Source: a virus
Strand: one strand, 5' to 3'
Virus record (IMG/VR): IMGVR_UViG_3300012954_004455
Span: 28,343-92,342 of that record
Length of the DNA stretch: 64,000 nt
The notes below the pieces were generated by a model. The model made no database searches and was not told where the DNA came from. It saw only the letters and a program-made list of their open reading frames with translations. Positions 1 to 64,000 of the stretch are shown piece by piece; the stretch's first letter is position 1; each line of letters starts with the position of its first letter. A program made the translations under genes and the position numbers.

Positions 1-1014
1 AATGGACAAAGCTTGAGCTTCTTTCAGAGACCTGGGCTGGGAGATAAGACAACCTTCGACCTACGAAGAGCGGTATTGGCTATTTTGGGGGATGATCAGG
101 AACAACCTGATTTGAATTCTTATGTGAAGGTCATGATGCCAGGAGCGATATCGGTGGTGATTGAGGAAGTGGCAGATGGGGCAGTGATGGAAACTGAGAA
201 TAAGCAGATCAAGGTGATTAGAGGGGGATTTCATCCTAGATTGGGACAGATGATGAGCACTTGGACTGCTGATGGGAAGTTTCTTACGAACCAGCCTCGC
301 AAGAAACGAAGCAGTAGAAAGGTATGGGAGCTGTTACAGGTAGTCTTGAATGATCAGATTATACCTGTGAATGGGATGTTTCCAATTCATATTTCAATGA
401 AGTTTTCGGATGGTAATGAGATAACGGGGACAATTGAGATGCCTGTACAAGGGGCTTTTCCTAATGCTGGGGATTTAATACAAATCCCAGTTGGATGGGA
501 ACACTTAAACCTATCTCAGTATGGGACAAATGGGCAAGATCCAATTGAATGGACTGTGTGGCTCCAACAAGGGAGAGCCATACTATCGGAAAGAATGACC
601 TATACCCTGAGAGGTACGACCTTTTCTTCTATTGAAAGGCAATACTTATTTAGGAACCAACTAGGAGGGTGGGATACCCTCCGAACGACGGGATTGAACC
701 AGACGAAGATTGCTGTCGAAAGAAGTGAGATGCGGATTCCTGGTAGCCCTTTCGATAACTTCGGGCGAAAGGTTTTCTCAACCCTTGGACGAAGCTACCA
801 TAGAGGAGCTCAAGATACAGGAACATTGACGCAAGCAGAAAGAATCTGGTTTAGAGAGTTCATCCGCTCCGAAAATGTGTGGGCAGCGAAAGACGAAGAG
901 CAAAAAGACAACTCCCTCACTCCTATATATATAACCACCCAGAATGTGGCCATATTTGAAGATGAGAATTTTGTGGGAGAGGAGAAGTTTGAATATAAGG
1001 AGGCGTGTGTATGA
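1..1014 (+). CDS. Minor tail protein (5'-truncated by window)
   Basis: Frame open from base 1; FRNQLGGWDTL and GDLIQIPVG motifs match FQNCLGGLDTI and GDLIQFPIG in 38058-39227; upstream of tape measure. Confidence 0.65.
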   Translation, partial: NGQSLSFFQRPGLGDKTTFDLRRAVLAILGDDQEQPDLNSYVKVMMPGAISVVIEEVADGAVMETENKQIKVIRGGFHPRLGQMMSTWTADGKFLTNQPRKKRSSRKVWELLQVVLNDQIIPVNGMFPIHISMKFSDGNEITGTIEMPVQGAFPNAGDLIQIPVGWEHLNLSQYGTNGQDPIEWTVWLQQGRAILSERMTYTLRGTTFSSIERQYLFRNQLGGWDTLRTTGLNQTKIAVERSEMRIPGSPFDNFGRKVFSTLGRSYHRGAQDTGTLTQAERIWFREFIRSENVWAAKDEEQKDNSLTPIYITTQNVAIFEDENFVGEEKFEYKEACV

Positions 1015-2738
1015 TAGAGATAAAGACTGAGAGGGGCAGCTTGGGACTCTACCCAGATACGACAATTCAGTTTGAATTGATTAATCCTCTGTTCTCAGAT
1101 GTAGTGGGATACAATTCTTTTGTTTTCTCCCTCCAGATCCCGAATGATGGAAGGAATGTGGGTGTATTCGAGATGCCTGATGAACCCACGATTATACCGC
1201 GAAATGATACGTTGGCAGCGACCATCCTGTTTGATGGAGTAGAACTATTTGAGGCTACTATAAAAGTGGAAGATGCAAACGACCGAGTGATTAATATCGG
1301 GATTAGTGTCATGGAAGCGAAACTGGCTCAGGAGCTGGATAGAGAACTTACTGAGTTCAATTTAGGAGGAGAAATAAGCTTATCAAATCAATCGGGATAT
1401 AATGGGACAGAGGAGGTTATACAGGTCATGAATGAGGCGGCTAATGGTATGGGGGATTGGCCGTTTACATGCTTTCCATACAAAAATGTATCTCATTACC
1501 CTGAGTTGGTGCACCCCACTACTCCAACAAATTGGGAATATGAGATTATTAACCTATGGGATCAATCAGGAACTTTCTCTCAGGAGGAGCACGCTCATAG
1601 AAGTGGGATTAATGTGGAGAGATACACCGTATCGCCACAGTTCTTTTTATTGTACATCATAAGGGAGCTCCTGCAGGAATTAGGATATGAATTGGTTCCA
1701 TCTGCTTGGACGGAGGATCCAGAGATTCAAAGTGTGGTGGTGTGGAATAACCGAACCCTACAGGATGAACAATATTCTGACAATCTTGGGTCTATGGTGA
1801 TGATATACATGTACCATTACCGAACGGTGATAAAGGCGGCAGAGCATGTGCCTCCGATGAAGGCAAAGGAGTTCTTGAGTTCCATTTGCAAGGTATTCAA
1901 CCTATCCCTTTTCTGTGAAGGGGCTCAAATATCCATTAGAAATAGGGAGGAAGTTGTTCTGGAGGCAGAAGAATTGGATTGGAGGGATAAAGTCACACAT
2001 ATATCGGTAGTGGCAGACTCAAGCGAGAACAAAGATGGGTTTGAGTTCAAGATCGATCGCGACGAAAACGATGAATTGAGCAAACCAGAACTTGACAAAA
2101 GGCCAACCACAGTCGGAGAGGTAAACTTCCCTCATGAGCTACCATTATCTTCAACTATGGATTCTTATTTGGTGAGGGAGACTAATGAAATATATTCGTA
2201 TGGAGACCAAGGATGGGAGCCTGTTACCTGGGATCAATTCACCATGGGAGAAGGCGAGCTCAAGGTGACAACAAAGGCTTCAACGACACGAATGAAAGTG
2301 TTGCCTTGGGGAGGGGGAGACTGGAGGATTCCAGCAGTAGATATGCCTGGTAGCTCGGAAGGTATTGCGGGTATGCAACATCCGTTTGGGTTGCGACTGT
2401 TATTCTATCGAGGAATATATGCGGATATTCCTAATGGAGTGGCATACCCACACGCTGATGCATCACCAGTTAGAGGGATTTATAATTATTCTCTCCATTG
2501 GGAAGGGGAGAGAGGCTTATATAAGTCCTGGTGGGAAGGCTGGCACAACGTACAAAGTAAACAGATCATTCGAGGGAGCGTCCGAATTAATATTATGGAT
2601 ATTAAAACGCCCCCTTGGGAGAAGAAAGTTCGTATGAGAACCTCAATTGGCGAAATTGGGGTGTTTGTGAAAAGGTTGAATGTTTCTCTTTCGATGAGTG
2701 GCATACTCCCTGCCGAGGGAGAGTTTATGAGCCTGTGA
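1011..2738 (+). CDS. Tail/baseplate hub-like protein
   Basis: Homolog of 40038-41786 (MIEIKT/MLEIRT; YNYSLxWxGxxGLY..WW); ATGA overlap start at 1011. Confidence 0.65.
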   Translation: MIEIKTERGSLGLYPDTTIQFELINPLFSDVVGYNSFVFSLQIPNDGRNVGVFEMPDEPTIIPRNDTLAATILFDGVELFEATIKVEDANDRVINIGISVMEAKLAQELDRELTEFNLGGEISLSNQSGYNGTEEVIQVMNEAANGMGDWPFTCFPYKNVSHYPELVHPTTPTNWEYEIINLWDQSGTFSQEEHAHRSGINVERYTVSPQFFLLYIIRELLQELGYELVPSAWTEDPEIQSVVVWNNRTLQDEQYSDNLGSMVMIYMYHYRTVIKAAEHVPPMKAKEFLSSICKVFNLSLFCEGAQISIRNREEVVLEAEELDWRDKVTHISVVADSSENKDGFEFKIDRDENDELSKPELDKRPTTVGEVNFPHELPLSSTMDSYLVRETNEIYSYGDQGWEPVTWDQFTMGEGELKVTTKASTTRMKVLPWGGGDWRIPAVDMPGSSEGIAGMQHPFGLRLLFYRGIYADIPNGVAYPHADASPVRGIYNYSLHWEGERGLYKSWWEGWHNVQSKQIIRGSVRINIMDIKTPPWEKKVRMRTSIGEIGVFVKRLNVSLSMSGILPAEGEFMSL

Positions 2739-2739
2739 T

Positions 2740-3288
2740 ATGGATGAAAAACTTAGAGAGGAGTTCCTAAGAGAAACTATCCTAAAATGGATTGGGCATG
2801 CTAGGAAGGAGCTCATAAAACGAGTAAAGAAAAAGGAAAAACATCTGCCAGAAGGTTTGGCTGATGATATATGGTTTGACCTATCTGTTGGGGTGGTCAC
2901 CAAAATAACCCTCTCTCTGGGAAGCAAAGGGGACGCGGCGAGGATGATAGACATCAAAAAGCTTAAATGGGAGAAAGTTCCCCATAAAGCAATCTCGCTA
3001 TGGGTCACCAAACATTATTCTAGACTCAGAAAAAGAAAGGTGCCAGGGTATAAAAATCAGCCTAAAAAATTAACAAAGGAAAAGCAAATCGAACGGATAG
3101 CAGCAGCTATCGCGTTTCGCAAAAGGTCAAGACCCGCACACTCCTCAAAAGGACGGTGGCTATACGCTAAGCGCATATATCAATTGATAAGTGTGCTTGA
3201 AGATATGCTGCGAAGAGAACAACATGATTGGCTCAAGAAAAAACTAAAGAATGAATTTGAGAACTTGCCCACAGTCGAGTTCTTCTAG
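2740..3288 (+). CDS. Basic neck/tail-completion protein (HK97 gp10-like)
   Basis: Lys/Arg-rich 182 aa; homolog of 41783-42307 (FLxETIxxW, PGY, RIAxAIxF); directly before tape measure. Confidence 0.5.
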   Translation: MDEKLREEFLRETILKWIGHARKELIKRVKKKEKHLPEGLADDIWFDLSVGVVTKITLSLGSKGDAARMIDIKKLKWEKVPHKAISLWVTKHYSRLRKRKVPGYKNQPKKLTKEKQIERIAAAIAFRKRSRPAHSSKGRWLYAKRIYQLISVLEDMLRREQHDWLKKKLKNEFENLPTVEFF

Positions 3289-3296
3289 TAGCCTAA

Positions 3297-3336
3297 TGTC
3301 CTATCCACATCAGCGAGAAATTTATCTCTTGCTGAT
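3297..3336 (+). promoter_or_regulatory. Putative late promoter (TGTCCT...TTGC) of tape measure A
   Basis: GTCC at 3298, G of TTG at 3331, ATG at 3337; one of 10 equally spaced copies. Confidence 0.6.
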
Positions 3337-6300
3337 ATGGCGAGAAACTCAGACATAGCTCACTTAAGTGTTTTCGTGGACGGTACTCCCGTAACGAACA
3401 CGATTAAGAGCCTAGCGAAGGACTTTCGTAAGCTTAAACGGGAGGTTGAATCAACCAGTCAATCAAACGCAGATTTCCAAGAGAAGGCCAAAGAATACGG
3501 TCGCGTCCGAAATGAGTTGGTTGGACTTAGAAAAGAACTCAAACAGATAGCCTGGGAAGTTCAAGGTATCCCTGAAGACTCCATCGAGGGACTCACGAAA
3601 AGAGCGTCTCAATTGGAAGAACAGATGGGGAAGCTCTCTACGAGTTCTCAAGAGTACAAGCAAAAACTTCTGGAATATGATGAGGTAAAAAAGACGTTGG
3701 AGAGGGTCAAAGCAGAGGCTAAGGCTCTCACTGAGGTCGTTGAATCGGTTCCAAAGGACTCGATTCAAGGCATGAAAAACAGGTTGGAGGAATTGAATGA
3801 GCAACTCATCAAGGCCAAAAGGGGGGGAGAGAAGTTTGTAGCGTTATCGGCAGCCTTTAAGACTCTGTCTCAAGAAATCAAGGAAACGGAAAAGGAGGCA
3901 AAAAAGCTGGAGGAGGCCATAGAAAGCTTTCCTAAAGGAAGTCTTAAGGCAGCGGAGTCGGAGGTGAAAGAACTACGAGAAGAACTATCCAGACTTCCAG
4001 AGGAAAGTGAGGAGTTTAATTCGAAGGTACAAGAACTCAGAAATGCCGAAAAACGTTTTGATAACGTCAAGAATAAGGTGAAAGGGGTCACTGAAGCCTT
4101 CAAGACCCAGAAGGGATCAATAAAGGATTTGGAACGGGAATTCAACAAATTGAATAACGAAATCAGATCAATTAACCCAGAAACCCAAAAATTCAATGAG
4201 AAGCTGAAGGAACTGGCAAAGACTGAAAAAAGCCTCGACAGAGCGAGACGCTCTATGAACAGATTCAAAGCCTCTCAAAAGCAAAGTATTTCCATTACTC
4301 AAAGACTAGGGAAATTTATGAAAGCCAATTGGATAGCCTTAGTGGCAGTCATTGGTATGGCTATAAAGAAAGGTCTTGAATATGCCTGGCGACTCAGCCA
4401 GGAAATGGAAGAGCTCAGGGGAAAGATCAATATCCTCACGGGAGAAGTTGGGGATAGTTTAAATAAGGTCTCGGCTAGGGTCAAAGCACTTAGCAATATC
4501 TTCGAAATTTCGATAAAAGAGATATTAGAAGCGGGACAGTCTCTAAGCACAGCTTTTGGCAAAAAAATGTATGAATCCTTAGATAGCCTTGCTAAAGGAT
4601 TAATCTTGGTAGGCGACAAAGCTGGAGAACTCTTAGATCAAATCTACGAATATAGCTCCCGACTTGAAGAAGCTGGATTCATAGCATCCCAAGCTGTTGC
4701 CCTAATAGTCAATTCGATTAACATGGGGACGTTCAATGATTCCCTTGTTGATTCAGTGAAAGAACTCGATTTGCGTTTGGAACAACTGAGTGAATCCGCA
4801 AAAAATCTACTCAACTTAAAGTTTGGCAAAGAACTGACTGAACAGATATTGGCAAATTCGGGGGATACAGTTAAAGCACTCCAACTGATATCGGGAGGAA
4901 TCGCGGAACTCCTAGAAAATGGAGAAGATGTGAATGAGTTAGTTTCTGTTCTTTTTGGAGAGCCAGGCGAAAACCTTACCGCTGGGAACATTGCAAGGAT
5001 AAAGGACATGAACCTGAACCTTGATGAACTTGTGGGAACAGGTAATACATATATACAACTCAAGCAAAGGGAACTCATACTTGAGGAAAAAGCGGCTATA
5101 GCAAGTGCCTCTTTATCCCAAGAAATAGAGGGGCTTTCGGCATGGTTTAGAAGGGCAGGGAAAAACATATCGAGGTTTTTCGTCGGAGGGCTTGCCGCCA
5201 CTCTGAAATTCTTCAATTATCTTCCTGGCCGTATTAAAATATTCGGGAGCTTAATGTCTCATGCTGCTGCAAAGTTTGCGAATGCTTGGATAAAGGTCAT
5301 CAATAGAATAAGGAAATCCTTAGGGTTCGATCCAGTAAAAGAGTTTGAGGCCAGTGGGGAGAATATCCGTAACGCACGAAAGGCTTTACAAGAAAAGATT
5401 GCTAAGGATAAAAGGGATTATGAGGCATCACAAGCCGTAGAAAACCTTAAAAACATCAAGCAATACAAAGCTGCTGAAAGACTTGAGAGGGTGAAACAGG
5501 AAGTTGCAACTCAAAAGGCAGAAAGAAAAACATACAAAGAAGAGGCCGATAAGATGTCCAAGCTCAGAGCAGAATCTCAAGCAGAGATTGAGAGGTTGCA
5601 AATAGAGCTTATGGAGGACGGACTTGAGAAAAAAATAACTCTCCTTCGGTTCGAGACTCGCAAAAAAATTGAAGCTATCAAAGGAGGTCAAGCAGAAATT
5701 GAGCAATTAACCCTCTTATACGAAAAGAGGCTTGCCAAACAGATAAAAGCATTAAGAAAAGAAGAAGAAGTAGAGAACGCAGCAGCTCGTGCGAAGGATG
5801 CAAGCGAAGCCAAAGAATCACGAGATAAAGAGTACGCCCAGAGACTGGAGAGCCTAAAAAGGAGTAGAGACGAGGAAGCCCTTATAGACACACAAACCGC
5901 TGTAGAAAAAATACGTAATGGCGAAGATAGTGTAGTTGCAGAAGAGGTACTCAACCAACAGCTTCTTGACGGCCAAATAGATTTCTTGGAAGCGAAGAAA
6001 GAGCTTCAACAGGAATTCGGGATGGATTCTCTGGAAACACAGACCCAAATCGAGCAAATGAAACTCGATGAGGCAAGAAGGAGGGCTGAAGAAGAACTCG
6101 AAATCGAAAGGGAAAAAGAGGAAAAGAAGGAACAAGCAAAGCAACAAGCCCTTACAAAGACCAGGCAACTGGGACAGGCCATGACAGCCTTTTGGAAGGC
6201 TAAGTTGGATGAAGAACTAGATCTTCTCGATCAACAAAAAGAGGCTGAACTTGAAAAAGCGGGGGACAACGAGGCTGCCAGAGCTGAAATAGAGGCAAAG

Positions 6301-6918
6301 TTCCAAGAGAAAAAGGAAGAGGCTCAGAAAAAAGCAGCAAAAAAACAGAAAGGGGTATCCATAGCCAATACCCTAATAAACACGGCAGAATCTATAGTGA
6401 AGACAGGGGCTACCTTAGGATATCCCCTAGCCATTCCGTTTCAGGTCATGGCTGGGGCGATTGGAGCTCTCCAGATCGCTACTATAAGGAAACAAAAATT
6501 TGCAGACGGGGGCTTCACAGGTGAAGCACCTTGGGGAGCCGTTCCTGATGAAACGGGAGAGATTCCAGTCGGTCTAGTCCATAGACACGAATATATTGTA
6601 CCAAGGAGAGTCGTTGAAGATCCTGCTTCAATACCTCTCATAAAGTCTCTAGAACGTATGAGAAGAGGCCAAAAATTCGCGGATGGGGGCATGGCATTGG
6701 ACTCCCCTACCCTCTCCCATTCAAATATAGACGTAAACCCGTCTGACGATTCACTTGCTGCAGTAGGGCAGAAGATGGACAAAATCCATCATACCCTACA
6801 ACGGATGAGGGACGATATTCAAAACCAACGTTTGGTCTCCATAATCGGAGAAAAAGAAGCAAATGTAATTGATAAAGCACAAAAAGAACTCTACAGGAGA
6901 AGAGGGACTGCACTATGA
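3337..6918 (+). CDS. Tail tape measure protein
   Basis: 1193 aa helical/coiled-coil protein with C-terminal FADGGFTG...VHRHEYIVP motif; homolog of 42341-45352. Confidence 0.9.
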   Translation: MARNSDIAHLSVFVDGTPVTNTIKSLAKDFRKLKREVESTSQSNADFQEKAKEYGRVRNELVGLRKELKQIAWEVQGIPEDSIEGLTKRASQLEEQMGKLSTSSQEYKQKLLEYDEVKKTLERVKAEAKALTEVVESVPKDSIQGMKNRLEELNEQLIKAKRGGEKFVALSAAFKTLSQEIKETEKEAKKLEEAIESFPKGSLKAAESEVKELREELSRLPEESEEFNSKVQELRNAEKRFDNVKNKVKGVTEAFKTQKGSIKDLEREFNKLNNEIRSINPETQKFNEKLKELAKTEKSLDRARRSMNRFKASQKQSISITQRLGKFMKANWIALVAVIGMAIKKGLEYAWRLSQEMEELRGKINILTGEVGDSLNKVSARVKALSNIFEISIKEILEAGQSLSTAFGKKMYESLDSLAKGLILVGDKAGELLDQIYEYSSRLEEAGFIASQAVALIVNSINMGTFNDSLVDSVKELDLRLEQLSESAKNLLNLKFGKELTEQILANSGDTVKALQLISGGIAELLENGEDVNELVSVLFGEPGENLTAGNIARIKDMNLNLDELVGTGNTYIQLKQRELILEEKAAIASASLSQEIEGLSAWFRRAGKNISRFFVGGLAATLKFFNYLPGRIKIFGSLMSHAAAKFANAWIKVINRIRKSLGFDPVKEFEASGENIRNARKALQEKIAKDKRDYEASQAVENLKNIKQYKAAERLERVKQEVATQKAERKTYKEEADKMSKLRAESQAEIERLQIELMEDGLEKKITLLRFETRKKIEAIKGGQAEIEQLTLLYEKRLAKQIKALRKEEEVENAAARAKDASEAKESRDKEYAQRLESLKRSRDEEALIDTQTAVEKIRNGEDSVVAEEVLNQQLLDGQIDFLEAKKELQQEFGMDSLETQTQIEQMKLDEARRRAEEELEIEREKEEKKEQAKQQALTKTRQLGQAMTAFWKAKLDEELDLLDQQKEAELEKAGDNEAARAEIEAKFQEKKEEAQKKAAKKQKGVSIANTLINTAESIVKTGATLGYPLAIPFQVMAGAIGALQIATIRKQKFADGGFTGEAPWGAVPDETGEIPVGLVHRHEYIVPRRVVEDPASIPLIKSLERMRRGQKFADGGMALDSPTLSHSNIDVNPSDDSLAAVGQKMDKIHHTLQRMRDDIQNQRLVSIIGEKEANVIDKAQKELYRRRGTAL

Positions 6919-7736
6919 CAATCGCTGAATGGGAACGTAATAAAACATGGGAAGCGACGGAAAACCTCATTAAAAAATATGGGAGTAAGAGGATGAGGCT
7001 CTTACTACGAGTGACCAGTAAAAAAAATCTTAGCAATCGACGGATTCTGGAGAAACATCTTCTTCAGATTAAGAAAAAACATCAAACAAACCCAAGGTCA
7101 AACCCAGGGTCAAACCCAGGGTCAAACCCAAGGTCAAACCCAGGGTCAAACCCAAGGTCAAACCCAAGGTCAAACCCAAGGTCAAACCCAAGGTCAAACC
7201 CAAGGTCAAACCCAGAGTCAAACCCGTATAGTGGGCTTTCTTTCAGGTTTCGAGTTAAATCGGGAGTACCCGATATACAAAAGATCGACCTAAGGATTGT
7301 AGAATTGGCAATAGAGAGAGATTTCTGCATCAACTGTGTAGAAATCATATATAAGAACGGGCGATATTCTGAAGAACAAATCAAGAGGAATAGAAGAGCC
7401 GTAATAATCTTGAACAGGATTAATAAAGAACTCTCGGATCTTAAATCCAGAAGAGAAATTCTAGAGAACTCGATTATGGCAGAAGAGCCGCTGGCAGATG
7501 ACCTAGTTATATCCTTCGCCAAAAGAAAATACTCAACAAAGGATATAAATGCGATGGATAAATCGGAATTAAAGGATCTTAAAGCGCGTATTTCTACACG
7601 CGCCTCTCAATATAGATCGAAAGCTAAACTGCAAGAAAGCACCACACGCCTCAATACAATTCTAAAAATCAAAACTTTAGAAGGTTATCTAGATCTAATC
7701 CAAGCGGAGGAAAGAAAAAGGAAGATTAAGAAATGA
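6915..7736 (+). CDS. Hypothetical protein with (NP[R/G]S)n repeat
   Basis: ORF coupled to tape measure; syntenic with 45349-46044. Confidence 0.7.
   Translation: MTIAEWERNKTWEATENLIKKYGSKRMRLLLRVTSKKNLSNRRILEKHLLQIKKKHQTNPRSNPGSNPGSNPRSNPGSNPRSNPRSNPRSNPRSNPRSNPESNPYSGLSFRFRVKSGVPDIQKIDLRIVELAIERDFCINCVEIIYKNGRYSEEQIKRNRRAVIILNRINKELSDLKSRREILENSIMAEEPLADDLVISFAKRKYSTKDINAMDKSELKDLKARISTRASQYRSKAKLQESTTRLNTILKIKTLEGYLDLIQAEERKRKIKK
7087..7227 (+). repeat. 12-bp tandem repeat CAAACCCA(A/G)GGT, ~12 units, in frame
   Basis: Directly visible; encodes NPRS/NPGS repeats. Confidence 0.95.
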
Positions 7737-8191
7737 AGAACGGGATCATAAAAAAAATAATAAGTCATTATCAAAAAGGAACAGTATTATCACCTCCTGA
7801 AGAAGGCTATAGAAACACCTTACTCAAGGTGGTGGAGCTCCACAGAAAAGGATGCTCCAAAACGGAAATAATTAAACAAATAAAAGAGGACGGGGGGCTA
7901 CCTCAATGGAAGGTATACCAAGCGTATGAACATGCTTGGAAACTCTTTGCTATAATATTCGACATATCTGACGAGGCGAAGAGAGCTATGGTTGGCCAAT
8001 TCTATTTGGATTTGGCCGAGCGAGCGAAAGCTAAAAAGAATCTCGCCATAGAAAAAGGGGCAATTGATTCCTATGCAAAACTTCATGGCTTGTTTAAAAA
8101 CAAGTCGAAAGAGGAAGACAAAACAGTAATAAGACGCCCCAAAAGGCGATATAGTACAGATCCCTCTGTACTTGATATAAGAAAGGAATAG
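7733..8191 (+). CDS. Probable terminase small subunit
   Basis: 152 aa helical protein directly upstream of TerL; homolog of 46029-46487 (AKLxGL, YxTD). Confidence 0.55.
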   Translation: MKNGIIKKIISHYQKGTVLSPPEEGYRNTLLKVVELHRKGCSKTEIIKQIKEDGGLPQWKVYQAYEHAWKLFAIIFDISDEAKRAMVGQFYLDLAERAKAKKNLAIEKGAIDSYAKLHGLFKNKSKEEDKTVIRRPKRRYSTDPSVLDIRKE

Positions 8192-8193
8192 GA

Positions 8194-9705
8194 ATGCAAG
8201 AGTTAGTATATGTACATGCCAAACAGAAACTCTTCTTGGAAGCAATCTTTTCCGCTTTATACAAGATATTCGTTCTGATAGCGGGACGAGGATCTGGAAA
8301 GTCAAGCGTAGGAGGTATATACCTAGAGGAATGTGTCCATGCGATGCCTGGCAGCTCGGGCTTCATCGGCTCCCACACAGCCGAAACAATAAGTAACAGG
8401 ATTATTCCATCTATGAAAATCGTTTGGGAGGAGATGGGATACATAGAGGGAGTTCATTACAAGGTCGGAGGAACTCCGCCTTCCAATTTCGAAAAGCCAA
8501 AAGCGGTTCCAGACGATTATAGGAATGTGATATCATGGTATAATGGTACGGTTATCTATATGATTTCATTCTTCAATGACAAAGGAGGAAGGGGGGCTAA
8601 TTTCCAGTTTGGATTGGTTGATGAAGCGACCCTAGTAAAAGAGAGTAACTTCGCCCCTAATATCATCCCTGCATTACGAGGTATGGGTCATGTAACAACT
8701 TTGAATCCGATAGATCATAGAGAACCTAGATGGGGGAAACTGGTGGAGATAGACGATGAGTTCTATGAGGAACTCAAATGGGAAGAATGCCCCCTTTGGG
8801 GAACCCTGATGCTAATGGGGTCAAGAGCTTGGCATGAAATCGGGAAATGGGTTGAAGCTTATCAAGAAAAAGAAGAAATAAAAATTGCAGACGAGGTTTA
8901 CAGAACTTTCTATATGGAGATGACTGCATTGGACAATCCCCTCACTGGGGAGAAGTATGTAGCCTTAATGCGTTATCACCTAGAAGAGGCTGTATTCGCC
9001 TTGGAGATAATGAATAAGAAACTCAACGTTGAAGATAGACTCAAATTCTATCCTTCATGGCAGGATAAGATTCATACGATATTCCACAACCCCTACAAGA
9101 AAGATAAAGGTCTCATAATATCTTGGGACTTCGGTAGTTATACCAAGGCTACTGTGTGGCAGGAGCAAGAGGATTATCTATATGGTATAATGGAGTTCGA
9201 GTCCGACAAGGGTTTGGTCTCCGACGTATGTAACCAAATCATTGAGTTCTTCAAGGATCACGGGGACAAGCATATAGAACTCCAAGGAGATGTGAACGGG
9301 ATGTATACTCCATACTCCAAAAACAGCAATAAGAGTATACATGAGGTGATTATTGAACGCTTATCCAAACAGTTTAGTATCACCCCGATACAGAACACCC
9401 ACAACCCTCCTCACACCAGCAAATATGAAATGCTAAATGATGTGTTTGCTGAAACATTTCCTTCTCTCCCCAAAATTCGAATATATGCACCCCAGATGCA
9501 AAAGACGTGCATAAGCATCAAGCTAACCAAAAGACTAGACGATGGCTCAGGCAGGAAAGATAAAAGAAGCGAGCATCCACTAGAAAAGACTCCTCAAAAG
9601 CACGCCACACACGGAAGCGATACCGTTGATTATGTAATCTACAACAAATACAAAAGTAGATGGATTGGCGGAGGGACTGGGAAGGGTTATGCTAGCGTGA
9701 ATTAG
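8194..9705 (+). CDS. terL: Terminase large subunit
   Basis: Walker A GRGSGKS, Walker B LVDEA, nuclease-domain SWDFG and HGSDTVDY. Confidence 0.92.
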   Translation: MQELVYVHAKQKLFLEAIFSALYKIFVLIAGRGSGKSSVGGIYLEECVHAMPGSSGFIGSHTAETISNRIIPSMKIVWEEMGYIEGVHYKVGGTPPSNFEKPKAVPDDYRNVISWYNGTVIYMISFFNDKGGRGANFQFGLVDEATLVKESNFAPNIIPALRGMGHVTTLNPIDHREPRWGKLVEIDDEFYEELKWEECPLWGTLMLMGSRAWHEIGKWVEAYQEKEEIKIADEVYRTFYMEMTALDNPLTGEKYVALMRYHLEEAVFALEIMNKKLNVEDRLKFYPSWQDKIHTIFHNPYKKDKGLIISWDFGSYTKATVWQEQEDYLYGIMEFESDKGLVSDVCNQIIEFFKDHGDKHIELQGDVNGMYTPYSKNSNKSIHEVIIERLSKQFSITPIQNTHNPPHTSKYEMLNDVFAETFPSLPKIRIYAPQMQKTCISIKLTKRLDDGSGRKDKRSEHPLEKTPQKHATHGSDTVDYVIYNKYKSRWIGGGTGKGYASVN

Positions 9706-9707
9706 CA

Positions 9708-9800
9708 TATATCACCAAAATGAAGAAATTTCTTCATTTTTCGCTAATGGGCGCACCCCGCGCTTTAAGCATATCTATTTTCAGATTTATTTTTTTTCGG
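9708..9800. other. Putative cos/pac packaging site of prophage A
   Basis: TATATCAC (9708), GGGCGCACCCCG (9749-9760) and a T-tract, conserved with similar spacing at 48017-48104. Confidence 0.45.
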
Positions 9801-9929
9801 TTTTGTAAAAGCTTGGTAAAAAGGCATTTACGGCAAAAGTATTCCGAAAAAATTAGGGGACTCCCCTACCCTATTTTACACGGTATATACGTCTAATTAG
9901 TCATCATTTCGACTGTACAGTAGTGTTAA

Positions 9930-9967
9930 TGTCCTATTTTACGTAAGACTTGGGCGGCATCTTGCGA
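9930..9967 (+). promoter_or_regulatory. Putative late promoter upstream of portal operon A
   Basis: GTCC at 9931, G of TTG at 9964, ATG at 9968/9971. Confidence 0.6.
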
Positions 9968-10312
9968 ATGATGTCAAGAACGATACATAAAAGCCGCATC
10001 AACTACTGGCTGAATGTAGAAAAGCCAAAAGGAGGGCAACGACTGTTCTCGATGAGCATCCTCCTTCTGACAGGAGATGATCGTGGGTTTTGTCGCTTCT
10101 TCCCTTCTGTGAGGTTGTGGAAGGATGAGGATAAGGAGGAGAAGGAGAATAAAGTTCAGAAGCGAGGAGGAAGTGGATCGAAGCAGGGTAAGGGAAAGGT
10201 GAATAGAAAGCACCACGAAATGTTTACCCTATATGACACTATAGAGGAGAAAGTATTTAGAGTACACTTGAGCCAAATAAAAGAATTCAATGGACAAGAG
10301 GTCAGGCACTAA
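9968..10312 (+). CDS. Conserved small phage protein preceding portal
   Basis: Homolog of 48159-48500 (GG..FS.....RG; LYDxxxE...IKxFNGxEVxH). Confidence 0.7.
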   Translation: MMSRTIHKSRINYWLNVEKPKGGQRLFSMSILLLTGDDRGFCRFFPSVRLWKDEDKEEKENKVQKRGGSGSKQGKGKVNRKHHEMFTLYDTIEEKVFRVHLSQIKEFNGQEVRH

Positions 10313-11654
10313 CGCATTCATTAAAGTGGTTCCTATCAATGTGAGGGAAAGCAGCTTGCAGACGAAAAAAACGAGCAATCCAGCGGAGGCATTGAGCGAG
10401 GATATGACGTTCGTGAGGAAGAACTTCTGCAGGGATGATATTATTCCCTGGTTTGATAAGAAGAATAATCACCCTGAGAGGATGATGACGTTGGTGACGA
10501 GTACTCCGAGCTTTTTGCCATTGATGCTGACGCTTGTGAAGATTACGAATGCAGGGGGATTGACGCTGTTTGGGAGGGATGAGAAGGGGAAGATTGTGCC
10601 GCTACAGCAGCATAATTGGCCGCCACAGATCAAGGACTTCTATGTCTATAACGACCTCTATATGTGGGCGTACAACTTGATTAGCGACATGATTTTTCTG
10701 GCAAATGCGTTTCCGTTGGTGACTTTTTCTCAGGGGGCAAAGGGAAAAAATGTGACGGTGAAACGGCGGATTGTGGAGCTGGGACGGCGGCGGCCAATGT
10801 ATACGCGGAAACTGAAAAAAGCTAAGAAGGAAGACCCCCAAAAGTATATTCATGTGCCTGAGTGGACGCAGGAAGGGATAGAGAAGGAGGCTGTGATTTA
10901 TATGCATATGACGCAGAAGGCTTTCTTTGATGAGAATTATGCTTTTGTGGCGGGTGGCAATACTTTTCAGCATGACCAAGGGCTGTTTCATCTGAAAGAG
11001 GATATACCAGGCTTCTCTGATTATGCGATTCCTCGGTATTATGGAGGGTTGAAGTCTGCGCAACTACAGAAGTTCATTATTGATTGGCAGACGTCGAATC
11101 TGCGGGATTCTATGGTACTGCGGGCGCATGTGCAGATTAGTGACCGATATTTTGCGGCTAAGCTGCAAGATATCAACCCCGAGACAAAACAAAAATATAC
11201 TAGGAAAGAGATATCCGAGGAGGTTGGAGAGATGGTTGATAGGTTGTTTCATGATCCTGAGAAGGCGTTTAAGACGCTTCTAAGTGGGGTATTTTTCTCG
11301 CCTAAGGGTGAGGCTGTGCCTGATATCAGGATTGAAGCGATTAAGATTGATTTCAAAGACGAAGCATTCGTCGAGTTGGAGAAGAATATACGGTCTTTGG
11401 CTACTTCTGCGGTGGGATTGTTACCGAGTTTGGCGGGGTTTATTACGGAGAAGGGAATGAGCTCTGGGTCGGAGATGACCCAAAGTTTAAACTTGCAGGG
11501 ATTCCTGGGGTGGCATTTACGACAGATGATAGTCAATTTGATGGAGTGTATACACAGGTACAATGGGTGGGATGAGGAATATACATGGGGCTTCCCTATG
11601 CCTGCCTTGGTTACTAAGGATATTGATAAAGGAGGGATTACGGATGCTACTTAA
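10290..11654 (+). CDS. Probable portal protein
   Basis: 454 aa after TerL; IPWF..NN.PE, Y.IP.Y, GLLPxLxG..SSGSE motifs shared with 48551-49876. Confidence 0.75.
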   Translation: MDKRSGTNAFIKVVPINVRESSLQTKKTSNPAEALSEDMTFVRKNFCRDDIIPWFDKKNNHPERMMTLVTSTPSFLPLMLTLVKITNAGGLTLFGRDEKGKIVPLQQHNWPPQIKDFYVYNDLYMWAYNLISDMIFLANAFPLVTFSQGAKGKNVTVKRRIVELGRRRPMYTRKLKKAKKEDPQKYIHVPEWTQEGIEKEAVIYMHMTQKAFFDENYAFVAGGNTFQHDQGLFHLKEDIPGFSDYAIPRYYGGLKSAQLQKFIIDWQTSNLRDSMVLRAHVQISDRYFAAKLQDINPETKQKYTRKEISEEVGEMVDRLFHDPEKAFKTLLSGVFFSPKGEAVPDIRIEAIKIDFKDEAFVELEKNIRSLATSAVGLLPSLAGFITEKGMSSGSEMTQSLNLQGFLGWHLRQMIVNLMECIHRYNGWDEEYTWGFPMPALVTKDIDKGGITDAT

Positions 11655-12654
11655 GTATGTATATGATGCGACGGCAAAGGATACCCCAGAGGATCAGAGG
11701 TTTTCTATTTGCCGATACGTTCCTGAGATCGATCGGGATTTGAAGTGGGGAAAGATATATCCTCATATAGAGACTGCTGAGTGGGAATATCTTGTGCCGA
11801 ATTTGGGAGAGGAGCTCCTGGAGGGGCTTGAGGGGGAGGTAGAAAATGAGCCTCAAGAAGGATATCTGGAGGTGAGGGAGAAGCTGAAGGGGCATGTATT
11901 GGCGGCATTGGCGAACTTTACAGCTCTGGTGTATAGTCGGAGCGCATCTGTGAAGCTGGGAGCGATGGGAACTGTGGTGAACAACTCTGCGGATGGTACG
12001 GTGATGCAGGCGGGGAAGTGGATGAAGATCGATAGTAGAAAGTCTTTCTTTATGAGGGGGATGAGTGCGATGGACAGAGCTCTAGGAGTACTAGCGAAGG
12101 GGGCAAGTTTTTTTCCTGAATGGAAGGATGGGGGAAAGAGAGTGATTCCTACTCCTACGGTACTGGCGGAGCATATGTCTATACTGAAGGGACGACATGT
12201 GGTTTTTCATATGATGAAGCCATGGATGAAGGATGCGGAGAAACGCCTGGTATCTGTGATGGGAAAGCTCACACTCTTACGAATGATTGAGGGGGCTACA
12301 GAGCAGGCAAGGGAGCTGAGAGAGATGTCGAGAGAGGTCGTAAGTAAGGCTCTTTATATAGTGGCGGTGCCTTTCTTAATGGTTCGGGTGACGCAAGAGG
12401 GGGTAGTAGAGATGGACTATACTGAGGATGGAGAGCCGCAGAAACAGCTCCGATCTGATATGGTGGATAAGCTAGCACAGAAGGCAGAAAATGCGATAAC
12501 AATCAAGCTGAAGGAAATAGAGAGCTATCTTAATGCTAATGCGGATAGCTTTCCTGAATATAAGGAGAGTGGGCTATACACTCCTGTGGGGGAAGGTGAT
12601 CCTTTCCATAAAAAATTTAACTACGAAAACGGACGGAATGTAATTTTAATGTGA
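11644..12654 (+). CDS. Head-tail connector-like protein (DUF6712-like)
   Basis: Follows portal; homolog of 49877-50908 (LxPxLGExLL, FPEWK, FPxY); start set at MLLKYVY. Confidence 0.6.
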   Translation: MLLKYVYDATAKDTPEDQRFSICRYVPEIDRDLKWGKIYPHIETAEWEYLVPNLGEELLEGLEGEVENEPQEGYLEVREKLKGHVLAALANFTALVYSRSASVKLGAMGTVVNNSADGTVMQAGKWMKIDSRKSFFMRGMSAMDRALGVLAKGASFFPEWKDGGKRVIPTPTVLAEHMSILKGRHVVFHMMKPWMKDAEKRLVSVMGKLTLLRMIEGATEQARELREMSREVVSKALYIVAVPFLMVRVTQEGVVEMDYTEDGEPQKQLRSDMVDKLAQKAENAITIKLKEIESYLNANADSFPEYKESGLYTPVGEGDPFHKKFNYENGRNVILM

Positions 12655-12655
12655 T

Positions 12656-13165
12656 ATGAGAAGAAGTTTATCTGGAATTATACTTGTGGTAGCGGCGGTG
12701 CTGCTGACTGTGGTGACAATTTTCCAGGGGGTTTACATAGGTCAAATTATTGACCAACAAGAACACCTAACGAAAAGATTTAGAATCAGCGAGGAAGAGT
12801 GCCTCGTAGGGGAATGGGAGGTGGAACAACTGTCTCCCAAAGGCTCCAGACGAATAAAGGAGATTGATTTTGGGCTATTGGGGTTAGTGAGGATTATAGA
12901 GATGAAGCAGGGATATTCTACAAGTAGTATCTACTACGCAGATAGAGCAGGTGGGCGATTCTTACTGGAGAACATCTGCGAAGGATATACACATGAGTTT
13001 AAAATAGATGAGCGAGATGCTGAATGCCAGGAGATGAAGGGGAGGCTTATTTTGCAGCCTTTCGATGAAAGGGAGCAGAAGGTAATCAAGCTAAAGCTAA
13101 GTAGACCAAGTAGGATTAATTTGACTCATTTACAGGCAGAATCTACAGCAGCTGAGGAAATGTAA
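12656..13165 (+). CDS. Hypothetical membrane-anchored protein
   Basis: N-terminal hydrophobic helix; last gene before terminator. Confidence 0.6.
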   Translation: MRRSLSGIILVVAAVLLTVVTIFQGVYIGQIIDQQEHLTKRFRISEEECLVGEWEVEQLSPKGSRRIKEIDFGLLGLVRIIEMKQGYSTSSIYYADRAGGRFLLENICEGYTHEFKIDERDAECQEMKGRLILQPFDEREQKVIKLKLSRPSRINLTHLQAESTAAEEM

Positions 13166-13224
13166 ACAACAAGTAGATAGACATAAGTCGAAAGTCTCGG
13201 AAAACCATGATTGTTTTAAGATGT

Positions 13225-13255
13225 GCCGTGAAAGTATCCCTTTCACGGCTTTTTC
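13225..13255 (+). terminator. Intrinsic terminator
   Basis: GCCGTGAAAG/CTTTCACGGC stem plus T-tract. Confidence 0.75.
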
Positions 13256-13271
13256 TGTTTTGATGGCTTGG

Positions 13272-13787
13272 TTACCGCTGAGCGGCTTGTACTAGCTTGA
13301 GCTGCTTCTGGAGCTTTGGGGCTCGGGCGGAAGGTACTTTACTTTCGCAGTAGCCATCATTCGTGTATAGTCTGATTTTTACCAATTTTCGGGTCATGAG
13401 CTGTGTGTATTGGACTGGGGAAAGGACAAAGGAGAGCTGGACACCGTACATTTCTGAGCCTGACAGCCCTTTCGCTCCGCAACCTCTACAGGATACTTCG
13501 CTGCTTATGGGATTGAGGGTAATAACTTCTCCATTATCTAGCTTGAGCATGAGGTCATGGTCTTCTCTTACAGTGCAGATCCCTGTTTGGCACTTGATTT
13601 CTAAGAAGCGAGTGTCATCAATTTGGGAGACGCGGGAGAAGAAGTTATACTTTAGTATGGCTATCATATCCCAGGACGTTTCGATGACGGTTTTTCCTGT
13701 GAACTCATCTGTCTCGTTCGTTTTGATTTTCTGGCTAGAGGCTAGAAGAGGGATGAGAAGAAGGATTGTTAGTAGTAATCGTTTCAT
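13272..13787 (-). CDS. Secreted hypothetical protein (moron)
   Basis: Signal peptide MKRLLLTILLLIPLLASSQ; DEFTG motif; opposite strand; absent from B. Confidence 0.7.
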   Translation of the reverse strand: MKRLLLTILLLIPLLASSQKIKTNETDEFTGKTVIETSWDMIAILKYNFFSRVSQIDDTRFLEIKCQTGICTVREDHDLMLKLDNGEVITLNPISSEVSCRGCGAKGLSGSEMYGVQLSFVLSPVQYTQLMTRKLVKIRLYTNDGYCESKVPSARAPKLQKQLKLVQAAQR

Positions 13788-13943
13788 TTTTAATGTGTTT
13801 AATATTCTGGTGTAATATAACAAAATTTTTTAGGGCTGGTCAAGTGGCTTGTTTTATATACATGACAAAAATATTTTCTGGTGTAAAGTAAAAAATAGAC
13901 AAAAAACACTGAGCGGAAGCGGAAATATGAAAACCCCTCTATA

Positions 13944-14196
13944 TCTATTTGAAAAAACCACTATTTTACAAATAGAGGGTCTTAAGATGTTGATAGTCAT
14001 AGAGTTAGGCCATTTGCTTTTTTTTTCAAAACCACTATTTTTTACAAATAAATGGAGGCAAAAAACAAATTTGCTTTTTGATTTGTGTTTTTTTGTAAAA
14101 AATAGTGGTTTCTAGAAAAAAAACAAATGGGTTAAAGCACTACTAATCAAACTGTTATATGCCTCTATTTGTAAAATAGTGGTTTTTTCAAATAGA
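13944..14196. repeat. Large nested inverted repeat (ori-like) of prophage A
   Basis: Perfect 35-bp IR 13944-13978/14162-14196; inner IR ~14010-14048/14091-14130; symmetric IHF-consensus sites 13983-13995 and 14145-14157. Confidence 0.85.
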
Positions 14197-14350
14197 GGTA
14201 CCTATACATATGTATTTTTATTTCCGCTCAGAACGGTTTTGTGAGATGGGGTTTTGGTGGTGTAGATGGGTGGGGAAATAAGGTAGATGTAAGCCTTTAT
14301 ACGATAAGGGGTGATATTATTTGGGTGTAATTTTGTATCATTGGGGTAAT

Positions 14351-15070
14351 ATGAAGAGGATCGAAATACCTGTGACGGCCTACGTCTCAGCGTATTTGAG
14401 ACGCAGGTATTGCTCAAGCGGGGTTTTTGATGTGAGGGGGGGAAGGGATGACTTGAGCATGGCTTTAATGGGGATCAGTGATCTCCTTATGTTGAACCCA
14501 GAATCCGAATCTTCGACCTCTCCTACCCTATCTACTGTTGTTTTGATTGTTGATGACCGACTGGCCAATGTAGCCGATATGTATCGCGAGTTTTTGCGGT
14601 ATGGGGCTTTTTTTCAGTATCAGTTTTACAAGGATTTGGTGGATTATGTAAGCTCGCAAAGAGATTTGGCGAGGGAGCAACATCTATCAAGAAAAGAATG
14701 GAATGAGAGAAAAGCTGTGCAAGCTTTTAAAAAAAAGTATAACTTGCCTATTAGTGAAGAGACACTAGTGAGGCAATATACGCGAAAAGTGGGCTGGAAA
14801 CGAAGTTTTGCTTTTAAGGAGGTGAAGGGAAGGTTTGGTTTTAATGAAGGTGATGGGCAGGTGAGGGGGAAGGCTGCAAGGCTCGTTAATGGTTTGGAGA
14901 TTTATATACGTTTTTGTGCTTACTCGCGGGCAAAGGGACGGGTTGTGGAAAGGAAGTGGCGAGTGCCTTCTTTCTTGTGTAACCAACCAGGGGATGATTG
15001 GTTGGTGTGGGCAGAGGCTCGGATCGATGTGCTAAACAAATTTTTAATAAAAGGTTTTTCAATAAAATGA
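14351..15070 (+). CDS. Putative DNA-binding regulator (candidate late activator)
   Basis: Homolog of 52148-52915 (PVTAYV, EWN/QWN.RKA.Q.F, SR..G...VP..L.NQPG); follows the palindrome in both phages. Confidence 0.55.
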   Translation: MKRIEIPVTAYVSAYLRRRYCSSGVFDVRGGRDDLSMALMGISDLLMLNPESESSTSPTLSTVVLIVDDRLANVADMYREFLRYGAFFQYQFYKDLVDYVSSQRDLAREQHLSRKEWNERKAVQAFKKKYNLPISEETLVRQYTRKVGWKRSFAFKEVKGRFGFNEGDGQVRGKAARLVNGLEIYIRFCAYSRAKGRVVERKWRVPSFLCNQPGDDWLVWAEARIDVLNKFLIKGFSIK

Positions 15071-15337
15071 AAAAAATACTACTGTGGATTCTCCCTTTAT
15101 TCTATAAAGGTGCAGAGCTGGAGCACTGGAAAAAGGTGCTTCAATAAGATATGTAAACCCACCCCCCTAGGGGGAACCTTGACCCCTTAGGGGGTCGAGG
15201 CTTTTTGGTGAATTTTCTCGGTTTTTTGGGGAAATTCAGGGAATTTCTGTATGAATTAGCTTATACATTTCGTATATTTACATTAACGATAATTCCTTCT
15301 TCTCTCTCCCCCCTACCCTCTTTTAAAGTGGGTTTAC

Positions 15338-16687
15338 ATGGTTAAGTTTTTAATGATTTCGTGGCTATATGCCACAGGAAAATTCAAGTCTCATTATTTT
15401 TTACAGACATTTTTCTGGGTTTTTGTGGCCTGTACGGTCAGCCTTCTTATCATGTCGGTATATCTAGCACATCTTTCATATCCATTTTGGTTTACAAATA
15501 TGGGAGGTGAGGTAAATGTGGATAGAGCGCATGCTTTGGCGGTGCTTATGACTTGTACGATTAGTATTGGTATTGGGGTGATTTTCTTTCAGGTGGTGAA
15601 TGTACTCGTGGTGATCAGGAATATGGGTGTGGTTGGGGTATTATTTACGGTTTCTTTGGTGGTATTATTGTTTTGTTTCTTGTCTGTAGAGATTCTGGCG
15701 AATCGGAATGGCGCGTCGGATATGGCGCGAGAGATGACTTTATTTCCGAGTGATAGTAGCGAGGTGGTGGCAGGGCGATACGATAAGAAAATAGAGGTGT
15801 TGGAATGCAAGATTCAAAGAGTGTATTCACGATATAGATGGTGTGGGGTGCATAAGGTCAATCATTTTAATGCTTCGGAGTGTGCGGTGGAGCCTTGCCC
15901 TCATGCTACCTTCTATTTTGCGAGTACTAAATACATATCGAAGAACCAGTTTCTTAAAGATGAGGTTGAGGTTCAGAACCTGAAAAGGAGAATTGAGAGC
16001 ACACAAGAGGTTCAGACGAAACTTGTGGGTTCTGTGTCTGATGCCTTTAAGAAAGCGGATGATCTGGCAGATTATAAATACTCTACGAGAGAGGCAACAC
16101 ATCGGAATATTGGGACTTATATATACTTGGTGTTCTTTCCGTTTTTGTTCATTGTAAATGCTTTTTACTCTTATGAGTTTGAGAAGGTTTTTGGGTATGA
16201 TAAACGTGTGAATGGTGGCTCTGGACGCAGCTCCTCCCCTACTCCTGTGGCTGAGGATTGGGAAGATGCGGACGAGGATGAGGGGGGACATGGTAGTGGT
16301 AGTGAGCCTGTGTTTAGGGGGGGAGATGCAAGCGAGAGTGATGAAAATGAGGAGATGGAACTGCCTAAGACCTTATTTGCGGATGAAAATGAGGAATTGT
16401 ATCCAGCTGAAAATCTAGTGAAAAATCCAGAAAATCTGGAAAATTCAACTAGTGCGGATGAGAGAGGAGCGGCGAAAAAAGCTCGGAAAAAGAGGGGGAA
16501 ATATAAGACCAAAACGCAGGAGAAGATAGTGAAGGCAGTCGCAGAGATGAGAGAGGAAGGGTTTAGTGATGAGGGGCTGAGCATGGCGAAGTTATCAACG
16601 AGAATTGCGGCAAGGGCTGGGGTGGATGCTTCGACGGTGAGGCGAACGTATCTAGACATCTACGGCTCTCCATTTAGTGAGGGGTGA
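15338..16687 (+). CDS. Multi-TM membrane protein with Cys/His motif and C-terminal HTH-like domain
   Basis: 3 N-terminal TM helices, WCGVHKVNH..C..CPH, coiled coil, TM, acidic linker, IAARAGVDASTVRR; homolog of 54499-55641. Confidence 0.7.
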   Translation: MVKFLMISWLYATGKFKSHYFLQTFFWVFVACTVSLLIMSVYLAHLSYPFWFTNMGGEVNVDRAHALAVLMTCTISIGIGVIFFQVVNVLVVIRNMGVVGVLFTVSLVVLLFCFLSVEILANRNGASDMAREMTLFPSDSSEVVAGRYDKKIEVLECKIQRVYSRYRWCGVHKVNHFNASECAVEPCPHATFYFASTKYISKNQFLKDEVEVQNLKRRIESTQEVQTKLVGSVSDAFKKADDLADYKYSTREATHRNIGTYIYLVFFPFLFIVNAFYSYEFEKVFGYDKRVNGGSGRSSSPTPVAEDWEDADEDEGGHGSGSEPVFRGGDASESDENEEMELPKTLFADENEELYPAENLVKNPENLENSTSADERGAAKKARKKRGKYKTKTQEKIVKAVAEMREEGFSDEGLSMAKLSTRIAARAGVDASTVRRTYLDIYGSPFSEG

Positions 16688-16720
16688 AAAAAGGCAGAGC
16701 TTGGAGGCTCTGCTTTTTTT
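16688..16720 (+). terminator. Intrinsic (likely bidirectional) terminator
   Basis: A-tract, GCAGAGC/GCTCTGC stem, T-tract. Confidence 0.75.
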
Positions 16721-16781
16721 ATGTGTGGGTGTGAGAGTGTGTGTCCGTGTGAGGGGGAAGGGGAGTGGGTATATTTGATAT

Positions 16782-17438
16782 GTGAATTTGATTCCGACAT
16801 ATCAGGCTCTGCCACCAATGATTCATCCTGGGTATGATACCTGGCATCATGGGGGGGTACGTAATACGCTGCTTCTACGGAAAGAGCGTGTTTTGAATGT
16901 ACCTGATAGCAGTGCGATAGAGGCGAGTGAAATACTACTGGATGGGGTGGGCTTCTGTTCACTTTATACGGCAGAGGATAAGGGACGGCTATCGATTGGG
17001 GTCAAGAATGGGGTTTATACGGCTAAGCTAGCTGTGTTTTCTCCTACACTGAGGGTAGAACAAGAGGGATTGGGACGGTTATCGGGAGGGCATTTTGTGG
17101 CTATTGTCCAGATGTGGACAGGGCGCATGTACCTACTCGGATGGCCAAACCCACTGGTTATTCTGAATATGATGATGGATCATGGGGGGGAAAGAAAGCA
17201 TTGGCCTGGGGTCTCTTTTGAGATGCGGTCGGATAATTTTACTTACCCAATAGAGGTCGTTAATCCTGAGGTGGTGGTACCGCCTACAGGGGGTGGAGTA
17301 GGAGGTAGTGGAACAACGCCACAGCCTCAAATGAGAACGGCTGAGGGGGATGTATATATTTCTGTGGCTAAGGATAATGATTATGAGAAACGGATAACTG
17401 CCTTGGAGCGTGCAGTAACGGGGCAATATATATCTTAA
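16782..17438 (+). CDS. Virion protein, possibly tail-tube-like fold with C-terminal coiled coil
   Basis: Homolog of 55749-56450; preceded by GTCC motif at 16743 with TATATTTG at 16770-16777. Confidence 0.55.
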   Translation: MNLIPTYQALPPMIHPGYDTWHHGGVRNTLLLRKERVLNVPDSSAIEASEILLDGVGFCSLYTAEDKGRLSIGVKNGVYTAKLAVFSPTLRVEQEGLGRLSGGHFVAIVQMWTGRMYLLGWPNPLVILNMMMDHGGERKHWPGVSFEMRSDNFTYPIEVVNPEVVVPPTGGGVGGSGTTPQPQMRTAEGDVYISVAKDNDYEKRITALERAVTGQYIS

Positions 17439-17453
17439 TAATAATAAGGATCT

Positions 17454-18503
17454 ATGGCAATTAACGTGAAAGGTATGCAGTTAATAACCAAAAGCTCGGC
17501 TCAATGGGCTTTGGATAATACTGTATATGCGGCGAGAATGATTCTGGTAGCTCAAGATGGAGACCAAGTAGCAGCTGTCAAGTGGACGGCAAGTGGTAGT
17601 ACCTTCGCTGATGCACCGAATCTTTATGATATTCCAGAGCTTACTGCAGATTTCAATGAAGCAGCTCCTGGGAAGGCGGCTAGTGCGGCACTTACTAGCC
17701 AACTGAAAACTGAGGTAGACGGCAAGGTCGCTTCTAGTAATGTGCTGAAACTGGATGGGACTACGAGTGGGTTTACTCCGACGCTGGACAATCATCCTGT
17801 TACACTGGGGTACTTGAACTCTTTGCAGTTTGGTAAGGATCGGTACCAAGGGGACTTTGATGCGAGTGGGGGACAGTATCCTGCAACTTCATATGATTCT
17901 CAAGGGAATGCACGCGCGATTCAGAAGGGTGATTTCTGGAGTATTTCTGTGGGGGGAACGCTTCCTGATGGAACTGTTGTTTCTAGTGGAGACCAAATCA
18001 GAGCAAAAGTGAATGGTGCTGATTCTGATGGGGAGTTCTATGTTCTTGAATCTGGAGACCAGGCAACAGAGATTATCCGTGGAGAGGTGAAGCTGGCGAA
18101 TACTGCTGATGCTGAAGGTGCGGTGAATGACTCGAAGGCTATGACTTCTTTGAAGACTAGCCAGCAGATTACTGCACGAATCTCTGACCAATCGAGTGCT
18201 GAGGCTGGAACGGATGGGAACGCGCTGATGACTCCTTTGCGGACGCGCCAAAGTTTCCTATCAATGGTTAGCAACGACATACAGGAAACGAGCACGAGCA
18301 AGGTACCGAGTATGGCATTATATGGCCAACTGGCTGTACCAGTGGGAGACCATGCTACGAAGTGGAATGTGATGGAGACTCAGACGCTACCTAACATCAA
18401 CCAAGAGATTCAAGATTTGAATACTATGTATACAGACCTTGAGGCACGAGTGGCGAAGAACGAGAAGGCTCTAAGCGGTGACGCTTCTATAGCTGCAGCA
18501 TAG
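17454..18503 (+). CDS. Fibre-like virion protein
   Basis: Gly/Thr/Ser-rich; YQGDFDASGG..KGDFWSISVGGT and ATE..RGxVKLA..A.TPL fibre-type motifs; homolog of 56467-57486. Confidence 0.65.
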   Translation: MAINVKGMQLITKSSAQWALDNTVYAARMILVAQDGDQVAAVKWTASGSTFADAPNLYDIPELTADFNEAAPGKAASAALTSQLKTEVDGKVASSNVLKLDGTTSGFTPTLDNHPVTLGYLNSLQFGKDRYQGDFDASGGQYPATSYDSQGNARAIQKGDFWSISVGGTLPDGTVVSSGDQIRAKVNGADSDGEFYVLESGDQATEIIRGEVKLANTADAEGAVNDSKAMTSLKTSQQITARISDQSSAEAGTDGNALMTPLRTRQSFLSMVSNDIQETSTSKVPSMALYGQLAVPVGDHATKWNVMETQTLPNINQEIQDLNTMYTDLEARVAKNEKALSGDASIAAA

Positions 18504-18538
18504 TCTAGGTTTGAGTTGTATGTGAAATTGTGAAATTA

Positions 18539-18568
18539 AGGGCATCCTCTTAGGGGGATGCCTTTTTT
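18539..18568. terminator. Bidirectional terminator
   Basis: GGGCATCCTC/GGGGATGCCT stem plus T-tract between convergent genes. Confidence 0.7.
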
Positions 18569-18932
18569 AGTGTGCGATTATTATTATGTCTCCTTCGTAA
18601 GACCAGGTGTCTTTTAGGTAGGCGGCGGCTTGGTTGATGTGCTCTTGTAGGTCATTGGGGCGAATGACTTGGTGATAGATGCCTATGGCTATGGTGGAAA
18701 GGGTGTTTTCTGAATGGAGTGGGAACCAACCTTTGGAGCCTGACTTTTTGCGTGCTGGTGATGAGCCGAAGATTTCATCTAAGTGTTTTGGGGAGATGGA
18801 TAGGAGGGTGTCGGGGTCGGACTTTTTGAAGAAGGCTTGGTGTGTCTGAACGAGTGAGCCTGTTTCTTTTGGGATATGGACTTCGAGTGTGGTATGGGCG
18901 AGGATCTCGCTTGCTAGTGTACCTATGATCAT
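18567..18932 (-). CDS. Conserved antisense-oriented hypothetical protein
   Basis: Homolog of 57564-57971 (N-terminal EIL/EVL, central GW, C-terminal YEGDI/YNGEV). Confidence 0.6.
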   Translation of the reverse strand: MIIGTLASEILAHTTLEVHIPKETGSLVQTHQAFFKKSDPDTLLSISPKHLDEIFGSSPARKKSGSKGWFPLHSENTLSTIAIGIYHQVIRPNDLQEHINQAAAYLKDTWSYEGDIIIIAH

Positions 18933-19021
18933 GATGTTTTTTTTGTAAAGGTAGGGAGAGGGAAGATGTGGGGGCAAGGGGTGTCCTATGATGGTGGTGG
19001 GGTGGGGAGGATATTGCGTGT

Positions 19022-19852
19022 ATGACAGATTTCCTGAATATAGACTTCTCTGGGGCGTGGGAGATTAGCCCTCAAGCTGCAGCCAATTTGGTGAGACGTT
19101 TTACGGTTATGATGAAACGGCCTGGGCTAGTTGTAGAGCGGCGGAGACGGTATGTGTATTGGCATGAGGTCGGTATTATGGAGGATGGTAAGAAGGTAGG
19201 GACAGCTGCGGTGCTACCTGTGAATGGGGAGCTGTTTATGTATGACCAGTACTGTGGTAATGTGGGGATGAAGACGCTGGGGTATGTGATAGATGAGCTA
19301 GCGGAAAATAGTGGGGTGGATATGATAGTGCTGGAGATTGATTCTCCTGGTGGGGAAGCGCGGGGAAGTAGAATGCTAGGGGAAAGTATAGCTAGGGCTG
19401 CGGAGAAGAAGCCTGTGATGGTATGGTGTACAAATATGCTGGCTAGTGCGGCGTATAAGATCTCGGTGGGGGCTACGGCTATTTATGTGGCTCATGCGCA
19501 ATGTATGGTAGGGAGTATAGGCACACGTATTTCGTATTTTGATTTTAGTGACCACTGGAAGAAGGAGGGGATTGATTTTGTGGACATTGTGTCTGCGAAA
19601 TCACCAATGAAGAACCGCCCCAATTTTATGAAACCTACGGAGGATGATAGGGGGGAGATACGAGATAAGTTTTTGGAACCTCTGACGGAGGCTTTTCATG
19701 AGTTTGTGCTGGCGCACCGAGATGTAAATGAAAAGGCAATGAATGGAGACCTCTTCTATGCAGATGAGGCGATAGAATATGGACTTATAGATGGTGTAAA
19801 ATCATCATTGGGTGAAGTAATAATTGACGCATGGCAAAAGAAACAAAACTAA
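19022..19852 (+). CDS. S49 (SppA/ClpP-class) prohead protease
   Basis: LEIDSPGGE, ASAAY, GSIG motifs; upstream of scaffold and capsid; GTCC motif at 18983. Confidence 0.9.
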   Translation: MTDFLNIDFSGAWEISPQAAANLVRRFTVMMKRPGLVVERRRRYVYWHEVGIMEDGKKVGTAAVLPVNGELFMYDQYCGNVGMKTLGYVIDELAENSGVDMIVLEIDSPGGEARGSRMLGESIARAAEKKPVMVWCTNMLASAAYKISVGATAIYVAHAQCMVGSIGTRISYFDFSDHWKKEGIDFVDIVSAKSPMKNRPNFMKPTEDDRGEIRDKFLEPLTEAFHEFVLAHRDVNEKAMNGDLFYADEAIEYGLIDGVKSSLGEVIIDAWQKKQN

Positions 19853-20226
19853 CCTTAGGGCAACGAATCAAACGCGCCTGGAATGGGGGAGTGGATAAGC
19901 CTGGAACAGAGGAAGGGGTGAATCCAGAGCCTGAGAATAAGGGGGCTGGAGATTTTTCTGTGGTTCTGGCGGAGAAGGAGGGTGAGATTGGGAGCCTGAA
20001 GGAGAAGCTATCGGAGGTAACAGCCGAAAGAGATGCTCTGGAAAAAGAGCTATCGGAGAAGACAAAGGAGATTGAGGAAGCAACTGAGCTGATTATAGAA
20101 CTGGGTAATCGTAAGAAACCAGGAATCAAGGCAGTTGAGAATACGGGGGCAGATTTACCTGCTCGGAAAAAAGGACGAGTGCATCGATTCACTGCAAAAG
20201 CAAGAAAGGAGTTAGGACGTGGCTAG
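19831..20226 (+). CDS. Probable scaffold protein
   Basis: Coiled-coil 131 aa between protease and capsid; syntenic with 58893-59294. Confidence 0.55.
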   Translation: MAKETKLTLGQRIKRAWNGGVDKPGTEEGVNPEPENKGAGDFSVVLAEKEGEIGSLKEKLSEVTAERDALEKELSEKTKEIEEATELIIELGNRKKPGIKAVENTGADLPARKKGRVHRFTAKARKELGRG

Positions 20227-21163
20227 AGGTAATAATGGATTTAATAAGGAGGATGTAGCTACTCTGCAAGAATTCTGGACAGAGTTTGTGGATGATTTCA
20301 AGGAAGAGATATCTCCAGAACCAGTGAAGACTGGTATGGTGACTCGATTCACTAAGGATGTGGATGAACTGCCTACGGTGACTGTATCTGGGCAAGCACA
20401 GAGTTTCCAAGTGGGTTTTCATGGTACAGCCGCTCTCAGTGTCAAGACGCGCGCACTGAAGCGGACGCCTGTGAAGCTGGACTTGCTGCTTAAGTCTGTG
20501 GATTTGAGCTATGAGAGTTATCTGGGATACCTGAAGCGAAAAAGCAACAAAGCCTCACGGTCGATAGAGTGGGAGGAATGGGCGATTAATAAGATTGCGA
20601 AGACGTTGAAGACTTCTTATGTGATCGTGATGTGGAGAGGGCGAAAGCTGGAAACGCTTGAAAATGCGCCTAATGGAGCTGCTGATACTGCGGATGGCTT
20701 TACGAAGGTTATCAGAGAGGAGGTGATGAAGGGGGCGATTCCTGTTATTATGCACGAGCCTCTTGATGAGACGAATGCGTATAAGGTGATCAATAACCTA
20801 TTCAAGGCTGTAGCGGATACACCAGAGAAGCGGCAAGAGGCGTTTGTGGGGTATTGTGGGCTTGACCTACTCGACCTTTACCAAGCAAGCTATGTGGCAC
20901 TTCGGGGAGGAACTACGCATGCGAAGGAGCATGTGGGGCTTGACCGAATAGAGGGGATGCCTAATTCTTATTTGGCTCCTGTGAATGGAATCGATGGGCA
21001 TGGTATCTTCATTACTCTGGAAGGGAATCTATTCTGTGCGGAGAATGAGGAGCCAGAGTTGAACCTATTATATATGTTCTATGCGTTGTATGTGTCATGG
21101 TTTTATGGGTGGGGTTTTCAGATCGCCACTACGTTGCACTCAGCGGTAAATCAACATTTCTAA
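20219..21163 (+). CDS. Major capsid protein (probable)
   Basis: 314 aa after protease and scaffold; WRG...DTADGF motif shared with 59341-60321. Confidence 0.75.
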   Translation: MARGNNGFNKEDVATLQEFWTEFVDDFKEEISPEPVKTGMVTRFTKDVDELPTVTVSGQAQSFQVGFHGTAALSVKTRALKRTPVKLDLLLKSVDLSYESYLGYLKRKSNKASRSIEWEEWAINKIAKTLKTSYVIVMWRGRKLETLENAPNGAADTADGFTKVIREEVMKGAIPVIMHEPLDETNAYKVINNLFKAVADTPEKRQEAFVGYCGLDLLDLYQASYVALRGGTTHAKEHVGLDRIEGMPNSYLAPVNGIDGHGIFITLEGNLFCAENEEPELNLLYMFYALYVSWFYGWGFQIATTLHSAVNQHF

Positions 21164-21176
21164 GGAGGATATAGGT

Positions 21177-21566
21177 ATGGCATTTGAATTCAGAAATAAA
21201 ACAGTGGAAGTCAGAGGGACTCCTACGGTGTTTAAGCTTGTGGGGACTAAGCTTAAGCCTGTGGACACGATAGACGCGGCAGCTCTGGAGGATTATTTTC
21301 CAGAGGAGGATGAGATTGATGATTTTGTGCAGGATGAACGGGTGGATTATGCTCGGGATAGTGACGGAAATGTGCTATCTACGGACGGGCAAATTTGGGC
21401 TGATAAGTGGGACAAGGTGAAGGGAATCAAACTAGGTTATCAGACACGGAAGGTGTTTGGGGCGTTATTGGAGATTGTGCCTAGTAGTGATCCAAACACA
21501 AATGATCCTAATGATCCTGGAACGGGTGGTAATACGGGTACTGGAACTGATAATACGGGGGGCTGA
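21177..21566 (+). CDS. Virion-associated hypothetical protein
   Basis: YARDSDGNVL..WDK..LGYQ matches YAQDGDGNAL..WDK..LAYQ of 60336-60641. Confidence 0.6.
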   Translation: MAFEFRNKTVEVRGTPTVFKLVGTKLKPVDTIDAAALEDYFPEEDEIDDFVQDERVDYARDSDGNVLSTDGQIWADKWDKVKGIKLGYQTRKVFGALLEIVPSSDPNTNDPNDPGTGGNTGTGTDNTGG

Positions 21567-21569
21567 TAA

Positions 21570-22103
21570 ATGGAAGATTACCAATTGGATGATATAGTTT
21601 TTGATCCTCGTGCGGCTATTGCGCCAGGACATACGGCACAGCTGTTGATTATTGCTGTGGATGATGTGGAGACGGTACCCCCACTGCTGACGAGTGCGGA
21701 TGATGATTTTCGGCCTCTTACGCTGAAGGGTAATATTGATCTGAAGGCGGATAAGAAATGGACTAAAGTCGATATCGAGGTGGAGAGTGCCGACTTTATA
21801 GAAGAGGTAGTCGGGAATGGAGAAGGTACACACTTGAAAACGGAGCTGCCTTTTAAGATAGTAGGTAGCTCACGGGAGCAAAAGGCTGCTATTCATAAGC
21901 TGCATAAGCGGCGCATAATGGTGGTCATTACAGATAAGGCTCTGGAGAAAAGAGTGGTAGGGAGTAAGGAATTTCCGTGTAGAATCAAGTATAAGGCTAC
22001 CAAGGGAACTGGTGAAGGGGGATATAATGGGACGGAGATGTCTCTGGCGGTTCCTGTAATGACTGACCCATGGCCATACTATGATGGAGATTTGGTTTTG
22101 TAG
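21570..22103 (+). CDS. Major tail tube protein (probable)
   Basis: Beta-rich 177 aa; APG..., PWPYYDGD; homolog of 60643-61194 (PFPYYKGD). Confidence 0.65.
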   Translation: MEDYQLDDIVFDPRAAIAPGHTAQLLIIAVDDVETVPPLLTSADDDFRPLTLKGNIDLKADKKWTKVDIEVESADFIEEVVGNGEGTHLKTELPFKIVGSSREQKAAIHKLHKRRIMVVITDKALEKRVVGSKEFPCRIKYKATKGTGEGGYNGTEMSLAVPVMTDPWPYYDGDLVL

Positions 22104-22261
22104 ATTATGAACGTGAAGATATGTAAGCACGCTGGCTTCTACCCAACCGTGTGGACGGCTCCTTAGGGGGTCGTTTTCTTTTTTTGTCCTTAGTTTTTTG
22201 GGGGTAGATAGGGAGGTTTGGGTCACTATTATTTTTTCTGTTATTCATGTTTAACTAAACG

Positions 22262-22495
22262 ATGATCAATATGGTAGGGTTTATTTTATTGACGACTTTG
22301 AGTGGTGTGCCGCAAGCGGCTAAGGATCAAATAGAGGCGAAGGCTAAGGAGCATGTGGAGAATCTCCAGAAGGGAATGGAAGCTGCTGAGAGCTATGAGG
22401 CTAAGGAGCTGATGATCTTGGAGATGGGGCTGAATTTGGCGCAGTACAAGCTACGGCAGGCTCAAGAGATGATTAAGGCTGTGGCTGGAGAATAA
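22262..22495 (+). CDS. Small hypothetical protein
   Basis: 77 aa ORF with its own GTCC...TTTG motif (22186-22220) and downstream terminator. Confidence 0.55.
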   Translation: MINMVGFILLTTLSGVPQAAKDQIEAKAKEHVENLQKGMEAAESYEAKELMILEMGLNLAQYKLRQAQEMIKAVAGE

Positions 22496-22522
22496 GATTT
22501 TTGTGTGTATGTGTGTGTGTAT

Positions 22523-22556
22523 GGTCTCCCCATCTGTGAGGTGGGGAGACCGTTTT
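22523..22556. terminator. Terminator between late region and integrase A
   Basis: GGTCTCCCCA/TGGGGAGACC stem. Confidence 0.75.
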
Positions 22557-22559
22557 GGG

Positions 22560-23828
22560 TTAGAAGTGGGCGTAGGCTGAGGTGAGGCTGGAGTTTGCGA
22601 GGTCATTGGCGATGTGTAGGTAGACCTGTAAGGTGGAGAGGGACTTTATGCCTGCTAGTTTTTTGACGCGCTCGATGGGGACTCCACGAGCGATAGACAT
22701 GGTGATGAAGGTATGCCTGGCATCGTGCATTTTGGTGGGGCGAGTGGCGAGTTCGGGTATTAGGGTGCATATGTGCTTTATCTCTAGGTTGCATTCGCAG
22801 TTATTGGGGAGGGTGTGGAATAGGTAGGGCGATGAGCTGCGAGGGGGGATGAAGCGGGAGATCATTTTGTTTATTTGGATGCGGATGGTTATGCCTGAGG
22901 TGCGACGGGTTTTGTGGGGCTGGTAGGTGATGAGGTTGTTTTTTATGTGGGTGTATTGGATGCGCTTTAGGTCTGAGTATCTGAAGCCTGTGAAGCATGA
23001 GAAAAGGAAGGCTCGTAGGACGCGCTGAACTTTATCGACTTTCTCCTGGCATACGTAGCGTGATGCGTGCCAGGGGGTAAGACCTCGGGTGGTGGCTTTT
23101 TCTCTGAGGCGATCGAGGATGGTGGATGGTGACTCTATGAGGGATATAAGTAGGCGTACTTCTGCTTCTGTGAGGGGGGTGGGATCTGGACGAGAGGTGG
23201 GTAGTTTTTTCTTATAGAAGGCTGAGGGGGATACTTGGTGGCCTTCGTTTTGGGCGAAACGAAGGTATTTTCTGATGTTAAGGAATAGGCGCCTTCTTTC
23301 TGTGATGCCTGTGTGGCCTTTTTCTGCAAGCCATTTTGAGTGTGCTGTATCGAGGTTTTCGAGGAACTCACGGGTTATGTGATTTGGGGGAAGGTGGGAA
23401 CCTGCGAAGCGGATGAGCTTACGAAGGGAACGACGCTCGGTGGTGAGGGTTCCTTTTGTGATGTCTCCCTTTTTATGGGCTTCGGTCATTCTGGTGCGAT
23501 AGAACTGAATGAAGTTGTGCTGGGGGAGGGGAGATGAGGATCCATACCATTCTTGTTTGAAGAGGGTATTGGAGAGCGGCTTTTTCTCATGAACGTATGT
23601 AAGGACTATCTCGCTGGCTTTGGCGACGAGGGCTTTTATGTGGGCGTTTTGCTTTGCGGCGAGAGCGTTTTTGCCTTTTACGTGGCCTTTATTGGGATTC
23701 CATACTTTTTTATCTATCCGTAAGCCTGTGGTGAGGCGCATGGGGCTACCATTTATATTTACGTATAGAAGAATGGTATGAAGGCCGTGCTTGGTAGGTC
23801 GGTTTTTAAGTACTGGTTTTATGGTCAT
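22560..23828 (-). CDS. int: Tyrosine integrase (Bacteroidota arm-binding type)
   Basis: N-terminal arm-binding-like domain; FTGFRYSDL, HDARHT and catalytic Tyr (LQVY). Confidence 0.93.
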   Translation of the reverse strand: MTIKPVLKNRPTKHGLHTILLYVNINGSPMRLTTGLRIDKKVWNPNKGHVKGKNALAAKQNAHIKALVAKASEIVLTYVHEKKPLSNTLFKQEWYGSSSPLPQHNFIQFYRTRMTEAHKKGDITKGTLTTERRSLRKLIRFAGSHLPPNHITREFLENLDTAHSKWLAEKGHTGITERRRLFLNIRKYLRFAQNEGHQVSPSAFYKKKLPTSRPDPTPLTEAEVRLLISLIESPSTILDRLREKATTRGLTPWHASRYVCQEKVDKVQRVLRAFLFSCFTGFRYSDLKRIQYTHIKNNLITYQPHKTRRTSGITIRIQINKMISRFIPPRSSSPYLFHTLPNNCECNLEIKHICTLIPELATRPTKMHDARHTFITMSIARGVPIERVKKLAGIKSLSTLQVYLHIANDLANSSLTSAYAHF

Positions 23829-23953
23829 TACACATGTATTTAATGGTGCAAATGGCCTACCAGAAATCTGTTTGTATAGATGCGAATTAAGAGGCTAACT
23901 ATCAGGAACTAACTCCTCTTAAGGTCTTTTATTCTCCATAGGGAGAGACTTCA

Positions 23954-23972
23954 GTGGAATATACTGTTCCAC
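23954..23972. other. Putative att core at prophage A/B junction
   Basis: GTGGAA-TATACTG-TTCCAC, an inverted repeat around a 7-bp spacer; GGTGCAA repeats on both sides (~23845, ~24029). Confidence 0.45.
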
Positions 23973-24111
23973 GAACCCCCCTTAAACCCTTATGAGCCTC
24001 AAGTGCTTACGGGTAGATATCTCATTTGGGTGCAAGGAGAGTGCAGAAACACTTGCATTCCTTCCATCCTATGGAAGGGATTTTCAATCCCTGCAGGTTC
24101 ATCTTAATCAG

Positions 24112-24507
24112 TTAATCCTCCTTGCGGAGTTTGGCTTCCAATCTTAAAAGCAAGTCCGCTATCTCAGGATTAATGTTTTCCCAAGGAACGGTCTCCTCTT
24201 CTGTCTTGTCCATCATCAAAAGAAACTCTAAGGCCTCTTTTGTCTGTTTTTCACTTCTGTACATCTGGAGTATTTCCCCCTCGGAAAACACAAGCTCTTT
24301 ATTGATTGGGAAAAAATCAGTAGGCGGGATATCAAACCGATTCAAGAGCAACCAAATCAGATCAGATTTGAAGTCTTTATAGCTGAACCATCTCCGTACT
24401 ACTTCAGGCCTTTTATCTATCTCTCTAGCGAAAGCGGCGGCTTTGACTCCCTTCTTCTTCAATAAGTTCTTGAGGAAGTCTCCCATATGTATTGGATTCT
24501 CTGGCAT
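24112..24507 (-). CDS. XRE-family HTH repressor, copy 1
   Basis: HMGDFLKNLL..AAAFAREIDKRPEVVRRW HTH. Confidence 0.8.
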   Translation of the reverse strand: MPENPIHMGDFLKNLLKKKGVKAAAFAREIDKRPEVVRRWFSYKDFKSDLIWLLLNRFDIPPTDFFPINKELVFSEGEILQMYRSEKQTKEALEFLLMMDKTEEETVPWENINPEIADLLLRLEAKLRKED

Positions 24508-24544
24508 ATAAGTGATATGTTTTTTGTAAAGCAGAATGTTTTTG

Positions 24545-24934
24545 TCATTGACGAAGTTTCCCCTCCAGTTTCAGAAGGAGAACTCCTATTTCGGGATCTA
24601 TATTTTCCCAAGGCACGGTACCAGGATTATCTTTACTAAAGGTTACCAGAAACTGGAGAGCTTCTTTTATAAGTTTTTTTTCTCGGCACATCTGTAGTAT
24701 TTCACCTTCAGAGAAAACGAGATCCTTGTTTATCGGAAACAAAGCTGTTGGAGGAACATCAAATCGTTCCATAATCATCCATACAACATCAGATTTTAAG
24801 TTTTTATATCCCAACCAGCGTCTAACGACCTCTCGTTTTCGTCCTATTCGCCTTGCGAATTCTGCTATGCTTATTTTATTTTCTTTGAGGAGACTTTTAA
24901 GATAGCCTCCGATATGTACTGGGTTTTCTGGCAT
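24545..24934 (-). CDS. XRE-family HTH repressor, copy 2
   Basis: SIAEFARRIGRKREVVRRW HTH; paralog of both neighbours. Confidence 0.8.
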   Translation of the reverse strand: MPENPVHIGGYLKSLLKENKISIAEFARRIGRKREVVRRWLGYKNLKSDVVWMIMERFDVPPTALFPINKDLVFSEGEILQMCREKKLIKEALQFLVTFSKDNPGTVPWENIDPEIGVLLLKLEGKLRQ

Positions 24935-25001
24935 AAATGATACTTTTTTGAGGTCTGGTCACTAAATAACCAGAATTTTGTTGTCAATAATTAAAATATT
25001 G

Positions 25002-25074
25002 CTATATTTGTATCCGTAAGCAGATACAAACTTTGCGCTTGCATCTTGTTTTACACAAGGCTAAAGCCTTGTAA
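25002..25074. promoter_or_regulatory. Promoter/operator cassette copy 1
   Basis: TATATTTG -7 element fused to palindrome TTTGTATCCGTAAGCAGATACAAA (25007-25030), then a TTACA...TGTAA palindrome (25051-25074). Confidence 0.75.
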
Positions 25075-25141
25075 CGTTCTTTCACAAGTAATCGAGATTC
25101 AGGAATTTGTAGAACCTATCTCTAATAATTAGAGGAATAAG

Positions 25142-25540
25142 TTATTGACGAAGTTTCCCTTCCAGTTTCAGAAGGAGAGCTCCAATTTCAGGATTGATAT
25201 GCTCCCAAGGCACGGTACTAGGGTCATCTTTGGAGAGGGTTATAAGAAACTGGAGAGCTTCCTTAATGAGCCTCTGGTTTTTGTATAATTCTGTGATTTG
25301 CTCTTCAGTATGAACCTTGTCTTCATTGATTGGGAAAAAGTCTGTAGGAGGTAACTCAAAGAAAGATAATATTGTCCAAATCGCATCAACAGAGAGATAT
25401 TGGTATGAAACCCAGCGGTTTACTACCCCCTCAGATCTGCCAATTTTCTTTGCAAATGCTTTTTGTGTCAGTTTTCTCGCTTTCAGGAGCCTCCTAAGCT
25501 CATTCCCCATATGTATAGGATTCTTCTCAAACATGATCAA
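25142..25540 (-). CDS. XRE-family HTH repressor, copy 3
   Basis: LTQKAFAKKIGRSEGVVNRW HTH; divergent from Cro-like gene. Confidence 0.82.
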   Translation of the reverse strand: MIMFEKNPIHMGNELRRLLKARKLTQKAFAKKIGRSEGVVNRWVSYQYLSVDAIWTILSFFELPPTDFFPINEDKVHTEEQITELYKNQRLIKEALQFLITLSKDDPSTVPWEHINPEIGALLLKLEGKLRQ

Positions 25541-25594
25541 GTAGGTGTTTTAGCCCAAAAACATACAGATCTGTTGGCTTTCGGTTTTTTAAAA

Positions 25595-25669
25595 CTATAT
25601 TTGTATCCGTAAGCAGATACAAATCTACAATTGTGTCTTTGTTATTACAAAAGTGAGACACTTTTGTAA
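25595..25669. promoter_or_regulatory. Lysis-lysogeny switch: overlapping opposed promoters and operators
   Basis: TATATTTG (+) and TAGATTTG (-) flank the palindrome at 25600-25623; TTACAAAAGTG-N3-CACTTTTGTAA at 25645-25669. Confidence 0.78.
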
Positions 25670-25698
25670 CGGTAATTACAAAAGCAAAGAGGGGTTAT

Positions 25699-25998
25699 AT
25701 GGATAATTCTAGTAGTATCCTCGCAGATCAAAACCCATTAGAACAAGAATACGATCCTTTCTTCATTCTACTCGCAGAGAACCTCATAGATTTAGAAGTA
25801 GATGTAGTTTTCCCCGCTCAACGGGAATCAGATTATGAAGAAATAAGCAGAATTACAGGCTTGTGTTTATCAACTGTAAAGTCTGCAATTAAGGGGAGAA
25901 CCCACGGAGCAAAATCAAAGTACGCACGAACAGTTCAACGTCTACTGAAAGCGTTTAGAGAGGCAAGCAGAGAGTATTTTTATCAAAAGGGAAAGTAA
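25699..25998 (+). CDS. Cro-like HTH protein
   Basis: YEEISRITGLCLSTVKSAI HTH; first gene divergent from the repressors. Confidence 0.65.
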   Translation: MDNSSSILADQNPLEQEYDPFFILLAENLIDLEVDVVFPAQRESDYEEISRITGLCLSTVKSAIKGRTHGAKSKYARTVQRLLKAFREASREYFYQKGK

Positions 25999-26019
25999 GG
26001 TTCTGCATAGAGGAAAGTA

Positions 26020-26451
26020 GGGGAGAAGGCAAGGTTCTCCCCATTTTTTAAGCATACCAATAACAATCAGATACGTAGATGTAATCATAAGGCAGAGCCA
26101 GTTCCCATCTGGCTCTCGTCTTTTCTCTCTACCAATCTGAATTGAAAAGATACAGAGTAAACATCCTTAACTAAGCAGTTACAAAATCGCAGAACCAGCC
26201 TAATCACCTGGTTTTGCATATCTTAAGAACAATGGGAATAGTAATATTCATGATTTCTTTGGTGGCTGCTGTTTACAGAGTTTTGCATTTCTGGCTCTTT
26301 TTAGACCAGTATTTTGTAAGCAGAAGGTCTCGGAAAAATCGACAAGGTAAATAGAGAACTCGGGGGCGGTGTGGTAGCCGTCTCCATTTTTAAACAAGAA
26401 TTGGGCGTTAGGTGCATATATCAAGGTGGGAGGGGGAAACCCCTCCCTTTA
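26020..26451 (+). terminator. Cluster of five stem-loops in early leader
   Basis: Hairpins at 26020-26049, 26091-26124, 26189-26217, 26362-26391 and 26428-26451; most have T-tracts. Confidence 0.65.
26232..26354 (+). CDS. 40-aa membrane peptide (not in ORF track)
   Basis: MGIVIFMISLVAAVYRVLHFWLFLDQYFVSRRSRKNRQGK; hydrophobic helix plus basic tail, lying between hairpins. Confidence 0.45.
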   Translation: MGIVIFMISLVAAVYRVLHFWLFLDQYFVSRRSRKNRQGK

Positions 26452-26485
26452 TCACCAAACGAGACGAAATACACACATTAATATT

Positions 26486-26707
26486 ATGACACTCATCCAT
26501 CACAGAACAATCCTTCTAGAAATAATAAACGGACTCCTAAAAGGAGATTTCCACAATTATCATTATGAAGGGATTACACTTGCTAGATCTGAGAGTACCA
26601 AGTCTAATTGGATATTCACAACCGGGAAAGATTGCCGAATGATAAACATGGATCATAACACCCCAATGGGGGTCGCCAACTTACTCGCAAAAAAGATAAT
26701 GGAATGA
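26486..26707 (+). CDS. Early hypothetical protein
   Basis: ORF after hairpin cluster; start set at MTLIHHR. Confidence 0.55.
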   Translation: MTLIHHRTILLEIINGLLKGDFHNYHYEGITLARSESTKSNWIFTTGKDCRMINMDHNTPMGVANLLAKKIME

Positions 26708-27009
26708 TAGCAAGAACTGCAGGAGCCAAAGAAATCCAAAAACAACTTCAGAACCTTCTAGAAGGCTCGTCCACAGAGGAACAAATAAAGGTTTGGAGTC
26801 GGAAGGGAAAAGGAACATTTACCATAAAAATAAAAGATGGCTGGTTCAAGTTAGGTTCTGGTCGCATACTCCTTACCCGTGATACAGAAAACGGATTCTT
26901 TAAATTATTTAAGCTACAATGTTCCACACCAGAAGATACTCATCTATTTGCTAGATACATTGATCAACTTCTTGAATCTCAATTAAGAAAATCCCATGTC
27001 AAAATATAG
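26704..27009 (+). CDS. Early hypothetical protein
   Basis: Translationally coupled ORF. Confidence 0.6.
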   Translation: MIARTAGAKEIQKQLQNLLEGSSTEEQIKVWSRKGKGTFTIKIKDGWFKLGSGRILLTRDTENGFFKLFKLQCSTPEDTHLFARYIDQLLESQLRKSHVKI

Positions 27010-27637
27010 TTGCAAAATTGAAAAGCTTCCAGGCTCTTTACAAGGAGGAACAGACTTTATGACCCTAGCGACGATCGCAATCAATGGGATGACTTTCACA
27101 TTGGTAAGAATGAACACAGGGATGCTTGCCCAAAATCTATTCTTCATGGTGAACAAACCAAGAGACTGGGAAGAATTCTTTGGAAAGGAAGGGCGATCAA
27201 TCGCTCAGACTCAACTAGAGATTATCTGGCATGCAGCAAGCTACTTCAGAGAGGATGGTCTAAAGCTGTCCATATTGTTAAATACAATCATCTTAATTTA
27301 TAGAGGGAGCGAGAATTCTTTGTCTAGCTGGTGGGGGCATATATGGTTATGCGGAACCCCACGCAAAGACAGGGATTACAATGGAGAATTGAACTACCAG
27401 TGCATAAGAGCCTCGCTTGAAGGGGAATCCAACGAAAAAGGAGAAGGCCTAATTAGAGAAGAGACCCCAATCAATCTTGAATTTCTCAGAAGAGTAGATA
27501 AGATTTACAGAGAGAACTATGCAAATAAGAAGATCTCCAGAAAATCGTGGGACGAAATCGGAGTTCTAGCCGAAGAGATCAACGATAGTGTATTTGACGG
27601 TATGCTGGGTAGTTTCAAGGATCGCTCATATTTTTAA
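26996..27637 (+). CDS. Early hypothetical protein
   Basis: 213 aa ORF in operon. Confidence 0.65.
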   Translation: MSKYSCKIEKLPGSLQGGTDFMTLATIAINGMTFTLVRMNTGMLAQNLFFMVNKPRDWEEFFGKEGRSIAQTQLEIIWHAASYFREDGLKLSILLNTIILIYRGSENSLSSWWGHIWLCGTPRKDRDYNGELNYQCIRASLEGESNEKGEGLIREETPINLEFLRRVDKIYRENYANKKISRKSWDEIGVLAEEINDSVFDGMLGSFKDRSYF

Positions 27638-27670
27638 AACCTCATACAGAACACCTTAACGCAATAGAAA

Positions 27671-28435
27671 ATGATAACGAGAACCGAAATAGACACCCAT
27701 ATCCAGAAACTGATAAAACCTCATGAGAACGCAATAAAGCTGTTTTGCTCAGGTTTCTCAGGACACGAAAAAATCCACATTGCTGGATTAGATCTACTAT
27801 TTGAAAGAAAAGGCGATCAAATCCAGCTCTTAGGACGTACAGAAGGCTGCCTAGAAGGCGCGATATATGATGAGCTGCTAAATAAAGCCAAAACGATTAA
27901 GAAGGAAGTCGAAAATAGAGAAAGCGGCTTACCAAGCCATTGGACAGACTTCGAACTCTTTTACTGCCAGAATACAGGCGATTTCTCTGTTAGTCCAACC
28001 GACGAAGACTCTCAGGAAGAGAATATCCTATTCGGTCACGCCTCCGATCCTTTAGCTCCGAATATGTTAGGAGGCTTATTGGTAGAATCTGAGAACCTAG
28101 GCATTAACCGTTACGGTTATCCATTCCCTAAAAAGAAACTACGTTATACCTACGAAGGGAAAAGCATGGTTGCAGATATCTGGGAAGCTGCGAAAAGCAG
28201 AAGTGCGTTAGCCTCGGAAAAACGCTACTTTAGTGTAAGAAGATACCTAGACTTCCTAGATGCTAATTCCACTCTTTTATTCTTCGAAGGGTGGGACTTT
28301 GCGAGGAGATTCATAGAAATGGACGACACTGAAGAAGCGACTTGGCGAAAATTCGTATACCATTTTAGCCACGGCACCCATCTAAACCGACAAGATTACA
28401 CACGAGAAATAATAGACATTCTACCAGGGAAATAA
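27671..28435 (+). CDS. Early hypothetical protein
   Basis: 254 aa ORF in operon. Confidence 0.7.
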   Translation: MITRTEIDTHIQKLIKPHENAIKLFCSGFSGHEKIHIAGLDLLFERKGDQIQLLGRTEGCLEGAIYDELLNKAKTIKKEVENRESGLPSHWTDFELFYCQNTGDFSVSPTDEDSQEENILFGHASDPLAPNMLGGLLVESENLGINRYGYPFPKKKLRYTYEGKSMVADIWEAAKSRSALASEKRYFSVRRYLDFLDANSTLLFFEGWDFARRFIEMDDTEEATWRKFVYHFSHGTHLNRQDYTREIIDILPGK

Positions 28436-28471
28436 TACCCAAAACGGCAATAGGCTCCTTATACCACTATT

Positions 28472-28699
28472 ATGGCATTAACTATAGCGCAAAGAGAGGT
28501 CATAGAAATCGGCAACCGCTGGTTCGATCATGGAGAAAACGAATTCCTATTCAAAGGCTGGAAGCTCATTTTTAGCAAAGATGGCTTCTCAGTGAACATA
28601 GAAACGATAAAAGTATTCTCCTATGCGATCCCGCTCACGGATTTGAATCCCATCCTAGCTCCTACCATACTATATCTGAATCATAGGTTAATTAATTAA
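28472..28699 (+). CDS. Early hypothetical protein
   Basis: 75 aa ORF in operon. Confidence 0.55.
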   Translation: MALTIAQREVIEIGNRWFDHGENEFLFKGWKLIFSKDGFSVNIETIKVFSYAIPLTDLNPILAPTILYLNHRLIN

Positions 28700-28892
28700 A
28701 TATACTACACGTCCAGTAGCTCTCGCTAGCCAAAGCACAGAGTAAGTACGATTAGATCGTACCCTGGACCTCTTTTGTCCTCAATTTGCCCCGAGCGTTT
28801 GAGGAATTTGTGGGGCAGACAAAAGGCACAAGACAAAAACAAAGACCAGTTGGAAGGGGGATCTCGGGAGATCCCCCTAAAATTTCAAAACT

Positions 28893-31800
28893 ATGCCAAG
28901 AATATCAAGACGTTCTATTGATGCCATATACTCTGCTGACAACCTCGTTAACATTATAGGGACGGTTGTAAAACTAAAAAACAGCGGAGCTACTCTGTCA
29001 GGGAAATCCCCCTTTAAAAGCGAGAGAACAGCTTCTTTCATGTTAAACCCTCGTAAAAAGGTTTGGAAATGTTTCTCGACTGGAATTGGTGGCTCAAACT
29101 CAATCCAATTTCTTATGGAGTTGGAGGGATTGAGCTATCCAGAAGCAATAAAAAAAGCTGCAGGAATTCTTGGCATAACGATCGAATACGAAGGGGGGGA
29201 TTCTGGCTCAAGCCAAAACCTAGAATACAAGCGAAAGAAAGAACTAGCCGATCGTTTAGAGCAAACAGCCATCTACTTCGGAGAAAGCCTGAAAGAAGGA
29301 TCTCCTGCATCTAAATTCCTCTTAAAAGCGTTCTCAGAGCGTCTTAATGACGAAGTAATAGAGGATTTCCAGATAGGATTCGCGAAAAAAGGATTCCTGC
29401 AGGAATTGAAAGCCGACGGAACCATCAGCGCAACGAAAGGAACAGGCATCCTTAAGGCTTTTGAGAATAGACTGATATTTCCCATACACAACAGTTGGGG
29501 GCAAGTAGTGGGGTTTGGCGCACGCATCATACCCAACGATCCAAAGCCCACACCAGGCAAATACATAAACTCTCCCGAAACCATCCTCTATAAAAAAAAG
29601 GAAAGCCTATATAACCTGAACAGGGCTAGGAGAACGATAATCAAAGAAGATAACACTTTCCTGGTCGAAGGCTATTTCGATGTTATTGCCATGCACAAAG
29701 CAGGGATACATAATGTAGCCGCTCCTTGTGGAACAGCATTAACAGAAAAGCAGATAGGGCTATTAAAACCACTCGGAAGAAGCATAACCATATGCTTCGA
29801 CGGGGATAAGGAAGGCCAAAAGGCGACAGCAAGAGCTCTACTTCTCTGCTTAGAAGCTGGCTTGATGCCTAAAGTTGTAGCCTTAGAAGGCCAAGATCCT
29901 GAAGATTTCCTCTCCGACAAGGAACAAGAAAAAAAACAGGAAGCCATCAACAACCTAACCGTTTCTTGGTTGGAATGGCTATGGGGGTTCATAAAGAAAA
30001 GTTCAAATACTTGGCAGACTCAAGATCGTATTGAGGCTGTCCAGAAAATTCAAAAGGAATATCTAGCTAAAATCGAAAACCAGCTCCTACGAGAAGAACT
30101 CCTCCTCGATCTCGAAAAAGCATCGGGAATCCCCATCGAATCGCTCCAAGGAGAAGACTTCTGGGAAAAGAGCACCTGGTTGAACTTCATCGCTCTTTGT
30201 GATCGATTGAAAATCAGCAGGGAAAACGAAGATTTCGCACCAGGGGAAGAAAACACCATTTCTATATACAGAAGGAATCTGAAAGGAAAGATTACCCATA
30301 GTAGAAAGACATCCGACCAAGTAGTCAGTTATGGGGTATACCAGCCCCAAAAGCTAAGAAAAGCCAAAACACTAGGACAAATCCTTTTCCCTGGTCAATA
30401 CAGGGAGGATTCGCTTTTTATGGTCGTAGACGAGGTGCTTGCTTACGTTCTAACCGAATTGGGAGTTCCCTCGATAGGCATATCTCACATAGCTGGCTGG
30501 AAAACGGCACCCGACGGCAAGAAACTTCATCCCTCTCTAAAGGCGGCTCTAGCAGGATACAGAGAACTTATCTTTCTAGTCCCTTCACAACTTTGGGAGA
30601 TCGCCGAAGGGGAAGAAGATAGCAGCTCTGTAATGAGTGAATCGGAAGAAGGGATCTTCGGCCTTATCACGGCACTCCAAGAAAGCGAACTTGAAGTAAA
30701 TTTGAAATTGCTGTTCCCAAGAAAACCCACAGCAAGAACACAATCGCGATTCGTAGAAAAGAAACTCCTGGAATGGTATCAAGCAGTTACAGATCCCAAG
30801 GGGCGGCTGATTCGCAACCTGGACCTCAGTAGAGATCAGAAATCCCAAGTTTTCACATTGAGAACCGTGGGCTATAACAGCCAAAAGAGTATTCGTGACT
30901 GGCTAGGGATAGATTCTCCAGACGATTGGAGAGAAATCCATCAACTGACATCCGATTTTGTGTTCCGTGGAACACAGTACAAGATATCTCCTACAACGGG
31001 GGATATCAGTATCGCGAAAACGAAAAACGAAATATCTTCTCTTTGGGAGGAAAATGGCATGTACCATATAAAGAAAGGGGCTCGTAATTCGGAATCAATA
31101 AGCAACTTCACTTTCATAGATTGGCGACTCAAAATAACGGATGGAGTCGATCAGAAAGGGATGTTTCTGTTTCGGCGTTTTGATCGTCGGGATAAGTTCA
31201 GAATACTCATATCTTCCGAAGATTGGTTAAGCCCCAAGAGCTTAATCAAAAAGTTCCAAGCATACCCAAAAGCAAACCTCTCTTTCAAAGGTAGCGGCCA
31301 AGATCTCCTAGCTGTATATCACCTCTTGACTAAGAAAAACCCAAAGGAAGCAGAGCAAGTAAATAAAGCAGGTTGGGATAGTTCGCGGAATATATGGATT
31401 TGGGGTGGCGGTGGCTATACAACCCTGGAGGGGAAGTTCCATCCTGTAGACTCGGAAGGCACAGCCGACTGGGAAGGAACCAAGTTGTTTTGGCCCGGAG
31501 TCAGCAAACTGATCCCGAAAAAGGAACGAGAGAAGTACAAAGCCATGTCGATTATGGAACATCGAGGGAAGGCAGATGTAAACTTCTCCAGTTGGGTCGA
31601 ACGGTTTAGCTCCGTATATGAAAAGGGACTAACTGGAATCATCTTTCTGCTAGGAACCATAAACGTACACATAATAGAAAAGAAGCTCCGTAAATACCCT
31701 GTCTTGCTTCTTACCGCTCCAAACAAGTTTGGGAAATCGGAATGGGTAGAAAGTCTAGGGGCAATTGCTCCCGTTATGACGCTCAACCATGGATCTGGAG

Positions 31801-32852
31801 CAACTAACGCATCTACTCGGGAGCATCTCTCTGCGTACAATAGCTGGTTTACTGTTTATAATGAGCTGACAGCTAAGAAAGCAGAGTTCATTCAGAGCTT
31901 AATAAAGGCTGCCTATGATAGGCAAGCTCCTGCCAAGATGGATGCTAAAACGAGTTTTAGCACCATCGACTACCAGAAACCAACTGGTAGCATGATTGGG
32001 ATCGCTCAAGATCGAGAACTCCTCTTCAAACGAGAAGAGGTTGGAGAGAGAGGGATACATGTCGAGCTTACCATCGCTCCAAAAGACAGATCAAGAGAAG
32101 AGAAAAGAAACTACCATTCCCTGAAAGCCCTAGAAGATAAAGGCTTAGGTCATCTAATGGGAGAACTTCTCCCTCATACCAGGAATGTGGAACCCAATTT
32201 TAGAGAAAGATTCCTGGAGGTAAAAGAGTGTTTGTTGGATTTAGCTCCAGTCGGTATTAATGAACGGATTCTCGAATCATGGGCAATGATGCTCACTCCC
32301 ACTTTTGCCATGATTGAATCTGGATTGGACTTCCCTTACACAAGCGAAGAATTATACCAATATGCGATAGCTGAAACGGCTGCGCAATCGGGAGCCATGG
32401 GTAAAGGAGGGATCGCGGAGATATTCTTCGACTGGCTATCATTGGCCACAAACCGAAGTGGCGTGAATGTCATAGGAGCCGTAGGAGCATATGTAGATAC
32501 CACTAAGTTCCCTCAATACAAAGATGGCACCCTACACATCTCCCTGAAGAATGTTTACCCCCTATTTCGGGAGTACCTAAGAAAGGTATTCCCCGAAATC
32601 CAAAATGTGAGCAAAAACGATCTCCAACGCAGGAAGCTCCGAGCGCATCCTGCGTTCCTGGAGAAAGAAAGTCGTGAAAATGGGGTCTGCATAGGCTATA
32701 AAACTGAAATTTCAACAAATGGACGAATCATCGTCAAAAATGGCCAACGAGGCCCCATGAAGGTGACTGGGAGAGCCCTAGTCTTTGATCTCTCCAAAAT
32801 CGACGCGGCGATCAATATCCAATATGCCTTCATAAACGATGACGAAGCATAA
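28893..32852 (+). CDS. DnaG-type primase fused to P-loop NTPase/helicase
   Basis: Degenerate CHC2 region, KYINSPET, TOPRIM VEGYFD/FDGDKEG/DPED, C-terminal Walker A APNKFGKS. Confidence 0.88.
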   Translation: MPRISRRSIDAIYSADNLVNIIGTVVKLKNSGATLSGKSPFKSERTASFMLNPRKKVWKCFSTGIGGSNSIQFLMELEGLSYPEAIKKAAGILGITIEYEGGDSGSSQNLEYKRKKELADRLEQTAIYFGESLKEGSPASKFLLKAFSERLNDEVIEDFQIGFAKKGFLQELKADGTISATKGTGILKAFENRLIFPIHNSWGQVVGFGARIIPNDPKPTPGKYINSPETILYKKKESLYNLNRARRTIIKEDNTFLVEGYFDVIAMHKAGIHNVAAPCGTALTEKQIGLLKPLGRSITICFDGDKEGQKATARALLLCLEAGLMPKVVALEGQDPEDFLSDKEQEKKQEAINNLTVSWLEWLWGFIKKSSNTWQTQDRIEAVQKIQKEYLAKIENQLLREELLLDLEKASGIPIESLQGEDFWEKSTWLNFIALCDRLKISRENEDFAPGEENTISIYRRNLKGKITHSRKTSDQVVSYGVYQPQKLRKAKTLGQILFPGQYREDSLFMVVDEVLAYVLTELGVPSIGISHIAGWKTAPDGKKLHPSLKAALAGYRELIFLVPSQLWEIAEGEEDSSSVMSESEEGIFGLITALQESELEVNLKLLFPRKPTARTQSRFVEKKLLEWYQAVTDPKGRLIRNLDLSRDQKSQVFTLRTVGYNSQKSIRDWLGIDSPDDWREIHQLTSDFVFRGTQYKISPTTGDISIAKTKNEISSLWEENGMYHIKKGARNSESISNFTFIDWRLKITDGVDQKGMFLFRRFDRRDKFRILISSEDWLSPKSLIKKFQAYPKANLSFKGSGQDLLAVYHLLTKKNPKEAEQVNKAGWDSSRNIWIWGGGGYTTLEGKFHPVDSEGTADWEGTKLFWPGVSKLIPKKEREKYKAMSIMEHRGKADVNFSSWVERFSSVYEKGLTGIIFLLGTINVHIIEKKLRKYPVLLLTAPNKFGKSEWVESLGAIAPVMTLNHGSGATNASTREHLSAYNSWFTVYNELTAKKAEFIQSLIKAAYDRQAPAKMDAKTSFSTIDYQKPTGSMIGIAQDRELLFKREEVGERGIHVELTIAPKDRSREEKRNYHSLKALEDKGLGHLMGELLPHTRNVEPNFRERFLEVKECLLDLAPVGINERILESWAMMLTPTFAMIESGLDFPYTSEELYQYAIAETAAQSGAMGKGGIAEIFFDWLSLATNRSGVNVIGAVGAYVDTTKFPQYKDGTLHISLKNVYPLFREYLRKVFPEIQNVSKNDLQRRKLRAHPAFLEKESRENGVCIGYKTEISTNGRIIVKNGQRGPMKVTGRALVFDLSKIDAAINIQYAFINDDEA

Positions 32853-32857
32853 CGATT

Positions 32858-33424
32858 ATGATCAATATCTTAAATAGAAAACAAGTCTTTTACATAGGGA
32901 GAGGGAAGCATTCTCCATTGGGGAACCCCTTCTCGCACCTGGCTAAAACCCCTAAAGAATTCCTATGTAAAAATAGAGAGGAATCTATCCAGAAGTACAG
33001 AGTTTGGCTTCATCAGAAAATCAAAGAAAAAAACAAAGCCATAACGACAGAGCTAAACAAGATCTACAAAGCTGCCAAACAAGGCGATGTTTACCTTGTC
33101 TGCTTCTGCTCTCCAAAACCTTGTCACGGACAAGTAATTCGGGAGCTAATCAACGAAAAATTGCCTCCCACTGAAGAAGAAAGACAATCTCAAGTAATCA
33201 GTGTAGTCGCAGAGCTAGAGAAGGGGATTCCCAAATGGAATGTGTTCGAAATAGTTACGGACGGATCTGGGATGTGGGAGAAAGATAACCTGGTCATTCA
33301 GGAAGAAGGAGAATACCCAAACAAGAGATATTGGGTTGCTTGCCGATTAAGAGACAAGAAAGAAGCAAAAGACATGATACTCGCAGCGATTAAGGAGGAT
33401 TCTTGTCTAGCTAACGAAGAATAA
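32858..33424 (+). CDS. DUF4326-domain protein
   Basis: YIGRG.SPLGNPF and LVCFCSPKPCHG motifs. Confidence 0.8.
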   Translation: MINILNRKQVFYIGRGKHSPLGNPFSHLAKTPKEFLCKNREESIQKYRVWLHQKIKEKNKAITTELNKIYKAAKQGDVYLVCFCSPKPCHGQVIRELINEKLPPTEEERQSQVISVVAELEKGIPKWNVFEIVTDGSGMWEKDNLVIQEEGEYPNKRYWVACRLRDKKEAKDMILAAIKEDSCLANEE

Positions 33425-33460
33425 AACCATCAACTAGAATACCATTAAAACAATCAATAC

Positions 33461-34213
33461 ATGGAATTAATCAATGTCATCTTTAAAGACTATACGCCTC
33501 TGGTAAAAGAAGCTATTAAACACGGCTTAAGGATAAAAGACTGTGTCTATTATCATGTCGGGTATGAAATCCTCACAGACAAAGAAAGATCCGAACGCTT
33601 GAAGGCATTAAAGAAAAAAAAGAAAACGGCTCAGGAGAAGAAAATCTTACTTAACGAAATAGTAAGCTTGGAAACAGCTAAAGTAATTCATGCCAACTTT
33701 CAGTATTTGGCAATACCTCCAGCATTAACCTCCCTACTAACAGAAAGAGGAGAGCATGTCATTCTCTTCAATAAGGAACACCTTTGGGCAAGAAGCACCA
33801 TTGTTCCCCTAGAACGGGATCGTATCGCAAACAAGCTGATTGAAGAGATGGAAGAACGGGGAGCAAACCTCATTAAGCTGAAAATAGGAATCACCGATTT
33901 CGGCATTCAGATAAAAGAAAGCCCCCTTGGCAAACTTTATCCATGGGATAAACATAACGCATGGATAGATCCATACAACCCACAAGAGCCTATTTGTCTA
34001 GAAAATCCGAACCTATTTAAAGTCGATCGTTACGGAAGAGTCCACGAACTGATATGTAAAGAAAGCGATATCAAGGAAGTGATAACTATTCTCCTAAAGA
34101 AGCTTCACGAATTTTACGTGCAAAAAGCCCAGCCTACCCTCGACTTAATAGCCAAACTAGGCGAACTAATTAAAAAGGAGTCTAATACAGAAAAAGATGA
34201 CACCACTGAATAA
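33461..34213 (+). CDS. Hypothetical protein
   Basis: 250 aa ORF in operon. Confidence 0.65.
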   Translation: MELINVIFKDYTPLVKEAIKHGLRIKDCVYYHVGYEILTDKERSERLKALKKKKKTAQEKKILLNEIVSLETAKVIHANFQYLAIPPALTSLLTERGEHVILFNKEHLWARSTIVPLERDRIANKLIEEMEERGANLIKLKIGITDFGIQIKESPLGKLYPWDKHNAWIDPYNPQEPICLENPNLFKVDRYGRVHELICKESDIKEVITILLKKLHEFYVQKAQPTLDLIAKLGELIKKESNTEKDDTTE

Positions 34214-34787
34214 GACAAAATATAACTTCCGAAAGTTCCCAGTTCCCTTGGAAGGATCAATTACCACTTACACCCTCAAATACGCAACGATTACAATCGA
34301 ACAGACAGTCGATAACGAATTTCGTTTTCGTATAACTGTAAAGGGGGAGCGTCGATGCGACCTAGGCTTTCTGAGCGAGAATAAAACAACATTTCTACTG
34401 GATGTTGCCTATCAGTTGTTTGGCGGAATTGGGGAGGAAGGAACACTATCCCAATTCCTCACTTTCAAGGGGTTTTCAGTGACAGAAAAGTTTGGGATGA
34501 TCGTAGCCAAAGTATTCTTCTCAATATTCGAAGAAGATTGCTCCCATTACCCAAAAGGGCTGGACGAGGAGAAAGAAGGCTTCTTCTTCTTTCGACACGG
34601 TTGGGAAGGAGCCTCCTTTATCATTGCTCCCTACTTCGCCGACGGCAAAAGGTTCCAAATACTTTCGACTCGACAGCTTGTTTGTTATCCAAAACTCGAA
34701 CACGCATTGTTAATATCCGAAACCGATGAAATCGGAGTCGGGAGCTTTCTAAACTTGGTTTCTGCACTCGATAAAAGAAGATCATAA
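34197..34787 (+). CDS. Hypothetical protein
   Basis: 196 aa ORF in operon. Confidence 0.6.
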   Translation: MTPLNKTKYNFRKFPVPLEGSITTYTLKYATITIEQTVDNEFRFRITVKGERRCDLGFLSENKTTFLLDVAYQLFGGIGEEGTLSQFLTFKGFSVTEKFGMIVAKVFFSIFEEDCSHYPKGLDEEKEGFFFFRHGWEGASFIIAPYFADGKRFQILSTRQLVCYPKLEHALLISETDEIGVGSFLNLVSALDKRRS

Positions 34788-35005
34788 TGAAGAAGAAAAG
34801 ATATGTATGCTCGTGTGGATGGTCTGGAGATACCTTTGACCTGAGCTGGGAAGTTGGAGAAAGAGACAACGCACCCGCTCCATATTATGCTTGGGGCGTC
34901 TGCCCTGAAGATGGCTGTACTGAAGATTTAGAAGAAATGTTTATAACAGAAGAAGATCTCCAGACCATCAAAGATGCTGGATGCGATATAACCACCATTG
35001 ACTAA
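34787..35005 (+). CDS. Small zinc-ribbon-like protein, copy 1 (acidic)
   Basis: YVCSCGWSG...AWGVCPEDGC. Confidence 0.7.
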   Translation: MKKKRYVCSCGWSGDTFDLSWEVGERDNAPAPYYAWGVCPEDGCTEDLEEMFITEEDLQTIKDAGCDITTID

Positions 35006-35030
35006 ACTCACCAAATAAAAGAGAATCATA

Positions 35031-35246
35031 ATGAAGAAGAAAAGATATGAATGCTCTTGCGGATGGGAAGGAAACAGTTTTCAGCTAAGCTGGCAAGTAG
35101 TAAAAGGGAAAAGATATGGTCGATACCGAGCTTGGGGGACATGCCCCCAAGCAAAATGCTCCTACGACCTAGAGAAAACCCATATAACGGAGAAAGAGGT
35201 GAATGCGCTGAGAAAAGCTAAAGCCGACATCTTTTGGCTTGAATAA
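35031..35246 (+). CDS. Small zinc-ribbon-like protein, copy 2 (basic)
   Basis: YECSCGWEG...AWGTCPQAKC; paralog of previous gene. Confidence 0.7.
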   Translation: MKKKRYECSCGWEGNSFQLSWQVVKGKRYGRYRAWGTCPQAKCSYDLEKTHITEKEVNALRKAKADIFWLE

Positions 35247-35248
35247 TC

Positions 35249-35491
35249 ATGATTATGCATGAATCCAGACCAGAACTAGACAGAATATTGGAGGATATCA
35301 CGGAACGAATAGAAACATATCCTCGGGGTAAGTTCCCATCAACCAAAGACCTAGAAATTCTCCAAAGACCCTCGATTCACACCCCCAAAGGGATAACAAT
35401 GGTTGAAGCCATTCGGAGAATCAGAGAGCAGAAAAAGCGGACTTCAACAGGCATCCAAATAATTAACTTGAATAACTCGAATTATGACTAA
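35249..35491 (+). CDS. Hypothetical protein (paralog of next gene N-terminus)
   Basis: PELDRI..ERIETY..DLEIL..SI.TPKG. Confidence 0.6.
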   Translation: MIMHESRPELDRILEDITERIETYPRGKFPSTKDLEILQRPSIHTPKGITMVEAIRRIREQKKRTSTGIQIINLNNSNYD

Positions 35492-35924
35492 ATACCCAGC
35501 AGAGTTAGACAGAATCGCAGATAAGCTCGTCGAACGAATAGAAATCTACTCTTTGGGGAAGACCCTATCAATCAGAGATATAGAAATTCTCGAAGTAAGG
35601 TCTATTCCCATCCCCACAGGGAGAATCTACTTCGATAAAGAAGTCAATTCCGCCCGTTATCAAGAGACAGAGATCATAGATTTTGAGCATAAAATAGAAA
35701 GATGCGGATTCATCTTCCAGATGATTTATTTACTCCTAGAACTTGATCCCAAATATTTTATCGGCTATATCAAATCTTTACAGATAAGCCAGCCAGTAGA
35801 AGATTGGTTGAATGATGAATTGAGACGCAATCCCTCTCCTGTACATTTCGTGATCTCAGCCACCATTGTTAAATACACAGAACGGGAAGAATGGATCCTC
35901 AACGGACGAAAATCAGACTCTTAA
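35484..35924 (+). CDS. Hypothetical protein
   Basis: AELDRI..ERIEIY..DIEIL..SI.IPTG. Confidence 0.6.
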   Translation: MTKYPAELDRIADKLVERIEIYSLGKTLSIRDIEILEVRSIPIPTGRIYFDKEVNSARYQETEIIDFEHKIERCGFIFQMIYLLLELDPKYFIGYIKSLQISQPVEDWLNDELRRNPSPVHFVISATIVKYTEREEWILNGRKSDS

Positions 35925-35938
35925 GGCTATCATGGATT

Positions 35939-36298
35939 ATGAAAGCAATATTCTCAATACATCCCGAACATTCTCGACGAATCCTGCAGGGGAGCAAGAC
36001 CGTCGAAATCAGACGCAAGCTTCCCATCAGGGAGATAGACAAAATTTTGATTTATGAAACCGCTCCAACCAAAATGATCGTCGGGGAATTCTCAATTAAG
36101 AAGATGGCATATCATCCAAAAGAATACGCTTGGGGGGAATTTGGGGGGAAAGCTGGGATTAGCCAAGACCAATACCAATCATACCTTCATAACCTGGACC
36201 TCGCTGGCATCATCGAAATAGGTGAAGTGCAAAAGTATGCGAAACCGAAACCGCTCAAAGGGACTCCGCCTCAATCCTTCAAGTATCTAAAAACATGA
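35939..36298 (+). CDS. ASCH-domain protein
   Basis: SIHPEHSRRILQGSKTVEIRR, YETAP and PPQSF motifs. Confidence 0.85.
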   Translation: MKAIFSIHPEHSRRILQGSKTVEIRRKLPIREIDKILIYETAPTKMIVGEFSIKKMAYHPKEYAWGEFGGKAGISQDQYQSYLHNLDLAGIIEIGEVQKYAKPKPLKGTPPQSFKYLKT

Positions 36299-36813
36299 AA
36301 CAAAAATTCCCCCTACATAAAATCCTACCCTTAGCCAAAAAGCTCGAATCCAAGATCAGAGAAGCTTGCGTGAAATGCCAGATAGCTGGCTCAATTAGAC
36401 GGGAGAAGTCCGAAGTTTCCGACATCGAGCTTGTAGTAATTCCTCAAAGAGTCCAAACAGGGCTCTTTGGGGAATCAAGCCGATCCCCAAAGTTTACCAA
36501 CATATTCAGGAAGTGGCGACCAGAGAAAGGCGATCCCATCAAAGGGAAGTACCTACGTCTGACATGGAAGACATCCCTGGGAGAAATCCCGATAGACATA
36601 TTCATCGCAGACCAGGGTAATTTCGGGAACATACTTTGGACTCGAACGGGATCAACGAATTATACAATTGCTGCCATAAAAGCAGCGAAAGAAAAAGGGA
36701 TTTTATTCATAGACGGGAGAGTAGAAAAAGGAGATAAAATCCAAGAAATTCCAGATGAACAGGAATTCTTCTCAATTACGAATCTCCCATACGTCGCCCC
36801 GCAAAATAGATAA
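36295..36813 (+). CDS. Minimal DNA polymerase X/beta-like nucleotidyltransferase
   Basis: IAGSIRR..SDIE, DIF, RTGS and P.NR motifs; palm and thumb only. Confidence 0.8.
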   Translation: MKQKFPLHKILPLAKKLESKIREACVKCQIAGSIRREKSEVSDIELVVIPQRVQTGLFGESSRSPKFTNIFRKWRPEKGDPIKGKYLRLTWKTSLGEIPIDIFIADQGNFGNILWTRTGSTNYTIAAIKAAKEKGILFIDGRVEKGDKIQEIPDEQEFFSITNLPYVAPQNR

Positions 36814-36815
36814 GT

Positions 36816-37619
36816 ATGAAAAGAATCAGACTCAGAATCAGACAGGGTGAAGCCCCCCCTTACTCATACAAAATAGCTATCCCCAACTGGGAGGAACTAG
36901 AGCAGAAAGACTTCATTGCAATCACTCCCATGATTTCAGCCAGGAAGACCTTAGCCAGGCAAATCGGAGTTATAGGACATTTCTCCTCTTCCAAAGCCGT
37001 TGCGGCTTTAGAGCTAATGATTAAAACAGCAGAAAAATCGGAAGATGAGGATCTTGCAATGAAGACATTAGGAGAACTAGAAGCCATTGCTAAGCTTTCC
37101 GACCATTTCTGGAAGCCCCTTCCCATTGACAAGGCACTAGTTTGCCCAATTAAAACGGTAAAAATTGGGCGGAAAAGGTTTTTCGCACCTAGAAAAGACA
37201 TGCTCGATATCAGTTTGGGAGAATGGGCAATCATGTCCCAGATCTTGGCGGATGCTCAGCCTGATTATTCTCTTTTTATTTCGATTTTCTACCGTCCAAA
37301 AGGAGATAAAAGAGCAAAGAACGAAATCCACAGACACAGAGAGGCTTTCGATCTGTCCAAATGTGAAAATCGCTCAAAAATTAAATGGCCAAAAGAAGCT
37401 CTTTTCGCTGCCTTAAAGTATATGGAGGCGGCTGGGAAACTGATCCCAATGCTTTTCCCTAAAATCTTCCAGGAAAACGGCCAAAGCACTTCTTGGAGGA
37501 AACTAGAATATACTATCACAAAGACTGCAGTATTCGGAAACGATATACAGGATGTCCGAAGAAATTCTGCCCTCTTAGACGTACTTACTTTCCTCGAAGA
37601 AGAGCAAGACAATGATTAA
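36816..37619 (+). CDS. Hypothetical protein (possible tail assembly chaperone)
   Basis: IPNWEEL, ISLGEW and FYRP motifs; first gene of tail cluster. Confidence 0.45.
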   Translation: MKRIRLRIRQGEAPPYSYKIAIPNWEELEQKDFIAITPMISARKTLARQIGVIGHFSSSKAVAALELMIKTAEKSEDEDLAMKTLGELEAIAKLSDHFWKPLPIDKALVCPIKTVKIGRKRFFAPRKDMLDISLGEWAIMSQILADAQPDYSLFISIFYRPKGDKRAKNEIHRHREAFDLSKCENRSKIKWPKEALFAALKYMEAAGKLIPMLFPKIFQENGQSTSWRKLEYTITKTAVFGNDIQDVRRNSALLDVLTFLEEEQDND

Positions 37620-38064
37620 AAGCCTAGATGATATAAAAAAACTACTTCGAATACTCGCTGGAATATTCGAAGTAGCTTCATACGAATGGGAAGACTCGAA
37701 AGAGAAGATCTCCGACAATGCAACAGGTAGCTTATTTGTTCCCAGTTGGGTTGTGCAGCGGGATCAACCCAACCACCAGCGGCCAATACTTACGTATCGG
37801 GTTCAAGTTCATCTCGTTTGGGTTTGCGCTCCCGATGAAACGGAGGTGCAAACTAGACGAATTCGAAAAGCCGTGGATTCTCTCTCAGAGTTCCATCAGA
37901 TTCTAGAAGATTTTCACAGAAATACCCTACTGAGAGTTCCAACCGAAAAGAAAATGATTATCCCTATAAACGGGCCTCAAGAATTTGGGGCTCACACGGA
38001 AATAGCAATAGAATTGTGGGGGGAAGAAAATAACCGATGGGAGGAGGTCATAGCATTATGGTAG
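37612..38064 (+). CDS. Possible tail terminator/completion protein
   Basis: 150 aa, position in tail cluster. Confidence 0.4.
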   Translation: MIKSLDDIKKLLRILAGIFEVASYEWEDSKEKISDNATGSLFVPSWVVQRDQPNHQRPILTYRVQVHLVWVCAPDETEVQTRRIRKAVDSLSEFHQILEDFHRNTLLRVPTEKKMIIPINGPQEFGAHTEIAIELWGEENNRWEEVIALW

Positions 38065-39227
38065 TCTATCAACCCGCTCCAGAACACTCCCCTAGCGGAT
38101 TGGGAATTATCTACAAGATAAGCCCAAGCCACACTCCTACAGGCGACTATTTCATTGAGGCAACCTTACAAATTGCCCCTCCCCATGCCCCCAATGGAAA
38201 CTGGAGCTACAAGACATTGGCAAAGCTCAAGGGGAGATTCCTAAACGGCTATGTATCATTTGACTTTGCTCCAATTCTTCGAGAAGAATTAGAAATCAAC
38301 GCGCCCAATACAGAGGCATTGAGGATACTAGTAGACAGTCACAAAAAATACTCAATCAGCTTCCATGAATACGAGGATGGCCAAATAATCGACATACAAC
38401 ATGTAGTGTTGAAGCAATTGCTTCTCACGACATACCCCAGAAGATTTCAAAACACCTGGTTAGACCAGTGGATTGAGGGGAGAAAGCCCCTCATAAATCC
38501 TCAGTACGATGACCAGATAGTTCTCATCGGGCGGGACTCTCCTGCCTGGTATAGTTTCTTGCTCAAGGAAAACGTAACGGTTCCTAGAAATGGGAAATTC
38601 CCATTCAAAATCGATTTTGCCTTTGATGATGGATCAGCATTTTCCAATATCGGCTATTGGGACTTAGAAACCACTTTCCCAGGAAGCGGCGATCTTATCC
38701 AGTTCCCTATAGGATTCGAAATGCTCGGATTGAAGTCATTCGAAACCAACTCAGAGGTTTCCAGGTATACGATTACATTGATTGGAGATACCATAAATCA
38801 AAATCCAATCAGCGAACCACTACACATTGTCCCTATTTGGCATCCCCAAGGAACATCCCTCGTTTTCCAGAACTGCCTAGGAGGCTTGGATACCATATAC
38901 CTGACAGGGGAAGAAAAGATAATACCTCAAGTCAAACGAACAATAAACAGACGGACAAGTATAGATACTCCTCTAGAGAAGCACATATCCGCGCAAAACA
39001 TCCAAGAGACGCTTCTAATAGAGAAGTTCACGGGGTTCCAAACGGAGGATGGCCAAATATGGCTAAGTGACCTATTAAGCTCCCCCAAAGTTTGGAGATC
39101 GGGGCATCCATTAAAGCCAGACGCTGGGCTTATCCCGATTAATATATCTACTGATAGCCTTACAATCGAACCCAATAAGCTAGTTTCCTCAAAAATCAGA
39201 TACGAAATAGATGAGAATATACGCTAA
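38058..39227 (+). CDS. Minor tail protein
   Basis: Homolog of 1-1014; start set at MVVYQP. Confidence 0.65.
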   Translation: MVVYQPAPEHSPSGLGIIYKISPSHTPTGDYFIEATLQIAPPHAPNGNWSYKTLAKLKGRFLNGYVSFDFAPILREELEINAPNTEALRILVDSHKKYSISFHEYEDGQIIDIQHVVLKQLLLTTYPRRFQNTWLDQWIEGRKPLINPQYDDQIVLIGRDSPAWYSFLLKENVTVPRNGKFPFKIDFAFDDGSAFSNIGYWDLETTFPGSGDLIQFPIGFEMLGLKSFETNSEVSRYTITLIGDTINQNPISEPLHIVPIWHPQGTSLVFQNCLGGLDTIYLTGEEKIIPQVKRTINRRTSIDTPLEKHISAQNIQETLLIEKFTGFQTEDGQIWLSDLLSSPKVWRSGHPLKPDAGLIPINISTDSLTIEPNKLVSSKIRYEIDENIR

Positions 39228-39618
39228 GTTTCCCATCGATGTGCTAACCCTTCATCTCCTCCTATTTTTCACACTTCAACCTCTAATCATTCATTGCCAG
39301 TATCACACTATCAATAATTTCCTCGGTTTCTATTTCTATGCAGGGAAAAAACGGTTTTTTATCCCAACGGTATACCTCCTTGAAAGGGAAATATATACTA
39401 TCTTCTCGCTCCTAAAGTCACAATATGGAGTAGATGTTTTGGATGAGCCCATTTCGAAGCTTGAGTCGCTTTGGCCACTTGATGACTCGAAGATAAAGGA
39501 AGCCTTAAGAATAGATGGCCGAATAACAGATGTAAACGAGCGAGGTTTTTTGGAATCTCTCCGAATCGGGATAATAGAAATATATCTCAATCCCTCGTTA
39601 TCGTATCCCTATATTTGA
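39211..39618 (+). CDS. Inserted hypothetical protein, paralog 1
   Basis: LTLHLLLFFT..YG..L.EP..LE.L.P; absent from prophage A. Confidence 0.6.
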   Translation: MRIYAKFPIDVLTLHLLLFFTLQPLIIHCQYHTINNFLGFYFYAGKKRFFIPTVYLLEREIYTIFSLLKSQYGVDVLDEPISKLESLWPLDDSKIKEALRIDGRITDVNERGFLESLRIGIIEIYLNPSLSYPYI

Positions 39619-39655
39619 CATTAAATTTCAATATTAATATCAACCACTAAAAACT

Positions 39656-40060
39656 ATGGACATCAGCAATCGTCTCCCTAGCAGCGAATTAAACCTTCAG
39701 CTCCTCCTTTTCTATACATGGGAAACTTTAGTCTTCGATAAAGGAATTCACGTTGGTTGGTGCTTCCATGAACTCCAGTTTTTTCTACCAAACCGAGAAA
39801 TGATTGCAATCAAGATTCACATGTCTGAAGATGAAATCACCAGATTTCTTATATCTATAAAAGAAATATACGGGGAAAGAATCCTAGAGCAACCCTTTCG
39901 GAGGTTGGAAGCATTGCCACCAGATTATGACTTGACTATTAGCCAGGTCTTAAAAGTAAACGGTCAGCTCACAGAGAAAATCTTTCGAGATATGTTCACG
40001 TCACTTAGAGGAAGAATAATATTTACAGCAGCGAAACATGCTAGAAATAAGAACACCTAA
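39656..40060 (+). CDS. Inserted hypothetical protein, paralog 2
   Basis: LNLQLLLFYT..YG..LEQP..LEALPP; TATATTTG element just upstream (~39611). Confidence 0.6.
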   Translation: MDISNRLPSSELNLQLLLFYTWETLVFDKGIHVGWCFHELQFFLPNREMIAIKIHMSEDEITRFLISIKEIYGERILEQPFRRLEALPPDYDLTISQVLKVNGQLTEKIFRDMFTSLRGRIIFTAAKHARNKNT

Positions 40061-41786
40061 AGGAAGCCTAATCCTACCGAAAGATATTTCGGTAGGATTA
40101 GAGTTAATTAGTCCCTATTTCGCATCCGAAATAGGACGGAACAGCTGGACATATTCCACCAATATCCCTCACAAAGGCAATGGCTGGCTCCTACAGTATC
40201 CAGGCATTGCCGCAATTGCGTCTAATCCCCAAGAAATAGAAGCCTCTTTGTTCTTCTCTGGAATAGAATTATATCAAGGAAAACTAAAGATTCAAGATGC
40301 CAGTTCCCTTGGGAACACCATCTCTATCGCTCTCATTATAGATGAAAAAAACCTGAAAGACTCCCTCGAGGGGATTGAAATGAGCGATGTCGAATTCCAA
40401 GAAATCGTTGTATCAAACGCAACAAATCCAGAAAACAGACATCAGGAAGTCATCAACCATGCAACGGACACTGTCATCTCAGGAAACGAACTTTATGTGT
40501 TCGCTCCCGTCCTGAACGAAGGGAAGTGGGACGAGGATAATGCAATACTCGTTGTTGATTCCGTCCCTAATCATGAATGGACAATTATGAATTACTGGGA
40601 TGGCATAAACCAAAAATTTCACTCTATTCATGAATCCTTCATCAACAATTGGGATATACATTATCCTGGTTCATTACTAGTTCCCCTACCCTATATCCTA
40701 CCCATAATATCCTCCATTCTAGAAGCCATAGGTTACCATCTAGAAGAGTCGTCTTGGACTTCAGATGAAGAGATAAAGACATTAGTTTGTCTAACAAACA
40801 AAAGCCTCGCAGAGGAAGAAAATACATATTATGGGCTTCCTACCCATTTTAGCAGTGGCTCCATCAGACTAGGCGAGCATATCCCGAATGTCAGTCCCTT
40901 GGAACTAGTAAGCGGGATAGCAAAACTCTTCAACCTCGCTATCGAGGTGAAAGGCAAGGAGGTTACTTTTCTTCCAAAGAAGGATCTATTGGTAGCAGAA
41001 TTGGTTGATTGGACGGAGAAATGTCTATCCTATTCAATAAGATACGAAGATGCAGCAAGCTATTCTTTCGCTTCGGATAACGGGAGTGATAGCCTTTTCC
41101 ATCCTGAAATTGAAACCCGCCCAAATACTGAGACAGAAGTACAACTCCTCTCTGATTTACCACAAAGTCCAAATCAAGATGACATCGTACTGGTAAGGTT
41201 TGAGAACGCTTTCTACAAATACCAAGGGGCGCAATGGAACCTTCTTACTCACAATCAATACCCATTAAAGACGGCCAAAAAGCCTAAAACCGAGTTGAAC
41301 ATTCCCATAGGCACGACTCGGATGAAAAAGACAATCTACTACAACCTAAACAATCAGCAATACACACATCGAATCCCAAGAGTTTCCTTCAGGGTGGACG
41401 CAAAACCATTCGGGCAATTCGAAGAACCGATCGAAACGCAGCTTTTATTCTTCGACGGCTTACAATCTCCAGATCAACCCTTAGCAGGCGACTATCCTCG
41501 TCTAAGATCAGATTCCATAAACGGCCAATACAACTATAGCCTCTTTTGGGATGGTTCTCAGGGGCTGTATGCCCAATGGTGGCAAGCTTGGATACAGGCC
41601 ACCAATAGACCAATCATAAAGGTGAAACTGCTTCTAAAAGTAAGTGATTTACTAAAGCTCGATTTCAAGAAGCGAATCCAGATCCAAACCGAAACGAGTT
41701 CAGTTATCGGCCTACTCAGAAAGCTTTCAGTAACCCTAGGGAATCAAGGGGTTATTAGTGCAACTGCAGAAATCCTACTACTATGA
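40038..41786 (+). CDS. Tail/baseplate hub-like protein
   Basis: Homolog of 1011-2738. Confidence 0.65.
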   Translation: MLEIRTPKGSLILPKDISVGLELISPYFASEIGRNSWTYSTNIPHKGNGWLLQYPGIAAIASNPQEIEASLFFSGIELYQGKLKIQDASSLGNTISIALIIDEKNLKDSLEGIEMSDVEFQEIVVSNATNPENRHQEVINHATDTVISGNELYVFAPVLNEGKWDEDNAILVVDSVPNHEWTIMNYWDGINQKFHSIHESFINNWDIHYPGSLLVPLPYILPIISSILEAIGYHLEESSWTSDEEIKTLVCLTNKSLAEEENTYYGLPTHFSSGSIRLGEHIPNVSPLELVSGIAKLFNLAIEVKGKEVTFLPKKDLLVAELVDWTEKCLSYSIRYEDAASYSFASDNGSDSLFHPEIETRPNTETEVQLLSDLPQSPNQDDIVLVRFENAFYKYQGAQWNLLTHNQYPLKTAKKPKTELNIPIGTTRMKKTIYYNLNNQQYTHRIPRVSFRVDAKPFGQFEEPIETQLLFFDGLQSPDQPLAGDYPRLRSDSINGQYNYSLFWDGSQGLYAQWWQAWIQATNRPIIKVKLLLKVSDLLKLDFKKRIQIQTETSSVIGLLRKLSVTLGNQGVISATAEILLL

Positions 41787-42307
41787 GTCAGAAGATGAGC
41801 AGCGGAGACCAGCAAAGATTCCTGCAGGAAACAATTGCCGAATGGGTAGTTTACGCCCGTAAGGTCATAAGCAGGAATTTGGAATTAGCAGGAGATCACG
41901 CGCCCGATATCAAAGACAACATCAATTTTGATATTCAAGTGGCTGGCGATTTCGCCAACGTCCAGATATCATTTCCAGACGCAGGACGGTTTGTCGATAT
42001 AAAGGTCAAAGAATGGAGAAAAAGACCGCCTATTGCTCCTATTCAAAAATGGGTAAAAGAGCATAGGAAACGGATTAGGAAGACGCCTGGCTACGGAGAG
42101 AAAGCAAATATCCCTCGCAGCAAGAAAATAGCGAGAGTGGCATCAGCCATCCTATTCGCAAAAACCCAAAAACCCACCAAGCGCAAAAAGCGTTGGTGGA
42201 ACAAGTCGATTTTCTACCTAGTCGAAGTACTCCGAGGAATGCTTCAACGAAATCAGGCTGCTTGGATGAAGGCGCAACTCAAATCCAACCTCCAAAACAA
42301 GTCCTAA
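41783..42307 (+). CDS. Basic neck/tail-completion protein
   Basis: GRFVD..RPPIAPIQKWV; homolog of 2740-3288. Confidence 0.55.
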   Translation: MSQKMSSGDQQRFLQETIAEWVVYARKVISRNLELAGDHAPDIKDNINFDIQVAGDFANVQISFPDAGRFVDIKVKEWRKRPPIAPIQKWVKEHRKRIRKTPGYGEKANIPRSKKIARVASAILFAKTQKPTKRKKRWWNKSIFYLVEVLRGMLQRNQAAWMKAQLKSNLQNKS

Positions 42308-42340
42308 GTAAAAAAGCAGGCTCTAGATAACTATGCGTCT

Positions 42341-45300
42341 ATGAGCTTGAGAAAAGACGAGATACACTTTGATTTACATATCAATGGTGAGCAAATAACA
42401 GACACCTTTGGTGACTTAAAGAAAAAAGCCAAGCAACTACGAAGGGAGTTGAACGGCCTTAAACCAGGGACAGAAGCCTTTGTAAAGAAGGCAAAGGAGC
42501 TTGCCAAAGTAGAAGATCAAATAAAGGGGGTCAAGACCCAAATGAAATCCTTTCGTACAGGTCAGGCTAAGGCAGCGAAAGGCTTTCTGAATATCGGCAA
42601 ATTAGCTGGGGCTTTAGGCCCCATAATGCTTGCCGTTTTTTCCATACAAGCGATAACCGAATTCGCACAGCACATTGCACAAATCGCTGGAGAATTCAAC
42701 GAGCTTAGGGAAACGGTAAATGCCTTCTCAGGGGAAAGTGGAGACGCGCTCAACAAAACGACAGCCAAAGCGAAAGCGATGGCTGATACCTTTGATGTTG
42801 ATGTAAACGAAATACTCGAAGCCACCAATGCAGCCAGTGCAGAATTCGGAATAGGCTTCGATGAAGCCCTAAACCTAGTCCAAAAAGGTCTCCTAGCAAC
42901 AAAAACAAAACACGGGGATTACATCGCCCAAATTTCCGAATACTCAACTCAGTTCAAAGACATGGGTTATACGGCTGAAGAGGCTTTTGCCATCATCAGC
43001 CAAGGTCAGAATATGGGAGTCTTTTCGGATAAAGCTCCTGATGCAATCAAGGAATTCAAACTCCGTCTCAACGACCTTACAAAAGCGCAACACGATTTAA
43101 TCAAAGATAACTTTGGAGAGAAGTTCGCTGCACAAATCGCAGATGGGAGCCTCTCCAGTATTGACGCACTCAAGGGAGTATCCCAAGGGATGCGGGACAT
43201 TAAAGCAGCAGGAGGAAACCTGCAGCCAATAATAACGAACCTATTTGGAGGAGCTGGAGAAGATGCAGGAGAAAGATACCTACTCTCCCTCGCAGACATA
43301 GACACCAACCTAGACAATCTCATAGATACAGGGAACATCTTCATCCAACAAAAGCAGGAGGAGATGCAAGCCCAAGAGGATCTCAACCTCGAATATGCCA
43401 GATTAGGCGAATCTCTCCAAGGTGTAGGACACTGGTTCAAAATGCTATGGAATACCACAAAGTTGGTGTTCTTCAGAATGACCAACGCAGCAATAAGCTT
43501 CTTCAGATTTTGGCCAGAAAAGTGGGGCGTATTCAAGGAACAAGCCAAGAATTCTATGAAGAGCCTCTACAACTATCTGATAGGGCCAATAGAAGACGCG
43601 CTAAACTACTTCCGAGGGCTAACAGGTTTGGCTAAGGTAGATCTCAAAGCAGACATAGACACCAGTGGTTTAGATCAAGCAAAAGAGAATCTGAAAAGTC
43701 GGTTAGAGCAAAACCAAAAAGAAATTGAAGCGTACCAGGTACGCAAAACAATGGAGAGTGCAGGCAAGGTGGAAGAGGCTAATCGAGTCGCCACATTAAA
43801 CGAAAGAGCCAAAAGCAACAAAGAGTACAGAAAACGCTTCAAAGAAGATCAGGAGAAGCTCAAAAAGGAAGTGGTAGCAGCAGCAGCCAATATCGAACGG
43901 CTGCGTATAGCCTCTATGGAAGAGGGGAAGGAGAAAGAAATTGCTCTGCGTAAGCTTCGACACGCTGAACAAATATCCAAACTAAAAGGGAATGCTTCCC
44001 AGATAAGAGAACAGACCAGGCTATTAGAAGAGCAGAAACGAAAAGATCTGCTTGCCATACAGGATAAATACGACGAGGAAGAAGAGAAACAAGAAGAGAC
44101 GAAAAGTTTGGCCAAAAGCCATATCGCCCAAAAACGATTCGAGCGGGATATCCGACTGCTTGAGGAAAGAAGAAGGCGAAAGGTTTATGAAGCAAACCTG
44201 GATGTTCTTGAGGATGTCAAGGCGGGCAAGTCTGTTGAAGAAGTCGAAGCGAACCTAAAAGATCGACTTTTGGGGATAGAAAAAGATTACTTCGAAGACA
44301 AAAAGAGCCTCCAGCAGGGATTCCTCAAGGAACAAATTCAAAACCTCAAATCCGAAGCAGAAGAACGGAAGAATGCGATTGCCGATTCTGATAAAGATGT
44401 AGCCAATAAGAGGCTAGAGATAGAGATTGACCTACAAAACCAAATTGCTGCATTACAAGCTGACTTCACTTCGACTAAAGAAGCTATACTCAATCAAGAG
44501 ATTGACCAGGAAAAAGCCGCCGCCGATAAGAGGCTGAAAATACGCCAGGAAACGAAGGAGAAGCTCCAGAACATGGAAGCGGCAATGCTATCCTCGGTTA
44601 AGTCGGCCTTGGATGCTTGGGAAACATTCTCGCAAAATAGTGCGGATAAACGCCTAAATGCCTTAGAAGCCAGAAAAGCGAAAGAGTTGAAATTGGCAGG
44701 AGGCAATGAGGCTAGAAAGGCCAAAATCGAGAAAAAGTATAACAAAGAACGGGAAAAGATAGAGACGGCACAGAACGAAAGGTCTAAAAAGATTGCAAAA
44801 GCGCGGGCACTAGTAAATACCTACGAATCGGTAACAAAAACATATGCACAGTTCGGATTCCCTTGGGGAATTCCTGCTGCAGCTGCTGCCTTTGCGCTTG
44901 GTATCGCCAATGTGATGAAGATCGAAAAGTCAATGGCAGAAGGAGGCCCTACAGGCAAAGCCCCCTTTGGCACAATTGCCGATTCGAGCGGAGAAAAGCC
45001 AATCGGCTTGATCCGAGCTCATGAACATGAATGGATAGCCCCCCGCTGGATGGTGCAATCGCCTCAATATGGCCCTTTGATTCAAGAAATGGAGGGAATC
45101 AGAATAAGAGGCTACGCAGAAGGAGGTTTCCCAAGCTCCTCCCCTACTCCATCAGCGAGAATCGAAACGCCTCTCCCTTCTGAAAGTGCGCTTCTCAGTA
45201 TCAGGCTGCTCGAAGAAGTCAGTATGAAGCAAAGCCAAATAATCAGGCTTTTGAGCAATCCCCAATTTGTTACCATCTATGGAGAACGGGAATACCAAAT

Positions 45301-45352
45301 CATTGATGAAGGGATAACCGATTTAAATAAGAGAATAGGAGGTTCCCTATGA
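42341..45352 (+). CDS. Tail tape measure protein
   Basis: 1003 aa helical; DKAPDAIKEF and AEGG...HEHEWIAP motifs. Confidence 0.9.
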   Translation: MSLRKDEIHFDLHINGEQITDTFGDLKKKAKQLRRELNGLKPGTEAFVKKAKELAKVEDQIKGVKTQMKSFRTGQAKAAKGFLNIGKLAGALGPIMLAVFSIQAITEFAQHIAQIAGEFNELRETVNAFSGESGDALNKTTAKAKAMADTFDVDVNEILEATNAASAEFGIGFDEALNLVQKGLLATKTKHGDYIAQISEYSTQFKDMGYTAEEAFAIISQGQNMGVFSDKAPDAIKEFKLRLNDLTKAQHDLIKDNFGEKFAAQIADGSLSSIDALKGVSQGMRDIKAAGGNLQPIITNLFGGAGEDAGERYLLSLADIDTNLDNLIDTGNIFIQQKQEEMQAQEDLNLEYARLGESLQGVGHWFKMLWNTTKLVFFRMTNAAISFFRFWPEKWGVFKEQAKNSMKSLYNYLIGPIEDALNYFRGLTGLAKVDLKADIDTSGLDQAKENLKSRLEQNQKEIEAYQVRKTMESAGKVEEANRVATLNERAKSNKEYRKRFKEDQEKLKKEVVAAAANIERLRIASMEEGKEKEIALRKLRHAEQISKLKGNASQIREQTRLLEEQKRKDLLAIQDKYDEEEEKQEETKSLAKSHIAQKRFERDIRLLEERRRRKVYEANLDVLEDVKAGKSVEEVEANLKDRLLGIEKDYFEDKKSLQQGFLKEQIQNLKSEAEERKNAIADSDKDVANKRLEIEIDLQNQIAALQADFTSTKEAILNQEIDQEKAAADKRLKIRQETKEKLQNMEAAMLSSVKSALDAWETFSQNSADKRLNALEARKAKELKLAGGNEARKAKIEKKYNKEREKIETAQNERSKKIAKARALVNTYESVTKTYAQFGFPWGIPAAAAAFALGIANVMKIEKSMAEGGPTGKAPFGTIADSSGEKPIGLIRAHEHEWIAPRWMVQSPQYGPLIQEMEGIRIRGYAEGGFPSSSPTPSARIETPLPSESALLSIRLLEEVSMKQSQIIRLLSNPQFVTIYGEREYQIIDEGITDLNKRIGGSL

Positions 45353-46044
45353 TCAGCGAACGGATAAAAGCTTGGTTACAGAACAGGGATTTTCAGGAAG
45401 GCAAGGAACTCTTCTTAGAAGTGGGGCCAACCAACCTGAAGGCAAGAATAGCGAAAGCTCCCCCTTATGATAAAACAGCCAAGGGGCTAATCGCCTATCA
45501 CCTTCAAAAGGCTCTCGAAGAACTCCCTGAAGAGGCTCCGAAGCAGGAAAGGCGGAAGAGAAAGCCCAAACTACACGAGTTAAATAAAAAGATATCGGGT
45601 TTGGCTCGTAGTAGAGGTATGCTTGCAGACACCCTCCGAATAAGCGATAAGACAGAAGATATTGAACATAATTGCCATGTATTGGATCGGCTCAAGGAAC
45701 TGCGTCAAGAGCAAGCAAAACTTGAGTTAGAACGAGAAGCCATAAAGCAAGGGGTTCAACCAGTAATTGAAACCTCTAGGCTACCCAGCATAAAATACGG
45801 GGAAAGCCACTACAGCGAGACCAAATTGGCGAACATGAGTGCAAATGAGCTCCAAAAGCTCATAGGCCAGCTCAAGAAAAAGAGGCTCAAATACCTAAAC
45901 CGAGCCTCCGAAGCCAAATCCAACGGGAAAAGCCAAACGGAAATATCCAACCTCGAAGGAGCTGCAGAAACGACAAAAGACTTGCTCCTACTCCATGAAT
46001 TATACTACCAAAAAGATCAACAAGAGCGATGCAATCGAGAGTAG
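45349..46044 (+). CDS. Hypothetical protein
   Basis: Syntenic with 6915-7736 but lacks the NPxS repeat. Confidence 0.65.
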   Translation: MISERIKAWLQNRDFQEGKELFLEVGPTNLKARIAKAPPYDKTAKGLIAYHLQKALEELPEEAPKQERRKRKPKLHELNKKISGLARSRGMLADTLRISDKTEDIEHNCHVLDRLKELRQEQAKLELEREAIKQGVQPVIETSRLPSIKYGESHYSETKLANMSANELQKLIGQLKKKRLKYLNRASEAKSNGKSQTEISNLEGAAETTKDLLLLHELYYQKDQQERCNRE

Positions 46045-46487
46045 ACAAAATTAAAAGCTTTTACAGCGATCAAACTCCCCTTACTCCCGAGGATGATGCC
46101 TATAGAATCTTGCTTGAGCATATAATTGCCCTCATCCAAGAAGATACAGCAGAATCGGAAATTCGAGACTCTATTATTGAATGGAAACCTGAATGGAAGA
46201 AGAAAGGCTACCTCGTTTCCAGTGCCTACAAGAACGCATTGGTGCTAGCAGCCGATGTAGAGGGGCTACAAATGGAAGCCAGGCGGTATCTTATGGAAAC
46301 CCAACTAAGAAACTTATACCACCAAGCTGTAGAAGAAGAGAAGTACGAACTGGCTGTCAAGATTCAAGACCGAATAGCTAAACTCACTGGTTTATACGAG
46401 AATCAAACCAGTATAAAGGGAGCTACAATCCCTATAATGAATATCATCTACACCGATGATACGAAGGTTTTAGAAAATGAGAATTAG
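46029..46487 (+). CDS. Probable terminase small subunit
   Basis: Upstream of TerL; homolog of 7733-8191. Confidence 0.55.
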   Translation: MQSRVDKIKSFYSDQTPLTPEDDAYRILLEHIIALIQEDTAESEIRDSIIEWKPEWKKKGYLVSSAYKNALVLAADVEGLQMEARRYLMETQLRNLYHQAVEEEKYELAVKIQDRIAKLTGLYENQTSIKGATIPIMNIIYTDDTKVLENEN

Positions 46488-47982
46488 AACCCAACAGATA
46501 TACGTAAACCCCAAACAGAAATCGGTACTCGAACAAATCCTGACAGGATTGTTCAATATCATTGTAGGAATCTGTGGGAGAGGTTTTGGGAAGACAACCC
46601 TATTGGCTATCCTGATATTCGAGTTCGTGCGCGCGCATCCACGCGGACGAGCGGCCTTGGTTGGCCCTGAAATCAAGGGGCTGAAGAATAGAATTTGGCC
46701 GGGGATACAGGGGAAACTCGAAGCAATGGGCTTACAAGAGGATATCCATTTTGTCGTAGGCAAGGCTCCTCCGAAGAATTGGGTCAAAGCTTATTCGCCC
46801 CCCAAAGACCCCAAAAGCTGTGTTTTCTTCGTCAATGGCGTTGTGCTTGATATGGTCGGTATGAAGAACAAAACCAGCGGGCGCGGGCCTTCTTATGACG
46901 CCTTATTCGGAGATGAATTCCTTCACGTAGACCAAGAAAAGTTCGAGGGGCAAGTCGTTCCTGCAGTACGAGGGAGCCACCACAGGAGGAGTAAAATCCC
47001 TTGTGAATGGCATCGTCCCAAGTGGGGTAAGGTTATAAATGAAAAAGGCAAATACTTCTGGGTATTTGCCTGGAAGGATAGCCCCTTCTTTCAGTTAATC
47101 GCCCTATTCTCCTCTATGCCTAGCTATACCAACCCATGGATTTACGAGGAGTACAAGAACGCGGAAGCCAAGGAAATCGAAGGCTATAAGTTCAGCCCCC
47201 TATACTTCGAGGGAACTTGGCGCGACAACCTCGCAGTCCTAGGCGAATACTATTACGGCCAACAGAAGATGCGTATTCGCCTCAAAAGGATGTTTGATAT
47301 CGAGATAGACAATAAACCTCCAGTAAAGCGCGGCAAGAAATTTTACTCGCGATTTAATGCGAGCAAGCATGTATTACTAACTGATCCTTACGACGAGAAA
47401 CGTATGCTCTACCTGTCTTGGGACTTTGGTAGCTTCACCTCCTTGGTGGTGCTACAATACGACAGAGAGAAGAAGATTATCTATGCCATAAGAGAGTACT
47501 TCTCTTATGAGGGCCTGGTGTCTCAATGCCTTGCTCTGTTTGAAGCGGAGTTCCAAGACCATCAAGAACGCTTAATCGTTATGAGTGGGGATGTGAACGG
47601 ACTATTCACTCGATCGCCCAAGAACAACACTACCAATCTATTCCAGGAAGCGGAGACTACCTTACGCGCGTTGAAGTGGCGTGTAATCATGACATCCAGA
47701 AGAGTCAATCCACCACATGCAACCAAGCACAGCCAGATCAATAAAGCCCTAGAAGAAAAGGAGCTTTTCCCAAAGCTCCGATTCTATGAATATGGATGTC
47801 ATCAACTGATATTCTGCCTATCTGATGTAAACCTGAAAGACAAATACCAGAAGGACAAGAGTGGAGAAGCCAACAGCCAGAACCCAGAGGAAGAGGCACA
47901 CGTAACGGACGCATACGACTACGGATTTGTAGAGATCCTCGGCTCGGGAGGCGGTGGGGGTGGCATAGGAGGAGCTGTTTAA
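46477..47982 (+). CDS. terL: Terminase large subunit
   Basis: Walker A GRGFGKT, Walker B FGDE, SWDFG and HVTDAYDY. Confidence 0.92.
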   Translation: MRIRTQQIYVNPKQKSVLEQILTGLFNIIVGICGRGFGKTTLLAILIFEFVRAHPRGRAALVGPEIKGLKNRIWPGIQGKLEAMGLQEDIHFVVGKAPPKNWVKAYSPPKDPKSCVFFVNGVVLDMVGMKNKTSGRGPSYDALFGDEFLHVDQEKFEGQVVPAVRGSHHRRSKIPCEWHRPKWGKVINEKGKYFWVFAWKDSPFFQLIALFSSMPSYTNPWIYEEYKNAEAKEIEGYKFSPLYFEGTWRDNLAVLGEYYYGQQKMRIRLKRMFDIEIDNKPPVKRGKKFYSRFNASKHVLLTDPYDEKRMLYLSWDFGSFTSLVVLQYDREKKIIYAIREYFSYEGLVSQCLALFEAEFQDHQERLIVMSGDVNGLFTRSPKNNTTNLFQEAETTLRALKWRVIMTSRRVNPPHATKHSQINKALEEKELFPKLRFYEYGCHQLIFCLSDVNLKDKYQKDKSGEANSQNPEEEAHVTDAYDYGFVEILGSGGGGGGIGGAV

Positions 47983-48016
47983 TGCTGGTTCCAGTTCGAC
48001 ACCAGGCTACCGTGAC

Positions 48017-48104
48017 TATATCACTATTTTGGTGCTGCCAGCCCCCCTTAATGTTAAAGGGCGCACGCCGCTTTTCTGCCGTTAAGGAATCCTCAATTTT
48101 TTTC
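48017..48104. other. Putative cos/pac packaging site of prophage B
   Basis: TATATCAC (48017), GGGCGCACGCCG (48059-48070) and a T-tract; matches the prophage A site. Confidence 0.45.
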
Positions 48105-48158
48105 GCGCCGCGCCAACTCCTTGACTAACAAGAAAATCACTAAAGCGACTCAATCGAT

Positions 48159-48500
48159 ATGCAGATAGATAAACAAACGATGTTGAGCGAAATAAATCTG
48201 GAGATTATAGGGGGGAAACCTCACATATTTTCGATTGGATTTATTCGTGTTTCCCCCCTAGGAAGAGGGACATTTGCTCTCGTCAAGAAAGCGAAGATTC
48301 TGAAAAGCAGCGACAAAATCAGAGGGAAGCGAAGAGAACCAGGGCCAAAGAAAAGAGTCGAAGGCAATCGAAAATTAGGAGGAAGGCTCAAGCTATACGA
48401 TATAGAAAATGAGCAGCCTTTTGATGTGCTAATTGACACGATAAAAAGGTTCAATGGGATGGAGGTAATCCATTATCGAGGGAATATGAATAGGCGATAA
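48159..48500 (+). CDS. Conserved small phage protein preceding portal
   Basis: Homolog of 9968-10312. Confidence 0.7.
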   Translation: MQIDKQTMLSEINLEIIGGKPHIFSIGFIRVSPLGRGTFALVKKAKILKSSDKIRGKRREPGPKKRVEGNRKLGGRLKLYDIENEQPFDVLIDTIKRFNGMEVIHYRGNMNRR

Positions 48501-48550
48501 TCCTCCTAGCTTGTCCTTCTTGTTCAGAACCATTTGAGACACCTTGCAGT

Positions 48551-49876
48551 ATGGATCAACAATTCAAGGCAATAGATTTCGGGATATCTGGCAAGAACAT
48601 CAAAGTTCTTGCTCAAGGTACAGTTGCTAGGACGGACGAGGATCTCGTGCGTCCAAAACTTCGAGGTACCAGTCTCGCAATAACGAGCATTAGACCTGTA
48701 CATTCTCGTGTTGTTCCTTGGTTCCAAGGCGCGAATAATATGCCTGAAGAGTTGATAAATCTTGCTTCAGGTAACCCAATATTGCTTGGACTATTATTAA
48801 CCAAAGCGCAAGTTCTTCATGGAAGCGGGCTATGCCTCCATACCATCGGGATGGATGGGGAAGTCGTGCAATTGCCGCGAAATAAATGGCCTGAAGAAAT
48901 ACGGGACTTCTTCGACTATAACCAACTGAATAAGACCAGTTACCTCTTACTCGTAGACTACCTATTAACGGGGAATGCTTTCATGCAAATGATCCCTACC
49001 AAGGGATCAGCGAGACACCCCAAAAAGATCATTGAGGTGACACGCATTCAACCTGGTTGCGTTAGGATCTTACGGCCTGAAAATGGGCAGGAGATTCAGG
49101 AGTATGTTGTAGCGGGAGAATGGCAAGGGACAGCGAGCGATCTAAGCAGAGTCATTCCTGCATTCAGACGAAAGGCATTTTTCCAGAAGGAGCAGAACGG
49201 GTATAAGTTCAAAGAAGGATCTGGGAGTTGGACGGAAGCCTTGCTCCATATCAAAGTTGAGACAACTGGCTATCCCTACTATGGGATACCATTCTGGAGA
49301 GGGGCGGCCGATTCTGTCAGGTTACAGAATGTAATACCTCATCTGCATTTATCGAATCTCCTCAATGGATTTGGGGCGCGTGTAAGTGCCCAAATCTCGG
49401 ATCGGTACATCAATACTAAACGAAACGAAACGAATCCAGAGACGAATAAAGCTTACTCAGATCAGGAGATTATACAACAGGTAGGCAAGATGATTCAGGA
49501 GCTCTTGACGAGACCTGAGAACGTGGGCAAAACCTTGGTCACGGGTTTCATGACAGACCATCAAGGCAAACGCATTCCTGATATCGTAATCGAGAAAATT
49601 GCCTTCGATTTTGGCGATAAGCTCTATACGAAGCTAGAGCCTTTGATAAATGAGAAGGTTTCGGCCTCTGTGGGGCTATTACCGCACCTTAGCGGGCTTT
49701 TTAAGCAAGGATCAATGTCAAGTGGTAGTGAGATTAAATACGCTTGGGAGGCGCAAAAAAGCCTCTCTAGTATTGATCGGTCGCTAATACTAGAGCCATT
49801 GAATTTTATTCTTCGATACAATGGATTTGGGGAGAAGTATTTCTGGGATTTCCCTATACCCTCAATAATAGAATAG
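48551..49876 (+). CDS. Probable portal protein
   Basis: Homolog of 10290-11654; GTCC motif at 48513. Confidence 0.75.
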   Translation: MDQQFKAIDFGISGKNIKVLAQGTVARTDEDLVRPKLRGTSLAITSIRPVHSRVVPWFQGANNMPEELINLASGNPILLGLLLTKAQVLHGSGLCLHTIGMDGEVVQLPRNKWPEEIRDFFDYNQLNKTSYLLLVDYLLTGNAFMQMIPTKGSARHPKKIIEVTRIQPGCVRILRPENGQEIQEYVVAGEWQGTASDLSRVIPAFRRKAFFQKEQNGYKFKEGSGSWTEALLHIKVETTGYPYYGIPFWRGAADSVRLQNVIPHLHLSNLLNGFGARVSAQISDRYINTKRNETNPETNKAYSDQEIIQQVGKMIQELLTRPENVGKTLVTGFMTDHQGKRIPDIVIEKIAFDFGDKLYTKLEPLINEKVSASVGLLPHLSGLFKQGSMSSGSEIKYAWEAQKSLSSIDRSLILEPLNFILRYNGFGEKYFWDFPIPSIIE

Positions 49877-50908
49877 ATGCTAATACGCGCGATATATACA
49901 GAAGGGACAGCAGAAGCCTACGGCCTGAAGTACCATGTACCAGCCGTGGACAAACAGCTACGGTGGGAGGATATGAAGCCGCACGTACGCCTGGTGACCC
50001 GAAAGGAGCTCCTCCCCTATCTAGGTGAAGCATTACTCGCAAAACTGGAGACTGATTACAGCCAGGAGGAATATGATATGCCAGCCCACTTGAGCAAGAT
50101 CATAGGCTTTCTGCAAGCTAGCGTAGCAAACTTTGCGGTTTGTGAAAGTATAATCGCGAATAGTGTATTCCTCACTCCTATGGGAAGCATCCAGTATGTA
50201 GACCAGGAGAAAGCTGCAATCCCTGCAGACAAAGGCAGCTCGTATCTATTTCAACAGCAGCTGTTCTCTAACGGCAATTTCTGGCTGAATGAGGCCATGA
50301 AAGTCATGGAAGCTGAATCAGACTCATTTCCTGAATGGAAAGGCTCTAAGGCGCACCAACGCTGTGTAAACGGGATATTCGCAGGAGTAGGTGCGTTTGA
50401 ACGGTACTTCTCTATAGCCAAGGGGCTGGAGAGAGTCATTTACCAGATAATGCAGCCAACCATCATCGAGGGGGAACGCAGGTATTTGGAACCTCTCACA
50501 GGAAAGCCTCTGCTGGAAGAGCTCAGGGAAAAGCTTTTCAATGGAGAGGAGTTGATCCAAGAAGAAGAGGAACTCGTACACCATCTGAGAAAAGGCTTAG
50601 CCTCATGGGCATCACAACTGGCAGCTCCCTACCTAGGATTAGGAATCCAAGAAGGGGGATTGATAAACATAAAGTATCAAGGCTTGAGGAAGAGCAATGC
50701 GTCTCCTAACTCCCTTTGGGGAAAAGGCGCCGAAGCATTTGAACTTTTCGGAACGGATATAAAGAACTTCTTGGACAAGCATGTCGAGAAGTTCCCAGCT
50801 TACAGAGACTATGGCCCTTATACGCCCGAAGAGAAGAAAGACCCGTTCAATACTCAAGTGAATTACAAACCAGACGGGAGCTCCGCTAATGGAGTAACCA
50901 TCTTTTAA
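49877..50908 (+). CDS. Head-tail connector-like protein (DUF6712-like)
   Basis: Homolog of 11644-12654. Confidence 0.6.
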   Translation: MLIRAIYTEGTAEAYGLKYHVPAVDKQLRWEDMKPHVRLVTRKELLPYLGEALLAKLETDYSQEEYDMPAHLSKIIGFLQASVANFAVCESIIANSVFLTPMGSIQYVDQEKAAIPADKGSSYLFQQQLFSNGNFWLNEAMKVMEAESDSFPEWKGSKAHQRCVNGIFAGVGAFERYFSIAKGLERVIYQIMQPTIIEGERRYLEPLTGKPLLEELREKLFNGEELIQEEEELVHHLRKGLASWASQLAAPYLGLGIQEGGLINIKYQGLRKSNASPNSLWGKGAEAFELFGTDIKNFLDKHVEKFPAYRDYGPYTPEEKKDPFNTQVNYKPDGSSANGVTIF

Positions 50909-50917
50909 ACGAAGACA

Positions 50918-51154
50918 ATGGAAATGAAAGGAGAATTAATATTGAGTAGTATCGGTTTGCTTATGTATTACGTGCCGATCTTATGCCAGGACATGGTAGA
51001 TGTACAATTGTTTCGGCTCATTCTGGAACATGTGGTGAACCCGTTCGGACAGTTCTTGGTGATTCTAGCGATTCTCTTAATGCTTACCCCGAAGATTATT
51101 CTCAATTGGACTAAACTCAGAAACATTTGGCAGAGCAAGAAGAACAAAAAGTAA
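50918..51154 (+). CDS. Holin-like small membrane protein
   Basis: 78 aa, hydrophobic segments, basic C-terminus KKNKK. Confidence 0.45.
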   Translation: MEMKGELILSSIGLLMYYVPILCQDMVDVQLFRLILEHVVNPFGQFLVILAILLMLTPKIILNWTKLRNIWQSKKNKK

Positions 51155-51193
51155 GTAGGTTATAGTTTGAGAACGTTTGTCATGTATGTGACC

Positions 51194-51229
51194 AGCCTGT
51201 AGATCTGAAAGGATTTGCAGGCTTTTTTT
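51194..51229 (+). terminator. Intrinsic terminator
   Basis: GCCTGTAGATC/GATTTGCAGGC stem plus T7. Confidence 0.75.
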
Positions 51230-51373
51230 ATGCCCAATAGGAGCGAAAAACGGAGCTCTACCCTAGCCTACGGAATACATACGTATTTATACGTAATTAC
51301 TTCAAAACAAGTACGGATTTAGCCTCGTATATATGCGCGCATTTAGGGTTCACGCTTCGCCTATTTTTTCGAA

Positions 51374-51740
51374 AAAAAGGGGGGTGATTTTTTTTTTTGT
51401 TAATTTGTTAAGTGAGTTTATATATTATATAGTTAAGTTATTGATATATAAGTAGTTATATAAATCTCATTTTGTTAAAATATGGCCTTATTTTGTTAAA
51501 AAACGGGGTATTTTTGTTAAAAAACAGCCGATTTTGTTAAAATATAGATAGATTTGTTGTGGAAACGTCTAGTTCTTTTAGTGCACTAATAGTACGACTT
51601 TCGGGTTGTTAGCTTTTTCGAAGATGCGGCATATTTTAACAATTTGTTAAAATTCGGGGGCACTGAAAATCAACAACTTATGCTCTAACAAGCCGACTGG
51701 TATGACAAATTAACAAAAAAAAAAATCACCCCCCCTTTTT
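51374..51740. repeat. Large inverted repeat with iterons (ori-like) of prophage B
   Basis: ~35-bp IR 51374-51408/51705-51740; TTTTGTTAAAA iterons at ~51470, 51491, 51512 and 51532; IHF-consensus sites 51434-51446 and 51668-51680. Confidence 0.85.
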
Positions 51741-52147
51741 GGTAAAAAAAAGGGGAAATGCGATCCTAAGACGCGAGTGGTGTTAAGACACTTATTCCTC
51801 TATATATCAGCCTTTTAGGCGGGTTTTTGCTAAAAACGCCTATTTACTTACTAAATTCGTATAATATTGAGGCAAAAACGGTTTTTTAGGCAATTTTAGG
51901 CTTAATTGACAGATAATCAGGAACTTATGGCATTATGAGCGAGGCGACTGATTAAAGACATTGATATAGTACGGTTTCTCGTAGATCTTGGATTTTAACA
52001 AAATCGCCAACTGTTTGCCAAACAGTTCAAACATGAGATTTCGTATTTTTGCAATAATACTACGAGTTTCGATTGATTTTTAGGCTAAAATTGGCTGATT
52101 TTATTACATCGCTTCGTTTTTGCGAGGTATCGTAATAAATTAGGGTA

Positions 52148-52915
52148 ATGAGCGAAAATAACTACAACTTACCCCCAACAATAACGCCCCCCAAAATCGT
52201 CAAAGTACCCGTAACGGCTTATGTATATAAGTGGTTACGATCGAAGTTTGGCCCCTTGAATAGCTACGACCTTGATTACAGAGGAAATGGAGAACTCAAG
52301 AAGGCTCTGAGAGGTTTACCCCTCAACTGGACAATCGTTACGGAAATCAACCCTCTCCCCTATTATCATGTCAATCTGGTGCTGGGTAGGAATGAAGAGC
52401 TGATATCAAACTACGAGGAGCTAAAGCCCTTCATTACGGCTGGAGCCTTGTTTCAGCATGAATTCTTTTCGGCTTTCCTAGCCTATAAGGATGGACAGGA
52501 ACAACTAGCGAAGCAGCTAGGACTAACTAAGAGTCAATGGAACACCCGTAAGGCTATACAGAGCTTTTGCCAGACGCATAATATAGGAGCTGATGAGTAT
52601 GATAGGGAGAGTTTTGAGCGTCATATGCGAAGAAAAAAACATGATATTTCTCATTTCGTGTCGCACGTCACACAGAAATGGGAGTTCCAAAACGATGGGA
52701 ACCTTCTGTATGTGCCTGCAAGGGTATACATAGGCAAAAAACCTTATATAGGATTCCAATGTTTTTCACGAAGTAGAGGAACGATGAGGCGGGTTCAAGG
52801 CTGGGTACCTAAGACTCTCCTGAACCAACCAGGCGCGATCGATTGGAAAATGTGGGCAACCCTGATGGTCGAAAGCATAAACATATTGTTAAGAAAGGGT
52901 TGCAGTATTGCATAA
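52148..52915 (+). CDS. Putative DNA-binding regulator (candidate late activator)
   Basis: Homolog of 14351-15070. Confidence 0.55.
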   Translation: MSENNYNLPPTITPPKIVKVPVTAYVYKWLRSKFGPLNSYDLDYRGNGELKKALRGLPLNWTIVTEINPLPYYHVNLVLGRNEELISNYEELKPFITAGALFQHEFFSAFLAYKDGQEQLAKQLGLTKSQWNTRKAIQSFCQTHNIGADEYDRESFERHMRRKKHDISHFVSHVTQKWEFQNDGNLLYVPARVYIGKKPYIGFQCFSRSRGTMRRVQGWVPKTLLNQPGAIDWKMWATLMVESINILLRKGCSIA

Positions 52916-52980
52916 AATTTGACAAATTGTGACTCCAATAACCAACCAACTGGTCAAAAACTTATAAGAATATTACATAC

Positions 52981-53331
52981 ATGAACGTTGGTGATGTGGT
53001 CGTATTAAAATCCACGGATCTTAAAATGAAAGGGAGCATTCCCTTTTTGGTGATTACTGCGATAAAAGAAGATAGCTTGATAGCTGTTACTTCTTCCGAA
53101 TATGGAATAAAGAGGCTAGAGACCATTGAACTCCCAATCGCATGTTTCGAAGAAGTGAACGAACTTTGGCGAACAAGAAAAGAAACATGTTTGAGAGAAT
53201 CGAAAACGACTGAAGAGGAGGGTATTGAGACTATGATCGACTTCTTTAAGTATAAAAATGGATTCGATTCAGGTTTATCTGAAGTATCCTGCCAGGAAAA
53301 GAAAGAAGTAGACACCTTTGACCAACCTTAA
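52981..53331 (+). CDS. Hypothetical protein (YodC/DUF2158-like N-terminus)
   Basis: MNVGDVVVLKS motif. Confidence 0.5.
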   Translation: MNVGDVVVLKSTDLKMKGSIPFLVITAIKEDSLIAVTSSEYGIKRLETIELPIACFEEVNELWRTRKETCLRESKTTEEEGIETMIDFFKYKNGFDSGLSEVSCQEKKEVDTFDQP

Positions 53332-53356
53332 TAAGCGAAAACAAGGCAGAAATAAG

Positions 53357-53770
53357 ATGAAATCATTAGGAAACTTTATTCTGGTAACGCTTTGCCTCCT
53401 CTTCCTGTGGGGGGCTTGTCATGATCGAGAGCCTTCTACGCCCGATCATGAACGGGCTCGATACAGGCAGACGAGCCAAACGTTGGTTTTGGGAGAGGAA
53501 ATTGGGCTTGACAGCTTTTTCTCAATGTTCAGTGTGGATGAGTCTATTACGGATTCCTTGATTGGAACGCCTGAATTGGACTCCCTCTCCCCTAACCCCC
53601 TCAACAAACAAGCATTTTCCGCAAAGGCGGTATCCACAACCACAGCAATAGAAACCAAGCATGAGCCAAGGCGGGTAGCCCCTCATGTCTTGCGAAAGGC
53701 TGAATTAGCTAGAAAACCACCGGTGCGGGTTCCTCTCACAGGTACCTCGGGAGGACTCAGTTTTAGGTAG
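53357..53770 (+). CDS. Putative lipoprotein
   Basis: MKSLGNFILVTLCLLFLWGAC lipobox-like signal; terminator at 53811-53846. Confidence 0.55.
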   Translation: MKSLGNFILVTLCLLFLWGACHDREPSTPDHERARYRQTSQTLVLGEEIGLDSFFSMFSVDESITDSLIGTPELDSLSPNPLNKQAFSAKAVSTTTAIETKHEPRRVAPHVLRKAELARKPPVRVPLTGTSGGLSFR

Positions 53771-53906
53771 ATATATAGGAAGAAATTGATTGTTCATAAG
53801 TTTTTGTGTAGCCCCTAATCCTCAACCGATTAGGGGTCATTTTTTTGCCAAAAAAACCGCTTTTTTTGAAACATTTGGCGTTTTTTATTCAAATTAATTG
53901 AAACAT

Positions 53907-53951
53907 TTTTGTATCCGCTGTTGGATACAAAATGGATTTTTGTTATGTTTG
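53907..53951 (+). promoter_or_regulatory. Operator variant plus -7 promoter
   Basis: TTTTGTATCC-GCTGTT-GGATACAAAA followed by TATGTTTG (53944-53951). Confidence 0.65.
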
Positions 53952-53955
53952 AAGA

Positions 53956-54083
53956 GTCAAAAATTTAAAGGTAGTTAGTCATAACTATCATTATCTTAAA
54001 ATATAGAACAGCAGCGGTGGTACCGTTGTAATAGCCGTGCCAAAATCCAAGACCTTTGAATTTTTGACAGCCGCTCGCTGTTT
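53956..54083 (+). ncRNA. Putative C4/CI-like structured antisense RNA
   Basis: Stem GAACAGCAGCGG/CCGCTCGCTGTT encloses ACCTTTGAATTTTTGAC (54052-54068), complementary to leader GTCAAAAATTTAAAGGT (53956-53972). Confidence 0.45.
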
Positions 54084-54104
54084 CTTTTAACCTATTTAAA
54101 TGTC

Positions 54105-54437
54105 ATGAACGATTCAATTAACCTATCGGAACAAGTCGCGATTATCGAGGCCCGCCTACAGGCTCTGATCACAGAAAACGAATCTTTAACAGAGAAGGCA
54201 CATCAGAATTTCAATGATTTGGTCTGGCAGGCAGCCAGAGCAGAGTTTTACTACGCAGCTTTCACTCTCCTAGCAGGGAAAGCCACAGCAGAGAGAAGTA
54301 AGAAAGAGGAATACAATGGCGTGTTACTTCATTATAGAACTTTATGTAGAAAACAAGACGATTGTGAGCACGGGGATCTATTCATAAAAAGAATGGATTA
54401 CAGTAAAGTCCTAACGCCCGTTTACCCAAAAAGCTGA
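54105..54437 (+). CDS. Hypothetical coiled-coil protein
   Basis: First ORF after the RNA structure. Confidence 0.55.
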   Translation: MNDSINLSEQVAIIEARLQALITENESLTEKAHQNFNDLVWQAARAEFYYAAFTLLAGKATAERSKKEEYNGVLLHYRTLCRKQDDCEHGDLFIKRMDYSKVLTPVYPKS

Positions 54438-54498
54438 TTTAGAACGAATTACAACACCCAACTGGTCGCATACACACGAATTAGAACAATCACATTAC

Positions 54499-55641
54499 AT
54501 GTTATTCAAGGTATTTTTCGCGTACATGCGAAATGAACTTTCTGACGATTTACAACGCAGAGCTCCTCAATATTTGATTTTATCTTTATTTTCGATGATC
54601 ATCGTCGCCGCTTTGGTTTTTCTTGGGCTAAGATGGTGGTTAGGATTGACAGGAGCCAGCGTCTACCCTACTCTAGGGACGTGGGTAGCGATCATTGCAT
54701 CAGGTGGCGTTGGTATTGCGGCACATGTCGCAATATCCAACGCCATTGAAGCTTGGCGAGATAAGTCAACAAAGTGGCAGTCGCAGGCATTTTTTGCGCT
54801 GCTATTGGCGGTATCTATCGCACTACTCGACATGAACGCGAACTATCACGGAAGTCCAGAGCTGGCAAGGAGCCTTACGGCTTCTGTCGATTCACTTAAA
54901 ATGGATTTCGGATCTGTGGAATCGGATAAAAAGCGTATTCTACAGGAGATACGAGCCATAGAAACGCCTTACGGATGGTGCAGTACACACAAACGCAACC
55001 GATGTAACGTAGGGAATACGGGTTCTAATTGCCCTAATCATCGTTTTATCTTCAAGGCGAAGCCGAAATATGGTATTTCGCGCAAGAAGTTTATGGATGA
55101 TGAGGCTCGAATTAAGGAGCTTAAATCTAGTCTAACAAGGCTAGACAACAGCATTGCAGACCAACGCTCCCATCTTGTGGGTATGCATAGAACATCGGTA
55201 AGCGAGTATGAACAGGAGTGGAAAGAGCGAAGCGGTAACTACCAATATCTCTCGATTTACTGTTGGCTTTTGGTCGGGCTCCTCTCCTACCAGACCTATG
55301 ACTTTGAGGCTGATTTTTCGCGCGGAAGCTCAAGAGGCTCAAATGATTCGCAGTCACCTGAAAGGGAAAAAGAGGCTTCAAAGAATCCAAATAATTCAAA
55401 TAATTCAGCTAGTAAAACGAGCCAAAGAGGGGGGTATAAAAAGGACTCGATGGGGAGGATTAAAGCAGCTGTCGAGGCAATGCGAGCAGAAGGGACAGAA
55501 GCTATTAGGAGATACGCTTCGATGTCTCCAAACAAGGTAGCTGAAGCGATATCGAAGAAATGTGGACTTAGCACCACGACAATAAGAAAGAAATGGATAG
55601 ACGAACGAGGGAACCCGTTCGTAAGATATGACGAAGTATGA
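54499..55641 (+). CDS. Multi-TM membrane protein with Cys/His motif and C-terminal HTH-like domain
   Basis: WCSTHKRNRC..NCPNH; ISKKCGLSTTTIRK; homolog of 15338-16687. Confidence 0.7.
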   Translation: MLFKVFFAYMRNELSDDLQRRAPQYLILSLFSMIIVAALVFLGLRWWLGLTGASVYPTLGTWVAIIASGGVGIAAHVAISNAIEAWRDKSTKWQSQAFFALLLAVSIALLDMNANYHGSPELARSLTASVDSLKMDFGSVESDKKRILQEIRAIETPYGWCSTHKRNRCNVGNTGSNCPNHRFIFKAKPKYGISRKKFMDDEARIKELKSSLTRLDNSIADQRSHLVGMHRTSVSEYEQEWKERSGNYQYLSIYCWLLVGLLSYQTYDFEADFSRGSSRGSNDSQSPEREKEASKNPNNSNNSASKTSQRGGYKKDSMGRIKAAVEAMRAEGTEAIRRYASMSPNKVAEAISKKCGLSTTTIRKKWIDERGNPFVRYDEV

Positions 55642-55673
55642 CGATGAAAAGGGATAAGCTATGCTATTGTGAC

Positions 55674-55706
55674 AGCCGCTTTGCAGAGATGCAAGCGGCT
55701 TTTTTT
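55674..55706 (+). terminator. Intrinsic terminator
   Basis: AGCCGCTT/AAGCGGCT stem plus T-tract. Confidence 0.75.
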
Positions 55707-55748
55707 GTGTCCTGATTTTAGGGAAGTCTCTGCATTATCTTTGATTCA

Positions 55749-56450
55749 ATGGGAGTAATGAAGAGATATAGACCAAGGGGCCTTGCACGTCTCCAGCCTG
55801 GATTCGAACCAGGATCGATAAAGGAGGTATGGATTATCCGTAAGGAGGATGTGCAGAAAATCCCGTATTCTCCGAACCTGGATGCCGCTGCAATCGAGCT
55901 TGTTGATGGCGCATCCTTCTCCCATTATGAATTTGGTAGGGATACCGTACACCTAAAAGAAGTTCAAAAGACGAGTGAAAAAGGGACGATTTATGATATC
56001 AGTTTGGTATCAAAATACCACGGAAGAAACACCATAACTGATCAAGAAATAAACCGCTTAGGGGGCGGTTTATTCATCATATTTACCATGGATTTCTTGG
56101 GTAGAATCAAGCTTTTGGGGAGACGAGAAAGCCCAATGAAGCTCATTTCTGTGAGCATAGATTCAGGGAAAAAGACGAAAAACGGACAGGGATCGACTTG
56201 GAAATTTGTAGGGATGGGCTTGGAGATCTCTCCGAGTATTTTTGTGAGATCGGCCACAGGAACCAGTACAGGTTCAGTCAGCGGCACACCAACCAACCCT
56301 AATGACCCGAATACGGTAGTTGTTTCAACAGGACAAGGCCGTTATTCTTACGTGAATAATGAGGCGATCCAAGGATTTTATCAGGATCTCTTACAACGTG
56401 TGATAGACCTAGAGAACACGGCTAGGGGAGAAGGAGGCAATTTTATTTAA
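55749..56450 (+). CDS. Virion protein, possibly tail-tube-like fold
   Basis: Homolog of 16782-17438; GTCC motif at 55709. Confidence 0.55.
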   Translation: MGVMKRYRPRGLARLQPGFEPGSIKEVWIIRKEDVQKIPYSPNLDAAAIELVDGASFSHYEFGRDTVHLKEVQKTSEKGTIYDISLVSKYHGRNTITDQEINRLGGGLFIIFTMDFLGRIKLLGRRESPMKLISVSIDSGKKTKNGQGSTWKFVGMGLEISPSIFVRSATGTSTGSVSGTPTNPNDPNTVVVSTGQGRYSYVNNEAIQGFYQDLLQRVIDLENTARGEGGNFI

Positions 56451-56466
56451 TTATATATATCGTACT

Positions 56467-57486
56467 ATGGCAATTAGTTATGATGCAACGAGACGAGTAA
56501 AGGCCATGCAAATGCGCCGATATAACTCGCTTCTCGAAGCGACGAAAGTCTTAGAAGAAGGAGAGGCTGCGATAATCAAGCAAGGAGCGGGCTGGCGAAT
56601 GAAAATTGGCCGTGATGGACTAGCTGCGAATGATCCGAATCTTCCGTTCTTTGGTGAGGCGGTTGTGATCAACAACACGCTTACATCAACTTCCTCGGAA
56701 GAGGCTGCTTCGGCCTTGATGGCTAAAACCCTGAAAGACGAAGTAGACACGAAGGCAGACAAGACGACAGTTTCCGCTCTTCAAAACGCTGTGACTGCGT
56801 TGGAGTCTCGTCGTAGTGGCTACCAGATGTTGGATGCAAGCCAAGGGACACTCCCAACGGTTAGTATCAACAGCCAAGGAGCGAACGACGGGATCAAGCG
56901 AGGAGATCAGTTCTTTGCGACAAGCGCGGGTACGGTAGGAGACCATGTACTTACTACTGGAGATGTGTTGGTTGCGGTTCAAGACAACCCAACGGAGAGT
57001 TCTCACTTCGTGAAGTTGGATACGAACCTGGACAATGCTACCAAAAGCAAGATCGGTTTGATCCGTATCGCAACAGGAACAGAAGTATCTGAAGGCACAA
57101 ACGATGTCACTGCAGTAAGCCCCTTGGAGTTGAAAAACAACTGGACGGCTAAGAAGGCAAGTGCTTCTGAGATGCAAGCGGCTACGGACGATGAGAAGTA
57201 TGCAACGCCTGTAGGAGTAGGTTCGGCTATTGACGGCCGTCTTTCTCAGGACGTGACCAGCACAAGCACAACAAGTTTTGCATCAAGTGCAGTTACCAAT
57301 TCTATCTACCAATCAATGATCGGCCATAACGGACGAATCGAGACGTTGGAGACTTGGAAGACGGCTGTTCAACCAGCAATCGACAAGGTTCCTACATTGG
57401 AAAGCAAGATTGGCACGCTTGAGGAGCAAGTTGCTCACATCCACGCAGTATTACGCGGCGAAGGAGAACCACCAGCAGCAGAGTAG
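56467..57486 (+). CDS. Fibre-like virion protein
   Basis: LEEGE..MKIG.DG N-terminus, DAS.G..RGDQF, AT..KIG.IRIAT..SPL motifs; homolog of 17454-18503. Confidence 0.65.
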   Translation: MAISYDATRRVKAMQMRRYNSLLEATKVLEEGEAAIIKQGAGWRMKIGRDGLAANDPNLPFFGEAVVINNTLTSTSSEEAASALMAKTLKDEVDTKADKTTVSALQNAVTALESRRSGYQMLDASQGTLPTVSINSQGANDGIKRGDQFFATSAGTVGDHVLTTGDVLVAVQDNPTESSHFVKLDTNLDNATKSKIGLIRIATGTEVSEGTNDVTAVSPLELKNNWTAKKASASEMQAATDDEKYATPVGVGSAIDGRLSQDVTSTSTTSFASSAVTNSIYQSMIGHNGRIETLETWKTAVQPAIDKVPTLESKIGTLEEQVAHIHAVLRGEGEPPAAE

Positions 57487-57563
57487 GGTAGGTTTCAGTG
57501 AATTTGGGCACGAAAAAAGGAGACTCCTTACGGGGTCTCCTTCCTTGTTTTTATGGGTTGTGG

Positions 57564-57971
57564 CTAGAGCTTTACTAGCTGGACTTCTCCGTTGTAACCG
57601 AAGATATCTTTGGCGGCCTTCTTGAGCTTTTCTTGGTATTCTTGTATGACTTTGAAAGGAATAGCTCCTACTTGTGGGTCATCAGATCCGAAAATCGGAC
57701 ATCCCCACCAAGCCTTTGTAATCCCCTCTACAGCCGAACATTCAACTGGACAATCGGTCGGGAGCAACCATCCGAAAGTTGAATCGAAGGGACTATTGTC
57801 TATTAGCGCGGCGGTGCTTTTGGCTCCTAAAATCGAGGGGCGTTTTATGTGCTTGTAGCGAACCCGATTCTGCTTCTCATGATTCTTGACGTTTGGGTTC
57901 TGGGTATCGGATACAACCTCTACCTGGTCGAATTCTAGGACTTCCCGAATGGGTATTGCGAGTATAAGCAT
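57564..57971 (-). CDS. Conserved antisense-oriented hypothetical protein
   Basis: Homolog of 18567-18932; hairpin 57517-57542 between the convergent genes. Confidence 0.6.
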   Translation of the reverse strand: MLILAIPIREVLEFDQVEVVSDTQNPNVKNHEKQNRVRYKHIKRPSILGAKSTAALIDNSPFDSTFGWLLPTDCPVECSAVEGITKAWWGCPIFGSDDPQVGAIPFKVIQEYQEKLKKAAKDIFGYNGEVQLVKL

Positions 57972-58074
57972 GTCTGTTCTTTTGGTACAAAGATCGGTAG
58001 AGAGGGCTTTGGTTTCAATGGGATGCTGCATTGTGTCCTCTGTATAGAATCGGGTAGAGGGGTTCTTGCAGGTA

Positions 58075-58896
58075 ATGAATCTGAATCTATATAATACGAA
58101 TCGGCCATTTCTTATTGGGAGAACAGCAGGAGAAAGGTTAATCAGGCTATCTAATGCATTCCTGGAGAAACCAAGCCTTTACACAGAGATTGAGAAATAT
58201 GCTCATTACTCTGCACATCCTGTATATCAAGAGGAGTATGGACAACGGGAGGAGATTGGGTTCATTGGAGTGATCTCAGTGCGGGGAACTCTCTACCACC
58301 AAGAGACCTGGTGTAGTGATGGGATGATTCAAATGATGGAGACAGTTCAGGCATTGGATGAAGAAGAGAAATGCTTGGGGATAGTCCTGGACATGACAAC
58401 ACCAGGGGGGGAGGCTGCAGGGACGGAGGCTTTCGCGAACGTGGTAGCGAACGCGCAAAAGCCAGTTGTTGGGTTCATCCGTAGTTATTGCCTTTCAGCT
58501 GGGTATGCAGTCATTGCTGGAGCAGATTATATTATGGCTGATGGTGAAACGGCTGAAGCAGGTTCCATCGGAACTTGTATTGTTTATGTCGATGCCTCTG
58601 AAGCGATGAAGAAAGAGGGGTATAAAAGAGTGATGATCGTTTCGGACTTATCGCCGAATAAGAACAATCTGAATTTCGAGAACCCAAGCGAAAAGGACAA
58701 AGCACAGATTAGGGAACAAGTCTTAAACCCACTTACAAAGTGGTTCCAAGGTCATGTAAAATCACATAGATCGAAAGTAACCGAAGAGGCTCTCCTAGGG
58801 GGAGTCTCTTTGGGCAATTCTGCTATAGAACATGGGCTAGTAGATGGCCTGGGATCGTATGAGGAAGCAATAAAAAAGGTACTAGAACTATCATGA
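58075..58896 (+). CDS. S49 prohead protease
   Basis: LDMTTPGGE, LSAGY and GSIG motifs; GTCC motif at 58035. Confidence 0.9.
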   Translation: MNLNLYNTNRPFLIGRTAGERLIRLSNAFLEKPSLYTEIEKYAHYSAHPVYQEEYGQREEIGFIGVISVRGTLYHQETWCSDGMIQMMETVQALDEEEKCLGIVLDMTTPGGEAAGTEAFANVVANAQKPVVGFIRSYCLSAGYAVIAGADYIMADGETAEAGSIGTCIVYVDASEAMKKEGYKRVMIVSDLSPNKNNLNFENPSEKDKAQIREQVLNPLTKWFQGHVKSHRSKVTEEALLGGVSLGNSAIEHGLVDGLGSYEEAIKKVLELS

Positions 58897-59294
58897 AAGG
58901 AAAGGAAGGATTCTTTGAAAAGATGAAGAAGTTTGGGAGAAGCTTCGGATTCAAACGGGGGGTAAAGAAGGAGAGCAAGGAGACGATTGTTAAGGAAGAA
59001 CAAACGCCTACGGCTCCAGTAGAAACCCCACCAGAAACGCTCCCCAAAGAGGATACAGAGCTAGCACGGCTCCGAGCGGAGAATGCAGCATTGAAATCTG
59101 AAAAAGAAGCGATGGTGAGTGAGTTTACAGACCTGATGGATACTTATGAGAAGGAGCAGGAAGCGGAGTCTAAGAAGGCTGCGGCTAAGCCAATCGTTGT
59201 AAACCCTAGCCAAGAAGAACATTCCATTATTAGCCAATACACTACGCACAAATTCTCTGATAAAATGCGAGAGCGGCTCAATAAAAAACGCTAA
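58893..59294 (+). CDS. Probable scaffold protein
   Basis: Coiled coil between protease and capsid. Confidence 0.55.
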   Translation: MKGKEGFFEKMKKFGRSFGFKRGVKKESKETIVKEEQTPTAPVETPPETLPKEDTELARLRAENAALKSEKEAMVSEFTDLMDTYEKEQEAESKKAAAKPIVVNPSQEEHSIISQYTTHKFSDKMRERLNKKR

Positions 59295-59338
59295 AGGATA
59301 AGAACGATAGCGATTCAATAAAAAACGCTAAAGGATAA
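59278..59338 (+). repeat. 24-bp direct repeat TCAATAAAAAACGCTAAAGGATAA x2
   Basis: 59278-59301 and 59315-59338, directly before the capsid start. Confidence 0.9.
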
Positions 59339-59340
59339 CT

Positions 59341-60321
59341 ATGGGTACTATAACGGCAGGCGTTTCGGCAAACGCCATATTTAACAGCCCAAGACTAGAC
59401 GTACAAGACCTCCAAAATTTAGCTGGAATTTACACTGTTTTGAGTAACTCTTGGTACGAGCAAACGTACGAGAGTCCCAATAATGAGACATTTTTCAGTG
59501 TGACAAACCAGGATCAGATGGTCTTGCCTTCGTCTGAAAGCTCGGGAAATTGGACACCTTTTCAGGAAGGGAATCAAAGCAACCTCGCTGTCAAATTTGG
59601 TGGGCGCATGTTGCGCCAGATGGCAGTCAAAGCAGACATTAGACTAGTGCCATTGGCTCTGCAGTGGGGTTCATATATGCGTGCGGCTGAACGTGAAAAC
59701 CGTTTAACTGGACGCTTCCTCTCTTATGAAGAGTACATATTAGGCCTTCTCATGCGCCAATTGCGTCATGATATGGAGGTAAATTTGAAATGGACAGGAC
59801 GCGCGAAAGGCATGATCAAAGGGGCTCCGTCTGGATCTGGAGACGCAATTGATGGCTTCCGAACGATTCTACTGAAAGAAGCTGAAGCGAAGAAGGTTCC
59901 TACCATTGTAGGGAAGAAGCTCGATTTGGTGACAGCAGCGGATGAGGTTCGCCGCGAAATGGATATGATTGCAAATACGCCTGCTTTGGCTATGAAGGAT
60001 TACATCTTGTATACTTCTCTACAACATGCGAATTTGGTACGTAGATCATACAATCACCATCACGGGCGCGACACCCTAGCGGTCGATCATGTGGGAATGA
60101 CAAGCTTGCCCGACCACCCCAATTTTAAAATCGTGCCTCAAGCAGGATTGAAGGGTCAAGCCCGTGTATACACACCAAAAGATAACTTCGTTATCGGTGT
60201 ACAAGGGGCTCCAGAAATGACATTGGAGTATAGATCGTATGTGCTTTTTGCGTCATTCCTCCAGGGAATTGGCTTCCAAATCGCAGATATTCGTAACGTA
60301 TTCATCAACAATTATCTATAA
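59341..60321 (+). CDS. Major capsid protein (probable)
   Basis: WTG...DAIDGF; homolog of 20219-21163. Confidence 0.75.
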   Translation: MGTITAGVSANAIFNSPRLDVQDLQNLAGIYTVLSNSWYEQTYESPNNETFFSVTNQDQMVLPSSESSGNWTPFQEGNQSNLAVKFGGRMLRQMAVKADIRLVPLALQWGSYMRAAERENRLTGRFLSYEEYILGLLMRQLRHDMEVNLKWTGRAKGMIKGAPSGSGDAIDGFRTILLKEAEAKKVPTIVGKKLDLVTAADEVRREMDMIANTPALAMKDYILYTSLQHANLVRRSYNHHHGRDTLAVDHVGMTSLPDHPNFKIVPQAGLKGQARVYTPKDNFVIGVQGAPEMTLEYRSYVLFASFLQGIGFQIADIRNVFINNYL

Positions 60322-60335
60322 GGAGGGCAACCAAG

Positions 60336-60641
60336 ATGCAGAAGAACGGAGTAAACTTAGGATTGCGAAACGGTATTTTCCTCTTCATAGATGGAAGTGG
60401 AGAGGTGACAAGCTTGAGCAAAGACGAGATCGTTGGAGTAGCGGATAATGAGGCTATGATTCTGGAGAGTGTGTCGGTAGACACGCAATCGAGAACGGTA
60501 GAACGGATCGCCTATGCACAGGATGGAGATGGCAACGCGCTGGATACCAACGGTAATGACTATACGCAGACATGGGATAAAGGCGGTGAGCTTGCTTATC
60601 AAATAGAGGTATATCATAGTAATCTGTTAAGGGAGGTATAG
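60336..60641 (+). CDS. Virion-associated hypothetical protein
   Basis: Homolog of 21177-21566. Confidence 0.6.
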   Translation: MQKNGVNLGLRNGIFLFIDGSGEVTSLSKDEIVGVADNEAMILESVSVDTQSRTVERIAYAQDGDGNALDTNGNDYTQTWDKGGELAYQIEVYHSNLLREV

Positions 60642-60642
60642 G

Positions 60643-61194
60643 ATGAGTTACAAGGCAAGATCGCTAAGACGAAAACTAGACGGGAATCGCGCACCAGGAC
60701 TAAAAACTCGACTTTGGATTCTCGATTCGAGATACATAGAGGAGTACCCAGCACGCGCGACCATTGCCCGAATCGACGATTCCATTGTATTGGTTGATTC
60801 GAATACGTACCCAGATGCCAAATGGCATCAGCTGGAAGTACTGATCGATACACCAGGAACGGAAATCAAACAGGAAGGGGAAGCTGGGGCAAAGCACTAC
60901 TCAGGAGAATTATCCATGCAGTACGATGGTACAAACGAGGAGGCTTTGGAGGCTCTAGGCAATCTTTCTGGAGGCATTGAACTGATCGTCGGTTGGGAAG
61001 GCAAAGACGGATCAATCAGAATTGCAGGAGAGCGGCACAATGGCTGCTTCATGGAATTCTCAGAGAACACTGGGAAGAAATCGGGAGATTTCATTGGGTA
61101 TGAAATCAAGGTGAAGCTTCCGACAGTAGGCAAGCCTTTCCCATACTACAAGGGAGATTTCACGCCTATCGAGGAATATACGCCTCCAACATAG
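60643..61194 (+). CDS. Major tail tube protein (probable)
   Basis: Homolog of 21570-22103. Confidence 0.65.
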   Translation: MSYKARSLRRKLDGNRAPGLKTRLWILDSRYIEEYPARATIARIDDSIVLVDSNTYPDAKWHQLEVLIDTPGTEIKQEGEAGAKHYSGELSMQYDGTNEEALEALGNLSGGIELIVGWEGKDGSIRIAGERHNGCFMEFSENTGKKSGDFIGYEIKVKLPTVGKPFPYYKGDFTPIEEYTPPT

Positions 61195-61217
61195 ACAAGG
61201 GAACAGAAGGGTGATGA

Positions 61218-61254
61218 ACGAGAGTGTATCCGTTTTGGATACACTCCCGTTTTT
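61218..61254 (+). terminator. Terminator at end of late operon (operator-like stem)
   Basis: GAGTGTATCC/GGATACACTC stem plus T-tract. Confidence 0.7.
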
Positions 61255-61280
61255 GTTTAGGGGGGGAGGGTTACAAACTA

Positions 61281-61372
61281 TTTGAAAGAATTCTATTTTT
61301 TTTAAATTTGTATCTGCTTACGGATACATTTGTGCTATGTAATGACACATTTTACATGTCAGACATGTAAAA
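61281..61372 (+). promoter_or_regulatory. Promoter/operator cassette of protease moron
   Basis: TTTG, TAAATTTG, TGTATCTGCTTACGGATACA (exact reverse complement of the switch operator), then TTTTACATGTC-A-GACATGTAAAA. Confidence 0.72.
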
Positions 61373-61483
61373 GCGTGTTTCCACTGAAAGAAAGATCAAT
61401 AGGACTATTTATCGAATATTGATAAACCAATGCTCTTATTAAAGCGTTTAGAAGAATTAACACTAGATTACAAAATCATGATT

Positions 61484-61705
61484 ATGGCTAAGAGACAAAA
61501 ACAACAACAAGACCCTGAGCATCCTACCAACAAACAGTTAATCGAAGAATATGAAGCTCTTTTTAATGTCGGGGGCGAAGATGATGTAGTAGTGAACCTG
61601 GATTGGATTGAAGAACATAGTATTTTCACCAATGATTCGGAATCAGCGATCGAATTTATCCCAGTACCGAGTCTAGGAGAAACGACACTGATTAACCCGC
61701 TTTAA
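61484..61705 (+). CDS. Small acidic protein upstream of SDH protease
   Basis: ORF 14 bp upstream of protease; start uncertain (61430 or 61484). Confidence 0.55.
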   Translation: MAKRQKQQQDPEHPTNKQLIEEYEALFNVGGEDDVVVNLDWIEEHSIFTNDSESAIEFIPVPSLGETTLINPL

Positions 61706-61719
61706 TTATACCTTGAATT

Positions 61720-62628
61720 ATGCCCAATTGGAATGAAGTTCTATCCGAGGTTTTGGCAGAGCATAATAAACAAAACAAGAAACTGCCACCTCTTGATATT
61801 GTAAGGAAAAAATACTTAAGCAAGGTATCTGAGATAACGGGACGAAACACGATTGCTTATTACTCTGGTTGGTTGCAAAAACCATCGGCACCAGGAACAG
61901 GAATCAATGATAAGGACAAGTCTGGTTTCATGCTCACTATACATAAACTAGATCGATCCAAAGGTCTTGATCTTATCCTGCACACGCCTGGAGGAGAAGT
62001 CGCTGCGACAGAGTCATTGATTGATTATCTATATGCAATGTTTGACAAGGATATTCGTGTCATTGTGCCACAAATATCTATGTCTGGAGGAACCATGATT
62101 GCGTTAGCAGCAAAGAAGATTATAATGGGTAAGCAGTCCAATTTGGGGCCAATCGACCCGCAAATTGGTGGACGGGCTTGCCAAGCTATACTAAATGAGT
62201 TTGAAACGGCTAAAGCAGAAGTAAGTGCTAATCCTCTCTCTCTAGCACTCTGGCAAGTAATAATCAGACAATATTCTCCGACTCTTTTAGGGAAATGCCA
62301 GCAAGCAATAGAGTGGTCGGAAGCTATCGCAGAGAAGGTATTGAAAGCGAATATGTTTTCAAATGAACCTCACAAGGTAAAAGACGTTATAGAGTTGTTT
62401 GCAGATCATAGTGTTCAGAAATCCCACGCTAGACACATATCTAAACAAGAGTGTAAGGATATAGGACTTGATATAATAAATCTGGAATCGAACCAAGCAT
62501 TGCAAGACGCTGTATTAACGACGCATCATGCCTTCATGCATACGTTCAATAATACATATTGCGTGAAGATTATAGAGAACAATTTAGGCGTGGCTTATAT
62601 AGAGCAGGTAAAGGCGACCAGGCAATAG
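61720..62628 (+). CDS. SDH-family (ClpP-class) serine protease
   Basis: LDLILHTPGG, SMSGGTMIALA, LGPIDPQ and SHARHI motifs. Confidence 0.87.
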   Translation: MPNWNEVLSEVLAEHNKQNKKLPPLDIVRKKYLSKVSEITGRNTIAYYSGWLQKPSAPGTGINDKDKSGFMLTIHKLDRSKGLDLILHTPGGEVAATESLIDYLYAMFDKDIRVIVPQISMSGGTMIALAAKKIIMGKQSNLGPIDPQIGGRACQAILNEFETAKAEVSANPLSLALWQVIIRQYSPTLLGKCQQAIEWSEAIAEKVLKANMFSNEPHKVKDVIELFADHSVQKSHARHISKQECKDIGLDIINLESNQALQDAVLTTHHAFMHTFNNTYCVKIIENNLGVAYIEQVKATRQ

Positions 62629-62685
62629 ATTGGAGCCTTCCGTTCCAATAGTCTCATTCTATTAAATAGTGAAAAAATTGGCTTT

Positions 62686-62720
62686 AGTTGGGTGCTGCAT
62701 CATCGCGGCACTCAACTTTC
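62686..62720. terminator. Terminator between protease and integrase B
   Basis: AGTTGGGTGCTGC/GCGGCACTCAACT stem. Confidence 0.65.
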
Positions 62721-62746
62721 ATTTTATAGGTTCTTGTTTCAGCCTC

Positions 62747-64000
62747 TTACGTCAAAGGGACAAACAAAGTAACATCTTTATCAAGCCTGGCTTGGCTCGT
62801 AGATAAATAGGGTATCAAAGCCTGGATACTCGTAACACCTATCATTTCCTTTATATGGTGTGCAGGTATCCCTATGCTTAATCCAACGGATACGAATGTG
62901 TGTCGGCCCTGGTGTGCAGTCAGCGGATGCGCCGCCCCGAACAGCTCTCCGAGATGTTTCAAGGCTTTGTTGTACTTCTGGTTCGAAGTGAGATAAGGGA
63001 AGAAAAATCCCTTTTGGGTCTGGATATACTTACGTACGGAAGGGAGCAGCTTGAGCCTAACTTCTTTGCCTGATGTGGTTTCGGTCTTCATCGGAGTAAA
63101 GACAAGATATTCGCCGAATAGGTTGGAGTGGGAGAGCCTTAGCATGTCTGAATATCGAACTCCTGTGAAGCAGGAAAAGAGGAACCAACGGGCGGTTCTT
63201 TGTACTCTCCTCACAGCTTCAGGATTGGCATATTGAGGAACCTTTTCGGGAGTCATCTCTATTCTTTTGGCCCTCTCAAGCATACGTTCGTAGATAAGAT
63301 TTGGGTTCGCTTGGAAAGATACCAGGCTTTTCAGCTCATCAGGAGATAAGGATCGGGGTGTCGGTTTGGTCTTGGGCAACTTCACGCCATGGAAGGGCCA
63401 TTGGAATTCGTAGCCTTCATTTTTTGCGAGGTGCAGGTACTTCCTGATGTATGTAAAGGCTCTTCTCCTTGCACTATGGCCAACGTGGCCTTTTTCCTTG
63501 AGGTGGTTAGCGTGCCATCGGTCGAAGTCTTCCAAGGAGGCTCGATTGATTGACGAGAAAAGCCAAGGGAGGGTAGGAGCCCCTCTCCACTTACGAATTT
63601 TTCCCAGGACTCGAAGCTCTATCTTCTTTGTGACTTCCTTGATAAGCCCCCTTTCATAGTTTGATACGACCGATCGTTCGTAATACAAGAGGAAATCTTC
63701 TCGGAGCTTTTTCCCTGCCATCTCTTCTTTGAAGGTATCAGGCGTTAAAGGCTTGTTCCAAAGTGCATACTGGGTAATGATTTGGTTGGCCTTTGCAAGG
63801 ATATTGGTCAATAGGCTGTTCTGCCTTTTTGCCTGGTCTGAACGGCCCTTGATTCTCCTTTTGTCTGGATGCCAAGCTTTTTTCTGTATATGTATCTTGG
63901 TCGATATCCTTACAGATTGCTTAGAAACCCTCGCATAAAGGTATATGGTATGGGTTCCATCGGGACGGGCTTTGCCCTTGAGTATGAGTTGAGCTTCCAT
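62747..64000 (-). CDS. int: Tyrosine integrase
   Basis: FTGVRYSDM, HQGRHT and catalytic Tyr (LIPY); homolog of 22560-23828. Confidence 0.93.
   Translation of the reverse strand: MEAQLILKGKARPDGTHTIYLYARVSKQSVRISTKIHIQKKAWHPDKRRIKGRSDQAKRQNSLLTNILAKANQIITQYALWNKPLTPDTFKEEMAGKKLREDFLLYYERSVVSNYERGLIKEVTKKIELRVLGKIRKWRGAPTLPWLFSSINRASLEDFDRWHANHLKEKGHVGHSARRRAFTYIRKYLHLAKNEGYEFQWPFHGVKLPKTKPTPRSLSPDELKSLVSFQANPNLIYERMLERAKRIEMTPEKVPQYANPEAVRRVQRTARWFLFSCFTGVRYSDMLRLSHSNLFGEYLVFTPMKTETTSGKEVRLKLLPSVRKYIQTQKGFFFPYLTSNQKYNKALKHLGELFGAAHPLTAHQGRHTFVSVGLSIGIPAHHIKEMIGVTSIQALIPYLSTSQARLDKDVTLFVPLT

Follow-up and report, generated by a model that had tools for sequence, protein, structure and literature searches.

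In the window analysed here, a stretch of 64,000 nucleotides in which two prophages, A and B, lie side by side in one uncultured marine Bacteroidota genome (phylum assigned from the neighbouring fumC gene), we found a recurrent motif that is best read as an activator-dependent (or alternative-sigma) late promoter class giving largely leaderless mRNAs. A and B are only distantly related, and the same motif stands ahead of their orthologous virion modules despite only 21-37% identity between the proteins of these modules, a placement that supports the shared promoter class proposed in the initial annotation. Bacteroidota phages shape gut and marine communities, and to our knowledge their transcription control, crAss-like phages aside, is almost unstudied; no description of this promoter class was found in the literature searched. 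A signature of this kind would make it possible to annotate the late operons of thousands of uncultured phages, together with their true start codons, and the TGTCCT promoter could potentially serve as an inducible, phage-specific part for Bacteroides and flavobacterial genetics.

The sites and their geometry

All ten sites claimed at the outset hold (T)GTCC(T/G), with TTG or ATG 33-34 nt further on, G to G. In the following list position 1 is the G of GTCC, and the predicted transcription start is position 40.

3297..3339, + strand: promoter A2; TGTCCT, TTGC box; tape measure ATG at position 40
9930..9973, + strand: promoter A3; TGTCCT, TTGC box; consecutive ATGs, positions 38 and 41; downstream unit, a small ORF and the portal
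16742..16784, + strand: promoter A4; variant TGTCCG, full TAtaTTTG box; GTG at position 40; downstream genes of 218 and 349 aa
18982..19024, + strand: promoter A5; TGTCCT, TTGC box; S49 head protease ATG at position 40
22185..22264, + strand: promoter A6; TGTCCT, TTTG box; leader of ~36 nt, then a 77-aa ORF
28776..28895, + strand: promoter B1; TGTCCT, TTGT box; leader of ~77 nt with a perfect hairpin inside; downstream unit, the primase operon (28893-32852 and onward)
42300..42343, + strand: promoter B2; AGTCCT, TAacTATG box (one mismatch); tape measure ATG at position 41
48512..48553, + strand: promoter B3; TGTCCT, TTGC box; portal ATG at position 39
55708..55751, + strand: promoter B4; T-run then TGTCCT, full TAtcTTTG box; ATG at position 41; downstream genes of 233 and 339 aa
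58034..58077, + strand: promoter B5; TGTCCT, TTGC box; S49 head protease ATG at position 41

One more site, the eleventh, is at contig base 26733 (window position -1609, that is, 1,609 bases before the window), and none was seen in the 12 kb of host flank scanned. The modules behind the sites are the tape measure, the portal unit, the S49 protease/capsid block and, in B, the primase, whose operon is indeed headed by the additional B site noted earlier. The gene after the 3297..3339 site matches tape measure PHROGs, the portal of A is homologous to Leef_1 gp6 and BT-TP2 gp28, and the portal-unit site of B is displaced downstream by one gene relative to that of A. The sites at 16742..16784 and 55708..55751 are orthologous. 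The claim that the same modules are served in both phages stands for tape measure, portal and S49 protease/capsid, whereas the label 'tube-like/fibre' has as its sole basis weak tail-fibre PHROG matches of 17454-18503 and 56467-57486. The word 'late' suits the virion modules but not in a strict sense, since the primase operon of B is also headed by the motif.

The observation is far beyond chance. The + strand has 12 copies of GTCC-N27/28-TTG and 0-1 copies at each other gap from 20 to 39; for the stricter GTCCT-N26-TT(GY|TG) there are 8 copies at gap 26 and 0-2 at gaps 14-41. The observed count, summed over both strands, was reached in 0 of 100 dinucleotide shuffles. GTCCT itself has 16 sense-strand copies in A and B together versus 56 on the opposite strand, and in prophage A five of the six sense copies, counted by eye, are sites.

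The downstream half of the motif has the same sequence and frame as the Bacteroidota -7 box. Of the 23 sites in phages A-E, 21 read TTTG or TTGY at positions 32-35, and the other two have TATG (42301) and TTGA (D 38982). An A stands at position 29 (-11) in at least 70% of the 44 sites of the consensus, with the T of 'TA' poorly conserved. A G-to-G spacing of 33 pairs with TTGY and one of 34 with TTTG, and therefore the frame of the 8-base box is fixed; the spacing that had been described as 33-34 nt is present, but it is not variable. By the same token, what had been taken as a degenerate TTG-type element is a host-type -7 box, with its A at -11 and its TTTG or TTGY, and not merely a TTG. In Flavobacterium psychrophilum this box takes the forms TAnnTTTG and TAnnTTGY and was mapped at -12 to -5 (PMC9723704), which puts TGTCCT at -40 to -35 and the predicted start at position 40. 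Positions -34 to -32 have zero conservation in the A-D sites, the -33 TTG being absent, and none of the TGTCCT sites matches the pattern TTG-N18-20-TAnnTTTG. The conserved TGTCCT box is single and asymmetric, and the 44-site consensus contains no conserved partner half-site.

The start codon peaks sharply at position 40 among 47 intergenic sites of 13 phages and lies at positions 38-43 in 27 of them; it is ATG in 26 of these 27, the exception being the GTG at 16782, a codon from which leaderless initiation is inefficient in the systems investigated. In A and B, it follows the G of TTG by 3-6 nt at eight of the ten sites, the number given originally, and longer leaders are found at 22186 (~36 nt) and 28777 (~77 nt). 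The start of transcription is therefore predicted to coincide with the start codon of most units or to lie no more than 3 nt from it, in agreement with the leaderless geometry first suggested, and the best reading of these distances is that the class gives largely leaderless mRNAs. BT-TP2 and G005 have 12-20-nt leaders at most sites, and therefore leaderlessness would not be intrinsic to the promoter class. Among host mRNAs, leaderless and near-leaderless ones make up only 3.7-5.5% (PMC9723704, PMC7366714), whereas the start codons of the TGTCCT class lie mostly at the predicted +1. Piled up in this way, they could mark a naturally occurring collection of leaderless mRNAs from a phylum without Shine-Dalgarno initiation.

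Transcription units and occurrence in other phages

Several sites are directly preceded by terminators:

18538-18565: terminator upstream of the A5 site (18982)
22153-22176: terminator directly before the A6 site (22185)
57517-57542: terminator upstream of the B5 site (58034)

The sites at 3298, 42301 and 48513 lie in short gaps without an upstream terminator, and therefore read-through transcripts with internal, non-leaderless starts may coexist with those beginning at the motif. Canonical promoters of the type TTG-N18-20-TAnnTTTG were seen only at operator-bearing early units, as exemplified by B:

25574..25623, + strand: canonical early promoter of B, TTG-N19-TATATTTG

Directly downstream of it lies the operator TTGTATC-N8-GATACAA, with further copies at 24981, 53921 and 61282.

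The shared regulon described for A and B is not private to them. The same sites, with a diverged spacer, are present in C, D and E, metagenomic relatives whose portals are 35-38% identical, the motif is kept in distant phages whose TerL is 22-29% identical, and cultured Polaribacter, Cellulophaga and Bacteroides phages also carry it. Furthermore, in the cultured phages Leef_1, Ingeline_1 and BT-TP2 independently annotated gene starts lie at position 40. Judging from these genomes, the class belongs to a wide lineage of Bacteroidota siphoviruses and not to A and B alone. TGTCCT is common to phages of hosts as far apart as Bacteroides and Polaribacter, and Flavobacterium phage laban6-1 has TGTCAC at the identical position (five of its seven sense copies); together these two observations argue for a reader specified by the phage.

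How the sites may be read

We consider it likely that the sites form a phage-specific promoter class activated by a phage protein, through the following mechanism taken as a whole. Host RNA polymerase with its primary sigma would read the -7 box, and because the -33 contact is missing we infer that it could not use these promoters alone. A phage-encoded protein, made after derepression, would bind the asymmetric TGTCCT beside sigma region 4 and the -33 position and would recruit or stabilise polymerase. Each virion module would then be its own unit, often with a terminator directly upstream, as would the replication operon of B, and the transcripts of most units would begin at or 0-3 nt from the AUG and be translated leaderless. 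Translation in this phylum proceeds without Shine-Dalgarno pairing. Because the box is shared, induction of either prophage should also activate the virion genes of its neighbour, so that this contig, with two tandem prophages and one promoter class, predicts cross-induction; with a regulon that is lineage-wide, the cross-activation first proposed for this pair would be a general property of the lineage. The question raised is which protein redirects a polymerase whose sigma reads -33 and -7 elements, and how, and it can be put to the test with cultured phages such as BT-TP2 in B. thetaiotaomicron, Leef_1 and Ingeline_1.

An alternative sigma, phage-encoded or of the host ECF type, could instead read the whole site without any activator, TGTCCT being its -35-like and TTTG/TTGY its -10-like element. 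Sigma region 4 does read short asymmetric boxes near -35, the F. psychrophilum TAnnTTGY class (SM5) has an undefined reader (PMC9723704), and Leef_1, Ingeline_1 and laban6-1 have a ~195-aa 'LuxR family' protein before the primase gene, the LuxR-type helix-turn-helix being related to sigma region 4. However, no relative of these LuxR-type proteins could be detected in A, B or D, and no Sigma70_r2, Sigma70_r4 or GerE domain below E 0.01 was present among the 25 of 39 Pfam families listed for the 85 A/B proteins, nor in the early proteins of B and D, save for a match of 0.043 in a Cro-like protein. Moreover, the distance from TGTCCT to the TA of the -7 box is ~22 bp, against 18-20 in the phages' canonical promoters, and the downstream box retains the primary-sigma signature (A at -11, TTTG). 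We therefore regard a sigma of this kind as unlikely.

TGTCCT might also be bound by a regulator of the host, such as an activator that responds to stress, and virion expression would then be tied to a host signal. This would account for one box serving phages of both Bacteroidia and Flavobacteriia hosts, and no universally conserved early phage regulator was recognised. Yet the different box of laban6-1 at the same position and the site-free 12 kb of host flank speak against such a regulator, no such motif class appears in the global start-site studies of B. thetaiotaomicron (PMC7366714) and F. psychrophilum (PMC9723704), and with a constitutive reader supplied by the host, lysogens would express their virion genes, all of which makes this explanation quite improbable. 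Least credible of all, and in our view very improbable, is that the motif is not a promoter at all, being a site for a repressor or a packaging or replication protein, or an RNA-level processing or translation signal in polycistronic transcripts, as the tight link to start codons and the three sites in short gaps without a terminator might suggest, because its downstream half is the host -7 box in sequence and frame, several sites come directly after terminators, the spacers of C and D have drifted apart freely and show no hint of a conserved RNA fold, and the leaders of 12-77 nt at some sites tie the motif to a fixed DNA geometry and not to the start codon.

A candidate reader and known systems

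For the activator that we favour, the best candidate is a lineage-wide protein family, the one pointed to in the initial annotation:

14321..15070, + strand: candidate reader of prophage A, 249 aa (or 236-239 aa); own transcription unit, no TGTCCT promoter
52148..52915, + strand: candidate reader of prophage B, 255-aa orthologue with 32% identity; model pLDDT 90

The family is a core gene: every motif-bearing phage in the comparison encodes a member immediately before the head module (elsewhere Leef_1 gp39, Ingeline_1 gp41 and BT-TP2 gp8). It lacks a TGTCCT promoter of its own and is annotated by neither Pfam nor PHROG. Co-occurrence with the motif is expected of any core gene in the lineage. 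In the model of the 52148 N-domain (pLDDT 91) one chain contains two strand-helix-helix units, the first with strand 2-8 and helices 10-20 and 31-46, the second with strand 59-66 and helices 69-82 and 86-109. Its best structural matches by two aligners are F-plasmid TraY (9f0x_E; 85 residues aligned, rmsd 3.1) and MJ0366 (2efv; 73/82 residues), both weak, with a Z of 6.0 that lies inside the range the tool calls common for unrelated folds; Foldseek ranked them 1st and 6th, at a weak E of 1.3-3. AvtR of an archaeal virus (4hv0) follows with a weak Z of 3.8, and sequence similarity to all three is nil. A TraY-like double ribbon-helix-helix fold is thus weakly supported by modelling. Single-chain double ribbon-helix-helix proteins bind asymmetric sites as monomers, and such a predicted N-domain would suit one asymmetric 6-bp site. 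On the other hand, phages with the same TGTCCT box differ in the first beta-strand of the protein, which is at odds with a simple scheme of one strand reading one box. We regard the family as the most likely reader of TGTCCT, a candidate with an unproven role, and this as a lead, not proof.

Taking these elements jointly, we tentatively hypothesise that, across a large lineage of temperate siphoviruses of Bacteroidota, late genes are switched on by a dedicated and hitherto unrecognised protein family with a double ribbon-helix-helix N-domain. Bound at -40 to -35 to TGTCCT, or to TGTCAC in phages of the laban type, the protein would make up for the absent -33 contact of the primary sigma, which is unusual in Bacteroidota, and launch leaderless virion mRNAs, and prophages of the lineage residing together could be activated in trans. 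Such a joint reading is possible, though doubtful as a whole.

Several known systems resemble parts of this arrangement. The middle promoters of T4 combine a MotA box with a host -10 and are read by MotA with AsiA ('sigma appropriation'), MotA being a monomeric phage activator whose box is centred near -30. The TGTCCT class likewise keeps a host -10-type element, replaces the -35-type element with a short asymmetric box and has many copies scattered over the genome; unlike in T4, its box is centred near -37 (-40 to -35), the host sigma is of the Bacteroidota type and the phages are temperate siphoviruses. MotA and AsiA are not among the 25 of 39 Pfam families listed for the 85 A/B proteins. 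In P2, 186 and P4 (Ogr, B, Delta) and in Mu (C, Mor), late operons each have an activator-dependent promoter with a poor -35, and, as with P4 and P2, one co-resident element can activate the late genes of another in trans. Several separate late operons with one promoter type in a temperate phage are common to those phages and ours, whereas Ogr dyads centred near -55 and C sites at ~-30 to -55 are read by dimers, and TGTCCT is one asymmetric 6-bp box with no dyad; no zinc-finger protein of the Ogr type was seen here. Thermus phages (phiYS40, Lalka27a) reportedly have leaderless middle and late mRNAs and are similar in that a promoter class puts the predicted start on the start codon of many virion genes, in another host phylum and with other promoter elements.

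Compared with Bacteroidota primary-sigma promoters, which have -33 TTTG and -7 TAnnTTTG (Bayley 2000 as cited in PMC7366714) and in F. psychrophilum comprise the classes SM1-3 and SM5 (PMC9723704), the TGTCCT class shares the A at -11 and a TTTG/TTGY ending at -5 in the same frame, but has no -33 TTG, with TGTCCT lying 3-5 bp further upstream; the prophages' own early promoters are canonical examples. Finally, unlike TraY, AvtR and MJ0366, the candidate reader family has an extra helical part, plus a C-terminal beta domain in A-D.

The TGTCCT sites and their predicted promoter frame

We found that the sites described by the initial annotation, copies of GTCC followed at a set distance by a TTG-type element, are real: all of its coordinates proved correct on re-reading of the sequence, and an eleventh site precedes the window, at -1609. 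Its interpretation of these sites, in which a phage activator binds GTCC and virion genes are translated from leaderless transcripts, is partly supported. The + strand has 12 copies of GTCC-N27/28-TTG, compared with 0-1 at every other gap from 20 to 39, and the stricter pattern GTCCT-N26-TT(GY|TG) occurs 8 times at gap 26, compared with 0-2 at gaps 14-41. Chance was controlled for by sequence shuffles as well as by this gap offset, and the observed motif count was reached by none of the shuffles. Sense-strand GTCC is about two-fold rarer than the Markov expectation in the two prophages, A and B, and in their metagenomic relative D; in A, 5 of the 6 sense-strand copies of GTCCT, counted by eye, are sites.

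The spacing of 33 or 34 nt noted initially holds in that both distances are seen, but it does not reflect a variable spacer: the two distances are two forms of one 8-base box. If the G of GTCC is numbered 1, TTTG or TTGY occupies positions 32-35 at 21 of the 23 sites in phages A-E (C, D and E being metagenomic relatives); the exceptions are 42301, with TATG, and D 38982, with TTGA. In Flavobacterium psychrophilum, mapped start sites place both TAnnTTTG and TAnnTTGY at -12 to -5 (PMC9723704), so that TGTCCT spans -40 to -35, with position 40 as the predicted +1. The consensus of 44 sites from nine phages consists of a T-run, TGTCCT, a T-rich segment, an unconserved spacer, an A at -11 and then TTtG, and a TTG at -33 is found at none of the TGTCCT sites. 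Judged by sequence, the TGTCCT sites are a form of the Bacteroidota sigma-A promoter in which the defining -33 element is missing. A sigma-54 reading of TTGC was rejected in a by-eye check, since a GG lies 10 nt upstream of the GC in only two sites, by chance.

We took as the start the first start codon opening an ORF of at least 45 codons, and applied this to 47 intergenic sites from 13 phages. The start codon falls at position 40 in 14 of them and at 38-43 in 27, and a second group at 52-60 corresponds to the ordinary short leader of the phylum. Starts at 38-43 account for 18 of 23 sites in A-E and for only 1 of 5 in Bacteroides phage BT-TP2. Leaders shorter than 10 nt are found in only 3.7% of Bacteroides thetaiotaomicron mRNAs (PMC7366714), and leaderless mRNAs make up only 5.5% in F. 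psychrophilum (PMC9723704). The pile-up of start codons on the predicted +1 would be hard to explain unless transcription begins there.

Prophage layout and two classes of promoter

The viral record is 92,342 bp long and classed as a provirus, with the window covering its bases 28343-92342. Its left end is host DNA, carrying a class II fumarate hydratase (fumC), whose closest named relatives, at 79-82% identity, are almost all Bacteroidota MAGs, and three large paralogous genes. These paralogues lie in tandem at contig bases 89-10595, before the window, encode 934-1117 aa with 60-69% mutual identity, and adjoin fumC at the prophage A junction. The two prophages follow the host DNA head to tail, and show gene-for-gene synteny at a protein identity of only 21-37%.

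Extent of the two prophages
Contig's repressor/cro region to integrase at window 22560-23828: prophage A
Triple repressor at 24112-25540 to integrase from 62747 onward: prophage B

GC skew on the coding strand is about 0.3 in A (1-24000), a very strong excess of G over C, and near 0.05 in B (24000-64000); the promoter spacers of A are filled by G-runs. Window segment 48400-58300 is present in only two marine metagenome DNA runs, which may be the source of the record, and among the runs listed for it none was an RNA run.

The canonical promoter, TTG-N18-20-TAnnTTTG, is limited to seven sense-strand copies in A and B together. They fall within the immunity and early regions, to which B adds copies at 53921 and 61282; each of the four canonical copies in B carries the operator TTGTATC-N8-GATACAA.

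Operators and terminators
25008-25029, 25601-25622, 53909-53930 and 61308-61329: B operator copies, each at a canonical TTG-N-TAnnTTTG promoter
15254-15273: A's own operator copy, before 15338
18538-18565 and 22153-22176: strong terminators ending preceding units in A
57517-57542: strong terminator ending the preceding unit in B

The immunity operator of B recurs within the virion region, ahead of 54105/54499 and of 61430/61720, each time at a canonical promoter. The units behind these copies, like the one at 15338 in A, are therefore probably repressor-controlled early genes amid late genes. T-runs adjoin the TGTCCT box at 28777 and 55709. The arrangement would set repressor-controlled canonical early promoters against separate middle or late units, each of which would require something extra.

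In both prophages the fibre-like unit's terminator is separated from the protease promoter by 400-490 nt without a convincing + strand gene (18566-18982 in A, 57543-58034 in B); each gap holds only a minus-strand ORF, of 136 aa and 155 aa, with no mutual similarity detected. The primase operon of B has a leader of about 77 nt (28816-28892), in which a hairpin with perfect pairing, GGGGGATCTC GGGA GATCCCCC, immediately precedes the start codon; this hairpin may serve for attenuation or for protein binding. Two orthologous internal genes, 21177 (A) and 60336 (B), are preceded by AGGAGG-type Shine-Dalgarno-like words (21160-21176 and 60318-60335), unusual for a Bacteroidota host.

Conservation of the motif in other phages

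Relatives were located with a 7-row portal profile and a 3-row TerL profile; a single TerL or portal protein, or a two-row alignment, gave no loci in viral or genome contigs as query. The portal profile yielded metagenomic relatives at 35-38% identity, among them D, a complete 40-kb phage, and its relative C. These carry the motif ahead of their orthologous blocks for tape measure, portal unit and capsid. In D there are seven to eight copies, each on the gene strand, and a comparison of C with D shows diverged spacers but conserved TGTCCTAY, -7 box and ATG. The TerL profile reached phages at only 22-29% identity, most of which carry the motif. It is also present in the cultured Polaribacter phage Leef_1, Cellulophaga phage Ingeline_1 and Bacteroides phage BT-TP2, where position 40 coincides exactly with several gene starts that were annotated independently. 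TGTCCT is absent from Flavobacterium phage laban6-1. A variant box, aTGTCACAA, takes its place there: of 7 sense copies of TGTCAC, 5 are exactly as far from TTTG as TGTCCT is in the other phages.

Variant sites
10121, 19190, 26973, 30994 and 32736 of laban6-1 (L039): TGTCAC sites, before tape measure, portal-unit, protease/capsid-region and lysis genes

A 34-mer, GTCCTTGTGGGCCGGTTGCACCAGCTGGGCCTTG, is repeated on the non-gene strand of D (G001) at 62-95, 332-365 and 40272-40305, near both record ends; it is no promoter site but a chance match to the search pattern, and is probably part of a terminal or tandem repeat.

Known systems and candidate readers of the box

In T4 middle and P2/Mu late promoters an activator box takes the place of the -35 element and the host -10-type element is kept. 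The TGTCCT promoters resemble them in working design but fall outside both classes on box position and symmetry; as for proteins, MotA and AsiA are absent from the 25 Pfam families listed (of 39) for 85 proteins of A and B. We found no description of a Bacteroidota phage late promoter of this kind in the literature searched. New here are the fixed frame tied to two forms of the -7 box, the start-codon histogram, the setting of TGTCCT sites against operator-controlled canonical promoters, the TGTCAC variant box and a specific family as a possible reader. The interest of the finding lies in that direct tests are now possible, because cultured phage-host pairs exist.

Candidate reader genes
14321-15070 (A) and 52148-52915 (B): small protein family, 52 representatives at 50% identity
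15338-16687 (A) and 54499-55641 (B): membrane protein whose C-terminal end resembles a helix-turn-helix

Neither a sigma-factor domain nor that of a known late activator was recognised among the 25 Pfam families listed (of 39) for 85 proteins of A and B, or in the early proteins of B and D. The 14321/52148 family, the candidate of the initial annotation, is a lead for the reader. A profile search finds members in C, D, Leef_1 (gp39), Ingeline_1 (gp41), laban6-1 (gp042) and three further phages (G003, G005, G007); BT-TP2 gp8, labelled a transcriptional regulator by its depositors, was missed by the profile at E 0.01 and joins through a local MAFFT alignment only. In C, D, Leef_1, Ingeline_1, laban6-1 and BT-TP2 the family gene is found just ahead of the head module. 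It is never headed by a TGTCCT site, and in A it forms its own short unit with 13849-14115, closed by a terminator. Pfam and PHROGs hold no annotation for the family, the ESM Atlas gives matches to 'hypothetical protein' clusters only, and Foldseek gave no match for the full-length model. AlphaFold gave models of high confidence (pLDDT 90 and 91), with the N-terminal 95 residues modelled as two strand-helix-helix units. For these, two aligners give TraY of the F plasmid (chain identity checked) and MJ0366 as best matches, with the viral regulator AvtR ranking lower. As the scores are weak (Z 6.0, Foldseek E > 1), this likeness is a lead only. The most divergent N-domain is that of laban6-1, paired with the variant box, one data point for the family as reader; the first strand varies among phages sharing TGTCCT, which counts against it.

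The membrane protein, our second candidate, is operator-controlled, and in A, B and D its gene immediately precedes a site. The remaining motif-bearing phages gave no relative of it, even at E 1, and a protein restricted to A, B and D is unlikely to be the reader of a box shared across the lineage. The LuxR-type proteins encoded by Leef_1, Ingeline_1 and laban6-1 were rejected, since none has a relative in A, B or D.

Ahead of the 14321/52148 family gene lies a non-coding stretch of 0.5-1.1 kb in B, C/D, BT-TP2 and Leef_1.

Non-coding stretches
51155-52147: B
3331-4424: C (L003)
4906-5500: BT-TP2 (L040)
28999-29520: Leef_1 (L037)

The stretch in B contains TTTTGTTAAAA repeats spaced 21 bp apart at 51470-51542, iteron-like in appearance.
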